Part shown: positions 1 to 37,437 of the stretch, one piece after another | Numbering within the stretch: the stretch's first letter is position 1 | Layout of the letters: each line of letters opens with the position of its first letter | Source: an uncultured Methanosarcinales archaeon | Lineage (GTDB): Archaea > Nanobdellota > Nanobdellia > Woesearchaeales > CALCXY01 | Length of the DNA stretch: 37,437 bases | Reading direction: 5' to 3' | Assembly (NCBI GenBank): GCA_964385185.1 | Contig: CAYLOA010000010.1 | Span: 1-37,437, forward strand | Position numbers and translations under genes: made by a program | Notes under the pieces: generated by a model | The model's database searches: none | Told to the model about the DNA's origin: nothing | What the model saw: only the letters and a program-made list of their open reading frames with translations

Positions 1-156
1 ATGATTGATGATATAGATGACTCTCTTGATGATTTACCAGACGTTGCAATAACTTGTAGCGGTTCCTGCACAGGATATACTGATACATGTGTAAGTCTAA
101 ATGGTATATGTCAATGTTTGTCTCAATCTGGAAGATTTACAGGACATGCTTGCTAA
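1..156 (+). CDS. 3' end of a Cys-rich protein, probably extracellular (partial)
   Basis: Frame 1 is open from the window edge to TAA at 154-156: ...ITCSGSCTGYTDTCVSLNGICQCLSQSGRFTGHAC*. Confidence 0.6.
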   Translation: MIDDIDDSLDDLPDVAITCSGSCTGYTDTCVSLNGICQCLSQSGRFTGHAC

Positions 157-215
157 CCAATATTTTCTAAAATATAAATCCTTAAATACCCTCACCTTGT
201 ATTTTATACTTTGAC

Positions 216-1283
216 ATGTCACAAGAAATTAAACTTGTTCTTCAAGATGGGAGTATATTCTACGGTAAGTCATTTGGTGCTAAGAAATCAATAGCAGGAG
301 AAGTGGTATTCACAACAGGAATGACTGGATATCCAGAATCTATGACTGATCCTAGTTACAAAGGCCAAATTATGTGCCTCACCTACTCCATGATTGGAAA
401 TTATGGTGTTCCGAGTGATGAAATGAAAGATGGTATGCACACGTTCTTTGAGTCTGACAAAATCCAAGTGCAAGGATTGATTATCGACGATTATTCTGAT
501 GAATATCACCATTGGAATGCTGTGACAAGTCTTTCTGGATGGATGGAAAAACATGACGTACCTGGGATTTATGGCATTGATACTCGAGCATTAACTAAAA
601 AATTACGAGAGAAAGGAACCATGCTTGGGAAGATTATCTATGAAGATGATGTTGAGTACTATGATCCAGACAAAGATCACCTTGTAGAGCAAGTAAGTGT
701 CAAAGAACCTGTCATGTATGGTGGTGGAGAGAAGAAGATTGCTTTACTCGATTGTGGAGTTAAGAATAACATCATCAGAAGTTTTGTAGAAAGGGGGGTA
801 AGCGTTGTTCGAGTTCCTTGGAATTATGATATTTTTAATAATGGGATTTCGTTTGACGGAGTTTTTGTGTCAAACGGTCCGGGAGATCCTAAAATGTGCG
901 AAGCAACTATTGCAACGTTACGTAAAGCCATCGAAAAAGGGATTCCCACCTTTGGTATTTGTTTAGGGAATCAATTATTGGCATTAGCTGCTGGTGCAGA
1001 TACTTACAAATTAAAATATGGTCACAGAAGTCAGAACCAGCCATGTAAAGAAATAGGAACTCATCGTTGTTTTATTACCTCCCAAAATCATGGATTTGCA
1101 GTTAAAGATGATACTTTACCTGAAGATTGGGAGACTTGGTTTACTAATATCAACGATGATACTAATGAAGGGATAAAACATAAGGATAAACCTTTCTTTT
1201 CCTGCCAGTTCCATCCGGAGGCTACTCCTGGACCTGTGGATACTGCGCATTTATTTGATAAGTTTATAGAGCTGTTAAAATGA
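216..1283 (+). CDS. carA: Carbamoyl-phosphate synthase small (glutaminase) subunit
   Basis: GEVVFTTGMTGY..SMTDPSY, SNGPGDP, FGICLGNQ (catalytic Cys), YGHRSQNQP, QFHPEA. Confidence 0.98.
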   Translation: MSQEIKLVLQDGSIFYGKSFGAKKSIAGEVVFTTGMTGYPESMTDPSYKGQIMCLTYSMIGNYGVPSDEMKDGMHTFFESDKIQVQGLIIDDYSDEYHHWNAVTSLSGWMEKHDVPGIYGIDTRALTKKLREKGTMLGKIIYEDDVEYYDPDKDHLVEQVSVKEPVMYGGGEKKIALLDCGVKNNIIRSFVERGVSVVRVPWNYDIFNNGISFDGVFVSNGPGDPKMCEATIATLRKAIEKGIPTFGICLGNQLLALAAGADTYKLKYGHRSQNQPCKEIGTHRCFITSQNHGFAVKDDTLPEDWETWFTNINDDTNEGIKHKDKPFFSCQFHPEATPGPVDTAHLFDKFIELLK

Positions 1284-4200
1284 AGATAACAAAACCAAAA
1301 AAAATAATCATCCTTGGATCTGGTGCTTTAAAGATAGGTGAAGCGGGAGAGTTTGATTATAGTGGTAGTCAGGCAATCAAAGCGATGAAAGAAGAGGGTA
1401 TTGAGACTATATTAGTTAATCCCAACATAGCAACCATTCAAACTTCTAAAGAATTAGCTGATAAAGTGTATTTTCTACCTGTAACTGCAAAATTTGTTGA
1501 ACGAGTTATAAAAAAGGAACAACCAGATGGAATATTGTTAGCATTTGGTGGTCAGACAGCGTTAAATTGTGGTGTTGAACTATTTACTAACGGCATTCTA
1601 GAAGATTATAACATCAAAGTGTTAGGAACTCCTGTTGAGTCTATTATCAATACAGAAGATCGAGAATTATTTGTAAAAAAACTTGAAGAAATTAATCTGA
1701 AAAGTCCAAAAAGTATTCCGGTAACCTCTACAGAAGCTGCAGTTAAAGCTGCAACTGAAATTAAATATCCTGTCATGATACGAGCAGCCTATGCATTAGG
1801 TGGGATGGGTTCTGGAGTCTGCTATGAAGAAGATCAACTCAAAGATATGGCTGCAAAAGCTTTTACTAACAGTCCACAAATTTTAGTAGAGGAATATTTG
1901 GGAGGTTGGAAAGAAGTAGAGTATGAAGTGATGAGAGATTGTCATGATAACTGTATCACGGTCTGTAACATGGAGAACTTTGACCCTCTTGGGATTCATA
2001 CTGGGGAGAGTATTGTGGTTGCCCCTAGCCAGACATTGACTAATGCTGAATATCATAAACTAAGAGAAATTAGTATCAATGTAATTAAACATATTGGAGT
2101 TGTGGGAGAGTGTAACATTCAATTTGCACTCGATCCTAAATCTGAAGATTATAGAATTATTGAAGTAAATGCACGATTGAGTAGAAGTTCTGCATTGGCC
2201 AGTAAAGCCACAGGATATCCTCTAGCTTTTATTGCAGCTAAATTGGCTCTAGGCTATGGATTATACGAATTAGAAAATCAGATAACTAAAAAAACAAAGG
2301 CGTGTTTTGAGCCTGCGTTAGATTATTGTGTAGTGAAGATTCCACGATGGGATTTACAGAAATTTACCAACGTTTCTGTTGAGATCGGAACTCAGATGAA
2401 ATCTGTAGGAGAGGTTATGGCCATTGGCCGTAAGTTTGAAGAGGCCTTACAAAAAGCTGTTCGTATGTTGGAGATTGGCTATCAAGGTATCACAGGAACT
2501 GGAATTGAATTTAAGAATGTCTTAGAAAGTGTCCGTAATCCCACCGATAAACGATTATATGCCCTAGCTGAAGCCTTAAAACAAAATATTTCTGTGGATA
2601 ATTTGTATGATACCTGTAGAGTGGACAAATGGTTCCTCTATAAGTTGAAGCATATTGTTGATATGGAAAAAGCATTTGGAGTGTATGATATTAAGACGAT
2701 GACTAAGGGATTATTGTTAGATGCCAAGAAAATAGGATTTTCTGATAAACAAATTGGTGGATTGTTGGGTGGAGATGAATTAGATGTTCGAAAATTACGA
2801 AAGCAATACGATGTTACCCCTAAAATTAATCAGATTGATACGTTAGCTGCAGAATTTCCTGCCATGACTAATTATTTGTATCTAACTTACAATTCTATCG
2901 AAGATGATGTGCAAGGAAATGCTTCGAATAGTATTTTGGTATTAGGTTCTGGTGCTTATAGAATTGGAAGTTCTGTTGAATTTGATTGGTGTTGTGTGAA
3001 TGCTGTAATGACTGCTAAAGCACAAGGTCATTCTGTCACCATGGTGAATTATAATCCTGAAACGGTGAGTACGGATTATGATATTTGTGATAAATTGTAT
3101 TTTGAAGAGCTCAGTTTTGAAGTGGTTGCTGATATTTACGAAAAAGAACATCCTAAAGGGTTAATTATCAGTATGGGTGGTCAGATTCCTAATAATATTG
3201 TGATGCAGTGTCATGAGTATGGTATTTCTATATTGGGGACAGATCCTAACAGTATTGATAATGCGGAAGATAGACATCAATTTTCTGCCATGTTGGATGA
3301 ATTGAAGATCGATCAGCCTGAATGGAAGGAGTTACGGACGTTGAAAGAGGCTGAACAGTTTGCAGAAAAGGTAGGGTATCCCGTTTTGATACGACCGTCT
3401 TATGTGTTATCGGGAGCAGCTATGAAAGTAGTCTTTGATAAAGAAGACTTGGATGTCTTTTTGCAAAAAGCAACTGATGTCAGTCCAGAACGACCGGTTG
3501 TGGTGAGTAAGTTTATTTTAAATGCTAAAGAAATTGAAGTGGATGCTGTAGCTCAAGATGGTGAATTGCTCATCTATGCTATATCTGAACACGTGGAGAA
3601 TGCAGGAGTGCATTCTGGCGATGCAACTATGATTTTTCCTTCTCAGAATGTCTATATTGAGACTATTCGAAGGATTGTTCGAGTTGCTAAGCAGATTGCA
3701 AAGAAATTGCAAATTACGGGACCGTTTAATATCCAATTTTTAGCAAAGGATAACGATATTAAAGTTATTGAATGTAATCTGCGTGCTTCTCGTAGTTTTC
3801 CATTCGTTTCGAAGGTAAGTGGATATAATTTTATTGAAATTGCTACAAAATCTATCTTAGGGATTAGCAATGAGCGCCAAGATTACCTTATGCTCATGAT
3901 TGACCATGTAGGAGTTAAGAGTCCTCAATTTTCATTTCAACGATTACAAGGTGCAGATCCCCTTACTTCAGTAGAGATGGCTAGCACAGGTGAGGTAGCT
4001 TGTATTGGACGTGATATTCATGAAGCTTTTTTGAAATCTTTGCTTTCTGTGGGATATGTATTACCTCAAAAGAAGAAAGTTCTTGTCAGCATTAGTGGAG
4101 ATCGGTTCAGATTCCGATTTCTAGAAAGTATGCAACAGATGAAAGATGATGGATTTACCATCTATTGCACAGAAGGAAGTGCTGCTTTCTATAATGCGAG

Positions 4201-4483
4201 AGGGATAGATGCAAAAGTATTACATAAAGTTTCAGAAGTAGGGACACATCCAAATATCGAAGATTATTTGAAGGAAGGAAAATTAGATTTAGTTATTAAT
4301 ATCCCTGATGATGAGAAGAAGAATGTTTCAAGAGATGGGTATGTAATACGGCGTATGACAGTTGACTTTGCCATTCCACTGTTTACTAATTTACAATTGG
4401 CCAAATTATTTATTGACTCTATCTGCAAATTAAATGAAGAGAGCTTAGAAGTCCTTGATTGGGACTCTTATGTTGAGACTTAA
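1280..4483 (+). CDS. carB: Carbamoyl-phosphate synthase large subunit
   Basis: GEFDYSGSQA, two ATP-grasp halves (IEVNARLSRSS / IECNLRASRS), C-terminal MGS-like domain; ATGA overlap with carA. Confidence 0.98.
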   Translation: MKITKPKKIIILGSGALKIGEAGEFDYSGSQAIKAMKEEGIETILVNPNIATIQTSKELADKVYFLPVTAKFVERVIKKEQPDGILLAFGGQTALNCGVELFTNGILEDYNIKVLGTPVESIINTEDRELFVKKLEEINLKSPKSIPVTSTEAAVKAATEIKYPVMIRAAYALGGMGSGVCYEEDQLKDMAAKAFTNSPQILVEEYLGGWKEVEYEVMRDCHDNCITVCNMENFDPLGIHTGESIVVAPSQTLTNAEYHKLREISINVIKHIGVVGECNIQFALDPKSEDYRIIEVNARLSRSSALASKATGYPLAFIAAKLALGYGLYELENQITKKTKACFEPALDYCVVKIPRWDLQKFTNVSVEIGTQMKSVGEVMAIGRKFEEALQKAVRMLEIGYQGITGTGIEFKNVLESVRNPTDKRLYALAEALKQNISVDNLYDTCRVDKWFLYKLKHIVDMEKAFGVYDIKTMTKGLLLDAKKIGFSDKQIGGLLGGDELDVRKLRKQYDVTPKINQIDTLAAEFPAMTNYLYLTYNSIEDDVQGNASNSILVLGSGAYRIGSSVEFDWCCVNAVMTAKAQGHSVTMVNYNPETVSTDYDICDKLYFEELSFEVVADIYEKEHPKGLIISMGGQIPNNIVMQCHEYGISILGTDPNSIDNAEDRHQFSAMLDELKIDQPEWKELRTLKEAEQFAEKVGYPVLIRPSYVLSGAAMKVVFDKEDLDVFLQKATDVSPERPVVVSKFILNAKEIEVDAVAQDGELLIYAISEHVENAGVHSGDATMIFPSQNVYIETIRRIVRVAKQIAKKLQITGPFNIQFLAKDNDIKVIECNLRASRSFPFVSKVSGYNFIEIATKSILGISNERQDYLMLMIDHVGVKSPQFSFQRLQGADPLTSVEMASTGEVACIGRDIHEAFLKSLLSVGYVLPQKKKVLVSISGDRFRFRFLESMQQMKDDGFTIYCTEGSAAFYNARGIDAKVLHKVSEVGTHPNIEDYLKEGKLDLVINIPDDEKKNVSRDGYVIRRMTVDFAIPLFTNLQLAKLFIDSICKLNEESLEVLDWDSYVET

Positions 4484-4593
4484 GCCTCTCCCCAAGATCT
4501 ATTTTTCCAATGCATTCTTCGCTTGAATTTTCTATCAAGCATTGCTAAGTATTCTATTTCTTCATCTCTGAGTTCGTCTATAAAGTTTTTCAT
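4480..4593 (-). CDS. Small 37-aa protein MKNFIDELRDEEIEYLAMLDRKFKRRMHWKNRSWGEA (not in ORF track)
   Basis: SD GAGGTGA 4 nt before ATG, TATA-like GTATATAA further upstream on the minus strand, stop overlaps the carB stop. Confidence 0.6.
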   Translation of the reverse strand: MKNFIDELRDEEIEYLAMLDRKFKRRMHWKNRSWGEA

Positions 4594-4722
4594 AGTATCA
4601 CCTCATTCATTCTTTTGGAAAATTGTTTTATATACTCTATGTTGCATTGTTCTGGATTAGAGTTCTACCCTACTGATGAGTAATCCACAAGTTATATAAA
4701 CGAATAATAGAGAATATACTAT

Positions 4723-5406
4723 ATGATACAGATACGTTTTAGTCCACAATGGTTTTTTGGGTATGATGCAGCAATTGATATTATTTCTATTATTGTAGTA
4801 GGGTTAATTGCTTGGTACGCTTTTAAGATTTTTAAGTTTTCAGATCGTAAAAAAGATAAATACTTTGCATTGAGTTGGTTGAGTATTGCTTTAGCTTTTT
4901 TAGCTAAGATTGCTATGAACTTAGTCATTTATTATCCTAAAGCAAATGAGGTAGCATATGCAGGAGTAAATGTGGTAGTGCAGTATACGGGGCAGTCTCG
5001 AATGTTGTATGTCTTTGGTTTTGCGTTTTATAGGTTTCTGTTTTTAATGGGATTATTGGGTATTTATTATTTAGTTACTAAGGAACAGAACAGATACAAT
5101 ATTTTAATGACTATTTTGCTGGCCATTATGATTATTTTATTTTCTGGTTCGCAATACTTTGTGTTCCATCTATTTGCTGCTATTATTTTAGCAGGAACAG
5201 TGTATAATTATCTTTGGCATTATAGGAAAAATAAGAATGTTGTACGACAGAATGTGGGTTGGGGATTTGCAGGTTTGCTTGCATCTCAGGTGTTGTTTGT
5301 TTTAACAGCAGTTCATGATGTGTTTTATGTTGCAGGACAGGTTGTCCAATTAGTAGGATTTTTGTTTTTATCTTTTACGTTTTATACTATTGTGTTTAAG
5401 AAGTGA
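4723..5406 (+). CDS. Multi-pass (about 7 TM) membrane protein
   Basis: About seven hydrophobic segments; TTATATAA box about 25 nt upstream; overlaps the next gene. Confidence 0.8.
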   Translation: MIQIRFSPQWFFGYDAAIDIISIIVVGLIAWYAFKIFKFSDRKKDKYFALSWLSIALAFLAKIAMNLVIYYPKANEVAYAGVNVVVQYTGQSRMLYVFGFAFYRFLFLMGLLGIYYLVTKEQNRYNILMTILLAIMIILFSGSQYFVFHLFAAIILAGTVYNYLWHYRKNKNVVRQNVGWGFAGLLASQVLFVLTAVHDVFYVAGQVVQLVGFLFLSFTFYTIVFKK

Positions 5407-5687
5407 TTTATATGGCTGGAAGAAGAACCAAAATGGACATCATCAACGACATGCTTGGTTCTATCCAGGATAAAGGAGGTAAGATTAAGCCTACTCACTT
5501 AATGTATAAAGCAAATTTGTCTCATAAATTACTGAATGGGTATTTGGATGAATTGGTAAATAAAGAGATGATTGGAAAAATAGAAGGGAAAGCTGGCAAT
5601 CAATATATTATTATTAAAGATAAGGGACATGAATTCTTAGCACATTTTAGAAAGATGAGAGAGTTTCAAGATACGTTTGGACTTTAG
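5403..5687 (+). CDS. Archaeal winged helix-turn-helix transcription regulator (HTH_45-like); start may be ATG 5412
   Basis: RRTKMDIINDML...KPTHLMYKANLS...YIIIKDKGHEFL pattern. Confidence 0.85.
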   Translation: MIYMAGRRTKMDIINDMLGSIQDKGGKIKPTHLMYKANLSHKLLNGYLDELVNKEMIGKIEGKAGNQYIIIKDKGHEFLAHFRKMREFQDTFGL

Positions 5688-5875
5688 AGCTGTGATTTTA
5701 TATAGTCGACAAATTCATTATTTCTAAATAGGTTGGATATTTTAATTGTGATGTAATGGAATTCGGATATTTTCAGTCCATTATTGTAAATATTTCTATT
5801 ATCTCCGGATATCTTTACAATAATTCTTAGAAGGACATTTTAATGAGTAAATCACCTAGATAAAGAGGTGATATT

Positions 5876-6094
5876 ATGTCAAAAAGTTTAAATACGTTGC
5901 AACTACAAAGTCCTTTAATGAAAGATTTTGAGAAGAAGGTTATCAAGAAATTAGAAGGTATTGAGAAATCTCTTGATAGTATTCAGGAGCATATTGATGA
6001 TACCACTCTTTCGGAGGAAGATGAAAGGCTTCTTAGAGAAACACAAAAGCTCAGAAAAGAGGGAAAATTGATCCCTATGGAAGACGTGTTCTAA
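5876..6094 (+). CDS. Putative antitoxin of a type II TA pair
   Basis: Small protein ending LSEEDERLL...KEGKLIPMEDVF, SD GAGGTGA, directly upstream of a RelE-like gene. Confidence 0.7.
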   Translation: MSKSLNTLQLQSPLMKDFEKKVIKKLEGIEKSLDSIQEHIDDTTLSEEDERLLRETQKLRKEGKLIPMEDVF

Positions 6095-6095
6095 A

Positions 6096-6350
6096 ATGAG
6101 ATTAACACTACATCCAAAAGTAGCGAGAGCTATGCAACGGATAGATAGGGAAACGAAGCAGAGGATGGAAAGGAAATTCTCATCCATTAAGTCAAATCCT
6201 TTTGGTCAGAAACGATTAGAACTAGGAGAGGACATAGTGTATTGTGCTCGTGTGGGTAATTTTAGGATTCTATATGAAATTGCTATAGCTGACGAGGAAA
6301 TTTCAATCTTTAGAATTGACAAACGTTCAAGAGTGTATAAGAATTTATAG
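6096..6350 (+). CDS. relE: RelE/ParE family toxin
   Basis: Basic 84 aa with NPF, ARVGNFRILYEI, IDKRSRVYK. Confidence 0.85.
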   Translation: MRLTLHPKVARAMQRIDRETKQRMERKFSSIKSNPFGQKRLELGEDIVYCARVGNFRILYEIAIADEEISIFRIDKRSRVYKNL

Positions 6351-6773
6351 CTTATCCTTATACAATTCTAAAAAGTTAGGAAACTGAGAATGTAATGGGG
6401 TTGGTAGGTTGTTTAATGTGAACCATTGTAAGTCGTCGAATTTGTGAGGTTCCATATTCTTTGCTTGTGCTTTGTTTACTTTTACTCTATGATCTAGAGC
6501 TATCCAATGTGTTTTTTTACCTTCATGTTCTCTATGGACATCTCTAATACCTAGAAATTCATGTTCTAGAACGTCACAGCCATATTCTTCTTTGATTTCT
6601 TTTTTTAGGGTGTCTAGTACTGTTTCACCATGTTCAATTCCTCCCGCTCCATAATCCCAATGACCATGTTCATCTCTACAGTTTTTAGATCTTTTTGCTA
6701 GGAGCACATTACCTTCACCATCATGACAGAAGAATACGACACAAATACCTGTGAAGTCATAACCGGGTTGCAT
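6345..6773 (-). CDS. NUDIX hydrolase (start moved to ATG 6773, MQPGYDFTG)
   Basis: Nudix box GGIEHGETVLDTLKKEIKEEYG; TATA box about 25 nt upstream of 6773. Confidence 0.9.
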   Translation of the reverse strand: MQPGYDFTGICVVFFCHDGEGNVLLAKRSKNCRDEHGHWDYGAGGIEHGETVLDTLKKEIKEEYGCDVLEHEFLGIRDVHREHEGKKTHWIALDHRVKVNKAQAKNMEPHKFDDLQWFTLNNLPTPLHSQFPNFLELYKDKL

Positions 6774-6889
6774 ATAAATTTGAAAGTGTGGATGTTTATA
6801 TGTTTTGTTAATCTCTAAATTCATTTGGAGAGGCTGGGGAAAGATAGGCAGACAATACTTATATAAATGCAAAAATAATACCTCTCTTG

Positions 6890-8248
6890 ATGAATTCACA
6901 TCCAAAAGTAAAAAATTCTCATTTGGCAACTTTGGAAGAACCTGTATGGACTGATTCTGAATATGAAGATAACTTACGTCGTGTATTTACTGACGGGATA
7001 GATTCTTACATACGTGATTGGAATAAATATAGGCAGGACCTTGAATTATACCATCCAAGAATTCAGGAACAGCATAAGCCACACTTAATTCCTGTAGAAT
7101 TATTAAAAGGTTTACGAAATCTATGGCTTAGAAGTATGAGAATCAAAAATTTAATAACCCATAGAGAATTAATTGACATATTACCTGATGACGCTGAAAG
7201 TCGTTTTTATCCTAATTGTTATTTTGAAAATGTTTTTGTGGAATATGCTGTGATACCTAGCATACCAAAAATAAAAGAAAAAATTAATCAACATTTCGCA
7301 GGAAATCCTTCCCAAGTTCGAGAAGGATTGGGGTTTGCAGATTTTTTGTATAAAGCAATTATACCAAGAAATTATGACGGAGTAGATCAACATAAGCTTG
7401 AAAATATATTTACTGGACTTAATGAAGATATATTATTTTTACCAGGTCAAAAATATGAAACATGTTGTGGAGGGAGAGGAGGTAGAAAATGTACCTTTTG
7501 TGGCATTCCTTCCTGTTTTATAGAAGATAGCAATGAAATTTTTCCTTCAACCCGACTCACAAATCTGGATCTATCCAAAATAAACGATGATATGGGGGAA
7601 TATTATGGGATTTCAATTTTAGGAGGACTGAAATCAGGTGATTGGGTAGAGGCATTAGATTTTATGAGAATGCTGGAATGGGGAAATGTAAAATGGAGTT
7701 CACAGTCAAGGTCATATCCTTATGGTTTCATTAAGGAAGATCAGATGTCGGAGTTATCTGCTCATTTCGTAGGAAAATCTGGGACAGGAATAACCTACTT
7801 TAGAAATGAAATAGATATATCACAATATGTTCACCCACTCAAAGAAATTATAGCTCCAGAGGACATACAAGAAAATCCAGATAGATTTAAGTACATTCTT
7901 AGGGATACACATCCAGATCCTAAGTATAAGGCACTCTTTCATATAACTCAAGAAGAAAATAATTTATCAATTTATCAAAACCAAACAATGGACATGGATG
8001 AAGAACAAGGAATACATGCCATAGAGGAAAGAGTTAATTTGATTATTGATCACTATCCATTTTTTCGAAAAGATTTCGGTATGTTATTTATTGATGATAC
8101 TCCCATTGCCAGCTATTGTATTGAAGGAAAGGATGAACAAGCAACACAAAGAGAGCAAGAAAATAGTGGATGGGGACTTCAGACAATTACCAGTCAAGAT
8201 ACTGTTGAGAAAGGACCTTATACATTTGTATTTACTATTCAAAATTAA
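6890..8248 (+). CDS. Hypothetical protein with a Cys cluster CCGGRGGRKCTFC
   Basis: About 452-aa ORF with TTATATAA box about 25 nt upstream; no recognisable family. Confidence 0.75.
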   Translation: MNSHPKVKNSHLATLEEPVWTDSEYEDNLRRVFTDGIDSYIRDWNKYRQDLELYHPRIQEQHKPHLIPVELLKGLRNLWLRSMRIKNLITHRELIDILPDDAESRFYPNCYFENVFVEYAVIPSIPKIKEKINQHFAGNPSQVREGLGFADFLYKAIIPRNYDGVDQHKLENIFTGLNEDILFLPGQKYETCCGGRGGRKCTFCGIPSCFIEDSNEIFPSTRLTNLDLSKINDDMGEYYGISILGGLKSGDWVEALDFMRMLEWGNVKWSSQSRSYPYGFIKEDQMSELSAHFVGKSGTGITYFRNEIDISQYVHPLKEIIAPEDIQENPDRFKYILRDTHPDPKYKALFHITQEENNLSIYQNQTMDMDEEQGIHAIEERVNLIIDHYPFFRKDFGMLFIDDTPIASYCIEGKDEQATQREQENSGWGLQTITSQDTVEKGPYTFVFTIQN

Positions 8249-8300
8249 TTAACAATATAATACCAAAACCTTTATATTACTCGTAAGCAGATTGTCTTTT

Positions 8301-9986
8301 ATGGATTTTAAAGAAGCGATTATTAAAGAATTGAAGAAGCATGTTAAATTAAAGGAGATTCCACTAGAAGTTCCTCCGGATCAGGCTATGGGAGATTTTA
8401 GTTTTCCTTGTTTTGTTTTGGCAAAAGAGTGGAAAAAATCTCCAAATGATATTGCAGAAGAATTAGAAGGTATGTTAAAGATTCCAGATGGAATTCGAGA
8501 GATTGAAGCCAAAGGACCCTATCTTAATTTCTTTGTAAAAAAAGATGAGTTGTCAAAAGACGTTCTTAAGGAAGTTTTAACAAAGAAAGAAAAGTTTGGA
8601 GAAGGTAAGAAGAATCATAAACACTATTTGTTAGAATTCTTCCACGGAAATACTCACAAAGGTGTGCATATTGGCCATATTAGAAATATGTGTCTTGGAA
8701 GTGCATTAGCAAATGTGATGGAGACTGCTGGATATGATATTAAACGGATTAATTATCAGGGAGATATTGGGCCTCACGTTGTAAAGTGTTTGTGGGGGCT
8801 GAAGCATACCAAAAAGAGACCTCCAAGCAAAGATCGAATGCTTTGGTTAGGTGAAATCTACATTGCCGCCAATAAAAAAATTAAAGATAGTAAGAAATTG
8901 CAGGCTGAGATTAAAGAGATGACTACTAAGTTGTATGCTGGAGATAAAGAACTTAATAAGAAATGGAAAGAAACAAGAAAATGGTGTCTCGATGAATATG
9001 AAGATTTTTACAAAGACTTTGGAGTGAAGTTTGACAAATTTTATTTTGAATCAACAGCAGAAAAAGCAGGTGTTAAACTAGCACATGATCTTGTTAAAAA
9101 GAAAATTGCAAAAGAGGATGATGGGGCTATAATTATTGATTTCAAAGATGAAGTATTAGGTGTTTTTGTTCTCGTTACTAAAGAAGGATATGCATTGTAT
9201 TCTGCAAAAGATCTTGGACTTGCTATGCAAAAGATCAAAGACTTCAAAAAAATTGATAAAAGTGTTCACGTTGTTGGAAAAGAACAAGAACTACACTTTA
9301 AACAACTGTTCAAAACATTTGAATTGATGAAAATTGATAAAAAGATTCCATCTCATCATATGATCTATGAATTAGTGATGTTGCCTGAGGGTAAGATGAG
9401 TTCTCGAGATGGAAATGTAGTATTGTATCCTGAGTTACGAGATAAATTGTATGAAGCTGCAAAAGAAGAAGTTACAAAAAGACACAAAGATTGGAGTGCT
9501 AAGCGAATTGATGAGAGTGCTACCAATATTGCTTTTGCAGGATTAAAGTTTGGGATGGTTGCACGAGAAAATCAAAGAGTCATGGTGTTTGATTGGGAGA
9601 AAGCATTAGATTTTGAGGGTGATACCGGACCGTATATTCAATATGCTCACGCTCGGATTTGTAGTATACTTAGAAAATGGGGGAAACCTGTCAAAAAGGA
9701 TATTGATTACAGTTTACTTGAAGAAGAGGAAGAAGTTGCTTTGATTAAATTAATGGAAGACTATCCTAACGTTGTTGCTAAAGCTGCAGATGATATGCGT
9801 GTGCATACATTAGCCCATCATCTATTGGCAATGGCTCGTAAATTGAATGAATTCTATCATGTAAGGCAAATTATCAAAGAAGATGAAGGTTTTAGAGATG
9901 CTAGGCTGGTTTTGATTTCAGCTGTTAAACAAGTTCTAGAGAATGGGTTAGAATTATTAGGTATTAATGCTCCTGAGGAAATGTGA
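8301..9986 (+). CDS. argS: Arginine--tRNA ligase
   Basis: HIGH motif (GVHIGH), KMSSRDG, GDTGPYIQYAHARICSILRK, C-terminal anticodon-binding domain ending PEEM. Confidence 0.97.
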   Translation: MDFKEAIIKELKKHVKLKEIPLEVPPDQAMGDFSFPCFVLAKEWKKSPNDIAEELEGMLKIPDGIREIEAKGPYLNFFVKKDELSKDVLKEVLTKKEKFGEGKKNHKHYLLEFFHGNTHKGVHIGHIRNMCLGSALANVMETAGYDIKRINYQGDIGPHVVKCLWGLKHTKKRPPSKDRMLWLGEIYIAANKKIKDSKKLQAEIKEMTTKLYAGDKELNKKWKETRKWCLDEYEDFYKDFGVKFDKFYFESTAEKAGVKLAHDLVKKKIAKEDDGAIIIDFKDEVLGVFVLVTKEGYALYSAKDLGLAMQKIKDFKKIDKSVHVVGKEQELHFKQLFKTFELMKIDKKIPSHHMIYELVMLPEGKMSSRDGNVVLYPELRDKLYEAAKEEVTKRHKDWSAKRIDESATNIAFAGLKFGMVARENQRVMVFDWEKALDFEGDTGPYIQYAHARICSILRKWGKPVKKDIDYSLLEEEEEVALIKLMEDYPNVVAKAADDMRVHTLAHHLLAMARKLNEFYHVRQIIKEDEGFRDARLVLISAVKQVLENGLELLGINAPEEM

Positions 9987-10043
9987 GTTCTATTTTTACA
10001 TTAAACAAAAACATTTATAAAGGACCTCGGGCTTCTCAAATAT

Positions 10044-10232
10044 ATGGGAAGAATTAAAACTCAATTGGTAAAGAGAATAACTGAAGAATTACTTAAGAAT
10101 CACGGTGACTCTTTTAAGACTGAATTTGAAGAGAATAAAAAATTAGTGACTGAACTAGCAGATATACCTTCTAAGAAACATAGAAACACTATAGCTGGCT
10201 ATGTAACTAGAAAGGTTAAAGCTAAGGCTTAA
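10044..10232 (+). CDS. rps17e: 30S ribosomal protein S17e
   Basis: MGRIKT...FEENKK...SKKHRNTIAGYVTR. Confidence 0.97.
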   Translation: MGRIKTQLVKRITEELLKNHGDSFKTEFEENKKLVTELADIPSKKHRNTIAGYVTRKVKAKA

Positions 10233-10233
10233 A

Positions 10234-10512
10234 ATGGATGATAACTCCATCTTTATTGGTGGAAAACCTTTTATGAATTATGTAACGGGTGTTGTCATGC
10301 AGTTTACGACCAAAAATGCTTCTGAAGTTGTTGTTAAAGCTCGTGGAAAATTTATCTCTCGAGCTGTAGATGTTTCTGAAGTTGCTATTAAACGATTTCT
10401 TCAAGGGCAAGCTGTTGTTAAGGATATTAAAATTGGTAGTGAAGAATTCAAGAATGATGAAGATAAAGATGTTCGAGTGAGTACGATTGATATTGTGTTG
10501 AGTAAGATTTGA
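10234..10512 (+). CDS. albA: DNA/RNA-binding protein Alba
   Basis: IFIGGKPFMNYV, KARGKFISRAVDV, VSTIDIVL. Confidence 0.97.
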   Translation: MDDNSIFIGGKPFMNYVTGVVMQFTTKNASEVVVKARGKFISRAVDVSEVAIKRFLQGQAVVKDIKIGSEEFKNDEDKDVRVSTIDIVLSKI

Positions 10513-10558
10513 TTAATACCGCTACTTTTTTATACTATATGAAGAACTAATATCATGT

Positions 10559-10632
10559 GGACCTGTAGTATAGTCTGGATAGTACGGCCGGCTTCGGACC
10601 GGCAAACCGGGGTTCGAATCCTCGCAGGTCCG
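10559..10632 (+). tRNA. tRNA-Arg(TCG), no intron, CCA not encoded
   Basis: Acceptor GGACCTG/CAGGTCC, anticodon arm GCCGG-CTTCGGA-CCGGC, T-arm CGGGG-TTCGAAT-CCTCG. Confidence 0.95.
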
Positions 10633-10687
10633 TGTTTCTTTTTTGTACCATTAACTTTATAAACGAAACAGCATCAAGGTAATCTAG

Positions 10688-11032
10688 ATGAGTAAAAAGA
10701 AAGAAGAAGCTGCACAAGCTGAAGCAATTCAAACGGAAATTTCAAGAGTTATGATGCCAAGAGGCAATCAAACACTTGGCCTTTTGGATGAACGATTAGG
10801 AGCTTCTAGAACCCGAGTTAAATGTCTTGATGGTAAGACAAGAATTTGTCGAATTCCTGGACGATTAAAACGAAGATTATGGGTACGACCTGGTGATATT
10901 GTATTAGTTCAACCTTGGGAACTTGGTGGAGACGAAAAAGGAGATATTATTTTCAAATATAGACCTGCTCAAAAAGATTTCTTACAAAGAAAAGGTATGC
11001 TTGATAAGTTACAAGATACTGATGAGTTCTAA
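10688..11032 (+). CDS. eif1a: Translation initiation factor aIF-1A
   Basis: RLGASRTRVKCLDGKTRICRIPGRLKRRLWVRPGDIVLVQPW. Confidence 0.96.
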   Translation: MSKKKEEAAQAEAIQTEISRVMMPRGNQTLGLLDERLGASRTRVKCLDGKTRICRIPGRLKRRLWVRPGDIVLVQPWELGGDEKGDIIFKYRPAQKDFLQRKGMLDKLQDTDEF

Positions 11033-11180
11033 CGACTACACAAGTTAGTCGACGCCTACGGCGAATAAGAGGATTTCGCTTTGCTCAACCCTCTAATGCA
11101 CCTGTCTTGAAAAATATTTATAACTGGCAGGTATCGCCTTACTCAACCCCTCGAGTGGCACTGTTACAAGATGCCTAGAC
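11033..11180. repeat. Intergenic cluster of short palindromes and a degenerate direct repeat
   Basis: CGACTA/TAGTCG and CGCC-TAC-GGCG hairpins; TCGCtttgCTCAACCCtc at 11076 resembles TCGCcttaCTCAACCCctc at 11134. Confidence 0.45.
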
Positions 11181-11289
11181 CTTTTTCTCAATTCTATATT
11201 TTCCATTACTCTGTATTGATTATTGGTAATCTATTGTAAATTATCAACCTCATAAATGTTTATATACAATTATCCTGTAACTAATAGCT

Positions 11290-11757
11290 ATGGGAGAAAG
11301 ACGGTTTATGTTGTTGATGATGGTATTAGTTCTTAATTTCTTAGGAACAATCTATCTGATATTTCAAAAATCAGGAATTGACTTTAGAGTACACTTGTTT
11401 TTGAGTTTACTCTTTATGGTTATTGGATTCCTGGCTTTAATTGGCGTCTTACATGATCGACCATGGACGTATCAATTAGGTATGTTACTTTTTGCAGCTA
11501 TATTATTACATGATATCATCCTACTGCACGGCTCAGGAAGAATCTACAGCTTAATTGGACTTAGTTTTATCAATATGGTTGCTTTCTTACTCTGTATTGC
11601 TTCTCTTGAGAGTTATCAAGAGAGGAAATGGAGAGTGCAAGAAGCTCGGAAGGGAAGATCTCCTAAAGAGGCTCCAAAACCAATGCCAAAAGTTGAATCG
11701 TATGAAGAAAAGACTGTGGCAAAGACAGTTAGTAAAAAAACTAGTAAAAAGAAGTAA
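11290..11757 (+). CDS. Hypothetical membrane protein (about 4 TM, Lys-rich tail)
   Basis: Hydrophobic N-terminal two-thirds; TTTATATA box upstream. Confidence 0.75.
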   Translation: MGERRFMLLMMVLVLNFLGTIYLIFQKSGIDFRVHLFLSLLFMVIGFLALIGVLHDRPWTYQLGMLLFAAILLHDIILLHGSGRIYSLIGLSFINMVAFLLCIASLESYQERKWRVQEARKGRSPKEAPKPMPKVESYEEKTVAKTVSKKTSKKK

Positions 11758-11805
11758 TTATTGAATACTTCTGATGAAGTCTACAATTCCTCAAACAAGT
11801 TTGAG

Positions 11806-12237
11806 TTAATTCTCTCTGTATAAGTAAATTGCAAATATAATAGCTCCAATTGTTATTGCAGCATCTGCAATGTTAAAACTTGGCCAGATACTAATGGCAA
11901 TAAAGTCTATTACTCTTCCTAGTCTGATTCTATCGATAAGATTTCCAATAGCTCCTCCTACGATTAAAGCGTAGCATATATAGAGATATGATTTCTTTGG
12001 TATTTGATCATAGTAATAGAATATTCCTCCGAGAATGATTAATGAAATGAAGATTAGAATTGAATTAAAACCTGTGAATATGCCAAAGCCAGCTCCCGTG
12101 TTAGTTGAAAGTCTTAATTGGAAGAAGTTTGAGATAATTGGTATAGGGGATGTTAATTTTGATGCCCATATTTTGGTTAATTGGTCTAGAAGAATGACTG
12201 CTCCTGCAGTTATAGGAATAAGATAGTCTTTTTTCAT
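11806..12237 (-). CDS. lspA: Lipoprotein signal peptidase (signal peptidase II)
   Basis: LDQLTK, NTGAGFG, GGAIGNLIDRI, VIDFI, FNIADAAI (both catalytic Asp motifs). Confidence 0.93.
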   Translation of the reverse strand: MKKDYLIPITAGAVILLDQLTKIWASKLTSPIPIISNFFQLRLSTNTGAGFGIFTGFNSILIFISLIILGGIFYYYDQIPKKSYLYICYALIVGGAIGNLIDRIRLGRVIDFIAISIWPSFNIADAAITIGAIIFAIYLYREN

Positions 12238-12268
12238 AAGAGATAATAAAAAGAAATAATATAAAAGC

Positions 12269-12682
12269 CTAATGGCTTTTATGTTCTTCAGTGGGTTCCT
12301 TCACGGGAGCTCTTAGGACTTCACTCAGTGCTGTAAAAAAGACGGGCACGGCGGTGAAAAACAAGAATCCTGGTGGGGCTTCCACAGGTGGTAGTTGAAA
12401 AAAGGTTAATATTTTTGGTAAGGTTACCCAAATAGTTGAGCCCAACATAGCCACGGCAAACCAAGAAGCTAATCGTGTTTTATAGTTAGCAAAATAGGCT
12501 ATAGCCATAAAGATTTGAACAATTCCTGCTAGTAAGATAAATGCTAAAGGAAATCCAAATCCATAAAACATTTGATAGGGTCCATTTATAAAAAATGAAG
12601 CGCTGGTAAACTTTACCAATCCAAATGCTAGGAAGAATAAACCTAATCCAAAATGTATCATTAATCTACTTTTAGTTCTCAT
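12269..12682 (-). CDS. DoxX-like membrane protein
   Basis: GLGLFFLAFGLVKF...GIVQIF...TRLAS pattern, about 4 TM; SD GGAGGT. Confidence 0.65.
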   Translation of the reverse strand: MRTKSRLMIHFGLGLFFLAFGLVKFTSASFFINGPYQMFYGFGFPLAFILLAGIVQIFMAIAYFANYKTRLASWFAVAMLGSTIWVTLPKILTFFQLPPVEAPPGFLFFTAVPVFFTALSEVLRAPVKEPTEEHKSH

Positions 12683-12783
12683 AAAAATAACCTCCGAATT
12701 ATAAAAAAGGAAGATATGAAAGTATTTAAGGATTGCTTTTATGAAACAAAAGTGAATTTAAAAAATAAAAAAAGGCAGGTGCC

Positions 12784-13293
12784 TCAACTCAAATTTATAA
12801 TGTTTGCAGCTGAGTACATGTTTCTCACACCTTCTCCAAGAAGATTTCGAGAGTTCATTACTCGTGTAGATTGATCTACTCTTCTTCCAGATCCGATATC
12901 TGCAGTAGCTTTTTCCAATTGGTACTCAATGTTTTGAGTTTGCATAGTTGTCATAGCTTCTAATTGCTTTGACTGTAGTCCTTGCATCGCTTCAAACTGA
13001 GCTAATTGGTATGTTTTCCAATCTCCAAGTTGTCTTGCAAAAACTTCATGTTTAGCTCCAAGAGCTTCCATAAACATTGTTCGGTCAGAGTTCATAACTT
13101 GTCGTTCTCTGTACAAAGCTTCTTGTTGTGGAGTTGCATATCCGCCTTGCTCAATTCTATCGAAATAAGCTGGTGTGATTGCTCTATCTCCATGTTGTTT
13201 TACGTCTGTAGTTTCCACTGGTAATGTAATTTCATTCTCAATAGGAAGGTCTACATTCTGTTTTGGTGCTTCTATTTGTTTTTGTTTTGTCAT
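12784..13293 (-). CDS. Hypothetical Gln/Met-rich helical protein (start likely 13293)
   Basis: SD GGAGGT 7 nt before ATG 13293; followed by AGGCA/TGCCT palindrome and long T-tract. Confidence 0.75.
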   Translation of the reverse strand: MTKQKQIEAPKQNVDLPIENEITLPVETTDVKQHGDRAITPAYFDRIEQGGYATPQQEALYRERQVMNSDRTMFMEALGAKHEVFARQLGDWKTYQLAQFEAMQGLQSKQLEAMTTMQTQNIEYQLEKATADIGSGRRVDQSTRVMNSRNLLGEGVRNMYSAANIINLS

Positions 13294-13394
13294 TTTACCT
13301 ACCTCCATAGGGTGATAGATATAGAATACGTATGAAAAATATAGATATTCTCACAATAGAATATAGTTTCTATAGAGATTTTTAGTATTTTAAA

Positions 13395-13523
13395 AAAGTA
13401 AAGGTAATGGCTCGCTCAGCGACCCAACTCTCACGGCGCCTCATTAAAGTAGCGCCGTGAGTATAGTCATTTTTTCCAGCCATCACTACTGTGCCCTGTG
13501 GGCACCAGTAGTAGTGGTGGCTG
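13395..13523 (-). ncRNA. Unrecognised structured element, copy A
   Basis: Minus strand: CAGCCACCACTAC-TACTG-GTGCCC-ACA-GGGCAC-A-GTAGTGATGGCTG, then CTCACGGCGC/GCGCCGTGAG, then AGTTGGGTCGC-TGA-GCGAGCCA, then TTTACTTTT; covaries with copies B and C. Confidence 0.7.
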
Positions 13524-13569
13524 ATACAATTACATTAAATATATTATTAAGGATTTACTAAGAAATTAT

Positions 13570-14052
13570 TTACCAACTTTTTCTGAAATTATCTGTAGAT
13601 TGTGGCTCATGAGTTTGAGCTACTCGAGAAAGATTATCTAATTTAACATTTACTGCTTCAAGTGTTACTTTTAGCATGTCTAATTTTGCGGAAATAACTT
13701 CCATATTTTTATCTGCCATCTCATTATGTTGAAATGATTGTTGTTGAGGTGCAGCTGTAATTGGGGCTTGTCTTGGACCTTCTTGAAACGGATGTGATGG
13801 ACCTGGAGTTTCTGGTTCTGCACTTGCCATGCTTGGATCGGTATATTCTGTTTTTGGTAAACCTAAGTCGTCTTTCTTACCTGCACCGCCTAATGGATCT
13901 CCGGATGCTTCTAAACTGGGAATATTTACTCCGCTATCATTTGGAGGGAGCTCTCCTGCGCCAAGATCTTCTCCTGGAGGTGGACCTAAGTCTTTATCAA
14001 AATCAAACTCATCGTCTTTCTTCCAGAATTTTAACTTATCCATGACTCCCAT
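13570..14052 (-). CDS. Hypothetical protein (Pro/Asp-rich disordered region, C-terminal coiled segment)
   Basis: MGVMDKLKFWKKDDEFDF start, SD GAGGT, helix MEVISAKLDMLKVTLEAVNVKLDNL. Confidence 0.8.
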   Translation of the reverse strand: MGVMDKLKFWKKDDEFDFDKDLGPPPGEDLGAGELPPNDSGVNIPSLEASGDPLGGAGKKDDLGLPKTEYTDPSMASAEPETPGPSHPFQEGPRQAPITAAPQQQSFQHNEMADKNMEVISAKLDMLKVTLEAVNVKLDNLSRVAQTHEPQSTDNFRKSW

Positions 14053-14084
14053 AACCTCTATTTTGAAGAAGATAGTATTTAAAT

Positions 14085-14615
14085 TTAACTACTATCGTCA
14101 GATTCTTTGTCTTTCTTATTTTTTCTTTTGAACAGCTTTGAAAAGAATCCTTTCTTCTTTTGTTTTTGTTCTTCCTTCTCTAATTCTTCAAAAGGATCTT
14201 CCAAGCCGTCACAAATAAATACAGAATTTTTCTTATTGTAGGTGGGAACGATTGAAGGTGGTTTTACAAAACTGTAGGTGGTGGGTTTTGGATGGCTCTT
14301 TGAGTAAGTGGGTGGTGTGTAGCCTTGCATTGCTGTGGAGACTGCATCTTGGACTATTTCTGTTAATTTATGTTCTAATGATTCTGTTTCTGGCATTTTT
14401 GGGATTACTTGGATTCCTGTCTGTTTTATTTCAGGATGAAAACGATGGTATGCATGAGAAATAACTGTTTTTATTCCTGGATCAATTGCACTTGCATAGA
14501 ATACTCCACAGATAAATGCTGTGCTAAGAAATTTGTAACAACTATGTTTTACTCTCATGGATGTAGGGATGGTATAGGGAACTTGTTGATACATATCATC
14601 AATAGATTTTGGCAT
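14085..14615 (-). CDS. Hypothetical protein with one TM segment
   Basis: 176-aa ORF with upstream TATA-like box and C-terminal KKKGFFSKLF amphipathic motif. Confidence 0.65.
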   Translation of the reverse strand: MPKSIDDMYQQVPYTIPTSMRVKHSCYKFLSTAFICGVFYASAIDPGIKTVISHAYHRFHPEIKQTGIQVIPKMPETESLEHKLTEIVQDAVSTAMQGYTPPTYSKSHPKPTTYSFVKPPSIVPTYNKKNSVFICDGLEDPFEELEKEEQKQKKKGFFSKLFKRKNKKDKESDDSS

Positions 14616-14830
14616 AGTGTATATGAGATGTTATGTTTAATATGTCTTTGTTGATTTATTTGTAAAGAAATCCGGGCGTCTTGGAAATATTCATACACAG
14701 GGACTGAATTTTTTCGAAATCAAATCTGTATTTGAAAGATAATTTACAAATGACAAAAGAAATGTTAAAGTTAGACGAGAAAAAAATTACTTGGTTAAGA
14801 CTTATAAATTGAAGTTGATTCTTCTTTAAT

Positions 14831-15352
14831 ATGAGAAGACATAGATATGATAGATTTTTTCATAACTATCCTAGGAAAGAATATTTTCTTCCTCAGACTG
14901 AAGTAAAGAAATTACCTTATTTTAATGTGCTACAAATTTTACAAAAAAATCTTCATGAATGGGTACCTCATTTTCCTTCTCGTTATTGTGTGCAAACTAC
15001 TCGGTGTGCCAGCCGGTTAACTAGGCTCACAGAACTTGGAGGAAATTATGAATCATTTGCCCCAAAAATTCAAGGAGAGTATGAATTTCCAGTTCTAAAC
15101 TATCCACTTATTCGGTGGCATGCATGGAATTATGACAAACAAAGAGGATTGTATATTGATCTCAGTCACCATCAATGGAATAATAATTTACCTCAAATTA
15201 TGGTCTTTGAAGGAGATACAACTGTAATGGTTCCCAACAAATGGGACACCCGAAAACAAAAAAATTGTCGTTTATCTGATCAGTATAAGGCTCAGAAGTT
15301 CAAGACAGTTCTTCATAAATCAAGGAAGGAAATACGAAATCAGATGCGTTAA
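14831..15352 (+). CDS. Hypothetical protein
   Basis: 173-aa ORF, CTTATAAA box about 25 nt upstream. Confidence 0.65.
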   Translation: MRRHRYDRFFHNYPRKEYFLPQTEVKKLPYFNVLQILQKNLHEWVPHFPSRYCVQTTRCASRLTRLTELGGNYESFAPKIQGEYEFPVLNYPLIRWHAWNYDKQRGLYIDLSHHQWNNNLPQIMVFEGDTTVMVPNKWDTRKQKNCRLSDQYKAQKFKTVLHKSRKEIRNQMR

Positions 15353-15356
15353 ATAA

Positions 15357-16436
15357 TTACCTCTTCTTCAACTGTACAGGAGCTACCATTAAGATTGCTA
15401 ACAGAATAAAGACATAGGGAAGATAGATTACTGGGAAACTGAAGAACAATAACAGAGGAAGTATAATTCCATTCCACGTAATCGGCATACCAATGTAGAC
15501 TCCTTGGGCTTGCATGATATTAAACTTGGCTAGTCGTAAGATTCCACAGAGTAAGAAAATAGAAAACGCTATAATTGCAACTTTTGATTGGACTAATGTA
15601 AAACCAATCACGGCAGGAGCAACTCCAAAACTTACGGTGTCTGCCAATGAATCTAATTCTTTTCCAAAATCACTTTCTGTATGTGTTGCTCTCGCAACTT
15701 TTCCATCTAACATATCACAAACTACGGCAACGATAAGAAATACTAACGCTATTGTTAGATTATCTGAGATGGCAAAAATAACTGCTATAATTCCTGAGAG
15801 GACATTTGCTAATGTAAATAAATCTGCAGGTTTTAATAATTTTGTAAATGCAAAGTCATGATACAGTGTTGCTTTCTTTACAATCTTCACTTCTGGAGTG
15901 TAGAGTGCGTAGACAATGTTGAGCACTGTTAAGATTGATGCAGTCCAGAGCAAAATGATATCAGGTTTGTTAAATAAAATCACGATAAAAAATAATGATT
16001 GTGCGTATAATGTAATCTTACTTATGACAGAAGGTTTGAAAATTGTTGATTTGTAGGTAAAGAAAAGATATCCTTCTCTTAATATTGAGAGTACATCCTT
16101 TGCTATAAAAATTATGAATGCCCAGAGTGGCAGTAGATTCTGTTTGAACAACATTATGGAGACTAAAATAATTAAGAGTTTATCTCCAAAAGTGTTGAAT
16201 ATAGATTCGACAGGAGTTTTCAAGATCTTTTTTCTGTATCTGAAATAATCTACAAATCCTAGGCATAAGGTGATGATGAATAAAATTGTAGTTATGAATC
16301 GTTCTGGTTGTAATAATGAAACAGCCACAAAAATGGCAAGAATGATTCTTAGTAGGTAGATTGAGTAGTAAATAGATTCTTGTTTGTATTGATTTTTATA
16401 CGATTTTAATTTCTCTTTGAGTCGCAATTTGGTCAC
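15357..16436 (-). CDS. pssA: Two-domain CDP-alcohol phosphotransferase: degenerate PgsA-like N domain plus PssA-like C domain; start may be TTG 16427
   Basis: C domain has the full motif DMLDGKVARA...FGKELDSLADTVSFGVAP and LRLAKFN; N domain has FGDKLLI and SKITLYAQ remnants. Confidence 0.8.
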   Translation of the reverse strand: MTKLRLKEKLKSYKNQYKQESIYYSIYLLRIILAIFVAVSLLQPERFITTILFIITLCLGFVDYFRYRKKILKTPVESIFNTFGDKLLIILVSIMLFKQNLLPLWAFIIFIAKDVLSILREGYLFFTYKSTIFKPSVISKITLYAQSLFFIVILFNKPDIILLWTASILTVLNIVYALYTPEVKIVKKATLYHDFAFTKLLKPADLFTLANVLSGIIAVIFAISDNLTIALVFLIVAVVCDMLDGKVARATHTESDFGKELDSLADTVSFGVAPAVIGFTLVQSKVAIIAFSIFLLCGILRLAKFNIMQAQGVYIGMPITWNGIILPLLLFFSFPVIYLPYVFILLAILMVAPVQLKKR

Positions 16437-17010
16437 CTCCTCTTACTTTCTGACCAATATGCACTTGAAGTTTGTGTGTTGTTGGAATAATTAAGGTCAC
16501 TTGAGATCCAATGTCAATAAATCCTATTTTGTCACCTTTATGAATGTGAATATTCTTTTTTACATAACAATGAATTCTTCTGGCTAATACTCCTGCAATT
16601 TGGATGACCTTAGCTTTTGTTTTTCCTTCAATAAGAATTTGATTGTTTTCATTTTTCAAAATTGCTAACGTATTTGCCGAGACTGCGTTTGTAAATGTTC
16701 CTTTTTGATATTGAATAGAAGTTACTTTTCCTTTAATCGGTGCATATTGAAAATGAACATCTAAAGGTGTCATCATGATGGAAATAATGTAACATTCTTT
16801 CGCCACATCTTTGGTGAGTGTGTGTACTTTACCGAGCATACCTTTAGGAATTTCCGCCTTTTTTGTTGACTTGGTGATGTTCACAATCTTTCCATGTGTG
16901 GGAGAGATAATACCTTCATCAATATGGATGGGAGGATTTCTTTTGAAGACTAGGAAGTAGAATATGATTAAAAGTGCAATTACTCCAAGTAATGATGAGA
17001 TGATTCCCAT
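16396..17010 (-). CDS. psd: Phosphatidylserine/archaetidylserine decarboxylase proenzyme
   Basis: ISPTHGKI, MTPLDVH, NENN, IQIAG, self-cleavage motif IGSQV. Confidence 0.9.
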   Translation of the reverse strand: MGIISSLLGVIALLIIFYFLVFKRNPPIHIDEGIISPTHGKIVNITKSTKKAEIPKGMLGKVHTLTKDVAKECYIISIMMTPLDVHFQYAPIKGKVTSIQYQKGTFTNAVSANTLAILKNENNQILIEGKTKAKVIQIAGVLARRIHCYVKKNIHIHKGDKIGFIDIGSQVTLIIPTTHKLQVHIGQKVRGGDQIATQREIKIV

Positions 17011-17044
17011 AGAGATTTTGTTGTTTATTTGTATTTAAAGGTTG

Positions 17045-18824
17045 CTAGATTTCTTTAACATCTTGTAGAAAGTGGGTGATCTTATCACTTAAGACATCTA
17101 ACTTGTCATTTAGATTCATATTAAAACTTGCTCTTCGTACTTGTCTTAACCTATCCAACATCTGAGAAAATAATCGTATTAAATCTCCTTCTGATTGATT
17201 GGTTAAATCAATAATATCAAAGAAACTTCCTTTGTTGAAACAGGATTCAACCAAAGAAGCCATCTCAAACATATATCTAAATCTTTCATCGTCTTCGATA
17301 GCTCTCACTTTTCTTAACTTTCTTCTTAAGTCATGAGTCTTATTATGTTTCATAGGTTTGAAGAATTTATCTTTATCTTTAGGCTCATATGCTATCATAG
17401 CAAAGATAACTAAGATTTCATACTCTGTTAAAGAGTCGGCAAAGGTTGTGGCAAATATTTCAGCAGTCTCTACTTCATCTGCATAAATCTTAGAAGCGAA
17501 ATCTCCTTTCTCTGTCAATTTATCAGCTTTGATAAAACCTCTCGCCTTGAGTTTTTTTACCATGTTGTCAAATCGTAATTTCATGTCAACTTGAGTTTCT
17601 TGATACGCTAAAAAGGATTGTTTGAGGATTACTTTCATCTCTTCTTCTGAATGTAATTTTATCATATTCAAAACCGTGTTAATACTTAATCTAAATTGTG
17701 AATGGATCGGCATGACATCTGCTTGTGTTATTTTTTTGACTTTTCCATATTCAAACGTAGGAAGATGGACCATGGTTACTACTAATCCCTTTGTATCAAT
17801 TCCTCTTCTTCCTGCACGTCCTGCCATCTGGAAATATTCTTTAGTGTTGAGATATCTTAGAGAGTATCCGTCGAATTTCTTTAAGGAGTCAAAACAGACA
17901 GTTCTTGCTGGCATGTTAATCCCAACTGCAAAGGTTTCTGTTGTGTACAATACTTTGATTAATCCTTTTCCAAACAATTCTTCTACTATTTCTTTTAGAA
18001 TGGGGAGAAGACCAGCATGGTGAAATCCAATTTGATACGGTAAGATTTCTCGTAAAGCTTTTGTTGCTGAAATTTTATTAATATCAGAAGGTGCATTTTT
18101 TAATTTTTCTCTTACAAACGTTGCTATTTCTGGCTCATGTTTGAAGAACCTTTTTTGTGCTAATTCTATGGCTTTCTTTTGGCACGCTGCTCTTGAAAAA
18201 TTGAAAAATAATGCAGGAACTTTAGTTCCTAATGCTTTCACACATTCTGTATGATCGGGAGGATTTACTCTTTGTCTGGGACCTTTTCTTCTATGCTTGA
18301 ATGCCTGTTTGTATTCAGGAATACCCATTCTGTCATGGACTTTTTTTAGTTCCACAATGCCTAGTTCATTTTCAAAAAACATATGTTGAAGGGGGACGGC
18401 TCGTCTATGATGTTCTATTGTTTCTACTTTATGTTTCTTTATTTTGCAAATCCAGTCGGCAAACTCGGCAGCGTTTGGAATGGTTGCTGATAAGCAGAGA
18501 AATCTCACACTGGGAGGGGAGAAGATGATTGACTCTTCCCAAACATATCCTCTTTCTCTATCATTAATGTAGTGAATTTCATCGAAAACAACATAGTCTA
18601 CNNNNNNNNNNNNNNNNNNNNNNNNNNNNNNNNNNNNNNNNNNNNNNNNNNNNNNNNNNNNNNNNNNNNNNNNNNNNNNNNNNNNNNNNNNNNNNNNNNN
18701 NATAGTTTGCAATTAATGTTTTTCCGGATCCTGTTGGAGCGGAAACTACAACAGATTTACCGTCATCAATTGCATGGATAGAATCAACCTGGAATTTATC
18801 TAATGTTAAATGTAAGTATTGCAT
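17045..18824 (-). CDS. Ski2/HelY-like DEAD/DEAH-box helicase (spans assembly gap 18602-18701)
   Basis: APTGSGKT before the gap; DEIH, LSAT, FHHAGL, TETFAVGINMPA and QMAGRAGRRG after it. Confidence 0.9.
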
Positions 18825-18850
18825 AATTGATTAAGAGAAGAGGTTGTTTA

Positions 18851-19540
18851 TTAATGTAGGTATTTTTGTTGATACAAAATTGCAGCTTTAGCGACTGCAG
18901 GTGGTACTTTGGTTCTTGCTTGTGTTAATAATTTATTTACCACATTAGCTGTAGGATATAAATCAAAACGTTGAAATTTTTCAATTAACTTTTTTTCTGG
19001 AATTCCAAACATTCCAAGAAGGGTTAAAGTGTCCAAATATCCGAGCTGGGCAGGAATTGATGCATTGGCTTCTCCAAGTCTTGTGACTCTAGCGTCTTCA
19101 TTTGGAAATAGAGGTAATGATTCTGGTTTTGGTTCCCAAAAAATTCTTCCAGTATTATAATCTCCTTTGCCTTGATCTATTTGATCAGTATCATAATGGT
19201 TTAATTCAGATTGTACAAGATTCCATCTATCCTTGCATCTTTTGTGGAATGGTTTGTCCACAAATGAATCAAATGTATCTTCAATGGTACAAACAGTGGC
19301 ATAAAAAATTGTTGATTGTTTATTATTTTTCCTAGTGTGTGGAATTTGACCAGAGAAGTGCATATTTCTTGGTCCTTTATTTCCTCGCTGTTTGTCTACA
19401 CTAGGAACAATTTTGGCACAATCATCTCTCCTGTTTGGATTTCCATTACTGTTTGAAGAGATAACTCCGTTAAACATGATTGCATCGTCCATAAAATCTA
19501 TAAAATGAGCTAATGATGGAAAATTATATTTGAATACCAT
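18851..19540 (-). CDS. Hypothetical protein
   Basis: 229-aa ORF with TTTATAAA box upstream. Confidence 0.65.
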   Translation of the reverse strand: MVFKYNFPSLAHFIDFMDDAIMFNGVISSNSNGNPNRRDDCAKIVPSVDKQRGNKGPRNMHFSGQIPHTRKNNKQSTIFYATVCTIEDTFDSFVDKPFHKRCKDRWNLVQSELNHYDTDQIDQGKGDYNTGRIFWEPKPESLPLFPNEDARVTRLGEANASIPAQLGYLDTLTLLGMFGIPEKKLIEKFQRFDLYPTANVVNKLLTQARTKVPPAVAKAAILYQQKYLH

Positions 19541-19586
19541 GTTAGAATATAGACAATTTCACTCTTTATAAAGCTTATGTTTTTAA

Positions 19587-20132
19587 TTACTTGAGAGTAG
19601 TTACTTCAAAGCCATTACCAATGTTGATAGTTTTAGTATCATATTTGCCTACAAAGTCTCGATACTCTTCAGTTTCTTCTGGATGGGTAGAAATATTGTC
19701 AGCGATTACAATAGCATCTGGATTTAGTTTTAATAATACTGATTTAAAGATATTAATATATTGATCTTTACTGATATCAATAAAAACCAAGTCGAATTTC
19801 TCGTCTAAAGTGGGGATTACTTTCTGGCAAGAACCCCCTTGGAGTTGTATATTAGTAAGATTGCATTTTTTGAAGTTTTCTTCTGCAATCTTGTTTCTTT
19901 CTGCGTTGTTATCAACACCAATAATCTTTCCACCGGTCTCTGTTAATGCATCTGCCATGTAAATGGTTGAAAACCCATGAGATACTCCTAATTCAAGGAC
20001 ATTTTTAATGTTTTTTTCCTTGATTAATGTAGAAAGATACTCTCCTTGTTCAGCTGTTATAGGCCAGACGTTTCCTTTAGTTTTGGAAATAGTAGAGATA
20101 GCGTCTAAGACTGTCTGAATTGTAGAGTTCAT
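19587..20132 (-). CDS. SAM-dependent O-methyltransferase (YrrM/COMT-like)
   Basis: VLELGVSHGFST, FDLVFIDISK, IVIADN. Confidence 0.88.
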   Translation of the reverse strand: MNSTIQTVLDAISTISKTKGNVWPITAEQGEYLSTLIKEKNIKNVLELGVSHGFSTIYMADALTETGGKIIGVDNNAERNKIAEENFKKCNLTNIQLQGGSCQKVIPTLDEKFDLVFIDISKDQYINIFKSVLLKLNPDAIVIADNISTHPEETEEYRDFVGKYDTKTINIGNGFEVTTLK

Positions 20133-20137
20133 AAGAA

Positions 20138-20518
20138 TTACTTGATAAGAACTGCATTAATTGTACCGTGTTGTCCAGGTCGTGAAGTCACTTTAGCTTT
20201 TCCTGCTTCGGTTTCAATCTCAGCACCCTTAGTAATAATGTTTCTTCTTGCGAAGTGTCGTGAAGCTGGATTTCCAACAACGGATTTAATGACTGATTTA
20301 GTAGATTTCTTTGATTTAGGATCGTAAACGTTTGCAACATCTTGAGCTAGGAGTTTAACTTTTTCTGCTCCTCCACGAGTTCTTACTTTCAATACTTTTT
20401 CTTTAGCAAGTTTAGTTAATGCTGAAATTCCAGCTAACTCATACTTCCGTTTCTTTCTAGAAGCTGTGATCTTTCCACCTTGTGGTGAAGTCGTAGCTCT
20501 TAATTGTGATTTTGCCAT
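20138..20518 (-). CDS. rps8e: 30S ribosomal protein S8e
   Basis: RKKRKYEL, RTRGG, NIITKGAEIET..GKAKVTSRPGQHGTINAVL. Confidence 0.97.
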   Translation of the reverse strand: MAKSQLRATTSPQGGKITASRKKRKYELAGISALTKLAKEKVLKVRTRGGAEKVKLLAQDVANVYDPKSKKSTKSVIKSVVGNPASRHFARRNIITKGAEIETEAGKAKVTSRPGQHGTINAVLIK

Positions 20519-20633
20519 GATAAGGAGAGAATTCAGGTTGTTTTTAAAGGTTGTGTTTTTTTAGCTTTCATAGCAAACTTTATAAAGAATTGCATTAATC
20601 TTTCATCTATTATTGTTTGAGGGGTACTAAAAA

Positions 20634-20858
20634 ATGGAACAATCAAGACCGTTAGATGCTTTAAATGCTGCAAGAGATAAGAATGTCATTGTAGAACTAA
20701 AAAATGGTAAACAATACCTAGGAAAATTAAAAGCATTTGACATTCATATTAATGTTGTCCTAGAGGACGCAGAAGAAAGAGAGAACGGAGAGACTAAAAG
20801 AAAGTTAGGCGTAACCTTTTTACGAGGAGATGCTATTATTCTTGTAAGTCCAGCTTAA
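20634..20858 (+). CDS. Sm-like archaeal protein (Lsm/SmAP)
   Basis: RPLDAL...GKLKAFDIHINVVL...LRGD; adjacent to rpl37e. Confidence 0.95.
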   Translation: MEQSRPLDALNAARDKNVIVELKNGKQYLGKLKAFDIHINVVLEDAEERENGETKRKLGVTFLRGDAIILVSPA

Positions 20859-20867
20859 TTCTGAAAA

Positions 20868-21038
20868 ATGAGTAAAGGAACACCATCAATGGGAAAGAAG
20901 TCTGGTAAGACAACTCACCTACGATGTCGAAGATGCGGAGAGCATACTTTTCATAAGAAAAAGAAAAGATGTGCTAGCTGTGGATATGGAGATTCCTCTA
21001 AAACTCGAACATATAGTTGGAAGAAAGATAATAAATAA
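20868..21038 (+). CDS. rpl37e: 50S ribosomal protein L37e (not in ORF track)
   Basis: [41 protein letters not shown]. Confidence 0.96.
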
Positions 21039-21092
21039 AATTATAATTTCTGAAAATATCTTTTTGACGTCTTAATTTAGAACACTATAATT

Positions 21093-21932
21093 CTATTCTG
21101 TATTTCCCGTCCTAAACTCAGGAGGAAGATAGTTATCTGGAATGTCTAGATCATGTTCTGCAACAAGATGGAAGTTAGTCAAGGTATTTGTTTCAGAATC
21201 GACTAAAACTAAATCTAATACTCTTTCATAACAATTAATCCTGATTTGAATGATAGTAATAAGGTCACAATAATCTCGATTTCCTTCTAGCTGTGCCAAT
21301 TTCTTTCTACATTGACTATCTCGGTAGAAACCATCTTGGATAGATCGGCAACGATCAACATCTTTCTCTAGTAATGCAATATCTCTCATGCATCTGTGTC
21401 TTGTTGAGTCTGTAACAATTTTTTTACACAATTCAAAGTCATTTCTCGTCTTTTGGAGCTCGACAATACAATTATCTCTTAAATCTGCAAAACCAATACT
21501 TGAACATCGGTCTGTGTTGTTCATCTTGATTGAGATCTGCATCTGACAGACATCCAACCATCTTTCGTCTACGAATCGTAAGGTGTCACATAATACTGGT
21601 TCATTTCTTGCTAGTGCAATATCTGTAATGCAAGAACCATGCGTTTGATTTGTTAATAACTCACATAGTTTTGGTGCACCAGTTTCAACAGCAATTGAGC
21701 TTATACAATATTCTTTTAAGTCTATATTAGTCACGTCATTACACATCACTACGGATTGATTACCGATGGCATGATCTGCAACACATAATTGTCTTTCATA
21801 TTTATCTTTAAACTCAGAACAGGGTCCTGATGGAGTTGCCATATATATAATTGCAATTATAGCGACTAAAAGAATGATTATTCCGCCGAGTTTTAATGCA
21901 ACATTAGATGTTGGTTGTTTTTTTTCTGACAT
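21093..21932 (-). CDS. Membrane-anchored Cys-repeat surface protein
   Basis: N-terminal TM followed by repeated C-xx-I-x(5-6)-(R)D-x-C units. Confidence 0.8.
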   Translation of the reverse strand: MSEKKQPTSNVALKLGGIIILLVAIIAIIYMATPSGPCSEFKDKYERQLCVADHAIGNQSVVMCNDVTNIDLKEYCISSIAVETGAPKLCELLTNQTHGSCITDIALARNEPVLCDTLRFVDERWLDVCQMQISIKMNNTDRCSSIGFADLRDNCIVELQKTRNDFELCKKIVTDSTRHRCMRDIALLEKDVDRCRSIQDGFYRDSQCRKKLAQLEGNRDYCDLITIIQIRINCYERVLDLVLVDSETNTLTNFHLVAEHDLDIPDNYLPPEFRTGNTE

Positions 21933-22024
21933 TTATAGCTTGATGGCATGGGGGGTTTATATGTTTTATGGAAGTGAATTGTATAGAAATGTTTAAATAC
22001 ACACTGCATTCTTCAAATCAATGC

Positions 22025-22159
22025 GTGGAGATGCCGGAGTGGCCAAACGGGATAGATTGTTCCAAGAAATTGGATAAGTCCTAGCTTAGGTCGCCCAGGT
22101 GTGGGCGTAAGGTACCTATTGGCTTAGTGTCTACGGGAGTTCGAATCTTCCTCTCCACA
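22025..22159 (+). tRNA. tRNA-Leu(TAG) with two introns (22056-22083 at 30/31; 22091-22113 at 37/38)
   Basis: Acceptor GTGGAGA/TCTCCAC+A and long variable arm; removing both introns gives ATAGG-CTTAGGA-CCTAT; both junction pairs form bulge-helix-bulge motifs. Confidence 0.9.
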
Positions 22160-22204
22160 TCATTTTTCTTTTAATTTTTGTAGATCTGGAATAGTTGATG
22201 GCTG

Positions 22205-22320
22205 AGTCACCACTACTACCGGCATGCACAGCATGCAGTAGTGGTGATTGTGTCTTACTCTGAGGGCTCGCAGTCGTAAGACTGCGAGAGTTGGCACTCT
22301 GTGAGTGCCATTTTACTTTT
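22205..22320 (+). ncRNA. Unrecognised structured element, copy B
   Basis: AGTCACCACTAC-TACCG-GCATGC-ACA-GCATGC-A-GTAGTGGTGATT, then CTCGCAGTC-GTAA-GACTGCGAG, then AGTTGGCACTC-TGT-GAGTGCCA, then TTTTACTTTT. Confidence 0.72.
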
Positions 22321-22657
22321 ACTTACAGTGTTTTTAAGAAAATAGAACAAAAATAACTCACTTTTACCTAATGCCTAACTTAAATCTGTGATAGTTGGCT
22401 CATTTGCCTCAAAATACCCCTATTTTTGGGCTAAATGAGCACTCTTTATCAGATATATTATATAGTTGTAAAATTATACAGAAATACCGTAAAATGGAGC
22501 TAAAAATGAGTGTTTTTAAGAGGAGAACAATCATCCACAATAAACCGTGTGATGAAAATAAACTACTTAGTAGTGATAAAGTACTGAAGTTGTTGAATTC
22601 TAATAGTACAAGGCTTGTAGAGCAAAATACACCATATAATGGAGATAGTGCTTACGA

Positions 22658-22776
22658 AACCTTTATAAGTCAGTAGTTAACAAAGTAGTAGAATCAGCTC
22701 TCTCGCTGAACTTAGAGGCAAAACCCTAAGGAGAGCAGCTAGATAATAATAATCGAACAGACACGGAGGTGTTTAG
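22658..22776 (+). promoter_or_regulatory. S-layer gene promoter and structured 5' UTR of about 80 nt
   Basis: AACCTTTATAAG box; hairpin 22696-22740; SD GGAGGTG at 22765-22771. Confidence 0.65.
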
Positions 22777-25416
22777 ATGAAAATAAGGAAAGCAATTAAG
22801 AAGATTGTTGCATTGGGAACTGGCCTATCAATGGTTGGAGCAACTATGCTTGGAGCTAGCGCGGCTTCAGGACTAAACGAATACCCTAACCCGTTTATCA
22901 AGAATGGTGTGTTTAACGGCATTATCGTTTTTGGTGACACAGCAGCTGCATCAGATGTTGCAGGAGCTGTAGATATTGCAACTACCCTACAATTTCAAGC
23001 AAAAGTTGATGTACCTGTAGGTTCTGGAAGCAGTGTTAATGTTGCTGTTGCAGGAGATGCTTATCAGGTCTCAGATGGATCCGATATCCTAGAAATAGGA
23101 GAGACTCTATACAACGTAACAGAAGTTGTAACAAAGGATGACTTGACTGTTTTAGCTAGTGGAACACTAGATAATTCACAAGGAAGCTTTGACTACAATC
23201 AATACTTGAAGTTCAATGAAACTGCTGAGCAGTATGTTGACTTCGCTATCGACGATGACGACGATGAAGATATCCCAGCGGATTATCTATACATTAAGTC
23301 AGGTCATGATATCTTTCAGTATGAACTTGAGTTCCAAGAACCTGCTGAGTCAGATGTTACTGATGCCGATGGAAATTCAGCTACCAATGGTGGAAAACTT
23401 TATGACTTCGAAGATGAAGATCTTTGGATAATGGGTAAAAAGTTTACCATAACAAAAGCTGAAAGAGCTGGTTCTGCAAAGAACAACACTAAATTAACAT
23501 TATTTGGTGGAGACGTTTCAGACACTCTAGAAGAGGGACAAACTAAGACCTATTCCATTGAAGGAAAGGACTATGAAGTTACTGCCCTGATCATTGATGA
23601 TACAACTTCAACGGCTTCCGTTAAGTTAAAAATCAATGGTGAAGTTACAAGAAAACTTCTAGAAGATCAAACTGATAAACTATCAGATGGTTTAGAAGTT
23701 GGTATTCGAAACCTACTTGGAAACGAGGCAGGAGACGTTACACAAGATCTTGTAGAGTTTTACTTAGGTGTTGACGAAATCATCATTACAGACACTGACA
23801 TCGTAAGAAGCGGTGGTGGAAGTCTGGATGTTAGAGATGAATCAATCTCCGACGCTGATGTTGAAATTGTTGGTACAGACGATAACACAAAAGTTAAGAT
23901 CAGTAAGATCAGAATTAGACTGGCTGCTGATGACGATATTTATATCGGAGAAGGAAAAGGAGCACAAGAACAGTTGGATGATCCAGAAGGATTTTTCACT
24001 GGAAACTTTGACCTTGAATTCCATGGTATAAGTGTTGGTGAAGCGTCTAAAATCCACTTGAACAATGCAGGAGATAGACAGTATAAGCTATCCTTCTCAA
24101 ATCGAGATGGAACAGAGTATGATTTCCCGTTAGTTTCCATTATCTCCTCAGGAGAGAATAGAATGGGAGACGATTCTGGTAGACGAGACTTGATCTTCTC
24201 AGAGAACCAATCTGGTCACAATTTGGCTTTATTGGCTTATCCGATTGAAGACGAGGATACGTTCATCGTTAACGACAACAAAGCTCTTGGTGTTCGACAA
24301 ACTGGATTCACACACGTCCTTCAATATAAGGATCAGGATTCAACGAACAATGTTCTTAAGTTTAAGGACAAAGGAACTGGAGACAACATCGAGGTATCTT
24401 ATACCACTGTTGGTGCTACATCTGACGCTCAGATTATCATCGGTGGAAAAGAGTTTAAGGTACTATTAAGTGCTGATACAGATGATGCAAACATCACTGT
24501 AGACCTTGATGGAGACGGATCCGTTCAAGCAGGAGACACACCATTTATCGTTACAAAGGGCGGTGTGTACATGAACTTAACAACTAACGGTAGCTGTTTC
24601 GTTGCATGTACAACAGGAAATATTATGAATATTTCCTTGTTTGCTGACTCAGACGATATTGATGATGGTTCAGAAGAAGAGGTTTTAGTTGTACCTATTA
24701 CGGTAAGCTCAAGCCCTGAACTTGATATCGGAACTGTTGATTACTTTGCAGTTGATCTTAAGAGCGGAAGTGCAAGAATTGCATCCTTATCAGGATATGC
24801 AAACCACTTTCAATCTGGTCTACACAAAGTTGGTTCAACTGACGATAGACAAGAAAGAACCACATACGGTATTTTGGTTGAACAACTTGTGGACACAAAC
24901 GGTCCAGACGAGCTAACTTTTAGTGTACCAGACGGTCAAGCTGAAGCATTGGTATTCTTTACCGCAAATGCACCAGCTATTACCAAAACGTCCACTGAAG
25001 GCGGAAGCGCAGTTAGCGCTCAAGTTACACCAATCGCACTTGGTACTGCAAAACTTGCATCAGAAGTTTCTGACGTTAAAGGTCAGAATGCTATTGTTGT
25101 AGGAGGACCATGTGTAAACACAGCTGCTGCTACCTTACTTGGTAACCCATCTGATTGTACATCAGGGTTCAATGAAGGAAAAGCTACTGTTAAGCTATGG
25201 GAGCATACAAACGGAAACGTTGCAATGCTTATCGCTGGTTTCAGCGCGCTTGACACAAGAAGAGCTGCTAGAGTTGTAGCTGAGGGAACGAAGCTTGCAG
25301 ATCTAGACGATGGTGTAATGGAAGTTGAAGTCGCAGGTACAACCTTGACTGAAGCAACTGTTAGTGTACCAGCTCCAGTAGCTGCTGCACCTGCTGAAGA
25401 AGCAGACGCTGAATAG
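22777..25416 (+). CDS. S-layer protein (Methanococcales/Thermococcales-like S-layer N/C domains)
   Basis: IKKIVALGTG..MVGAT signal, YPNPFIKNG..IIVFGDTAAASDV..A.DI, NAIVVGGPCVN; acidic; strong SD and T-rich terminator. Confidence 0.9.
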   Translation: MKIRKAIKKIVALGTGLSMVGATMLGASAASGLNEYPNPFIKNGVFNGIIVFGDTAAASDVAGAVDIATTLQFQAKVDVPVGSGSSVNVAVAGDAYQVSDGSDILEIGETLYNVTEVVTKDDLTVLASGTLDNSQGSFDYNQYLKFNETAEQYVDFAIDDDDDEDIPADYLYIKSGHDIFQYELEFQEPAESDVTDADGNSATNGGKLYDFEDEDLWIMGKKFTITKAERAGSAKNNTKLTLFGGDVSDTLEEGQTKTYSIEGKDYEVTALIIDDTTSTASVKLKINGEVTRKLLEDQTDKLSDGLEVGIRNLLGNEAGDVTQDLVEFYLGVDEIIITDTDIVRSGGGSLDVRDESISDADVEIVGTDDNTKVKISKIRIRLAADDDIYIGEGKGAQEQLDDPEGFFTGNFDLEFHGISVGEASKIHLNNAGDRQYKLSFSNRDGTEYDFPLVSIISSGENRMGDDSGRRDLIFSENQSGHNLALLAYPIEDEDTFIVNDNKALGVRQTGFTHVLQYKDQDSTNNVLKFKDKGTGDNIEVSYTTVGATSDAQIIIGGKEFKVLLSADTDDANITVDLDGDGSVQAGDTPFIVTKGGVYMNLTTNGSCFVACTTGNIMNISLFADSDDIDDGSEEEVLVVPITVSSSPELDIGTVDYFAVDLKSGSARIASLSGYANHFQSGLHKVGSTDDRQERTTYGILVEQLVDTNGPDELTFSVPDGQAEALVFFTANAPAITKTSTEGGSAVSAQVTPIALGTAKLASEVSDVKGQNAIVVGGPCVNTAAATLLGNPSDCTSGFNEGKATVKLWEHTNGNVAMLIAGFSALDTRRAARVVAEGTKLADLDDGVMEVEVAGTTLTEATVSVPAPVAAAPAEEADAE

Positions 25417-25427
25417 GTCTAAAAAAC

Positions 25428-25470
25428 CTTTTTATTTTTTCTTTTTTTTTATTTTTTCTACTTTATTTTA
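25428..25470 (+). terminator. T-rich archaeal-type terminator of the S-layer gene
   Basis: Long T tracts just after the stop codon. Confidence 0.6.
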
Positions 25471-25520
25471 ACTGAACTTTAACAGAAAACTTTAAATACT
25501 ACTTTGTTTAAAAAAGAGCT

Positions 25521-26243
25521 ATGAAAAAGGTATTAATTCTACTATTATTGGTCTTAGTAGCCTGTGCAGTGCCAATTGAGCCTGCTGGAGGCGATAATGT
25601 ACAAGATACTACACCTGAACCTACTCCTATAGAGATAGAGACTCAGGAAGAGATTGTGGAGACTTCACCTACCGTTGTAGATTCTATTGACGAGGATGTC
25701 AAGCAATTACTAGGCAGAATGGGTAATATTCAATCATATTCTTATCATGATACGAGAGGTACCTTAGATACGTTCCATATACGAGGAGATATGGTGAGAA
25801 TAGACTTACATAATCAAAAACAATACAATGAATTATATTCATATGATACTGTTCTATGGGATCGAAGCTCAGGAAGTGTTTTGGGCTACTGTACTGATTC
25901 TGGATTTTGTGACGCAAGAGCTAGAGAAGTGTATTTTGAAGTTAAATATCCTGCAAAAGGAACTATCTTGGATGCTTTAGGTATTGCTGATGACTGGGTA
26001 AGTGCACACTTTACAGGATCTACTGAACAATTAGATAGAACTCAAGTCAGAGAGGTTGCATTTAAATTGAGTGCTACTAAAAACGGAACTGCATTATTAG
26101 ATAATTATTACGGAGTTCCCCATGTTATTCAGTACTATGAAAGTGGAAACCCTACAGATAGAATTGAATTTACTAGTTTAAAGATTGATACTGTAAAGGA
26201 AAAAGATATGAGTATAGATTCTGATTTTACTAAGATAGATTAA
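25521..26243 (+). CDS. Putative lipoprotein
   Basis: MKKVLILLLLVLVA-C lipobox-like signal. Confidence 0.75.
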   Translation: MKKVLILLLLVLVACAVPIEPAGGDNVQDTTPEPTPIEIETQEEIVETSPTVVDSIDEDVKQLLGRMGNIQSYSYHDTRGTLDTFHIRGDMVRIDLHNQKQYNELYSYDTVLWDRSSGSVLGYCTDSGFCDARAREVYFEVKYPAKGTILDALGIADDWVSAHFTGSTEQLDRTQVREVAFKLSATKNGTALLDNYYGVPHVIQYYESGNPTDRIEFTSLKIDTVKEKDMSIDSDFTKID

Positions 26244-27196
26244 AGAGCTTTAGCATAATAAAAGTTATGTGAGGCTTTCATGATTTTTACTTTAGCTATT
26301 CCAAATCTTTTTGCGTTGTAGACAATAATACATTTATCTTTGTAGATAGCTATTTTTTCATTCTCGTATTTTGAGTCCATTATAATATTGGCTTCTATCA
26401 CTTGTCCTCTTTTTGCAACTTTTGGTAGACTGGGTGTTTTAATGAGTTTGTCTACTTTGATTAACTTCATATTGAATTTAGTTTCAAGTTCTTGTAGATG
26501 TTTATAGAACTTTTTGAAAGGTACTGATGATACTGGATTTCTTCCTCGTCTATTTTTACAAAAGTTTTGTATGGATATTTCTGCTCCAATTTCTTTTGCA
26601 AAATTGACTATAGATTCTATCTCCTGTTCGTTTGTATTCTTCATGTAAACAGGTGTTAATACTAACTCTAATTGTTTAGCTGCGTATGTACATACTCTTC
26701 TTATTTTTTCAATATTGTATGCTTTTAATCCTGCAAGTTCTGCAGCTTTTTCGTTGGTGAAAGCGTTCATGCTTAATGATATTTGAGTTAATCCTGCTTC
26801 TTTGTAGTCGTCTATCTTCTTTTCGCTTAGTAATAGTCCGTTGGTGATTATGATTATCTTATTTACATGTTTTATTTTTCTGCAATCTTTGATTAAGGGA
26901 ATAAGATCGGGATATACTGTTGGATCTCCTTGTGGATTGATCCAGATATCCATCTTTGAGTCTTTGAATTCTACTATTTTTTTTATTTCTTCTGCTAGGT
27001 AGGATTCTTCGACGACAAAATCAGTTTTATATGTTGCTTTCGGACCTGCATTAACACTACAGAATGTGCAATTGATGTTACATAATGTTGTAGGTCTTAC
27101 TTCTAAGATATTTGTATTTCTATCTAAGACTCCAAAGTACATGGTGCCCATTAATGGGATACCTGATTTCTTTGTTATGTTTATTACATTTCGCAT
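26240..27196 (-). CDS. Radical SAM protein with C-terminal TRAM-like domain (COG2100-like)
   Basis: GIPLMG..FGVLDRNTNILEVRPTTLCNINCTFCSV (CxxxCxxC), ITNG. Confidence 0.85.
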   Translation of the reverse strand: MRNVINITKKSGIPLMGTMYFGVLDRNTNILEVRPTTLCNINCTFCSVNAGPKATYKTDFVVEESYLAEEIKKIVEFKDSKMDIWINPQGDPTVYPDLIPLIKDCRKIKHVNKIIIITNGLLLSEKKIDDYKEAGLTQISLSMNAFTNEKAAELAGLKAYNIEKIRRVCTYAAKQLELVLTPVYMKNTNEQEIESIVNFAKEIGAEISIQNFCKNRRGRNPVSSVPFKKFYKHLQELETKFNMKLIKVDKLIKTPSLPKVAKRGQVIEANIIMDSKYENEKIAIYKDKCIIVYNAKRFGIAKVKIMKASHNFYYAKAL

Positions 27197-27235
27197 AGAA
27201 ACTATAGGTTTGAGTGGGTATAAAAAGGTTCAGTT

Positions 27236-27904
27236 TTAGCCAGATTTTTTGATGGGGACAAATTTAATTCCTGTACCTAATTTCCTCGTACTTATTTTAC
27301 CTGGCTCTTTCTTTCCATACACTAAACAGCTATTAGGATTACAAGGATAGATGAATATTCCACCTTCATTTAGCTGAGTTCCTAGTTCTATATCTGGATA
27401 ATTCAAAGATACATAAGAAGCTGCAATAGTAATTCTATCATACGGTTGATTTCGAGGATATCCTTTAGAACCATCAGCACAGATTACTTCTATACCGTCT
27501 AATGTTCCAAAATGATTCCTTAAATTACTTTCTCCGAAATGTGCTAGTACTGGATCAAATTCTACGGTTGTAAGATGACCATCTCCTATTAATGTTTTTA
27601 CAAGGGCCTCAAAATATCCTGAACCTGTTCCTACAGTAAGGACTGACATCCCTTCCTTTAATTCTAAAGCATCCGCTAAGTATGCTACCATAGATGGCTG
27701 TGAGCAAGTGGATTGATGTTGCTCAATATTATGTGTTAATCTCAAGGGTGTATCTCTGTATGCAGATTCTTTTTGAAATTCAGGTAGAAAATTAGCTCGA
27801 TCAATTCCTTTTAATGCTTCTAACACTTTAGGATCTCTTGACGATTTTAATTCTAGGTAAAAAGGGTGCGTTGCAATTCTCTCTATTAAGGTATCATTGT
27901 CCAT
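27236..27904 (-). CDS. pcm: Protein-L-isoaspartate O-methyltransferase
   Basis: AYRDTPL, STCSQPSMVA, VGTGSGY, DGSKGYP..QPYDRI. Confidence 0.88.
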   Translation of the reverse strand: MDNDTLIERIATHPFYLELKSSRDPKVLEALKGIDRANFLPEFQKESAYRDTPLRLTHNIEQHQSTCSQPSMVAYLADALELKEGMSVLTVGTGSGYFEALVKTLIGDGHLTTVEFDPVLAHFGESNLRNHFGTLDGIEVICADGSKGYPRNQPYDRITIAASYVSLNYPDIELGTQLNEGGIFIYPCNPNSCLVYGKKEPGKISTRKLGTGIKFVPIKKSG

Positions 27905-27986
27905 ACATAGGGTATTTGTGAGGTGTTTATAGGGTTATTGTTCTTTAATCATAAACTTTATAAGGAATCTCAGTTCTCATTATTGT

Positions 27987-28736
27987 ATGACTGTGCCTAA
28001 AGTATTAATCGGATGTCCCACCTTTATTGGTAAAAAGTATTGTATCAATAAATACCTTAATGGGATTCAAGATTTAGATTATGACGAGAAGTATTTTACT
28101 ATTGTAGATAATTCTAAAGATGATGAATATCTAAAATTGCTTAAGAGTAAAGGAATAACAGCAGTAAAAGGTCCTCACTATCCAGATGATCCTGCTCGAT
28201 CCGTATTAGAGAGTAGAAATATGTTACGAGATAGATTTTTGAAAGGGGATTTTGAATATTTTCTTTCATTAGAGCAAGATGTAGTCTTGCCCAAAGATGG
28301 ATTGAAGAAATTAATGGAAAACAATCAACGAGTTACGAGTGCTGTGTATTTTGCATTAACAGATGTGAATAATAAACCTGCAATGGCTCCTATGGCATTT
28401 GTTAAAGTAGATAAAGAATGGTTTGATAAGATTAAAAATAATCCTAAGAAGTACAAAGATCAATATGAAATGTTAAAAAAACATGACTTTGATATTGAGA
28501 AAGTTGTTAGACGATTGAGATTACCAGAAGTTACGGGTGAGAAAACTATTGAAGTCAATCGAGTTGGATTGGGTGCTATGTTAATACACAGAGATGTCAT
28601 GGAGAAGATTAAATTTCGTAAAAATCCTAACGGTTTTGATGATATGACTTTTTGTGAAGATGTTCTTAAGAATAATTGGAAATTGATATTAGATACGGGT
28701 GTTAAATGTCAACACTTTTTAGAAGAAGGAGATTAA
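27987..28736 (+). CDS. Glycosyltransferase (GT-A/GT2-like)
   Basis: VLIGCPT, IVDNS, YFLSLEQDVV, GLGAMLIHRDV, DDMTFC. Confidence 0.8.
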   Translation: MTVPKVLIGCPTFIGKKYCINKYLNGIQDLDYDEKYFTIVDNSKDDEYLKLLKSKGITAVKGPHYPDDPARSVLESRNMLRDRFLKGDFEYFLSLEQDVVLPKDGLKKLMENNQRVTSAVYFALTDVNNKPAMAPMAFVKVDKEWFDKIKNNPKKYKDQYEMLKKHDFDIEKVVRRLRLPEVTGEKTIEVNRVGLGAMLIHRDVMEKIKFRKNPNGFDDMTFCEDVLKNNWKLILDTGVKCQHFLEEGD

Positions 28737-29647
28737 CAGTCTAATTTTGCTAATAATTTTGTAGACCAATCATGTCCAAATTTATGGTGTCCATAGAGTA
28801 TTAATCCTCCGTGTGCTGGTGGACAGAATTGATTTGGCTTAGCTTGGGAGAGGTAATCAAATAAAGGTCCCTCAGTTGAAGGGATGAAGGTAACATCTGC
28901 TACGTCTGGAGGGATTTCTTCTGGCTTTCTTTTGTCTATTCTGTCTTTTACTGTAGTTGAGTCAACGTTGATCCATGTTGATCCCATTAATCCTGGTTGA
29001 TTTGGAAATCTTTCCTGATCTCCTACAATTCCATAAAACTCCATCATTCTTAGGTCATGCTCTCTCTTATTTACCTGAATTTCCTCATTTAATTCACCTT
29101 GTTGATGACGTGCAACAGATTGCTTAGTTGTTTCTGGACATCCTCCTACACCATATTTCCTTCCACCATATACAGTTGTATCTCCTCGGACAGTTAAAAT
29201 GAATTGATCGTCAGAAGTAATAGGAAAGGTACAGATGGCCATTGGAGGAGTTGGTAACTCTATTGCAGCGAACCTATACGCTTGTTGGATTTTGTGATCT
29301 GTTAATGCAGCAAGATATGGATATGAAATTTTTCCTACCCACAACTATAATTTTCCTCCCCTATATTCAGTACTTCTCAAAGTTAAACCTTGACCTGGCC
29401 ATTTTTTTAATCGCTCTCCTTGATAGAGTGCATTCAAACCGGTTGTATCATTATAGGGCCTTATTGCTGTTTCTATTCCTGTTTCCTTTAATTCAGTCTG
29501 TAGAGCGAGTAACTGAGACTCCCAATGATTAGCCACAGCTCTATCAACACTTTCTGCTGAACGGGTGTATGCATCTCTCCACTCAATTTTATTTGCCATT
29601 ATGGGCGCATCAAATACTGATACAGCATTCCAATACTGCGTTTTCAT
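28733..29647 (-). pseudogene. NUDIX-fold (NUDT22-like) gene interrupted by one in-frame TAG at 29345-29347
   Basis: ORFs 29345-29647 and 28733-29344 are in the same frame and abut exactly: ...RGGKL*LWVGKISY...; no SD for the second part. Confidence 0.6.
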
Positions 29648-29691
29648 AGAAAAAAGGAGTTTATTGGTGTATTTAAAGATGTGGTAAATTA

Positions 29692-30063
29692 TTATTTTTG
29701 TTGATTTTTTGCGAAATATTGTTTGATTTCATGTTCTAAAACAATTCCTCTCGTAGGGGGATTAACTTTATCCTTTTGACTCGGTTCGTTCAATAAAAGT
29801 CTAGAACTTCCTTTTGCGACCCATTTCTCTACACTCATCGATTCGTGTGATCCTCGTGCCAGTTCCTTTAGAATTAATTTACCTTGTGGATCTACTCCTG
29901 TTACTTTAAAATAAGGAGGTACTCCAGCAATATAATCTTGAGGTTCTCCATATGAATTAGCACCTCTTGTCCGATGCTTCCTAGTCGTATGAATAGCATA
30001 AAAGTCACAGGGTTTTCCTTGTGTATTGTGTCTCATTGCATGAGGTAAGGCTATATAGTCCAT
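29692..30063 (-). CDS. Hypothetical protein
   Basis: 123-aa ORF with TTTAAAAA box about 25 nt upstream. Confidence 0.6.
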   Translation of the reverse strand: MDYIALPHAMRHNTQGKPCDFYAIHTTRKHRTRGANSYGEPQDYIAGVPPYFKVTGVDPQGKLILKELARGSHESMSVEKWVAKGSSRLLLNEPSQKDKVNPPTRGIVLEHEIKQYFAKNQQK

Positions 30064-30155
30064 AGTGTTTGGAACTTTCCTTACATTTTTAAACTTTTGT
30101 ATGGTCTGTACTCAACTCAACTTCCTAAATGTTTAAAAACATCAACTTGTTCTAG

Positions 30156-30875
30156 ATGTGTATGAGTGAAACTGATGAAGTTCCTGTGGATATTGAACCG
30201 AAGAATGAGACAGAGAATTTGCAAGTTAAATTTGCTGATAAAGGGAAAACTCTCAATATAACTATTCAAACTATTCAAGATTTAACTCGGACCGAATCTA
30301 CAAGGACTGAGTTGCAAACATTAGATAAGACATTCTTTGGTGATTTAGTGGGATACATCAATGAAAAGAAGGCATTGGTCAATGTTAAAGGAGGAGATGA
30401 CCTCTTTAGTTCTACTGAAAAAGAGAATACTAAACTTCAGCTTGATAATATTCAACATTTACTTGATAAGTTGTATGATAAAAGAGAACGGAAGATCATC
30501 AATATGGCTATTGATAAAAGTAGGGTAGGAGATACCTTGATTGATACTTCTATTATGTTAGAAGAAGAGAAAGAATTATTTGTCCAAGTGGGTGCTGTAT
30601 TAGAGAAATTTAGGCAAAATATTCTCTGGAATATTAAAGCAGGGAAATTGCCTACAGTAATTACTCAGGAAATGGAAACAGTTATTCCAGATGTTAAAAA
30701 ACAAGATGGACCTTTGATATTAGTTCGGTTCTTGTCTGCTGTGCCTAAATTCGTAGGTAAGAACTTGGAAACCATAGGACCTTTTGAAGAAGAAGACGTT
30801 GCTAACCTTTCTAAAGAGGTAGCAGATGTACTTATTTCTAAGGGAAGAGCTGAAAAGATTGATGAAGGTATGTAA
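30156..30875 (+). CDS. GINS complex protein (Gins51/15-like)
   Basis: Helical A domain (RERKII) plus B domain VRFLSAVPKFVG...GPFEEEDVANL; directly upstream of rpl44e as in many archaea. Confidence 0.85.
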   Translation: MCMSETDEVPVDIEPKNETENLQVKFADKGKTLNITIQTIQDLTRTESTRTELQTLDKTFFGDLVGYINEKKALVNVKGGDDLFSSTEKENTKLQLDNIQHLLDKLYDKRERKIINMAIDKSRVGDTLIDTSIMLEEEKELFVQVGAVLEKFRQNILWNIKAGKLPTVITQEMETVIPDVKKQDGPLILVRFLSAVPKFVGKNLETIGPFEEEDVANLSKEVADVLISKGRAEKIDEGM

Positions 30876-30913
30876 GCATAACATTTATAAAGAGTTTAGG
30901 ACTTCTATAAGCT

Positions 30914-31225
30914 ATGAAAATACCTAAAATCATGAAGAGATTGTGTCCTAAGTGTAGAAAGCACACTGAGCAAAAGGTAACACAAGCTAAGAATAGAACA
31001 CCTGGATCCGCACGACCTATGGGACGATATTCTAAAGCTAGAACAGGCTTTGGTAAAGGACATGGAAATCTAGGAAGATATGGTTCTAAACCTCCTGTTG
31101 GACGATGGAAGATGACAGGTGCTAAAGGTTCTAAAAAGATGGATTTACGATACGAATGTAAAGAATGTAAGAAAATCTCTGTTCAAAAGAAAGGTAAAAG
31201 AGCAAAGAAAGTTGAATTTAAGTAA
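30914..31225 (+). CDS. rpl44e: 50S ribosomal protein L44e
   Basis: MKIPK..KRLCPKCRKHT...SKKMDLRYECKECKK. Confidence 0.95.
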   Translation: MKIPKIMKRLCPKCRKHTEQKVTQAKNRTPGSARPMGRYSKARTGFGKGHGNLGRYGSKPPVGRWKMTGAKGSKKMDLRYECKECKKISVQKKGKRAKKVEFK

Positions 31226-31270
31226 TTCTATAGACATAAATTTATATTCTTGAAGTGATTAACAACTTTT

Positions 31271-32050
31271 ATGAGTAGTTTAGGATTTGTTACAGAAGTG
31301 GCTAGAGGAGCTGCATTAATTACGCAGAGAGATTTTGCATCTGGAGATTATACAATTGAATGTGTGGATGGAAAGAATGTCACCTCTACTGAATTAGAGA
31401 TTGCTAAAATGGTTGAAGATCAGGTTGGCTTATCAAAATGTCACAAGGCTGACATATTAAATGAAGATACTTCGAATACTCCTTTAGAGGGTTCTTATTG
31501 GATTGTAGATAATATTGACGGGACTGAAAACTTTGTACATGGTCTTACACCATTCAGTTTTGCTATGGCTAAAATTGAAAATAAAGTTACTAAAGCTGCT
31601 GCAGTATATGATCCTATACGTGATCATTTATACGTTGCTTGTAATGAAAGCAATGCTCAGTTGAATGGAAAAGATATTCATGTTTCAGATACGACTCAAT
31701 TAGATAATGCTGTAATTGGATTTGATACACTAATGAGTACTGAAGAAGCTCGGAAACGAGGGGTAGAAGCATTTGGTGCCCTAGTTTGTGCTGAAGTGAG
31801 TGTGAGAAAATATAATTCTGCAGCTTTGGATATATGTAAAGTTGCTGCAGGAAATTTGGATGGTTATGTCTGTCCTAACAAAGGTTATTTTTCTCCTTGG
31901 GACTTTATTGCTGCTGGATATATCTTAGAGAGAGCTGGTGGGAAGTTAACAAATTTTCAAGATACATGGAAAGGTGTAGAATTAGAAGATAGATTGGCTA
32001 GTAATGGTGTTTTACATGATGAATTATTAGAAGTGGTTAAAGTAATTTAA
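31271..32050 (+). CDS. Inositol monophosphatase family protein
   Basis: WIVDNIDGTENF, SAALDICKVAAG, PWDFIAAG. Confidence 0.88.
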   Translation: MSSLGFVTEVARGAALITQRDFASGDYTIECVDGKNVTSTELEIAKMVEDQVGLSKCHKADILNEDTSNTPLEGSYWIVDNIDGTENFVHGLTPFSFAMAKIENKVTKAAAVYDPIRDHLYVACNESNAQLNGKDIHVSDTTQLDNAVIGFDTLMSTEEARKRGVEAFGALVCAEVSVRKYNSAALDICKVAAGNLDGYVCPNKGYFSPWDFIAAGYILERAGGKLTNFQDTWKGVELEDRLASNGVLHDELLEVVKVI

Positions 32051-32754
32051 TCCAAATGAATACTATGTTCTATGGTGCCTACGATTAAAGCAACGATTGC
32101 TAACATAATAAATGCAGAAAGTCCTGTTGGTGTGAATAACATTCTTCGAAAAGGATCAGCTGAGAAGGTAACTCTTCCAGAAGGAGGTTGGTAATTAAAA
32201 TTGTCTATTTGTACAACTCCTCCTGTGATTGCATCTCTATTTAATAAAATATCATCAATGGATTCAAACTTTTGAACAACTTTATCGGGATCACCTACGG
32301 TGATAAATCCCCTAGCACCATAGATAGCTTCTTGACAAAGATATTCTCCATCTTCTGTGAATGTGAATGAGAATGATTCTCCTGGGAAGAAGTTTTCTGA
32401 TTTCAGGAATCTGTTTGGTCCTCTGTAACAAGCAATTAAAAACATTTTAGAATCGTCCGCATGAGTCCAAGTTACTTTAGTTCCTTTTTCGATGGTAATA
32501 TCGGGTTGATCATATTTTCCCCAGTAGGTGTTGATATTGATGTCTGTTGAAACAGGTTCTAATTGTGTTGGCTCTGTTTCAACTTCAGTTGGTTCTACTG
32601 GTTCTTCAATAGCTACTAATGGTTTTGGATATTCTTTATTCATCGTTTCTTCTGAAGCTGGTAAGCTTATGAAAATCATAATTGCTGCTATAACTACAGC
32701 CAAAATAACAAAATGGAATTTAGAAGCGTGATGAGGCTTTTGAATAGTAGGCAT
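32047..32754 (-). CDS. Membrane-anchored cupredoxin-fold protein
   Basis: N- and C-terminal TM; ITIEKGTKVTWT...PGESFSFTFTEDGEYLC. Confidence 0.75.
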   Translation of the reverse strand: MPTIQKPHHASKFHFVILAVVIAAIMIFISLPASEETMNKEYPKPLVAIEEPVEPTEVETEPTQLEPVSTDININTYWGKYDQPDITIEKGTKVTWTHADDSKMFLIACYRGPNRFLKSENFFPGESFSFTFTEDGEYLCQEAIYGARGFITVGDPDKVVQKFESIDDILLNRDAITGGVVQIDNFNYQPPSGRVTFSADPFRRMLFTPTGLSAFIMLAIVALIVGTIEHSIHLD

Positions 32755-32823
32755 AAGTCTATTTTGAGATTAAGTGTATATAAAGTTTTGGATTAAGTTT
32801 TGTGAATAGGTAAATAGTGTTGT

Positions 32824-32971
32824 AGACAGCACCACCACCGGCACCCACAGGGTGCAGTGGTGCTGTCTGATACAATGCCCACTGGGCGTTGCCCTTACAT
32901 TTCCAGCTACTGGTCTGGAAATGTAGATGGGCTGGCTCACTGTGTGAGCCTGCAAGCTCAGTGGGATTGTA
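32824..32971 (+). ncRNA. Unrecognised structured element, copy C (extended, multibranch)
   Basis: AGACAGCACCAC-CACCG-GCACCC-ACA-GGGTGC-A-GTGGTGCTGTCT; enclosing stem 32871-32892/32952-32971 around TACATTTCCAG/CTGGAAATGTA and GGCTGGCTCAC-TGT-GTGAGCC. Confidence 0.7.
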
Positions 32972-33043
32972 GTAAAATTAATGGTAAAATGCAAAAGAAC
33001 TATGTAGAAACATTTATAAAGCCCCTAACACTCCACAACTATT

Positions 33044-33223
33044 ATGAAAGAAGAACCAGACAGCAAATTTATCAAAGTACGTTGTCCAAAATGCAAAAAC
33101 GAACAGATCCTCTACGGAAAGGTTTCTACCCAAGTGAAATGTCTTGTCTGTGAAGAGCTCCTAGCAGAGCCAACTGGCGGAAAAAGCAAGGTCAAGGGCA
33201 GAGTCTTAGAGGTTTTAGAGTAA
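33044..33223 (+). CDS. rps27e: 30S ribosomal protein S27e (not in ORF track)
   Basis: PDSKFIKVRCPKCKNEQILYGKVSTQVKCLVCEELLAEPTGGKS; TAATG overlap with the aIF-2 alpha gene. Confidence 0.96.
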   Translation: MKEEPDSKFIKVRCPKCKNEQILYGKVSTQVKCLVCEELLAEPTGGKSKVKGRVLEVLE

Positions 33224-34002
33224 TGCTATTACAAAAACAGGGATTCCCTGAAGAGGATGATATGTTGTTGTGTACTGTCACGGCAGTGCATCACCATTCT
33301 GTTTTTGTAAAATTGGAAGAGTACGGTAAGAGCGGTTTAATCCACATTTCTGAAGTGAGTCCGGGAAGGATTCGTAATATTAGAGATTATGTAAAAGAAG
33401 GAAAAGTAATAGTTTGTAAAGTTCTTCGAATCAATAAAGATAGAGGTCATATCGATCTGAGTCTTCGTAGGGTAAATGAAGGTCAACGAAGAAATAAGAT
33501 GGAAGAGATCAAGAAAGAACAGTTTGCTGAGAAAGTGATCCAAGGTGTTGCAAAACAATTCAATGTGAATGGTGAGCAACTCTATAAAAAAATCTACGAA
33601 GTTATTAGCAATGAATATGATTTAGTCTATCCTTATCTAGAATCTTTATCTGAAGGGTCTGAAGATGTAGCTAAACTTGATTTAGATGATCAAATTGCAA
33701 AATCATTAGTGGAAACTGTGGCTGATAAAATCAAGCCTGAAGTAATCCATATCCAAGGACGGTTTACCCTGCGAAGTTATGCAGAAGATGGTCTTCAACG
33801 AATCCAAAGCACTTTAGTTGCTGCAGAGAAAACTTGTAAAGATGCTGCTATCACCTATGAAGGTGCAGGAAACTACAAAGTAAGAGTTGAATCTACTGAT
33901 TTTAAAGATGCAGAAAAGAAATTAAGTAAAATAGTTGATCAAGTTACTCAGGTGTTTGAAAAGAATAATGATTTTGCACAGTTTGCAAGGGTGGAAGAAT
34001 AA
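33223..34002 (+). CDS. eif2a: Translation initiation factor aIF-2 alpha
   Basis: S1 domain GLIHISEVSPGRIRNIRDYV..IDLSLRRV; conserved operon position. Confidence 0.95.
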   Translation: MLLQKQGFPEEDDMLLCTVTAVHHHSVFVKLEEYGKSGLIHISEVSPGRIRNIRDYVKEGKVIVCKVLRINKDRGHIDLSLRRVNEGQRRNKMEEIKKEQFAEKVIQGVAKQFNVNGEQLYKKIYEVISNEYDLVYPYLESLSEGSEDVAKLDLDDQIAKSLVETVADKIKPEVIHIQGRFTLRSYAEDGLQRIQSTLVAAEKTCKDAAITYEGAGNYKVRVESTDFKDAEKKLSKIVDQVTQVFEKNNDFAQFARVEE

Positions 34003-34057
34003 TGAAATTATCTCGATCTTCGATCTCGAAACTTCATTCTGTTGAGGTATCAACAGA

Positions 34058-34228
34058 ATGAAACATATAATGCAATGCACAAAGTGTGAATCATATACTA
34101 TGGAAGAGACTCATTGTGACGTTAAAGTGAAAGGTGTTAAGCCTGCTAAATATTCACCAGAAGATAAATACGGAAAATATAGAAGAGAAGTATTAGGACC
34201 AGAACGAAAGGAGCAAGGATTACTATGA
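34058..34228 (+). CDS. nop10: H/ACA RNP protein Nop10 (not in ORF track)
   Basis: MKHIMQCTKCESYTM...PAKYSPEDKYGKYRR; ATGA overlap with the next gene. Confidence 0.93.
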   Translation: MKHIMQCTKCESYTMEETHCDVKVKGVKPAKYSPEDKYGKYRREVLGPERKEQGLL

Positions 34229-35007
34229 ACAGCTGGAAAACATTAAAGAATGGAAAGACTCCTGTATTTAAGAATCCTGTTTTGTTAGAAGGTCTTCCTG
34301 GTATTGGAAACGTTGGGAAAGTTGCTGTTGATTTTCTTGTTGATGAATTAAGCGCTAAGAAGATTGCAACGTTTACTTCAAACAGTTTACCTAATTCAGT
34401 TTTTGTGAATGAAAAAAATTTAGTTGAGATGCCTGTTATTGAATTATATCATAAAAAAGGAAAGAATCAAGATATCTTATTTTTAGTAGGAGATGTCCAA
34501 CCTATCGACGAGCCGAGTTGTTTTATGTTTTGTAAAGAAGTGTTGCAAGTGTTTGCACAATACGGTGGAAAAGAAATTATCACCTTAGGTGGAATTGGAC
34601 TACAAGATATTCCTAAAACTCCTAAAATTTACTGTACTGGAAATTCTAAAAAAATAATTACTAAATTTAAAGATGGGACAAAATTAAGTGATAAATTATA
34701 TGGAGTTGTTGGACCTATCGTAGGTGTTAGTGGATTGTTAACAGGTATGGCTAAAGAGAAAAAAATAGATGCTATTTGTTTGTTGGCTGAGACGTATGGA
34801 CATCCTATGTATCTGGGAGTAAAAGGCGCTCGTGAGATTTTAAAAATCATTACTAAAAAATTAGGATTACAGATAAGCCTTGCTGAATTAGAAAAAGAGA
34901 TTGAAGAGATTGAGTTGAGCGGGATTAACAAACAGGCTGAAACTGCTGTTAAAGGGCAAGCTGGTGTTATCCAAAAAGGTATGCAAGAACAGAATTACAT
35001 AGGTTAA
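34225..35007 (+). CDS. PAC2 family proteasome assembly chaperone
   Basis: LLEGLPGIGNVGKVAVD, GDVQP, IITLGG, GPIVGVSGLL; usual neighbour of nop10. Confidence 0.9.
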   Translation: MNSWKTLKNGKTPVFKNPVLLEGLPGIGNVGKVAVDFLVDELSAKKIATFTSNSLPNSVFVNEKNLVEMPVIELYHKKGKNQDILFLVGDVQPIDEPSCFMFCKEVLQVFAQYGGKEIITLGGIGLQDIPKTPKIYCTGNSKKIITKFKDGTKLSDKLYGVVGPIVGVSGLLTGMAKEKKIDAICLLAETYGHPMYLGVKGAREILKIITKKLGLQISLAELEKEIEEIELSGINKQAETAVKGQAGVIQKGMQEQNYIG

Positions 35008-35050
35008 GATAGAAATATTTATATATCATTATTCTCAGAAAGTGGTTGGG

Positions 35051-37437
35051 ATGGTAAAAAAGTATTTTTTAGTATTATTTTTGGTTCTAGTTTTTATTGG
35101 ATGTGCATCTAACGGAGCATTACCTCCAACACCAGGCGATCCAGGAGTGAGTCAATCTTCTACCGGCGGCCTGATTGGGTTTGCATTTAGAAATTTAAAC
35201 TTTAATGAGAAGTCATTAGAACAGTTTAGTCCACCTATTGATCCATTTGATAATGACAGAATTATTTATTCTATTTTCGATGAGATTGTTATAGTTGAAG
35301 AAGATGAAAATGTAAGACAATATGCTACTTTTGGTCTTGATGCACTTTCAGAATTTAGTATTGTTCAAGATAATGAAGCCATAGAAAAATCTGCTGATTT
35401 ACCTATTGAGGTACCTATTCCTTCAATTCCTGAACCTGTTGGCAATAGTCCTTTTCAACTTGTTGATGCCTATCACCCTGGAGGATATATATGGGGAACT
35501 GCATTTTATCTAAATTATGAAACGTTTAGATGGGAGAAGATTAATCTGAATGGTAACCGTGTTGGAAATACAAATTGGATTGAAGAATCAAGCAATGGAG
35601 AATATCGTTTACCTGCGGAAACACTCCAAGAAGGAGAAAATTTTATTATTGCTTATAGTTGTAAAAAATATGATGATGAATGGAAATGTGGTTGTAAAGA
35701 TACAGGAGATTCATGTAATAGATGGATGCTACAATCTTTTAATGTTATTAAAAAAGAGTTACCTCCTGGACCTAATGACCCTCCTGAGTTTGCTGATAAT
35801 AGGATAATTACAGAGGATATACGTGGATGGGAGTATGAAGATTCCGATACAGACGACGATTGTATCTCTGACCTTATGCCTGATTGTAAAATAAGTGTGG
35901 GCCTATATGATCATAGTGATTTGGATGGAAATGCTATTGTGGCATTTGGTAACGGTAAGGAAGGGGCTACAAATACTGAAATTATTGATGAGTTTACAAG
36001 AGTATATGAAGAGTATGGTCTTTCAGATTTCTTTGGTGTATTTCCTGTATCTATTGATGACCACCAACTCTACAGAATGGTGAGTCCAGACACAGGAAGG
36101 GAAGTTATTGAATTTTATCTGTGGCATAGTGGGACTAATTATATAGCAGTTGGGGCAGGATATGAAGATAAGTATGGGGATCAGGAGCATTTTGCAACAT
36201 TATTCCTTGCTGCTGAGTACCTGAAAAAATTTCCATCTGATTTAGAACATGAGTATATTGCTACTTGTTATGATAGGAATAGGGTGCAATATTATAGGGG
36301 AGATGAAGATACTAATCGAGAATATATTCCTGGTACTGTAGAGGGCAACCATATTCTGGAGAGGAATGGGGAAGTTATCGATTTCCAACATATTTCGAAG
36401 TTTGACGATTATTGTGATTCTGATCAAGAATTGTACGATCAAGCATGTTCAGGATCACTAAAAGTTGAAAATACTTATGGATGTGATTGTGTCAATGGGT
36501 ATTGTATCCATCCATTAGTTGTCCAGGAGATAGAAGGAGCAAAACTTGTAAGTATAGGTCAAGACAACGATATTTATCTTCCAAATAATGATCCCGTTGA
36601 TGGGTATTGGGCAAACTATAGACAAGATGTTCATTTTAGTGAAAATGGTGATGTTCAGACTTTGATTCAAAAACATGAGAAGGAGATTACAAGTTCTGAG
36701 TTTCAGGAATTTATGGAAAATGAATTTGATGATTTTTCAATAGAGACTAATCAAGGAAACAGTTTCTACGTTGTAGATATAAGAAATGATATAATATTGT
36801 TATGGTATTCAGGCGATGTGGCAATTGCAATTGTTACTCAAGAAATTGGAAGTGATGATACATTTGAAGCTGTTATTGAAAGCTATGTAGATAGATATCC
36901 TAGTGATGTTGAAGGTGGAGATAATGAGCTTAAAGATATTTGTGAAAATGTAGTTCCTGTTGAGGAGAGAGATCGGTGTTATATTGAGGGTGTTCTTAAT
37001 GGTGATTATAAACAGTGTCAAAAGATTGAGAATCCTAATTTGAAGGAAAATTGTCAAGCTATTCTTGTGGACAATTGTGGAAGAATAAATGATCCTAAGG
37101 AGAGAGATAGTTGTTTTATGGAGCTGATTGTTAATGGAGATTTTAGTGAGTGTCAAGTGATTGAGAATCCTTATATGAAGGAAAATTGTCAAGATATTCT
37201 TGCAAAAAATTGTGGAGAAATATATGATCCTAAGGAGAGAGATAGTTGTTTTATGGAGCTGATTGTTAATGGAGATTTNNNNNNNNNNNNNNNNNNNNNN
37301 NNNNNNNNNNNNNNNNNNNNNNNNNNNNNNNNNNNNNNNNNNNNNNNNNNNNNNNNNNNNNNNNNNNNNNNNNNNNNNTAGTGAGTGTCAAGTGATTGAG
37401 AATCCTAATATGAAGGAGGATTGTCAATATATTCTTG
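35051..37437 (+). CDS. Large acidic Cys-rich putative lipoprotein with 45-aa C-terminal repeats (partial; spans gap 37279-37378)
   Basis: MVKKYFLVLFLVLVFIG-C signal; repeat sequence resumes after the N gap. Confidence 0.8.
36965..37437 (+). repeat. 135-bp coding tandem repeat (at least 3 units)
   Basis: GATCCTAAGGAGAGAGATAGTTG at 37091 and 37226; unit ERDSCFMELIVNGDFSECQVIENPYMKENCQDILAKNCGEIYDPK. Confidence 0.9.

What the first reader, a model, noticed from the sequence alone, without database searches (positions are those of the whole stretch)
13395..32971. Dispersed three-copy family of covarying structured non-coding elements (candidate new RNA/ssDNA motif)
SEEN: three GC-rich intergenic islands (A 13395-13523 minus, B 22205-22320 plus, C 32824-32971 plus) share one architecture while differing in sequence. 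P1 is a 12-13 bp stem, a 5x1 internal loop (YACYG opposite A), a 6-bp stem and an ACA triloop closed by C-G. P2 is a variable hairpin. P3 is RGYTGG-N4-C-TGW-G-N4'-CC. The P1 inner stems are GTGCCC/GGGCAC, GCATGC/GCATGC and GCACCC/GGGTGC, so 4 of 6 pairs change compensatorily. Outer P1 pairs also swap (T-A to C-G, C-G to G-C, C-G/T-A/A-T). The P3 N4 pairs are GTCG/CGAG (one G.G mismatch), CACT/AGTG and CTCA/TGAG. The P1-to-P3 loop distance varies (81, 72, 94 nt) while loop and bulge nucleotides stay nearly fixed. INFERENCE: conserved unpaired residues with covarying stems point to selection on a folded molecule rather than a recent duplication. Candidates are an undescribed ncRNA class (ribozyme, protein-binding or guide RNA) or a non-autonomous element read as ssDNA hairpins. 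From memory it does not match tRNA, SRP, RNase P, C/D, H/ACA, hammerhead, HDV, twister or pistol consensus. Three copies in 37 kb suggest more elsewhere in the genome.
Basis: partly seen in the sequence, partly recalled or inferred. Interest (0 to 1): 0.88.

Follow-up and report, generated by a model that had tools for sequence, protein, structure and literature searches.

The report
Three-copy hairpin repeat in a Woesearchaeota genome
Three GC-rich intergenic islands in this AT-rich DPANN archaeal genome are real copies of one hairpin-built non-coding element that matches no catalogued RNA family, and it looks at least as much like a REP-type palindromic DNA repeat as like a new small-RNA gene.

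Summary
Copies A (13395-13523, minus), B (22205-22320, plus) and C (32824-32971, plus) share a 47-nt bulged hairpin P1, a copy-specific hairpin P2 and a short hairpin P3. In P1, 7 of 19 pairs show compensatory double changes, and 0 of 500 shuffles reach this. Rfam 15 has no match. Box C/D, H/ACA, MITE and GTAG-REP defining features are not met.

New here:
- P3 is an inverted look-alike of the P1 tip.
- Both strands fold equally well.
- A metagenome ORF (P0121) can encode two P1 cores in inverted orientation 43 nt apart.
- The strict P1 pattern has no true hit in 185,579 species genomes.
- Published work reports a Woesearchaeal genome with 105 MITE-like elements per Mb (PMC11602168). This window has about 80 per Mb.

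Best reading, confidence about 0.45: a lineage-specific REP/BIME-like composite palindromic repeat recognised as a folded single strand. A small ncRNA gene family (about 0.33) is not excluded. Interest is moderate.

The parts
13395..13523 (-). Copy A, whole element (P1-linker-P2-P3-tail ending in a T6 run)
13477..13523 (-). A P1: 13-bp outer stem (one C.A mismatch), UACUG bulge opposite A, inner stem GTGCCC/GGGCAC, ACA triloop
   Evidence: 72.6 bits
13430..13461 (-). A P2: copy-specific 10-11-bp GC-rich hairpin
13406..13432 (-). A P3: 7-bp hairpin (one G.G mismatch), UGA triloop. Its reverse complement resembles the P1 tip.
22205..22320 (+). Copy B, whole element. It starts 45 nt after an intron-bearing tRNA gene.
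22204..22250 (+). B P1: outer stem, UACCG bulge, inner stem GCATGC/GCATGC, ACA triloop
   Evidence: 70.5 bits
22267..22288 (+). B P2: 9-bp hairpin with a 4-nt loop
22286..22312 (+). B P3: 8-bp hairpin with UGU triloop. Its opposite strand is the best non-self local hit of the P1 model (13.4 bits).
32824..32971 (+). Copy C, whole element. Here P2 and P3 sit inside an extra 10-bp outer helix (32878-32887 with 32956-32965), forming a three-way junction.
32823..32869 (+). C P1: outer stem, CACCG bulge, inner stem GCACCC/GGGTGC, ACA triloop
   Evidence: 72.3 bits
32891..32932 (+). C P2: long copy-specific hairpin
32926..32953 (+). C P3: 7-bp hairpin with UGU triloop, an inverted look-alike of the P1 tip
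   Evidence: (9.8 bits on the opposite strand)

Best explanation
The three islands are copies of one composite palindromic repeat of a Woesearchaeota (DPANN) genome. Its closest analogues are bacterial REP/BIME/REPIN elements.

The unit is the 47-nt bulged hairpin P1. It is followed 72-94 nt later (loop to loop) by P3, a shorter hairpin of the same tip design in the opposite orientation. A copy-specific perfect hairpin, P2, lies between them.

Proposed working:
- The hairpins are recognised as folded single strands, as ssDNA at replication or repair, or as RNA when transcribed through.
- The recognising protein, encoded elsewhere, reads fixed unpaired bases: the YACYG bulge, the ACA loop and the stem top CAC/GTG.
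- It needs only pairing, not sequence, in the rest of the stems.
- This would explain fixed loops with freely covarying stems, the inverted pairing of units, and a dispersed intergenic distribution of about 80 per Mb.
- Where copies are transcribed they would act as stable RNA hairpins at transcript ends. A lies 46 nt behind a co-oriented gene and before a T6 run.

Shown: the repeat family, its architecture, the covariation, the inverted P1/P3 relation, the equal folding of both strands, and one outside instance with inverted P1 cores.

Inferred: recognition by a protein, copying or mobility, and any RNA-level effect.
For: 1. P3 read on the opposite strand shares the P1-tip design GG-N4-C-(A/T)CA-G-N4'-C (alignment A7). 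A model built from P1 alone picks the opposite strand of B-P3 (13.4 bits, E 0.12) and C-P3 (9.8 bits) among its best non-self hits in 37 kb on both strands. A model of the six tips scores P1 on the element strand and P3 on the other strand at 28.8-34.9 bits. The reverse orientations reach at most 10.6 bits; the six are training rows, so only the orientation contrast is informative.
2. Outside instance. P0121 is the only true hit of two protein-space searches seeded with the open antisense frame of P1. Residues 51-58 can encode a sense P1 core, with one codon solution and the inner stem of copy A. Residues 73-80 can encode an antisense core. The two cores are 43 nt apart. The same test gave 0 hits in 121 control proteins (31,447 residues).
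3. Both strands fold equally well. Energies are -62.0/-61.1, -57.2/-52.6 and -83.1/-81.1 kcal/mol, with z-scores of -5.6 to -8.3 on both strands.
4. Density is 3 per 37.4 kb, and all copies are intergenic.
5. The strict core has 0 true hits in 185,579 species genomes. Of 13 matches, 0 have complementary inner arms. This fits a narrow, lineage-specific repeat.
6. Literature, passages read:
- Bacterial REP families have 5-13-bp stems, very short loops, sub-families with complementary stem changes and inverted dimers 20-100 bp apart. They lie mostly behind genes, and some sit nested inside other palindromes (PMC3733652).
- A Woesearchaeal genome carries 105 MITE-Tracker elements per Mb, among the highest in archaea (PMC11602168).
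Against: - No Y1/HUH transposase or any transposase domain was found among the window's ORFs. Such a gene could be single-copy elsewhere.
- REPINs and RAYTs are stated to be absent from archaeal genomes (10.1101/2022.05.22.493013, passage). Only IS200-type Y1 proteins were seen in 172 archaeal genomes (PMC6006769, passages).
- The GTAG/GTGG next to the inner hairpin is base-paired in the outer stem. The REP tag is described as unpaired.
- No solitary P1 or P3 unit occurs in the window. All three copies keep the same order P1-P2-P3.
- The copies are strongly diverged and P2 is unalignable, yet every stem in every copy is nearly perfect. That looks like selection on each copy rather than decay of dead copies.
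- In the minimum-energy folds the element strand has 9 G.U among 136 pairs and the opposite strand 2 among 125.
- All 3 copies point the same way as the next gene downstream. A and B are followed by T-runs.
- No target-site duplications were seen on reading the flanks.
Confidence: 0.45

Rival explanations
1. A family of small (about 110-150 nt) structured non-coding RNA genes, each with its own promoter. P1, with its fixed bulge and ACA triloop, would be a protein-binding module of an RNP, and P2 a variable arm.
For: - Covarying stems with fixed unpaired bases.
- Near-perfect stems in every copy despite strong divergence.
- The order P1-P2-P3 is the same in 3 of 3 copies.
- G.U pairs favour the element strand, 9 of 136 against 2 of 125, and it folds better by 0.9-4.6 kcal/mol.
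- An A/T-rich box containing TTAA lies 27, 33 and 30 nt before P1 (sequences printed).
- T-runs follow A and B.
- S27e, downstream of C, has its own TATA-like box about 30 nt before its start. C is therefore not a leader of that mRNA.
- LSM and Nop10 genes show that RNP machinery is present.
Against: - An RNA has no reason to carry a 3' hairpin that is the reverse complement of its 5' hairpin tip. Nor would a relative be expected to carry two full P1 units in inverted orientation.
- Both strands fold equally well.
- Upstream and downstream flank similarity is not significant. The best pairs reach the background in 6% and 3% of trials.
- C has no T-run.
- A density of about 80 per Mb would be very high for an RNA gene family in a small genome.
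- No true hit was found in 185,579 species genomes, and Rfam has no match.
Confidence: 0.33
2. Cis-acting RNA structures of neighbouring transcripts: 3'-end stabilisers or terminator clusters, or 5' leaders regulating the downstream gene.
For: - A lies 46 nt after the stop of a co-oriented ORF and ends in T6.
- B follows a tRNA gene.
- All 3 copies are co-oriented with the downstream gene.
Against: - C lies between divergent genes, so it is in no 3' UTR.
- The downstream genes (an unknown 174-aa protein, an S-layer protein, S27e-eIF2alpha-Nop10) share no function. At least two have TATA-like boxes between the element and the start codon.
- A T5 run separates the tRNA from B.
- The terminator scan found 0 sites around A.
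Confidence: 0.1
3. A classical MITE: a deletion derivative of an insertion sequence, with terminal inverted repeats and target-site duplications.
For: - The P1 outer stem is a 13-bp inverted repeat.
- A census found many MITE-Tracker calls in one Woesearchaeal genome (PMC11602168).
Against: - The whole element has no terminal inverted repeats. The inverted repeats are local to each hairpin.
- No flanking direct repeats were seen on reading.
- No transposase fragment was found.
Confidence: 0.07

Closest known systems
Bacterial REP / BIME / REPIN elements (GTAG-tagged REPs mobilised by RAYT transposases)
   Same: - GC-rich intergenic hairpin units with very short loops.
- Fixed unpaired or tag bases, and sub-families with complementary stem changes.
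- Units paired in inverted orientation tens of bases apart.
- High copy density and a lineage-specific distribution.
(PMC3733652, passages.)
   Different: - The host is an archaeon, where REPINs and RAYTs are reported absent.
- The unit is longer (47 nt) and has a 5-nt bulge.
- The GTAG/GTGG is paired in the outer stem, not a free tag.
- The two paired units are unequal (P1 long, P3 short), and a unique hairpin always lies between them.
- No RAYT gene was seen.
MITEs, including those counted in a Woesearchaeal genome at 105 per Mb (PMC11602168)
   Same: Small, non-coding, intergenic and multi-copy, with similar density and host group.
   Different: - No element-wide terminal inverted repeats.
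- No target-site duplications.
- That paper's sequence files could not be read, so identity with its elements is untested.
IS200/IS605 ends and their miniature derivatives (the only Y1 transposase class reported in Archaea, PMC6006769)
   Same: Subterminal hairpins read as folded ssDNA, and no target duplication.
   Different: - From recall: in that family both end hairpins lie on the same strand in the same sense. Here P1 and P3 are inverted.
- No tnpA or tnpB is nearby.
Archaeal guide sRNAs (box C/D, box H/ACA)
   Same: Multi-copy small RNA genes with fixed protein-binding motifs and variable remainder. Nop10 is encoded 1.1 kb from copy C.
   Different: - No box C in any copy, and no consistent box D.
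- No K-turn, no pseudouridylation pocket and no 3' ACA.
- The variable parts are paired, not single-stranded guides.
GC-rich palindromic clusters of AT-rich organelle genomes (recalled; a Volvox example appeared only in the listing)
   Same: GC-rich self-complementary selfish repeats scattered in the intergenic DNA of a very AT-rich genome.
   Different: Unrelated hosts and sequences. No comparison was run.

Membership tests
Any Rfam 15 family | Covariance-model score at or above the family's gathering score | tested here: not met
   - Whole window at gathering threshold: only tRNA-Arg.
- Each element plus flanks at E up to 10: the best hit inside an element is a miRNA hairpin model at 27.5 bits against a gathering score of 80.
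tRNA / tmRNA | Cloverleaf detected by ARAGORN or the Rfam tRNA model | tested here: not met
   ARAGORN finds 1 gene, at 10558-10633. The Rfam tRNA hits are at 10559-10632 and 22025-22159, neither inside an element.
Box C/D sRNA | Box C (RUGAUGA, recalled consensus) near the 5' end and box D near the 3' end, brought together as a K-turn | tested here: not met
   None of the 17 exact box C matches in the window lies in an element. CUGA occurs at different, non-homologous places in A, B and C (reading).
Box H/ACA sRNA | Hairpin with a two-sided pseudouridylation pocket, a K-turn or K-loop above it, and ACA just 3' of the lower stem (recalled definition) | tested here: not met
   - The P1 internal loop is 5x1 (or 4x0).
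- No G.A tandem is present.
- The ACA is the hairpin loop.
- The 3' tails of A and C have no ACA, and B has one 17 nt after P3.
GTAG/CGTC REP | Short hairpin tagged at one end by an unpaired GTAG or CGTC (PMC3733652) | tested here: not met
   GTAG (A, B) or GTGG (C) follows the inner hairpin, but it pairs with CTAC/CCAC in the outer stem (columns 10-13 with 35-38).
GTAG/CGTC REP | Units in inverted dimers 20-100 bp apart, with stems varying by complementary changes | tested here: met
   - P1 and the inverted P3 are 72-94 nt apart, loop to loop.
- The two P0121 cores are inverted and 43 nt apart.
- 7 of 19 P1 pairs covary.
REPIN-RAYT system | A cognate RAYT (Y1 HUH) gene in the genome, usually flanked by the repeats | not testable with these tools
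   No such domain was found among the window's ORFs. The rest of the genome is not available.
MITE | Terminal inverted repeats of the whole element plus flanking target-site duplication | tested here: not met
   Folds show three local hairpins and no end-to-end pairing in A or B. No flanking direct repeats were seen on reading; this was done by eye for 3 copies only.
Integron attC site | Paired core sites of fixed consensus at the hairpin foot, position at cassette ends, and an integrase nearby (recalled definition) | tested here: not met
   - The elements are about 10 kb apart.
- They lie between housekeeping genes: a tRNA, the S-layer gene and S27e-eIF2alpha-Nop10.
- No integrase domain was found.

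The most novel reading that the evidence does not exclude
The elements are genes for a previously undescribed class of about 110-150-nt structured RNA in Woesearchaeota, present in dozens of copies per genome. The invariant bulged P1 hairpin would be the docking site of a dedicated protein, and the variable middle hairpin would give each paralogue its identity. That would amount to a new multi-copy RNP system in DPANN archaea.
Probability: 0.3. Interest if true: 0.8.

Novelty: new variant of a known kind. Interest (0 to 1): 0.55.

Why it matters
Either reading would be new for DPANN archaea.

If the elements are REP/BIME-like, they would be a REP-type hairpin repeat in a domain where REPIN-RAYT systems are reported absent. 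That implies an unknown hairpin-recognising enzyme. It would also offer a sequence-level explanation for the very high counts of miniature repeats reported for a Woesearchaeal genome.

If they are RNA genes, they would be a new multi-copy RNA class in organisms with tiny genomes, where every retained non-coding element needs explaining.

On the practical side, the P1 covariance model gives a ready probe for counting and mapping the family in metagenomes.

Tried and rejected
- **Rfam** at gathering and at E up to 10: nothing.
- **Exact-pattern scan of genome contigs:** 13 loci, all chance. 0 of 13 have complementary inner arms, and 12 are bacterial with one Haloarcula.
- **blastn of copy B** against the phage and plasmid collections: no match.
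- **Protein-space searches** with the open antisense frame of P1:
  - The alignment search gave 1 protein among 8000 scored candidates.
  - The profile search of 1.84 billion representatives gave 2 hits. P0122 is an unrelated tandem-repeat protein.
  - The search with P0121 residues 40-84 found only P0121 itself.
- **Promoter or flank conservation:** local alignment scores of the 50-nt upstream and 43-nt downstream flanks do not exceed AT-rich background. The best are B-C upstream, reached by 6% of background trials, and A-B downstream, reached by 3%.
- **Bacterial-type promoter/terminator scan around A:** uninformative.
- **Extra copies in the window:** the P1 model with filters off finds none. 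The best other hit is 16.2 bits, inside an ORF at 19419-19467. The tip model finds none beyond the six tips.
- **Coding potential:** the overlapping ORFs (98, 74, 45 and 34 aa) have no family match, and one clashes with S27e.
- **Pseudoknot** between the P1 bulge and the rest of the element: no complement found on reading.
- **K-turn in P1 or P3:** no G.A tandem.
- **Unknown neighbouring proteins** against PDB sequences: 0 hits for 3 of 3 tried.
- **Not run:** Complex prediction, structure prediction and the protein atlas. No candidate partner exists to test.

Full report
**1. What is in the sequence**

- The P1 core pattern occurs exactly three times even with two mismatches allowed, and never in 100 shuffles.
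- The three P1 hairpins (A 13477-13523 minus, B 22204-22250 plus, C 32823-32869 plus) align over 47 columns without a gap, with 29 invariant columns.
- On the 19 pairs, 96.5% of 57 cells are standard pairs. Seven pairs change on both sides, 4 of 6 in the inner stem and 3 of 13 in the outer stem.
- No shuffle out of 500 reaches these values. Sliding the 3' partners by 1-3 columns leaves at most 58% of cells paired and at most one covarying pair.
- P3 (7 pairs, 95.2% paired, 2 pairs with double changes, one G.G mismatch in A) is correct as described. It is not significant alone, since 27-49 of 500 shuffles reach it.
- Loop-to-loop distances are 81, 72 and 94 nt.
- The cores are 53-57% GC, against 28-37% in their 200-nt flanks.
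- They fold far better than shuffles, with z-scores of -5.6 to -7.9.
- P2 is a near-perfect hairpin in each copy but cannot be aligned between copies.
- In C, P2 and P3 sit inside an extra 10-bp helix.

**2. Organism and surroundings**

The gene set is archaeal. It includes eIF1A, S8e, L44e, Gins51, PAC2, an S-layer protein, Alba, ArgRS, carbamoyl-phosphate synthase and an intron-bearing tRNA. The eIF2alpha protein's best named relatives are Candidatus Woesearchaeota, and the best non-self hit is 81% identical.

- **Copy A** lies between two co-oriented ORFs of unknown function. It starts 46 nt after the stop of the upstream one and is followed by a T6 run.
- **Copy B** starts 45 nt after a tRNA gene with a 55-nt intron. 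A T5 run lies between them.
- **Copy C** lies between divergent genes, upstream of an S27e-eIF2alpha-Nop10-PAC2 row. S27e has its own TATA-like box about 30 nt before its start codon.
- All three copies point the same way as the next gene downstream.
- No transposase, integrase or HUH domain was found in any ORF tested.

**3. Not a catalogued RNA**

Rfam 15 gives only tRNA-Arg at gathering thresholds. At E up to 10 it gives only hairpin-shaped noise inside the elements, the best being 27.5 bits against a gathering score of 80. ARAGORN finds nothing there.

- **Box C/D is rejected.** None of the 17 exact box C matches in the window lies in an element, and CUGA falls at non-homologous places.
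- **Box H/ACA is rejected.** There is no two-sided pocket, no G.A tandem for a K-turn and no ACA after a lower stem. The ACA is the hairpin loop itself. The consensus definitions used here are recalled.

**4. New observations that bear on what it is**

- **P3 is an inverted look-alike of the P1 tip.**
  - Read on the opposite strand, all three P3 share with the three P1 tips the design GG-N4-C-(A/T)CA-G-N4'-C.
  - A model built from P1 alone finds the opposite strands of B-P3 (13.4 bits, E 0.12) and C-P3 (9.8 bits) among its best non-self hits.
  - A model of the six tips separates the orientations, with 28.8-34.9 bits against at most 10.6. The six are its training rows.
  - So the element is a hairpin, a spacer and an inverted hairpin. 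On the element strand the two loops (CACAG and CUGUG in B and C) are complementary.
- **Both strands fold equally well.** The element strand is better by only 0.9, 4.6 and 2.0 kcal/mol.
- **G.U pairs are few.** There are 9 of 136 on the element strand and 2 of 125 on the other. This is a mild bias towards the element strand.
- **No further copy and no solitary P1-type or tip-type hairpin** exists in the window.
- **Flank similarity is not above AT-rich background**. An A/T box containing TTAA lies 27, 33 and 30 nt before P1.
- **No flanking direct repeats** were seen on reading.

**5. Outside the window**

None has complementary inner arms, so all are chance.

As a substitute I used the fact that one antisense reading frame through P1 is open in all three copies.

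- A profile of those peptides found a single true protein, P0121, an 84-residue metagenome ORF.
- A second hit, P0122, is an unrelated tandem repeat.
- Back-translation shows that P0121 residues 51-58 can encode a sense-oriented P1 core. Only one codon choice works, and it gives the inner stem of copy A.
- Residues 73-80 can encode an antisense-oriented core with a different, self-complementary inner stem.
- The two cores are 43 nt apart.
- The same test gave 0 hits in 121 control proteins.

The family therefore exists on at least one other contig. There, two full P1 units stand in inverted orientation at about the P1-P3 spacing. This rests on one ORF and on inference from protein to DNA.

**6. 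Literature**

Only passages were read unless stated.

- **PMC3733652.** Bacterial REP families have 5-13-bp stems, very short loops, sub-families with complementary stem changes, and inverted dimers mostly 20-100 bp apart. They sit behind genes and are sometimes nested in other palindromes. Their GTAG or CGTC tag is unpaired, and all hosts listed are bacteria.
- **Preprint 10.1101/2022.05.22.493013.** REPINs and RAYTs are stated to be absent from archaeal genomes.
- **PMC6006769.** Only the IS200-type Y1 subclass was seen in 172 archaeal genomes.
- **PMC11602168.** A census with MITE-Tracker reports a Woesearchaeal genome with 105 elements per Mb, among the highest densities in archaea. Its sequence files could not be opened, so I cannot say whether they are this family.
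- **Searches that found nothing relevant:** DPANN with non-coding RNA and covariation (0 papers); Woesearchaeota with structured RNA (0 papers); Woesearchaeota with MITEs (6 papers held the terms, 5 listed, all about arthropod mites).

**7. Weighing the explanations**

Favouring a DNA-level, REP/BIME-like composite repeat:
- the inverted relation of the two end hairpins;
- the inverted P1 pair on the outside contig;
- the equal folding of both strands;
- the density of about 80 per Mb;
- the absence of the core from all species representatives;
- the varied genomic contexts (behind a gene, behind a tRNA, between divergent genes).

Favouring RNA genes:
- the constant order P1-P2-P3;
- intact stems in every diverged copy;
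- the G.U bias;
- the shared orientation with downstream genes;
- T-runs after two copies.

I put the REP-like repeat at about 0.45, an ncRNA gene family at about 0.33, cis-acting transcript structures at about 0.10 and a classical MITE at about 0.07. Under every reading the molecule that is selected is a folded single strand with fixed bulge and loop bases. A protein that reads those bases is the most economical inference, but none has been identified.

**8. Novelty and score**

The family is not in Rfam, and I found no description of it in the searches named above. It fails defining features of GTAG REPs (the tag is unpaired there and paired here) and of MITEs, so I do not file it as a member of either. 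It works most like a REP/BIME unit.

I rate it a new variant of a known kind. The bolder alternative, a new multi-copy RNA class, keeps a probability of about 0.3. Interest is moderate (0.55). However, only three copies plus one inferred outside instance are known, and no transcript or comparative DNA evidence could be obtained here.

Noticed in passing
window 22025-22159 (+): A class II-looking tRNA gene with a 55-nt intron. It scores 33.3 bits against a gathering score of 29, but only in the local E-value scan. The whole-window gathering scan and ARAGORN both missed it. Its anticodon was not determined.
   Followed up: partly
window 33044-33223, 33223-34002, 34058-34228, 34225-35007 (+): A tight S27e-eIF2alpha-Nop10-PAC2 gene row. 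The two small genes fall below the 80-aa ORF listing. L44e (30914-31225) is separated from S27e by an inositol monophosphatase gene, a 235-aa membrane-like ORF on the other strand, and copy C.
   Followed up: yes
window 20634-20858 and 20868-21038 (+): Two small genes for an LSM (Sm-like) protein and ribosomal protein L37e lie in what looked like a 575-nt intergenic gap.
   Followed up: yes
window 18602-18701 and 37279-37378: Two runs of exactly 100 N, presumably scaffold gaps. The first lies inside the Ski2-like DSHCT helicase ORF 17045-18712, so that gene model is incomplete.
   Followed up: no
window 11806-12237 (-): A signal peptidase II (lipoprotein signal peptidase, PF01252, E 5.5e-37) in an archaeal genome. 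From recall this is unusual for archaea. Its origin was not examined.
   Followed up: no
window 6096-6350 (+), 5403-5687 (+), 10234-10512 (+): A ParE-like toxin ORF with no obvious antitoxin called, an Sso10a-like winged-helix protein, and an Alba gene.
   Followed up: no
P1 outer stems of copies A, B and C, and P0121: The 5' strand of the P1 outer stem is built of 3-nt repeats (CAC/CTA/CCA units). These allow a slipped register. The outside instance appears to lack one triplet on each strand relative to copy A. This hints at slippage-type length change that keeps the pairing.
   Followed up: partly
window 19419-19467 (-): A weak hit of the P1 model (16.2 bits, E 0.016, 37% GC) inside ORF 18851-19540. 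On reading it shows no P1 features and is taken as chance.
   Followed up: yes
tails of copies A (13395-13408) and B (22310-22330): The tails of A and B share a U-rich motif with repeated UUAC. It could pair, with G.U pairs, with the 3' strand of P2, as an alternative to the P2 base. The A-B tail similarity is borderline, with 3-5% of background trials reaching it. This possible structural switch was not pursued.
   Followed up: partly

Follow-up and report, generated by a model that had tools for sequence, protein, structure and literature searches.

What is the hairpin-rich element that lies just downstream of a tRNA-Leu gene in the DNA analyzed here (a stretch of 37,437 nucleotides, hereafter the window), and does it act as an RNA? 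An earlier note on this DNA took the GNRA loop of the element and its position on the flank of a tRNA gene as support for a function at the RNA level, in the orientation in which a hairpin with an ACA loop comes first. The host is a DPANN archaeon (Nanobdellota) with a genome of 1.30 Mb (85 contigs, 35.5% GC, rated 100% complete). This assignment follows from archaeal genes such as those of aIF2-alpha, S8e, LSM and an S-layer protein, and from the Atlas cluster of its aIF2-alpha protein, in which Nanobdellota predominate. Searches of this genome identify the element, copy B, as a real member of a repeat family whose structure is conserved.

The description of copy B given in the earlier note agrees with the sequence in every structural detail. 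The element starts 46 nt past the 3' end of the tRNA gene, at 22205 as against 22159, on the same strand and beyond several T-tracts. It consists of a long bulged hairpin (P1), a linker, a perfect 9-bp stem capped by GTAA (P2) and a perfect 8-bp stem with a TGT loop (P3), the last directly followed by TTTTACTTTT (Table 1). In copy B, P1 is built of 6 bp, a CAC bulge, 6 bp, a CG/A 2x1 internal loop and a 6-bp variable stem that closes on an ACA loop. The computed RNA fold of positions 22195-22330 supports all three hairpins, with an energy of -63 kcal/mol (z -6.3, with none of 200 shuffles folding equally well), and the opposite strand folds almost equally (-53.1 kcal/mol, z -5.6). Copy B forms a GC island, with a GC fraction of 0.55 (22200-22299) vs 0.29-0.34 in the flanks.

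Table 1. Coordinates of copy B, its tRNA neighbor and related elements. Positions are those of the window unless a contig (C) is given; G000 is the host genome, G001 a genome of the same genus and L060 a metagenome stretch from a relative.
Feature	Position	Strand	Remarks
tRNA-Leu(UAG) gene, two introns	22025..22159	+	Rfam tRNA 33.3 bits; intron-less ortholog in G001
T-tracts between tRNA gene and element	22163..22179	+	TTTTT 22163-22167, TTTT 22169-22172, TTTTT 22175-22179
P1, long bulged hairpin	22205..22249	+	model R2, score 64 bits, E 1.1e-16
P1-P2 linker	22250..22266	+	conserved in part, in some copies only
P2	22267..22288	+	9-bp stem, GTAA loop; sequence near-invariant across the family
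AGT, piece of the invariant GAGAGT junction P2/P3	22289..22291	+	
P3	22292..22310	+	8-bp stem, TGT loop; core hairpin, reversed relative to the inner hairpin of P1
Pyrimidine/T-rich tail	22311..22335	+	TTTTACTTTT (22311-22320), then TTTTT 22331-22335
Copy A, P1+P2+P3 composite	13400..13522	-	P2 with a long AT-rich loop
Copy C, P1 module	32824..32868	+	
Copy C, J module (three-way junction)	32881..32962	+	
K copies	G000 C39:4558-4663, C3:34553-34650, C8:30025-30110; L060:848-898		
Mini-hairpins, examples	C19:9755-9775, C39, C9:4853-4870		
G001 hairpins, examples	C62:5304-5347, C98:11231-11275, C98:9821-9868, 6 more		

Two other readings of the same bases were considered and set aside. A small open reading frame on the reverse strand, running over P3 and P2 (M-A/E-L-T-E-C...), does not encode a conserved peptide, and it was rejected because the P3 codons shift with the compensatory stem variants. 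The motifs of a C/D-box reading (UGAUGG...CUGA) are missing from the other copies. Downstream of copy B lie a 93-aa ORF (22395-22676) that matches no Pfam family and, starting 457 nt from the element, the gene of an S-layer-like protein of 879 aa (22777-25416, + strand; PF05124, E 1e-14). DNA contigs from four runs contained no joint that omits copy B, no empty site and no polymorphism; these contigs reach 22294 and resume at 22283, breaking at repeats, and since contigs lose rare variants the absence of an empty site there is no proof of fixation.

The upstream gene was correctly named in the earlier note. Default ARAGORN and an Rfam search of the whole window both missed it, and a local Rfam search recovered a tRNA with a 55-nt insert. 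Its identity as tRNA-Leu(UAG) was assigned by alignment to the ortholog in the same-genus genome G001, a tRNA-Leu(tag) of 84 nt without intron. The introns lie at about 22056-22083, in the 5' strand of the anticodon stem, and at about 22091-22113, the canonical 37/38 site. A Thr(tgt) call made by ARAGORN with introns enabled is an artefact, as the G001 ortholog indicates Leu, and a grid of ARAGORN runs over possible splice junctions returned many different tRNA calls for many junctions and is not independent evidence. According to ARAGORN with introns, intron-bearing tRNAs are numerous in this genome. Contigs of other organisms have 24 nt where the tRNA-Leu gene here has 58 nt. The T-tracts that follow the gene are presumably the termination signal of tRNA-Leu itself, as judged from archaeal termination in general.

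Iterated nhmmer searches starting from copy B yielded 39 non-overlapping loci in the host genome, to which 15 loci of a further module, J, were added. Merging gave a family of 50 loci that covers 3,906 bp on 30 contigs and occupies 49 of the 396 intergenic gaps of at least 80 nt, about one in eight. All 50 loci are intergenic once spurious ORF extensions are set aside. Covariance models found 25 copies of P1 (R2) and 25 of P2+P3 (R1); J, a three-way junction, is present in 15 copies and K, a nested module, in three. The modules are combined as a mosaic: P1 occurs in seven intact P1+P2+P3 composites, in four inverted doublets (eight copies), in two P1+J combinations and alone in eight cases. 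One further composite, in which P1 is disrupted by K, brings the composites to eight. P2P3 is found without an intact P1 in 17 copies. In all composites the ACA hairpin comes first and the TGT hairpin last, and all four P1 doublets are convergent, their paired units not being complementary to each other. The 17-nt core hairpin that forms the tip of P1 recurs in P3 and in one arm of J, there in reverse, with a TGT loop in place of ACA.

The three helices of the J module, which measures 80 nt, are a closing stem of 9 bp, a bulged hairpin of 16 bp whose TAATGG loop is conserved, and the core hairpin in its TGT form; taken alone, the module would resemble a novel structured RNA. K is a 51-nt module of two hairpins (TCTCAA..TTGAGA and TCTTGCGG..CCGCTAGA). 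It was found three times in the host genome and once in the relative L060, in each case at the ACA/TGT loop of a P1 or P3, either inside the loop or next to it. In three of these four the stem halves that K interrupts are mismatched. In several copies P2 is closely preceded, on its 5' side, by a mini-hairpin of the GC-GAA-GC type (GCGAAGC, GCAAAGC, GCGTAGC); GCGAAGC is an unusually stable DNA mini-hairpin.

Pairing is conserved throughout the family while the stem sequences vary. Among 22 aligned copies of P2P3, both sides have changed in a compensatory manner at 8 of 15 pairs. In P1 (24 copies), 91.4% of the cells are paired and two-sided cells number 75 vs 22.1 +/- 3.7 after shuffling, a value reached in none of 500 shuffles, with the reservation that these copies were selected by a perfect inner stem, so that this helix is circular evidence. 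For the nine of 15 J copies that were aligned, 97.8% of the cells are paired and two-sided changes occur in 19 of 32 pairs. The core motif GNNNNC-ACA/TGT-GNNNNC occurs 100 times genome-wide, and 57 of the occurrences, with 15 stem variants, are perfectly complementary. Three have a single mismatch, one of them (a G.T) in a family element, and the other 40 have 2-4 mismatches and are background-like; within the family, pairing of the core hairpin is thus perfect in 57 of 58. The genome has 195 perfect hairpins with a triloop and a stem of at least 7 bp, and in 36 of them the triloop is of the form C-ACA-G or C-TGT-G. Wobble pairs are rare (one G.T in 58 core hairpins, none in 330 P2P3 cells and six in 275 J cells). 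The conserved unpaired features comprise the loops, a bulged G, the CAC bulge and the GAGAGT junction. While the sequence of P2 hardly changes, the four central pairs of P3 are variable.

The placed loci show a preference for certain gaps: as judged from crude stop-to-stop ORFs, 48 of 49 lie in promoter-bearing gaps (22 divergent, 26 tandem) and one in a convergent gap vs 5.8 expected, a depletion that is borderline (chi-square p 0.10 over the three classes). A TATA-like box usually follows the element at a distance of some tens of bases, and from this and the gap types we conclude that the elements sit at promoters rather than at gene ends. Their neighbors are unrelated housekeeping genes (S-layer, aIF2a/S27e, RadA, RadB, RpoL, L21e, Kae1, RNase HII, aIF5A, transaldolase and others). 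Of 19 P2P3 loci tallied by eye, ten were in tandem gaps, six of these co-oriented with and four opposed to the genes.

Two further repeats were noted in the window. The motif AACATTTATAAAG recurs at 10010-10059, 30880-30929 and 33009-33058 (family D3); these copies look like archaeal BRE/TATA promoters, and the S27e start follows closely on the one at 33009. Tandem repeats of 135 nt, 75-93% alike, fill positions 36935-37437 up to the end of the window and fall within a 779-aa ORF (35042-37381) that looks like a repeat-domain protein.

We searched the host genome for enzymes that might handle such elements, and for known RNA families. The Y1/RAYT family (PF01797) gave no matches in this genome rated complete, whereas the control search was positive in 6 of 14 known genomes. 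No match to a GIY-YIG nuclease was obtained in the host genome, and the single weak match to RVT_1 proved to be a Trm5/TYW2 methyltransferase, so that no reverse transcriptase was found there. The genome contains three full-length tyrosine recombinases and two recombinase fragments, as well as a PD-(D/E)XK nuclease. The fragments (C6:15681-15758 and C11:12177-12365) lie in similar DNA, one of them about 400 nt after a tRNA-Val gene (C6:15200-15272), and are probably remnants of integrated elements. A weak match to the TnpB zinc-ribbon (PF07282; C30:1720-1851, 61-aa frame) scored 19.8 bits, below the cut-off. The sole DDE transposase (PF01609, C58:99-2022) is a 523-aa ORF on a 2.5 kb contig with imperfect terminal inverted repeats of about 44 nt; the ends of this element are unrelated to the hairpin family. 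No module matched an Rfam family. Ribozyme models gave no match at gathering or permissive thresholds, the best being Hovlinc with 13.1 bits vs a gathering score of 42.3, and the absence of any match to HDV-like or other Rfam ribozymes agrees with the view of the earlier note that copy B does not look like a theta ribozyme. As for C/D or H/ACA guide RNAs, the sole match (SNORD65, 13.1 bits) is a chance one. Integron attC arrays were not present, the loci being spread over 49 gaps among housekeeping genes.

The family is restricted to one lineage. P2P3 (R1) was found in none of about 60 further genomes from the order, among them that of the congener G001 (77% complete), and P1 (R2) gave only three weak matches, in one of about 40 other genomes. 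The exact P2 pattern was absent from a species-level genome collection and present in 22 metagenome stretches, of which 21 derive from the organism itself (at least 99.5% identity) and one from the relative L060 (about 73-77%). In L060 the element lies at the orthologous divergent gap; its P2 is identical, its P3 stem differs by compensatory changes and its P1 carries the K insert.

The congener G001 has an unrelated family of its own, whose hairpins have perfect stems of 17-18 bp, C-rich/G-rich at the tips, and a common loop that ends in GTAA. The corresponding C5...G5 pattern is found at eight loci in G001 and at none in the host genome. Four syntenic gaps are shared with G001, and in two of them, upstream of S27e/aIF2-alpha (the site of copy C) and between aIF5A and an M50 peptidase, a G001-type hairpin stands where the host genome has P1. 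Of the remaining two, one holds an unstructured GC-rich insert in G001 and the other is short and empty, lacking about 140 nt of flanking spacer as well. Given how few copies G001 has, shared occupancy at two of four sites is more than we would expect by chance, but the sites are few and were picked post hoc. Aligned flanks revealed no target-site duplication, and no clean empty site was seen.

Among known elements, those of the REP/BIME/REPIN type are similar in that they are short GC-rich extragenic palindromes present in tens of copies, form species-specific families and mosaics of few modules, arrange inverted units around a spacer, undergo compensatory stem changes and persist at orthologous sites. 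Species-specific REP families have been described in the part of the literature available to us (PMC3686654), and the available text of another study describes REP palindromes as bearing a conserved tag, GTAG or CGTC, at one end (PMC3733652). Here, the 3' arm of P1 starts with GTAG in about half of the copies; this GTAG lies inside the stem and is variable (GTTG, GTGG). The family differs from REP/BIME/REPIN elements in that its host is an archaeon in which no Y1 transposase gene was found, its doublet hairpins are each self-complementary and not mutually complementary, its P1 arms are assembled from NAC/GTN triplets and bear a bulge of one triplet, its modules include a three-way junction, and its loci favor promoter-bearing over convergent gaps. 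According to the accessible portion of one source, only the IS200-type subclass of TnpA is reported from Archaea, the REP-associated subclasses being known only from bacteria (PMC6006769), and the accessible text of a second states that REPINs were not detected in archaea (bioRxiv 10.1101/2021.07.10.451892).

MITEs resemble the family in being small, non-coding, dispersed and intergenic, with inverted terminal structures and nested insertions (as K). Unlike MITEs, the family shows no target-site duplication and has no parent insertion sequence, the ends of the sole DDE element being unrelated, and its stems are perfectly paired while the sequence varies, which simple decay of copies would not give. 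The insertion sequences IS1397 and ISKpn1 target REP loops. ISPpu9 is likewise inserted into REP sequences, according to the available part of its description (PMC8450116). The four independent cases of K in or beside the loop of a core hairpin are reminiscent of such insertions, except that K is a non-coding two-hairpin module without a transposase. With theta/HDV-like and other small self-cleaving RNAs near tRNAs, copy B shares the position of a structured element on a tRNA 3' flank; it differs from theta/HDV-like ribozymes in having no nested pseudoknot and no Rfam match, and 45 of the 50 family loci are away from tRNAs. The accessible portions of the literature on archaeal REP-, MITE- or stem-loop-type repeats contained no description of such a family in DPANN archaea.

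Copy B is thus a composite (P1+P2+P3 and tail) of a species-specific, modular family of GC-rich intergenic palindromes, REP/BIME-like. The explanation to which we incline, with modest confidence, is that its hairpins act as folded single strands and are recognized by a protein. These strands would preferably be DNA, exposed at replication or upstream of promoters, and the same folds would form in RNA if the elements were transcribed. A trans-acting protein would recognize the unpaired bases, namely the ACA/TGT loop, the bulged G, the CAC bulge and the GNRA loop, and would copy, recombine or homogenize the hairpins, so that the stems stay perfectly paired as their sequence drifts. Several signs in the sequence appear to favor action at the DNA level: both hairpin orientations within one element, no rule of orientation relative to genes, the scarcity of wobble pairs, the nested K module and the restriction to a lineage. 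Against a REP/BIME-like nature, no cognate enzyme, target-site duplication or clean empty site was found, and the avoidance of convergent gaps counts against selfish insertion, as such insertion is not expected to avoid these gaps.

The strand-specific features would also suit an RNA: the GNRA loops of P2, the T5 runs downstream of P3 and the junction bases of J. That the modules form a family of structured RNAs is possible, though not probable; they would be transcribed from their own promoters or within leaders, and would serve as protein-binding or stabilizing structures or as small RNAs, whose CCUCC-containing pyrimidine tail would pair with Shine-Dalgarno-like sequences. The heavy covariation, the conserved loops and junction bases, the three-way junction of J and the occurrence of GC-rich islands in an AT-rich genome are what such RNAs would present. 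To these can be added the GNRA loop in 16 of 22 aligned P2 copies (five others have AT-rich loops of 6-12 nt and one has GAAG), the T5 runs that occur in the 40 nt past P3 in 10 of 25 copies, vs a background of 16% (upstream, 0 of 25), and the pyrimidine-rich tail that follows P3 on the forward strand and often begins with CCTCC. For P2P3 (22 of 23) and J (13 of 15) the forward strand also gives the slightly more stable fold, but for P1 the reverse strand does; with differences of 1-2 kcal/mol, the computed folding energies are not decisive as to the strand. Set against an RNA are the near absence of wobble pairs despite many stem variants, an orientation unrelated to the neighboring genes, and the failure to find the family in the other genomes searched or in Rfam. 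No consistent promoter, in the form of a TATA-like box at a fixed distance, was seen by eye upstream of the eight composites. The sequence TTCTATAATA, which precedes three P2P3 copies by about 80 nt, was considered as a shared promoter and rejected, since at least at C24 it belongs to the upstream gene, as the conserved 3' end of that gene. A narrower proposal, and in our view a very improbable one, is an RNA tied to the 3' flank of tRNA-Leu, either processed together with the pre-tRNA or a new tRNA-associated self-cleaving RNA. The close spacing on the same strand and the stable hairpins with a GNRA loop would fit it, and five of 50 loci have a tRNA gene at a distance of 200 nt or less. This compares with about 2.5-2.8 expected (from 30 tRNA genes and the share of gaps that adjoin tRNAs), an enrichment of about two-fold that is not significant; the five arrangements all differ (upstream, downstream, divergent, between two tRNAs) and the other 45 loci have no tRNA nearby. 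Three T-tracts separate tRNA and element, no ribozyme was matched, and in G001 synteny breaks right after the orthologous tRNA-Leu gene, with no element there. The position of copy B beside tRNA-Leu is incidental. The argument of the earlier note for RNA-level function in the ACA-first orientation was not supported: adjacency to tRNAs is no more than chance, T-tracts intervene, every composite bears ACA and TGT hairpins on one strand, copies lie in either orientation relative to their neighbors, and not all P2 copies have the GNRA loop.

The elements could instead be DNA structures that serve the host, as cruciforms or as sites for chromatin or architectural proteins upstream of promoters, where they would buffer or insulate the negative supercoiling behind RNA polymerases; the sequence would then be free to change, as long as a hairpin persists at the site. 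We regard this as quite unlikely, although the near confinement to divergent and tandem gaps and the perfect Watson-Crick pairing of the core, which holds on both strands at once, would be in line with it, as would the occupied orthologous site in L060. The unrelated G001 hairpins at two of the four syntenic sites, in a genome with only eight matches to their pattern, could likewise indicate that a hairpin there serves the host. Cruciform extrusion, however, would require no conserved bulges, loops or three-way junction, one syntenic G001 site is empty and another has an unstructured insert, the comparison covers four sites picked post hoc, and the depletion of convergent gaps is borderline.

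A more far-reaching explanation can be put forward tentatively, as a possible though rather unlikely one: in Woesearchaeota-like archaea, REPIN-like hairpins may be kept for long periods at sites upstream of promoters while each species replaces the sequence of the whole family, the upkeep being due to an enzyme other than a Y1/HUH transposase. In effect, each hairpin would have one arm rewritten after the other, and this would account for the perfect pairing in 57 of 58 core hairpins despite 15 stem variants.

In the parts of the literature accessible to us, bacteria are the only hosts from which repeats of the REP/REPIN type, and the enzymes that go with them, have been described; here, a dense family of hairpins is found in a DPANN archaeon of 1.3 Mb in which no RAYT was detected. 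The family raises two questions, namely what maintains such elements in archaea and whether they serve the host. The organism has very little regulatory DNA, and since about one in eight of the larger gaps contains an element, in most cases shortly before the promoter of a core gene, the family may affect expression. For annotation, it follows that GC-rich islands of this kind should not be named novel tRNA-linked RNAs or ribozymes copy by copy. If it is true that the sites are long kept while their sequence is replaced per species, the family would represent a new kind of archaeal element that is conserved in structure only, either a vertically inherited replicator or a promoter insulator of the cruciform type.

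Follow-up and report, generated by a model that had tools for sequence, protein, structure and literature searches.

Structured mosaic repeats of the REP/BIME and BOX kind are a bacterial theme. REP/BIME elements (REPINs) are short, GC-rich, imperfect palindromes that reside between genes in tens to hundreds of copies, combine into mosaics and inverted pairs, are specific to a lineage and keep their structure while the sequence of their stems varies; the protein that acts on REPs is RAYT, a transposase of the Y1/HUH type. One end of a REP typically bears a conserved tetranucleotide, GTAG or CGTC. The pneumococcal BOX element (boxA-boxB-boxC) is intergenic and strongly folded, and is assembled from interchangeable sub-modules in a fixed A-B-C order without a transposase of its own. 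MITEs are small, non-coding, multi-copy insertions with terminal complementarity, their inverted repeats being conserved and shared with an autonomous IS. Finally, the CGTC-tagged REPs and the Rickettsia palindromic elements are structured palindromic repeats for which a cognate transposase was not found (PMC3733652); these elements are bacterial and often lie inside genes.

The element analyzed here lies in an archaeon, in a 37,437-nt stretch of genomic DNA (the window) in which three composite copies, A, B and C, had been proposed. Copy C, upstream of the ribosomal protein gene rps27e, probably consists of two adjacent units, P1 and 3WJ, of a lineage-restricted mosaic repeat, that is, of inserted structured DNA reminiscent of REP/BIME or BOX. 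BLAST and iterated nhmmer searches against the organism's own 1.3-Mb assembly resolved three separate intergenic repeat families, P1 (n = 25), 3WJ (n = 15) and BP23 (n = 23), whose members are scattered over more than 30 contigs next to housekeeping genes. 3WJ is a self-contained module of 88 nt with its own closing helix; its covariance model matched the genome 15 times at 84-99 bits, copy C (32878-32965) scoring 94.7 bits. BP23 comprises a 9-bp hairpin with a GNRA loop, the sequence AGTSGG and a second, P3-type hairpin, followed by a pyrimidine- and T-rich tail. The host itself is a tiny marine archaeon whose assembly is 100% complete by marker genes.

The modules are combined in several ways. 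A P1 precedes 3WJ in copy C and at one other place in the genome; the remaining 13 of the 15 3WJ copies lack a P1, and two of the 15 lie beside an inverted BP23. BP23 comes after P1 in six cases, and four inverted pairs of P1 were found (contigs C5, C6, C11 and C19). The earlier note had read copy C as one element to which an extra enclosing stem had been added. Since most 3WJ copies lack P1, this stem is instead the native closing helix of a different module. The arrangement as a whole recalls BOX in being modular, folded, intergenic and devoid of its own transposase, yet the host belongs to another domain of life, there is no sequence relation, and the modules here also occur singly and inverted.

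In silico folding supported a stable, branched structure for copy C. RNAfold assigned a minimal free energy (MFE) of -89.4 kcal/mol to the plus strand of 32815-32975, compared to -56.9 ± 4.1 kcal/mol for 200 dinucleotide shuffles (z = -8.0), of which none (0/200) folded as well. The minus strand folded about equally (-87.2 kcal/mol, z = -10.1) and into the same architecture, which was also obtained when copy C was folded as single-stranded DNA (z = -7.7). The multibranch fold proposed for copy C is thereby real: both the sequence and the pairings were found where they had been placed, and RNAfold returned P1 followed by a three-way junction. In the MFE structure, the P1 module (32823..32869) is composed of 13 bp, a 5/1-nt internal loop on the 5′ arm, another 6 bp and a C-ACA-G triloop. 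Directly after it, the three-way junction (32871-32971, plus strand) is closed by a helix of 16 bp, formed between 32871..32887 and 32956..32971 and containing a single bulged G at 32877 and one G-U pair. Within the junction, P2 (32891..32932) is a long hairpin; its 2-nt bulge, AG, is conserved, as is its loop, which reads CTAATGG in most 3WJ copies and CTACTGG in copy C. It is followed by P3 (32934..32950), a 7-bp hairpin with a C-TGT-G triloop; this type of hairpin also closes BP23 and is the reverse complement of the P1 tip (C-ACA-G).

Not all of the enclosing stem withstood scrutiny. Its main helix is part of the MFE structure, but the proposed innermost extension, GCGTTGC/GCAAGC, is absent from it and shows no covariation: across the 15 copies, these positions pair in 71% of cases as compared to 68% for shuffled columns, and 151 of 500 shuffles scored as high. 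A loop-to-junction pseudoknot (UGG of the P2 loop with CCA of J3-1) was considered as well and dropped by eye, as copy C has no partner for it. Readings of the element as a K-turn, an H/ACA or C/D RNA, a BHB motif, a hammerhead or an omega-RNA were likewise dropped by eye, against the consensus features of each.

The alignments of the two families speak for selection on structure. In the 15-copy alignment of 3WJ, 95.1% of 493 cells hold standard pairs as opposed to 77.3% after shuffling, and sliding the partners by 1-3 columns lowers pairing to 30-43%. Compensatory changes affect 23 of 33 base pairs, among them nine of the ten pairs of helix 1 and three of the seven pairs of P3, where 100% of cells are paired. 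The terminal arms of the module hence vary and co-vary, in contrast to the conserved inverted repeats of MITEs. The corresponding values for P1 are 91.4% of cells paired and compensatory changes in 12 of 19 pairs. Fixed in sequence or position are the loops and the bulges, namely AG in P2 and one of 3 nt and one of 1 nt in P1; the foot of P1 retains conserved base pairs while its stems are variable and co-vary. An AG located 2-3 bases before a CAC repeat is at least 70% conserved in P1, but only a few of the 25 copies have the complete GTAG; part of the P1 copies have a GTAG-like foot. The modules resemble REP/BIME elements in being GC-rich, intergenic and lineage-specific, in forming mosaics and inverted pairs, and in keeping their structure despite variable stems. 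Unlike a REP, one of the modules here is an 88-nt three-way junction rather than a simple hairpin, and copy numbers of 15-25 are low in comparison with REP-like families.

The strand on which the structure would act is less clear from these alignments. G-U pairs had been taken to favor the plus strand, and this applies to 3WJ, where G-U outnumbers A-C by 17 to 5 (three of the five A-C in the outermost pair). In P1 the ratio is reversed (5 versus 17, nine of the 17 at one column pair beside the bulged G), favoring the opposite strand. Because the two counts point to opposite strands, the strand signal across the composite is not coherent, and the G-U excess of 3WJ would fit a role as single-stranded DNA as well as a role as RNA.

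Outside this genome, the families have a narrow distribution. The covariance model of 3WJ gave no match in 60 relatives (one of the same genus and 59 from other families of the order), and in the same-genus genome, which is 77% complete, none even at E ≤ 1. The exact pattern of P1 occurred 21 times in this genome versus 0 times in 400 other genomes of the order, representing 258 genera. When one genome of every GTDB species was scanned for the 3WJ pattern, 59 single matches came up, GC-rich bacteria accounting for most of them; as the best scored 30 bits with the model, we regard the 59 loci as chance matches. In viral contigs, the 3WJ pattern had 0 matches and the P1 pattern nine, none with a complementary tip stem. 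Metagenome contigs contained the pattern in 103 stretches, and of 80 that were examined, 26 matched the model at 71-102 bits. Eighteen of these 26 derive from the same organism (99.8-100% identity over 0.9-1.2 kb), and the remaining eight from one sister lineage with flanking genes 70-86% identical; this lineage is known solely from metagenome contigs. On the genomes scanned, the P1 and 3WJ families are confined to this archaeon and one sister lineage, and full-text searches of the literature brought up no account of a family of this kind from DPANN or Woesearchaeota-like archaea.

As had been claimed, copy C is flanked by divergent genes. According to the ORF list, the left gene occupies 32047-32754 on the minus strand and rps27e 33044-33223 on the plus strand; the next gene after rps27e (33223-34002, plus strand) probably encodes aIF2-alpha, both names being taken from a reading of the translations. 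To locate promoters, we used a 20-column matrix (core AAACCTTTATATA) learned from the upstream regions of 515 ORFs. The matrix captures a sharp BRE/TATA signal and begins 38-40 nt before the ATG in 160 of the 515 genes, arguing that most genes are leaderless. It placed the promoter of the left gene at 32774..32793 on the minus strand (score 17.6), with the predicted start falling on the ATG at 32754, and that of rps27e at 33004..33023 on the plus strand (score 15.6), between the element and the gene, with a start no more than 1 nt from the ATG at 33044. The latter match includes TTTATAAA at 33013-33020, and the suggestion that rps27e has a box of its own at about 33013 was thus borne out. The TATA box of the left gene (32777-32784) lies ~36-39 nt upstream of the P1 base. 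A candidate 'bidirectional box' that the earlier note had placed at about 32776 proved to be this minus-strand promoter, and no sense-strand match faces the element. With the rps27e promoter positioned downstream at leaderless-type spacing, the element falls outside the rps27e mRNA; copy C is therefore outside both canonical transcripts, that of the left gene and that of rps27e. The region stands out as a GC island, with up to 57% G+C over 120 nt in a genome of 35% G+C.

The sister lineage allowed individual sites to be compared. In its ortholog of the rps27e site (L120), both promoters are kept and both coding starts align, with a P1 and a 3WJ between them. Identity to copy C is 87% (40/46) in J1-2 plus P2, 78% in P3 and 69% in P1, as compared to 41-52% in the two spacers, and the stem differences in the P1 tip, the closing helix and P3 are compensatory. 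The ortholog folds alike (-100.6 kcal/mol, z = -11.2), and the spacer from TATA box to P1 has accumulated 0 indels between the two genomes though it is 52% identical. The rps27e copy is far better conserved than its spacers, which would also fit a function for the host, e.g. in insulation or termination. The outermost part of the closing helix in copy C, TACAAT, is specific to this copy, and the corresponding outer 6 bp are unmatched in the ortholog. This bears on the alternative pairing of TACAA with TTGTA that had been noticed in copy C: the pairing is possible there, but the P1 of the ortholog is extended by a GUAG/CUAC pairing and has no strand in common with the junction, and the alternative is thus not conserved.

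At other orthologous sites, whole modules have been exchanged. Two sites (C21 and C30) carry P1 plus BP23 in this genome and P1 plus 3WJ in the sister lineage. At the tRNA-Val gene, an inverted BP23 and a different 3WJ variant are found here, and a P1 with a 3WJ 91% identical to copy C in the sister lineage. The C40 site holds an unrelated hairpin here and an inverted 3WJ in the sister lineage; this hairpin, of a CCCCCT type also found in the same-genus genome, occurs here just once. At the C23 site, the common anchors are 31 nt apart here and 139 nt apart in the sister lineage (L166), the difference being one whole 3WJ including its closing helix. This is the one filled/empty site that was resolved; no target-site duplication is evident at its borders, which are blurred by divergence. 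In the same-genus genome, the rps27e spacer, inside which both contigs end, holds neither module and has another GC hairpin. The P3 variant GGTGCAC occurs in three of the eight sister-lineage copies and in 0 of the 15 in this genome, and such lineage specificity suggests homogenization within a lineage. The filled, empty and swapped sites agree with one of the options that had been considered for copy C, namely an inserted element.

The reading that we favor, inserted mosaic repeats, builds on the folds and their covariation, the copy numbers, the narrow distribution, the turnover at sites and the lack of own promoters reported below. The modules (P1, 3WJ, BP23 and rarer ones) would be discrete units of insertion and deletion that occupy the short stretches of non-essential DNA separating a stop codon from a promoter or two divergent promoters from each other. 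They would be gained, lost and exchanged between sites while being kept similar within a lineage, i.e. they would have spread. What is copied or recognized may be the hairpins themselves: a folded single strand, of DNA or, upon read-through, of RNA, could be the substrate of a putative spreading or recombining protein, to which the modules would relate as REPs do to RAYT. A folded strand as the substrate would account for stems that co-vary around fixed loops and bulges. Any influence on neighboring genes, for instance by stopping read-through or shielding 3′ ends, would be a secondary effect.

The placement of the modules is compatible with this reading. Judged by flanking ORFs, 50 copies could be classified, with 21 in divergent, 27 in tandem and two in convergent regions (the other 13 being unresolved); given that these classes account for 31%, 58% and 11% of intergenic length, placement roughly follows the intergenic space available. 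Distances to promoters are regular in part of the copies. After BP23, the next promoter match begins 20-32 nt past P3 in nine of 23 copies; P1 is accompanied by a divergent promoter with a predicted opposite-strand start at -65 to -73 in six of 25 copies; and the next gene's promoter lies downstream of 3WJ in 11 of 15, its predicted start being 46-104 nt past the module. Most simply, these regularities arise because the spacers hold little dispensable DNA.

The same observations could also be read as host-selected structural punctuation, with hairpins that end or block read-through before the next promoter or protect mRNA 3′ ends, and whose modules are interchangeable because stability and position alone matter. 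We consider this unlikely. In its favor, 3WJ lies 16-35 nt past the stop codon in tandem gene pairs, with no T-tract in between, and would thus sit in the 3′ UTR or between cistrons, the pyrimidine-rich tail of BP23 contains T runs ahead of the nearby promoter, related genomes have different hairpins at the same site (including the rps27e spacer of the same-genus genome), and the conservation of the rps27e copy relative to its spacers would be expected. However, by our reading copy C and seven further 3WJ copies of the 15 sit between divergent promoters, in DNA that canonical transcripts do not cross (an automatic count gave four, plus four unresolved). No T-tract follows 3WJ. Orientation is weakly biased, with 17 co-oriented versus 10 opposed tandem copies over the three families; loop and bulge sequences are conserved, which a purely thermodynamic role would not need; and most intergenic regions have no module at all.

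An independently transcribed RNA, which the earlier note had considered, should have a promoter of its own. As criterion we took a sense-strand match to the matrix of more than 7 bits whose start falls within 35 nt upstream of the module. None of the 63 copies had such a match (0/15 for 3WJ, 0/25 for P1 and 0/23 for BP23), and by the same criterion a single copy (1/63) had a promoter on the opposite strand. For comparison, 6.4% of 3000 random intergenic positions had a promoter match of this kind, and in a positive control, 22 of 30 tRNA genes did, usually 1-3 nt before the mature 5′ end. The claim of an independent transcript was not supported by this test. A variant of it would have P1 plus 3WJ expressed as a small RNA of ~150 nt from the plus strand, driven by the TATA box of the left gene acting in both directions or by a type of promoter that the matrix misses. 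The position of that TATA box and the indel-free, otherwise diverged spacer between it and P1 would suit this idea, as would the divergent promoters at a similar distance in six of the 25 P1 copies and the G-U pairs of 3WJ. Yet besides the missing sense promoters, most 3WJ copies have no P1 in front, several lie inside operons, no T-tract follows them, P1 pairs better on the opposite strand and module composition differs between orthologous sites, so that we judge a small RNA improbable. Nor did the element match an Rfam family: at gathering score, the window contained only a tRNA, and at E values of up to 10 the region 32700-33100 gave chance-level microRNA and snoRNA matches only. The sole metatranscriptome with any of the searched 2-kb stretch covered 6% of the sampled words, in contigs, which do not show where transcripts start or end; they touch 32005-32155 and three short places outside the element, the organism being barely present in that run.

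As to enzymes that might mobilize the modules, profile searches of the genome gave no match for a Y1/HUH transposase (PF01797; the same profile matched in six control genomes), nor for TnpB (PF07282) or a reverse transcriptase (PF00078). The family is consequently not a member of the REP-RAYT system, from which it is set apart by the lack of a RAYT gene and by its archaeal host. The CGTC-tagged REPs and Rickettsia elements likewise have no dedicated transposase, but their terminal motifs differ from those seen here. A single DDE transposase (PF01609) is encoded on contig C58, which is free of modules. As small, non-coding, multi-copy insertions with terminal complementarity and a filled/empty site between sister lineages, the modules approach MITEs, but no parent IS was found.

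Five matches to Phage_integrase (PF00589) were obtained, two of them full-length at about 275-280 aa. One could thus imagine the bulged hairpins to be structure-specific sites for a tyrosine recombinase, in the way that attC serves an integron integrase. One arm of P1 does carry conserved bases outside the helix, namely a 3-nt bulge and a lone G, and P1 has conserved foot pairs and co-varying stems, and whole modules are exchanged at fixed sites. We nonetheless regard an attC-like system as very improbable: arrays of gene cassettes, each ending in a folded site, are missing, the modules being scattered beside housekeeping genes, no attC-like core sites were seen by eye, and at least one Xer-type recombinase is to be expected in any archaeon. 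A bolder version of the mosaic-repeat reading, which we put forward tentatively and with more doubt than confidence, is that this DPANN-type archaeon and its sister lineage possess a structure-selected toolkit, including the 88-nt 3WJ, that is swapped between promoter-proximal sites without HUH/RAYT. It may be an archaeal analog of REP/BIME that depends on a new mobilizing or recombining protein, possibly a structure-specific tyrosine recombinase, and some of its copies, such as the one at rps27e, may have been co-opted as insulators or terminators.

The genes located after 3WJ are diverse. They encode GrpE, a dTDP-sugar dehydratase/reductase, an ABCE1-like ATPase, a DUF4145 protein, an HD hydrolase, GatC, a GDE_C protein, a LOG-like and an AlaX-like protein, a histone, one protein without an assigned family and, by its predicted name, rps27e; the tRNA-Val gene is also among them. 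Such unrelated genes, a tRNA included, rule out a shared leader or riboswitch. A cis-regulatory leader specific to rps27e/aIF2-alpha (a riboswitch or an autoregulatory site of a ribosomal protein) is scarcely tenable either, as the earlier note had already argued, for although copy C is strongly structured, lies upstream of rps27e on the same strand and is conserved in one sister lineage, the leaderless-type promoter of rps27e sits between the element and the ATG, the module also precedes all of the genes listed above, the element is absent upstream of rps27e in the same-genus genome, and an r-leader survey, searched by term, contains no S27e leader.

A covarying three-way junction, the lack of an HUH transposase and module exchange at orthologous sites are unusual features. 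In combination, they make the families a compact system in which to study, within a genome of 1.3 Mb, the spread of structure-dependent repeats. They also carry a practical message for RNA-gene and riboswitch screens in AT-rich archaea, since a GC-rich fold with co-varying stems can be a repeat module. Repeats and RNA genes can be separated at little cost with a promoter matrix that has been validated on tRNA genes of the same genome.

The two other copies in the window are built differently from copy C, each being a P1 combined with BP23-type modules. Copy A (13396..13526, minus strand) has a P1 at 13478-13519, a variant of P2 with a long loop, a P3 and a T-rich tail. Copy B (22201..22335, plus strand) contains a P1 (22208-22248) and a BP23 (22267-22309), again with a T-rich tail. 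It begins 46 nt past an intron-containing tRNA-Thr (22025-22159), which is the only real Rfam match around this copy. In DNA sequencing runs, the sequence and its arrangement agree with those of the window; contigs break off or are cross-joined at the repeats, and none was recorded as skipping the element.

The mosaic repeat family comprises more module types than the bulged hairpin P1, the 88-nt three-way junction 3WJ and BP23, the three intergenic repeat modules counted in the genome assembly holding the window (G000), since some BP23 copies are adjoined by additional GC-rich modules (e.g., G000:C3:34531-34664 and G000:C39:4560-4700). One type found beside BP23 copies is a GTCTCAA...TTGAGAC hairpin, and another consists of stretches with GCGAAGCC, located 5′ of the P2 hairpin. 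One P1 subfamily shares a C-poor 5′ extension containing TTTTGTGAA, present upstream of P1 in the window (32791-32819), at G000:C19:8020-8055 and at ~455-490 of L172, a metagenome stretch from a sister lineage. With this common extension, the P1 unit in these copies is longer than the hairpin.

A GC hairpin unlike 3WJ or P1, in which CCCCCT and AGGGGG arms flank an ACAWGGTA loop, occurs at G000:C40:6530-6600, where it is single-copy in G000, and in the same-genus genome G001 upstream of rps27e (contig C62; ~2510-2545 of stretch L209). In related lineages, the sites of this hairpin hold 3WJ or P1 plus 3WJ. Elsewhere in G000, tyrosine-recombinase gene fragments (G000:C6:15681-15758 and G000:C11:12177-12365) lie close to tRNA-Val and one 3WJ copy; the DNA at the two places is ~92% identical and may be the remnant of an integrated element.

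The left neighbor of the P1 plus 3WJ copy upstream of rps27e (32047-32754, minus strand) encodes a 235-aa protein with hydrophobic stretches predicted at its N- and C-terminal ends and no Pfam match at E ≤ 1e-5.

Introns of 15-83 nt were called in 11 of the 30 tRNA genes of G000. The window's tRNA-Thr(TGT) (22025-22159), carrying a 53-nt intron, was missed by ARAGORN without intron mode and by an Rfam scan of the whole window at gathering scores. Strong BRE/TATA matches, i.e. to a promoter matrix learned from G000, place the predicted start 1-4 nt (rarely more) ahead of the mature tRNA 5′ end in 22/30 genes, with 10558-10633 and 22025-22159 as examples in the window, so that the tRNA leaders are very short. 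Despite these, G000 contains an archaeal RNase P RNA (G000:C4:27459-27795, 144 bits).
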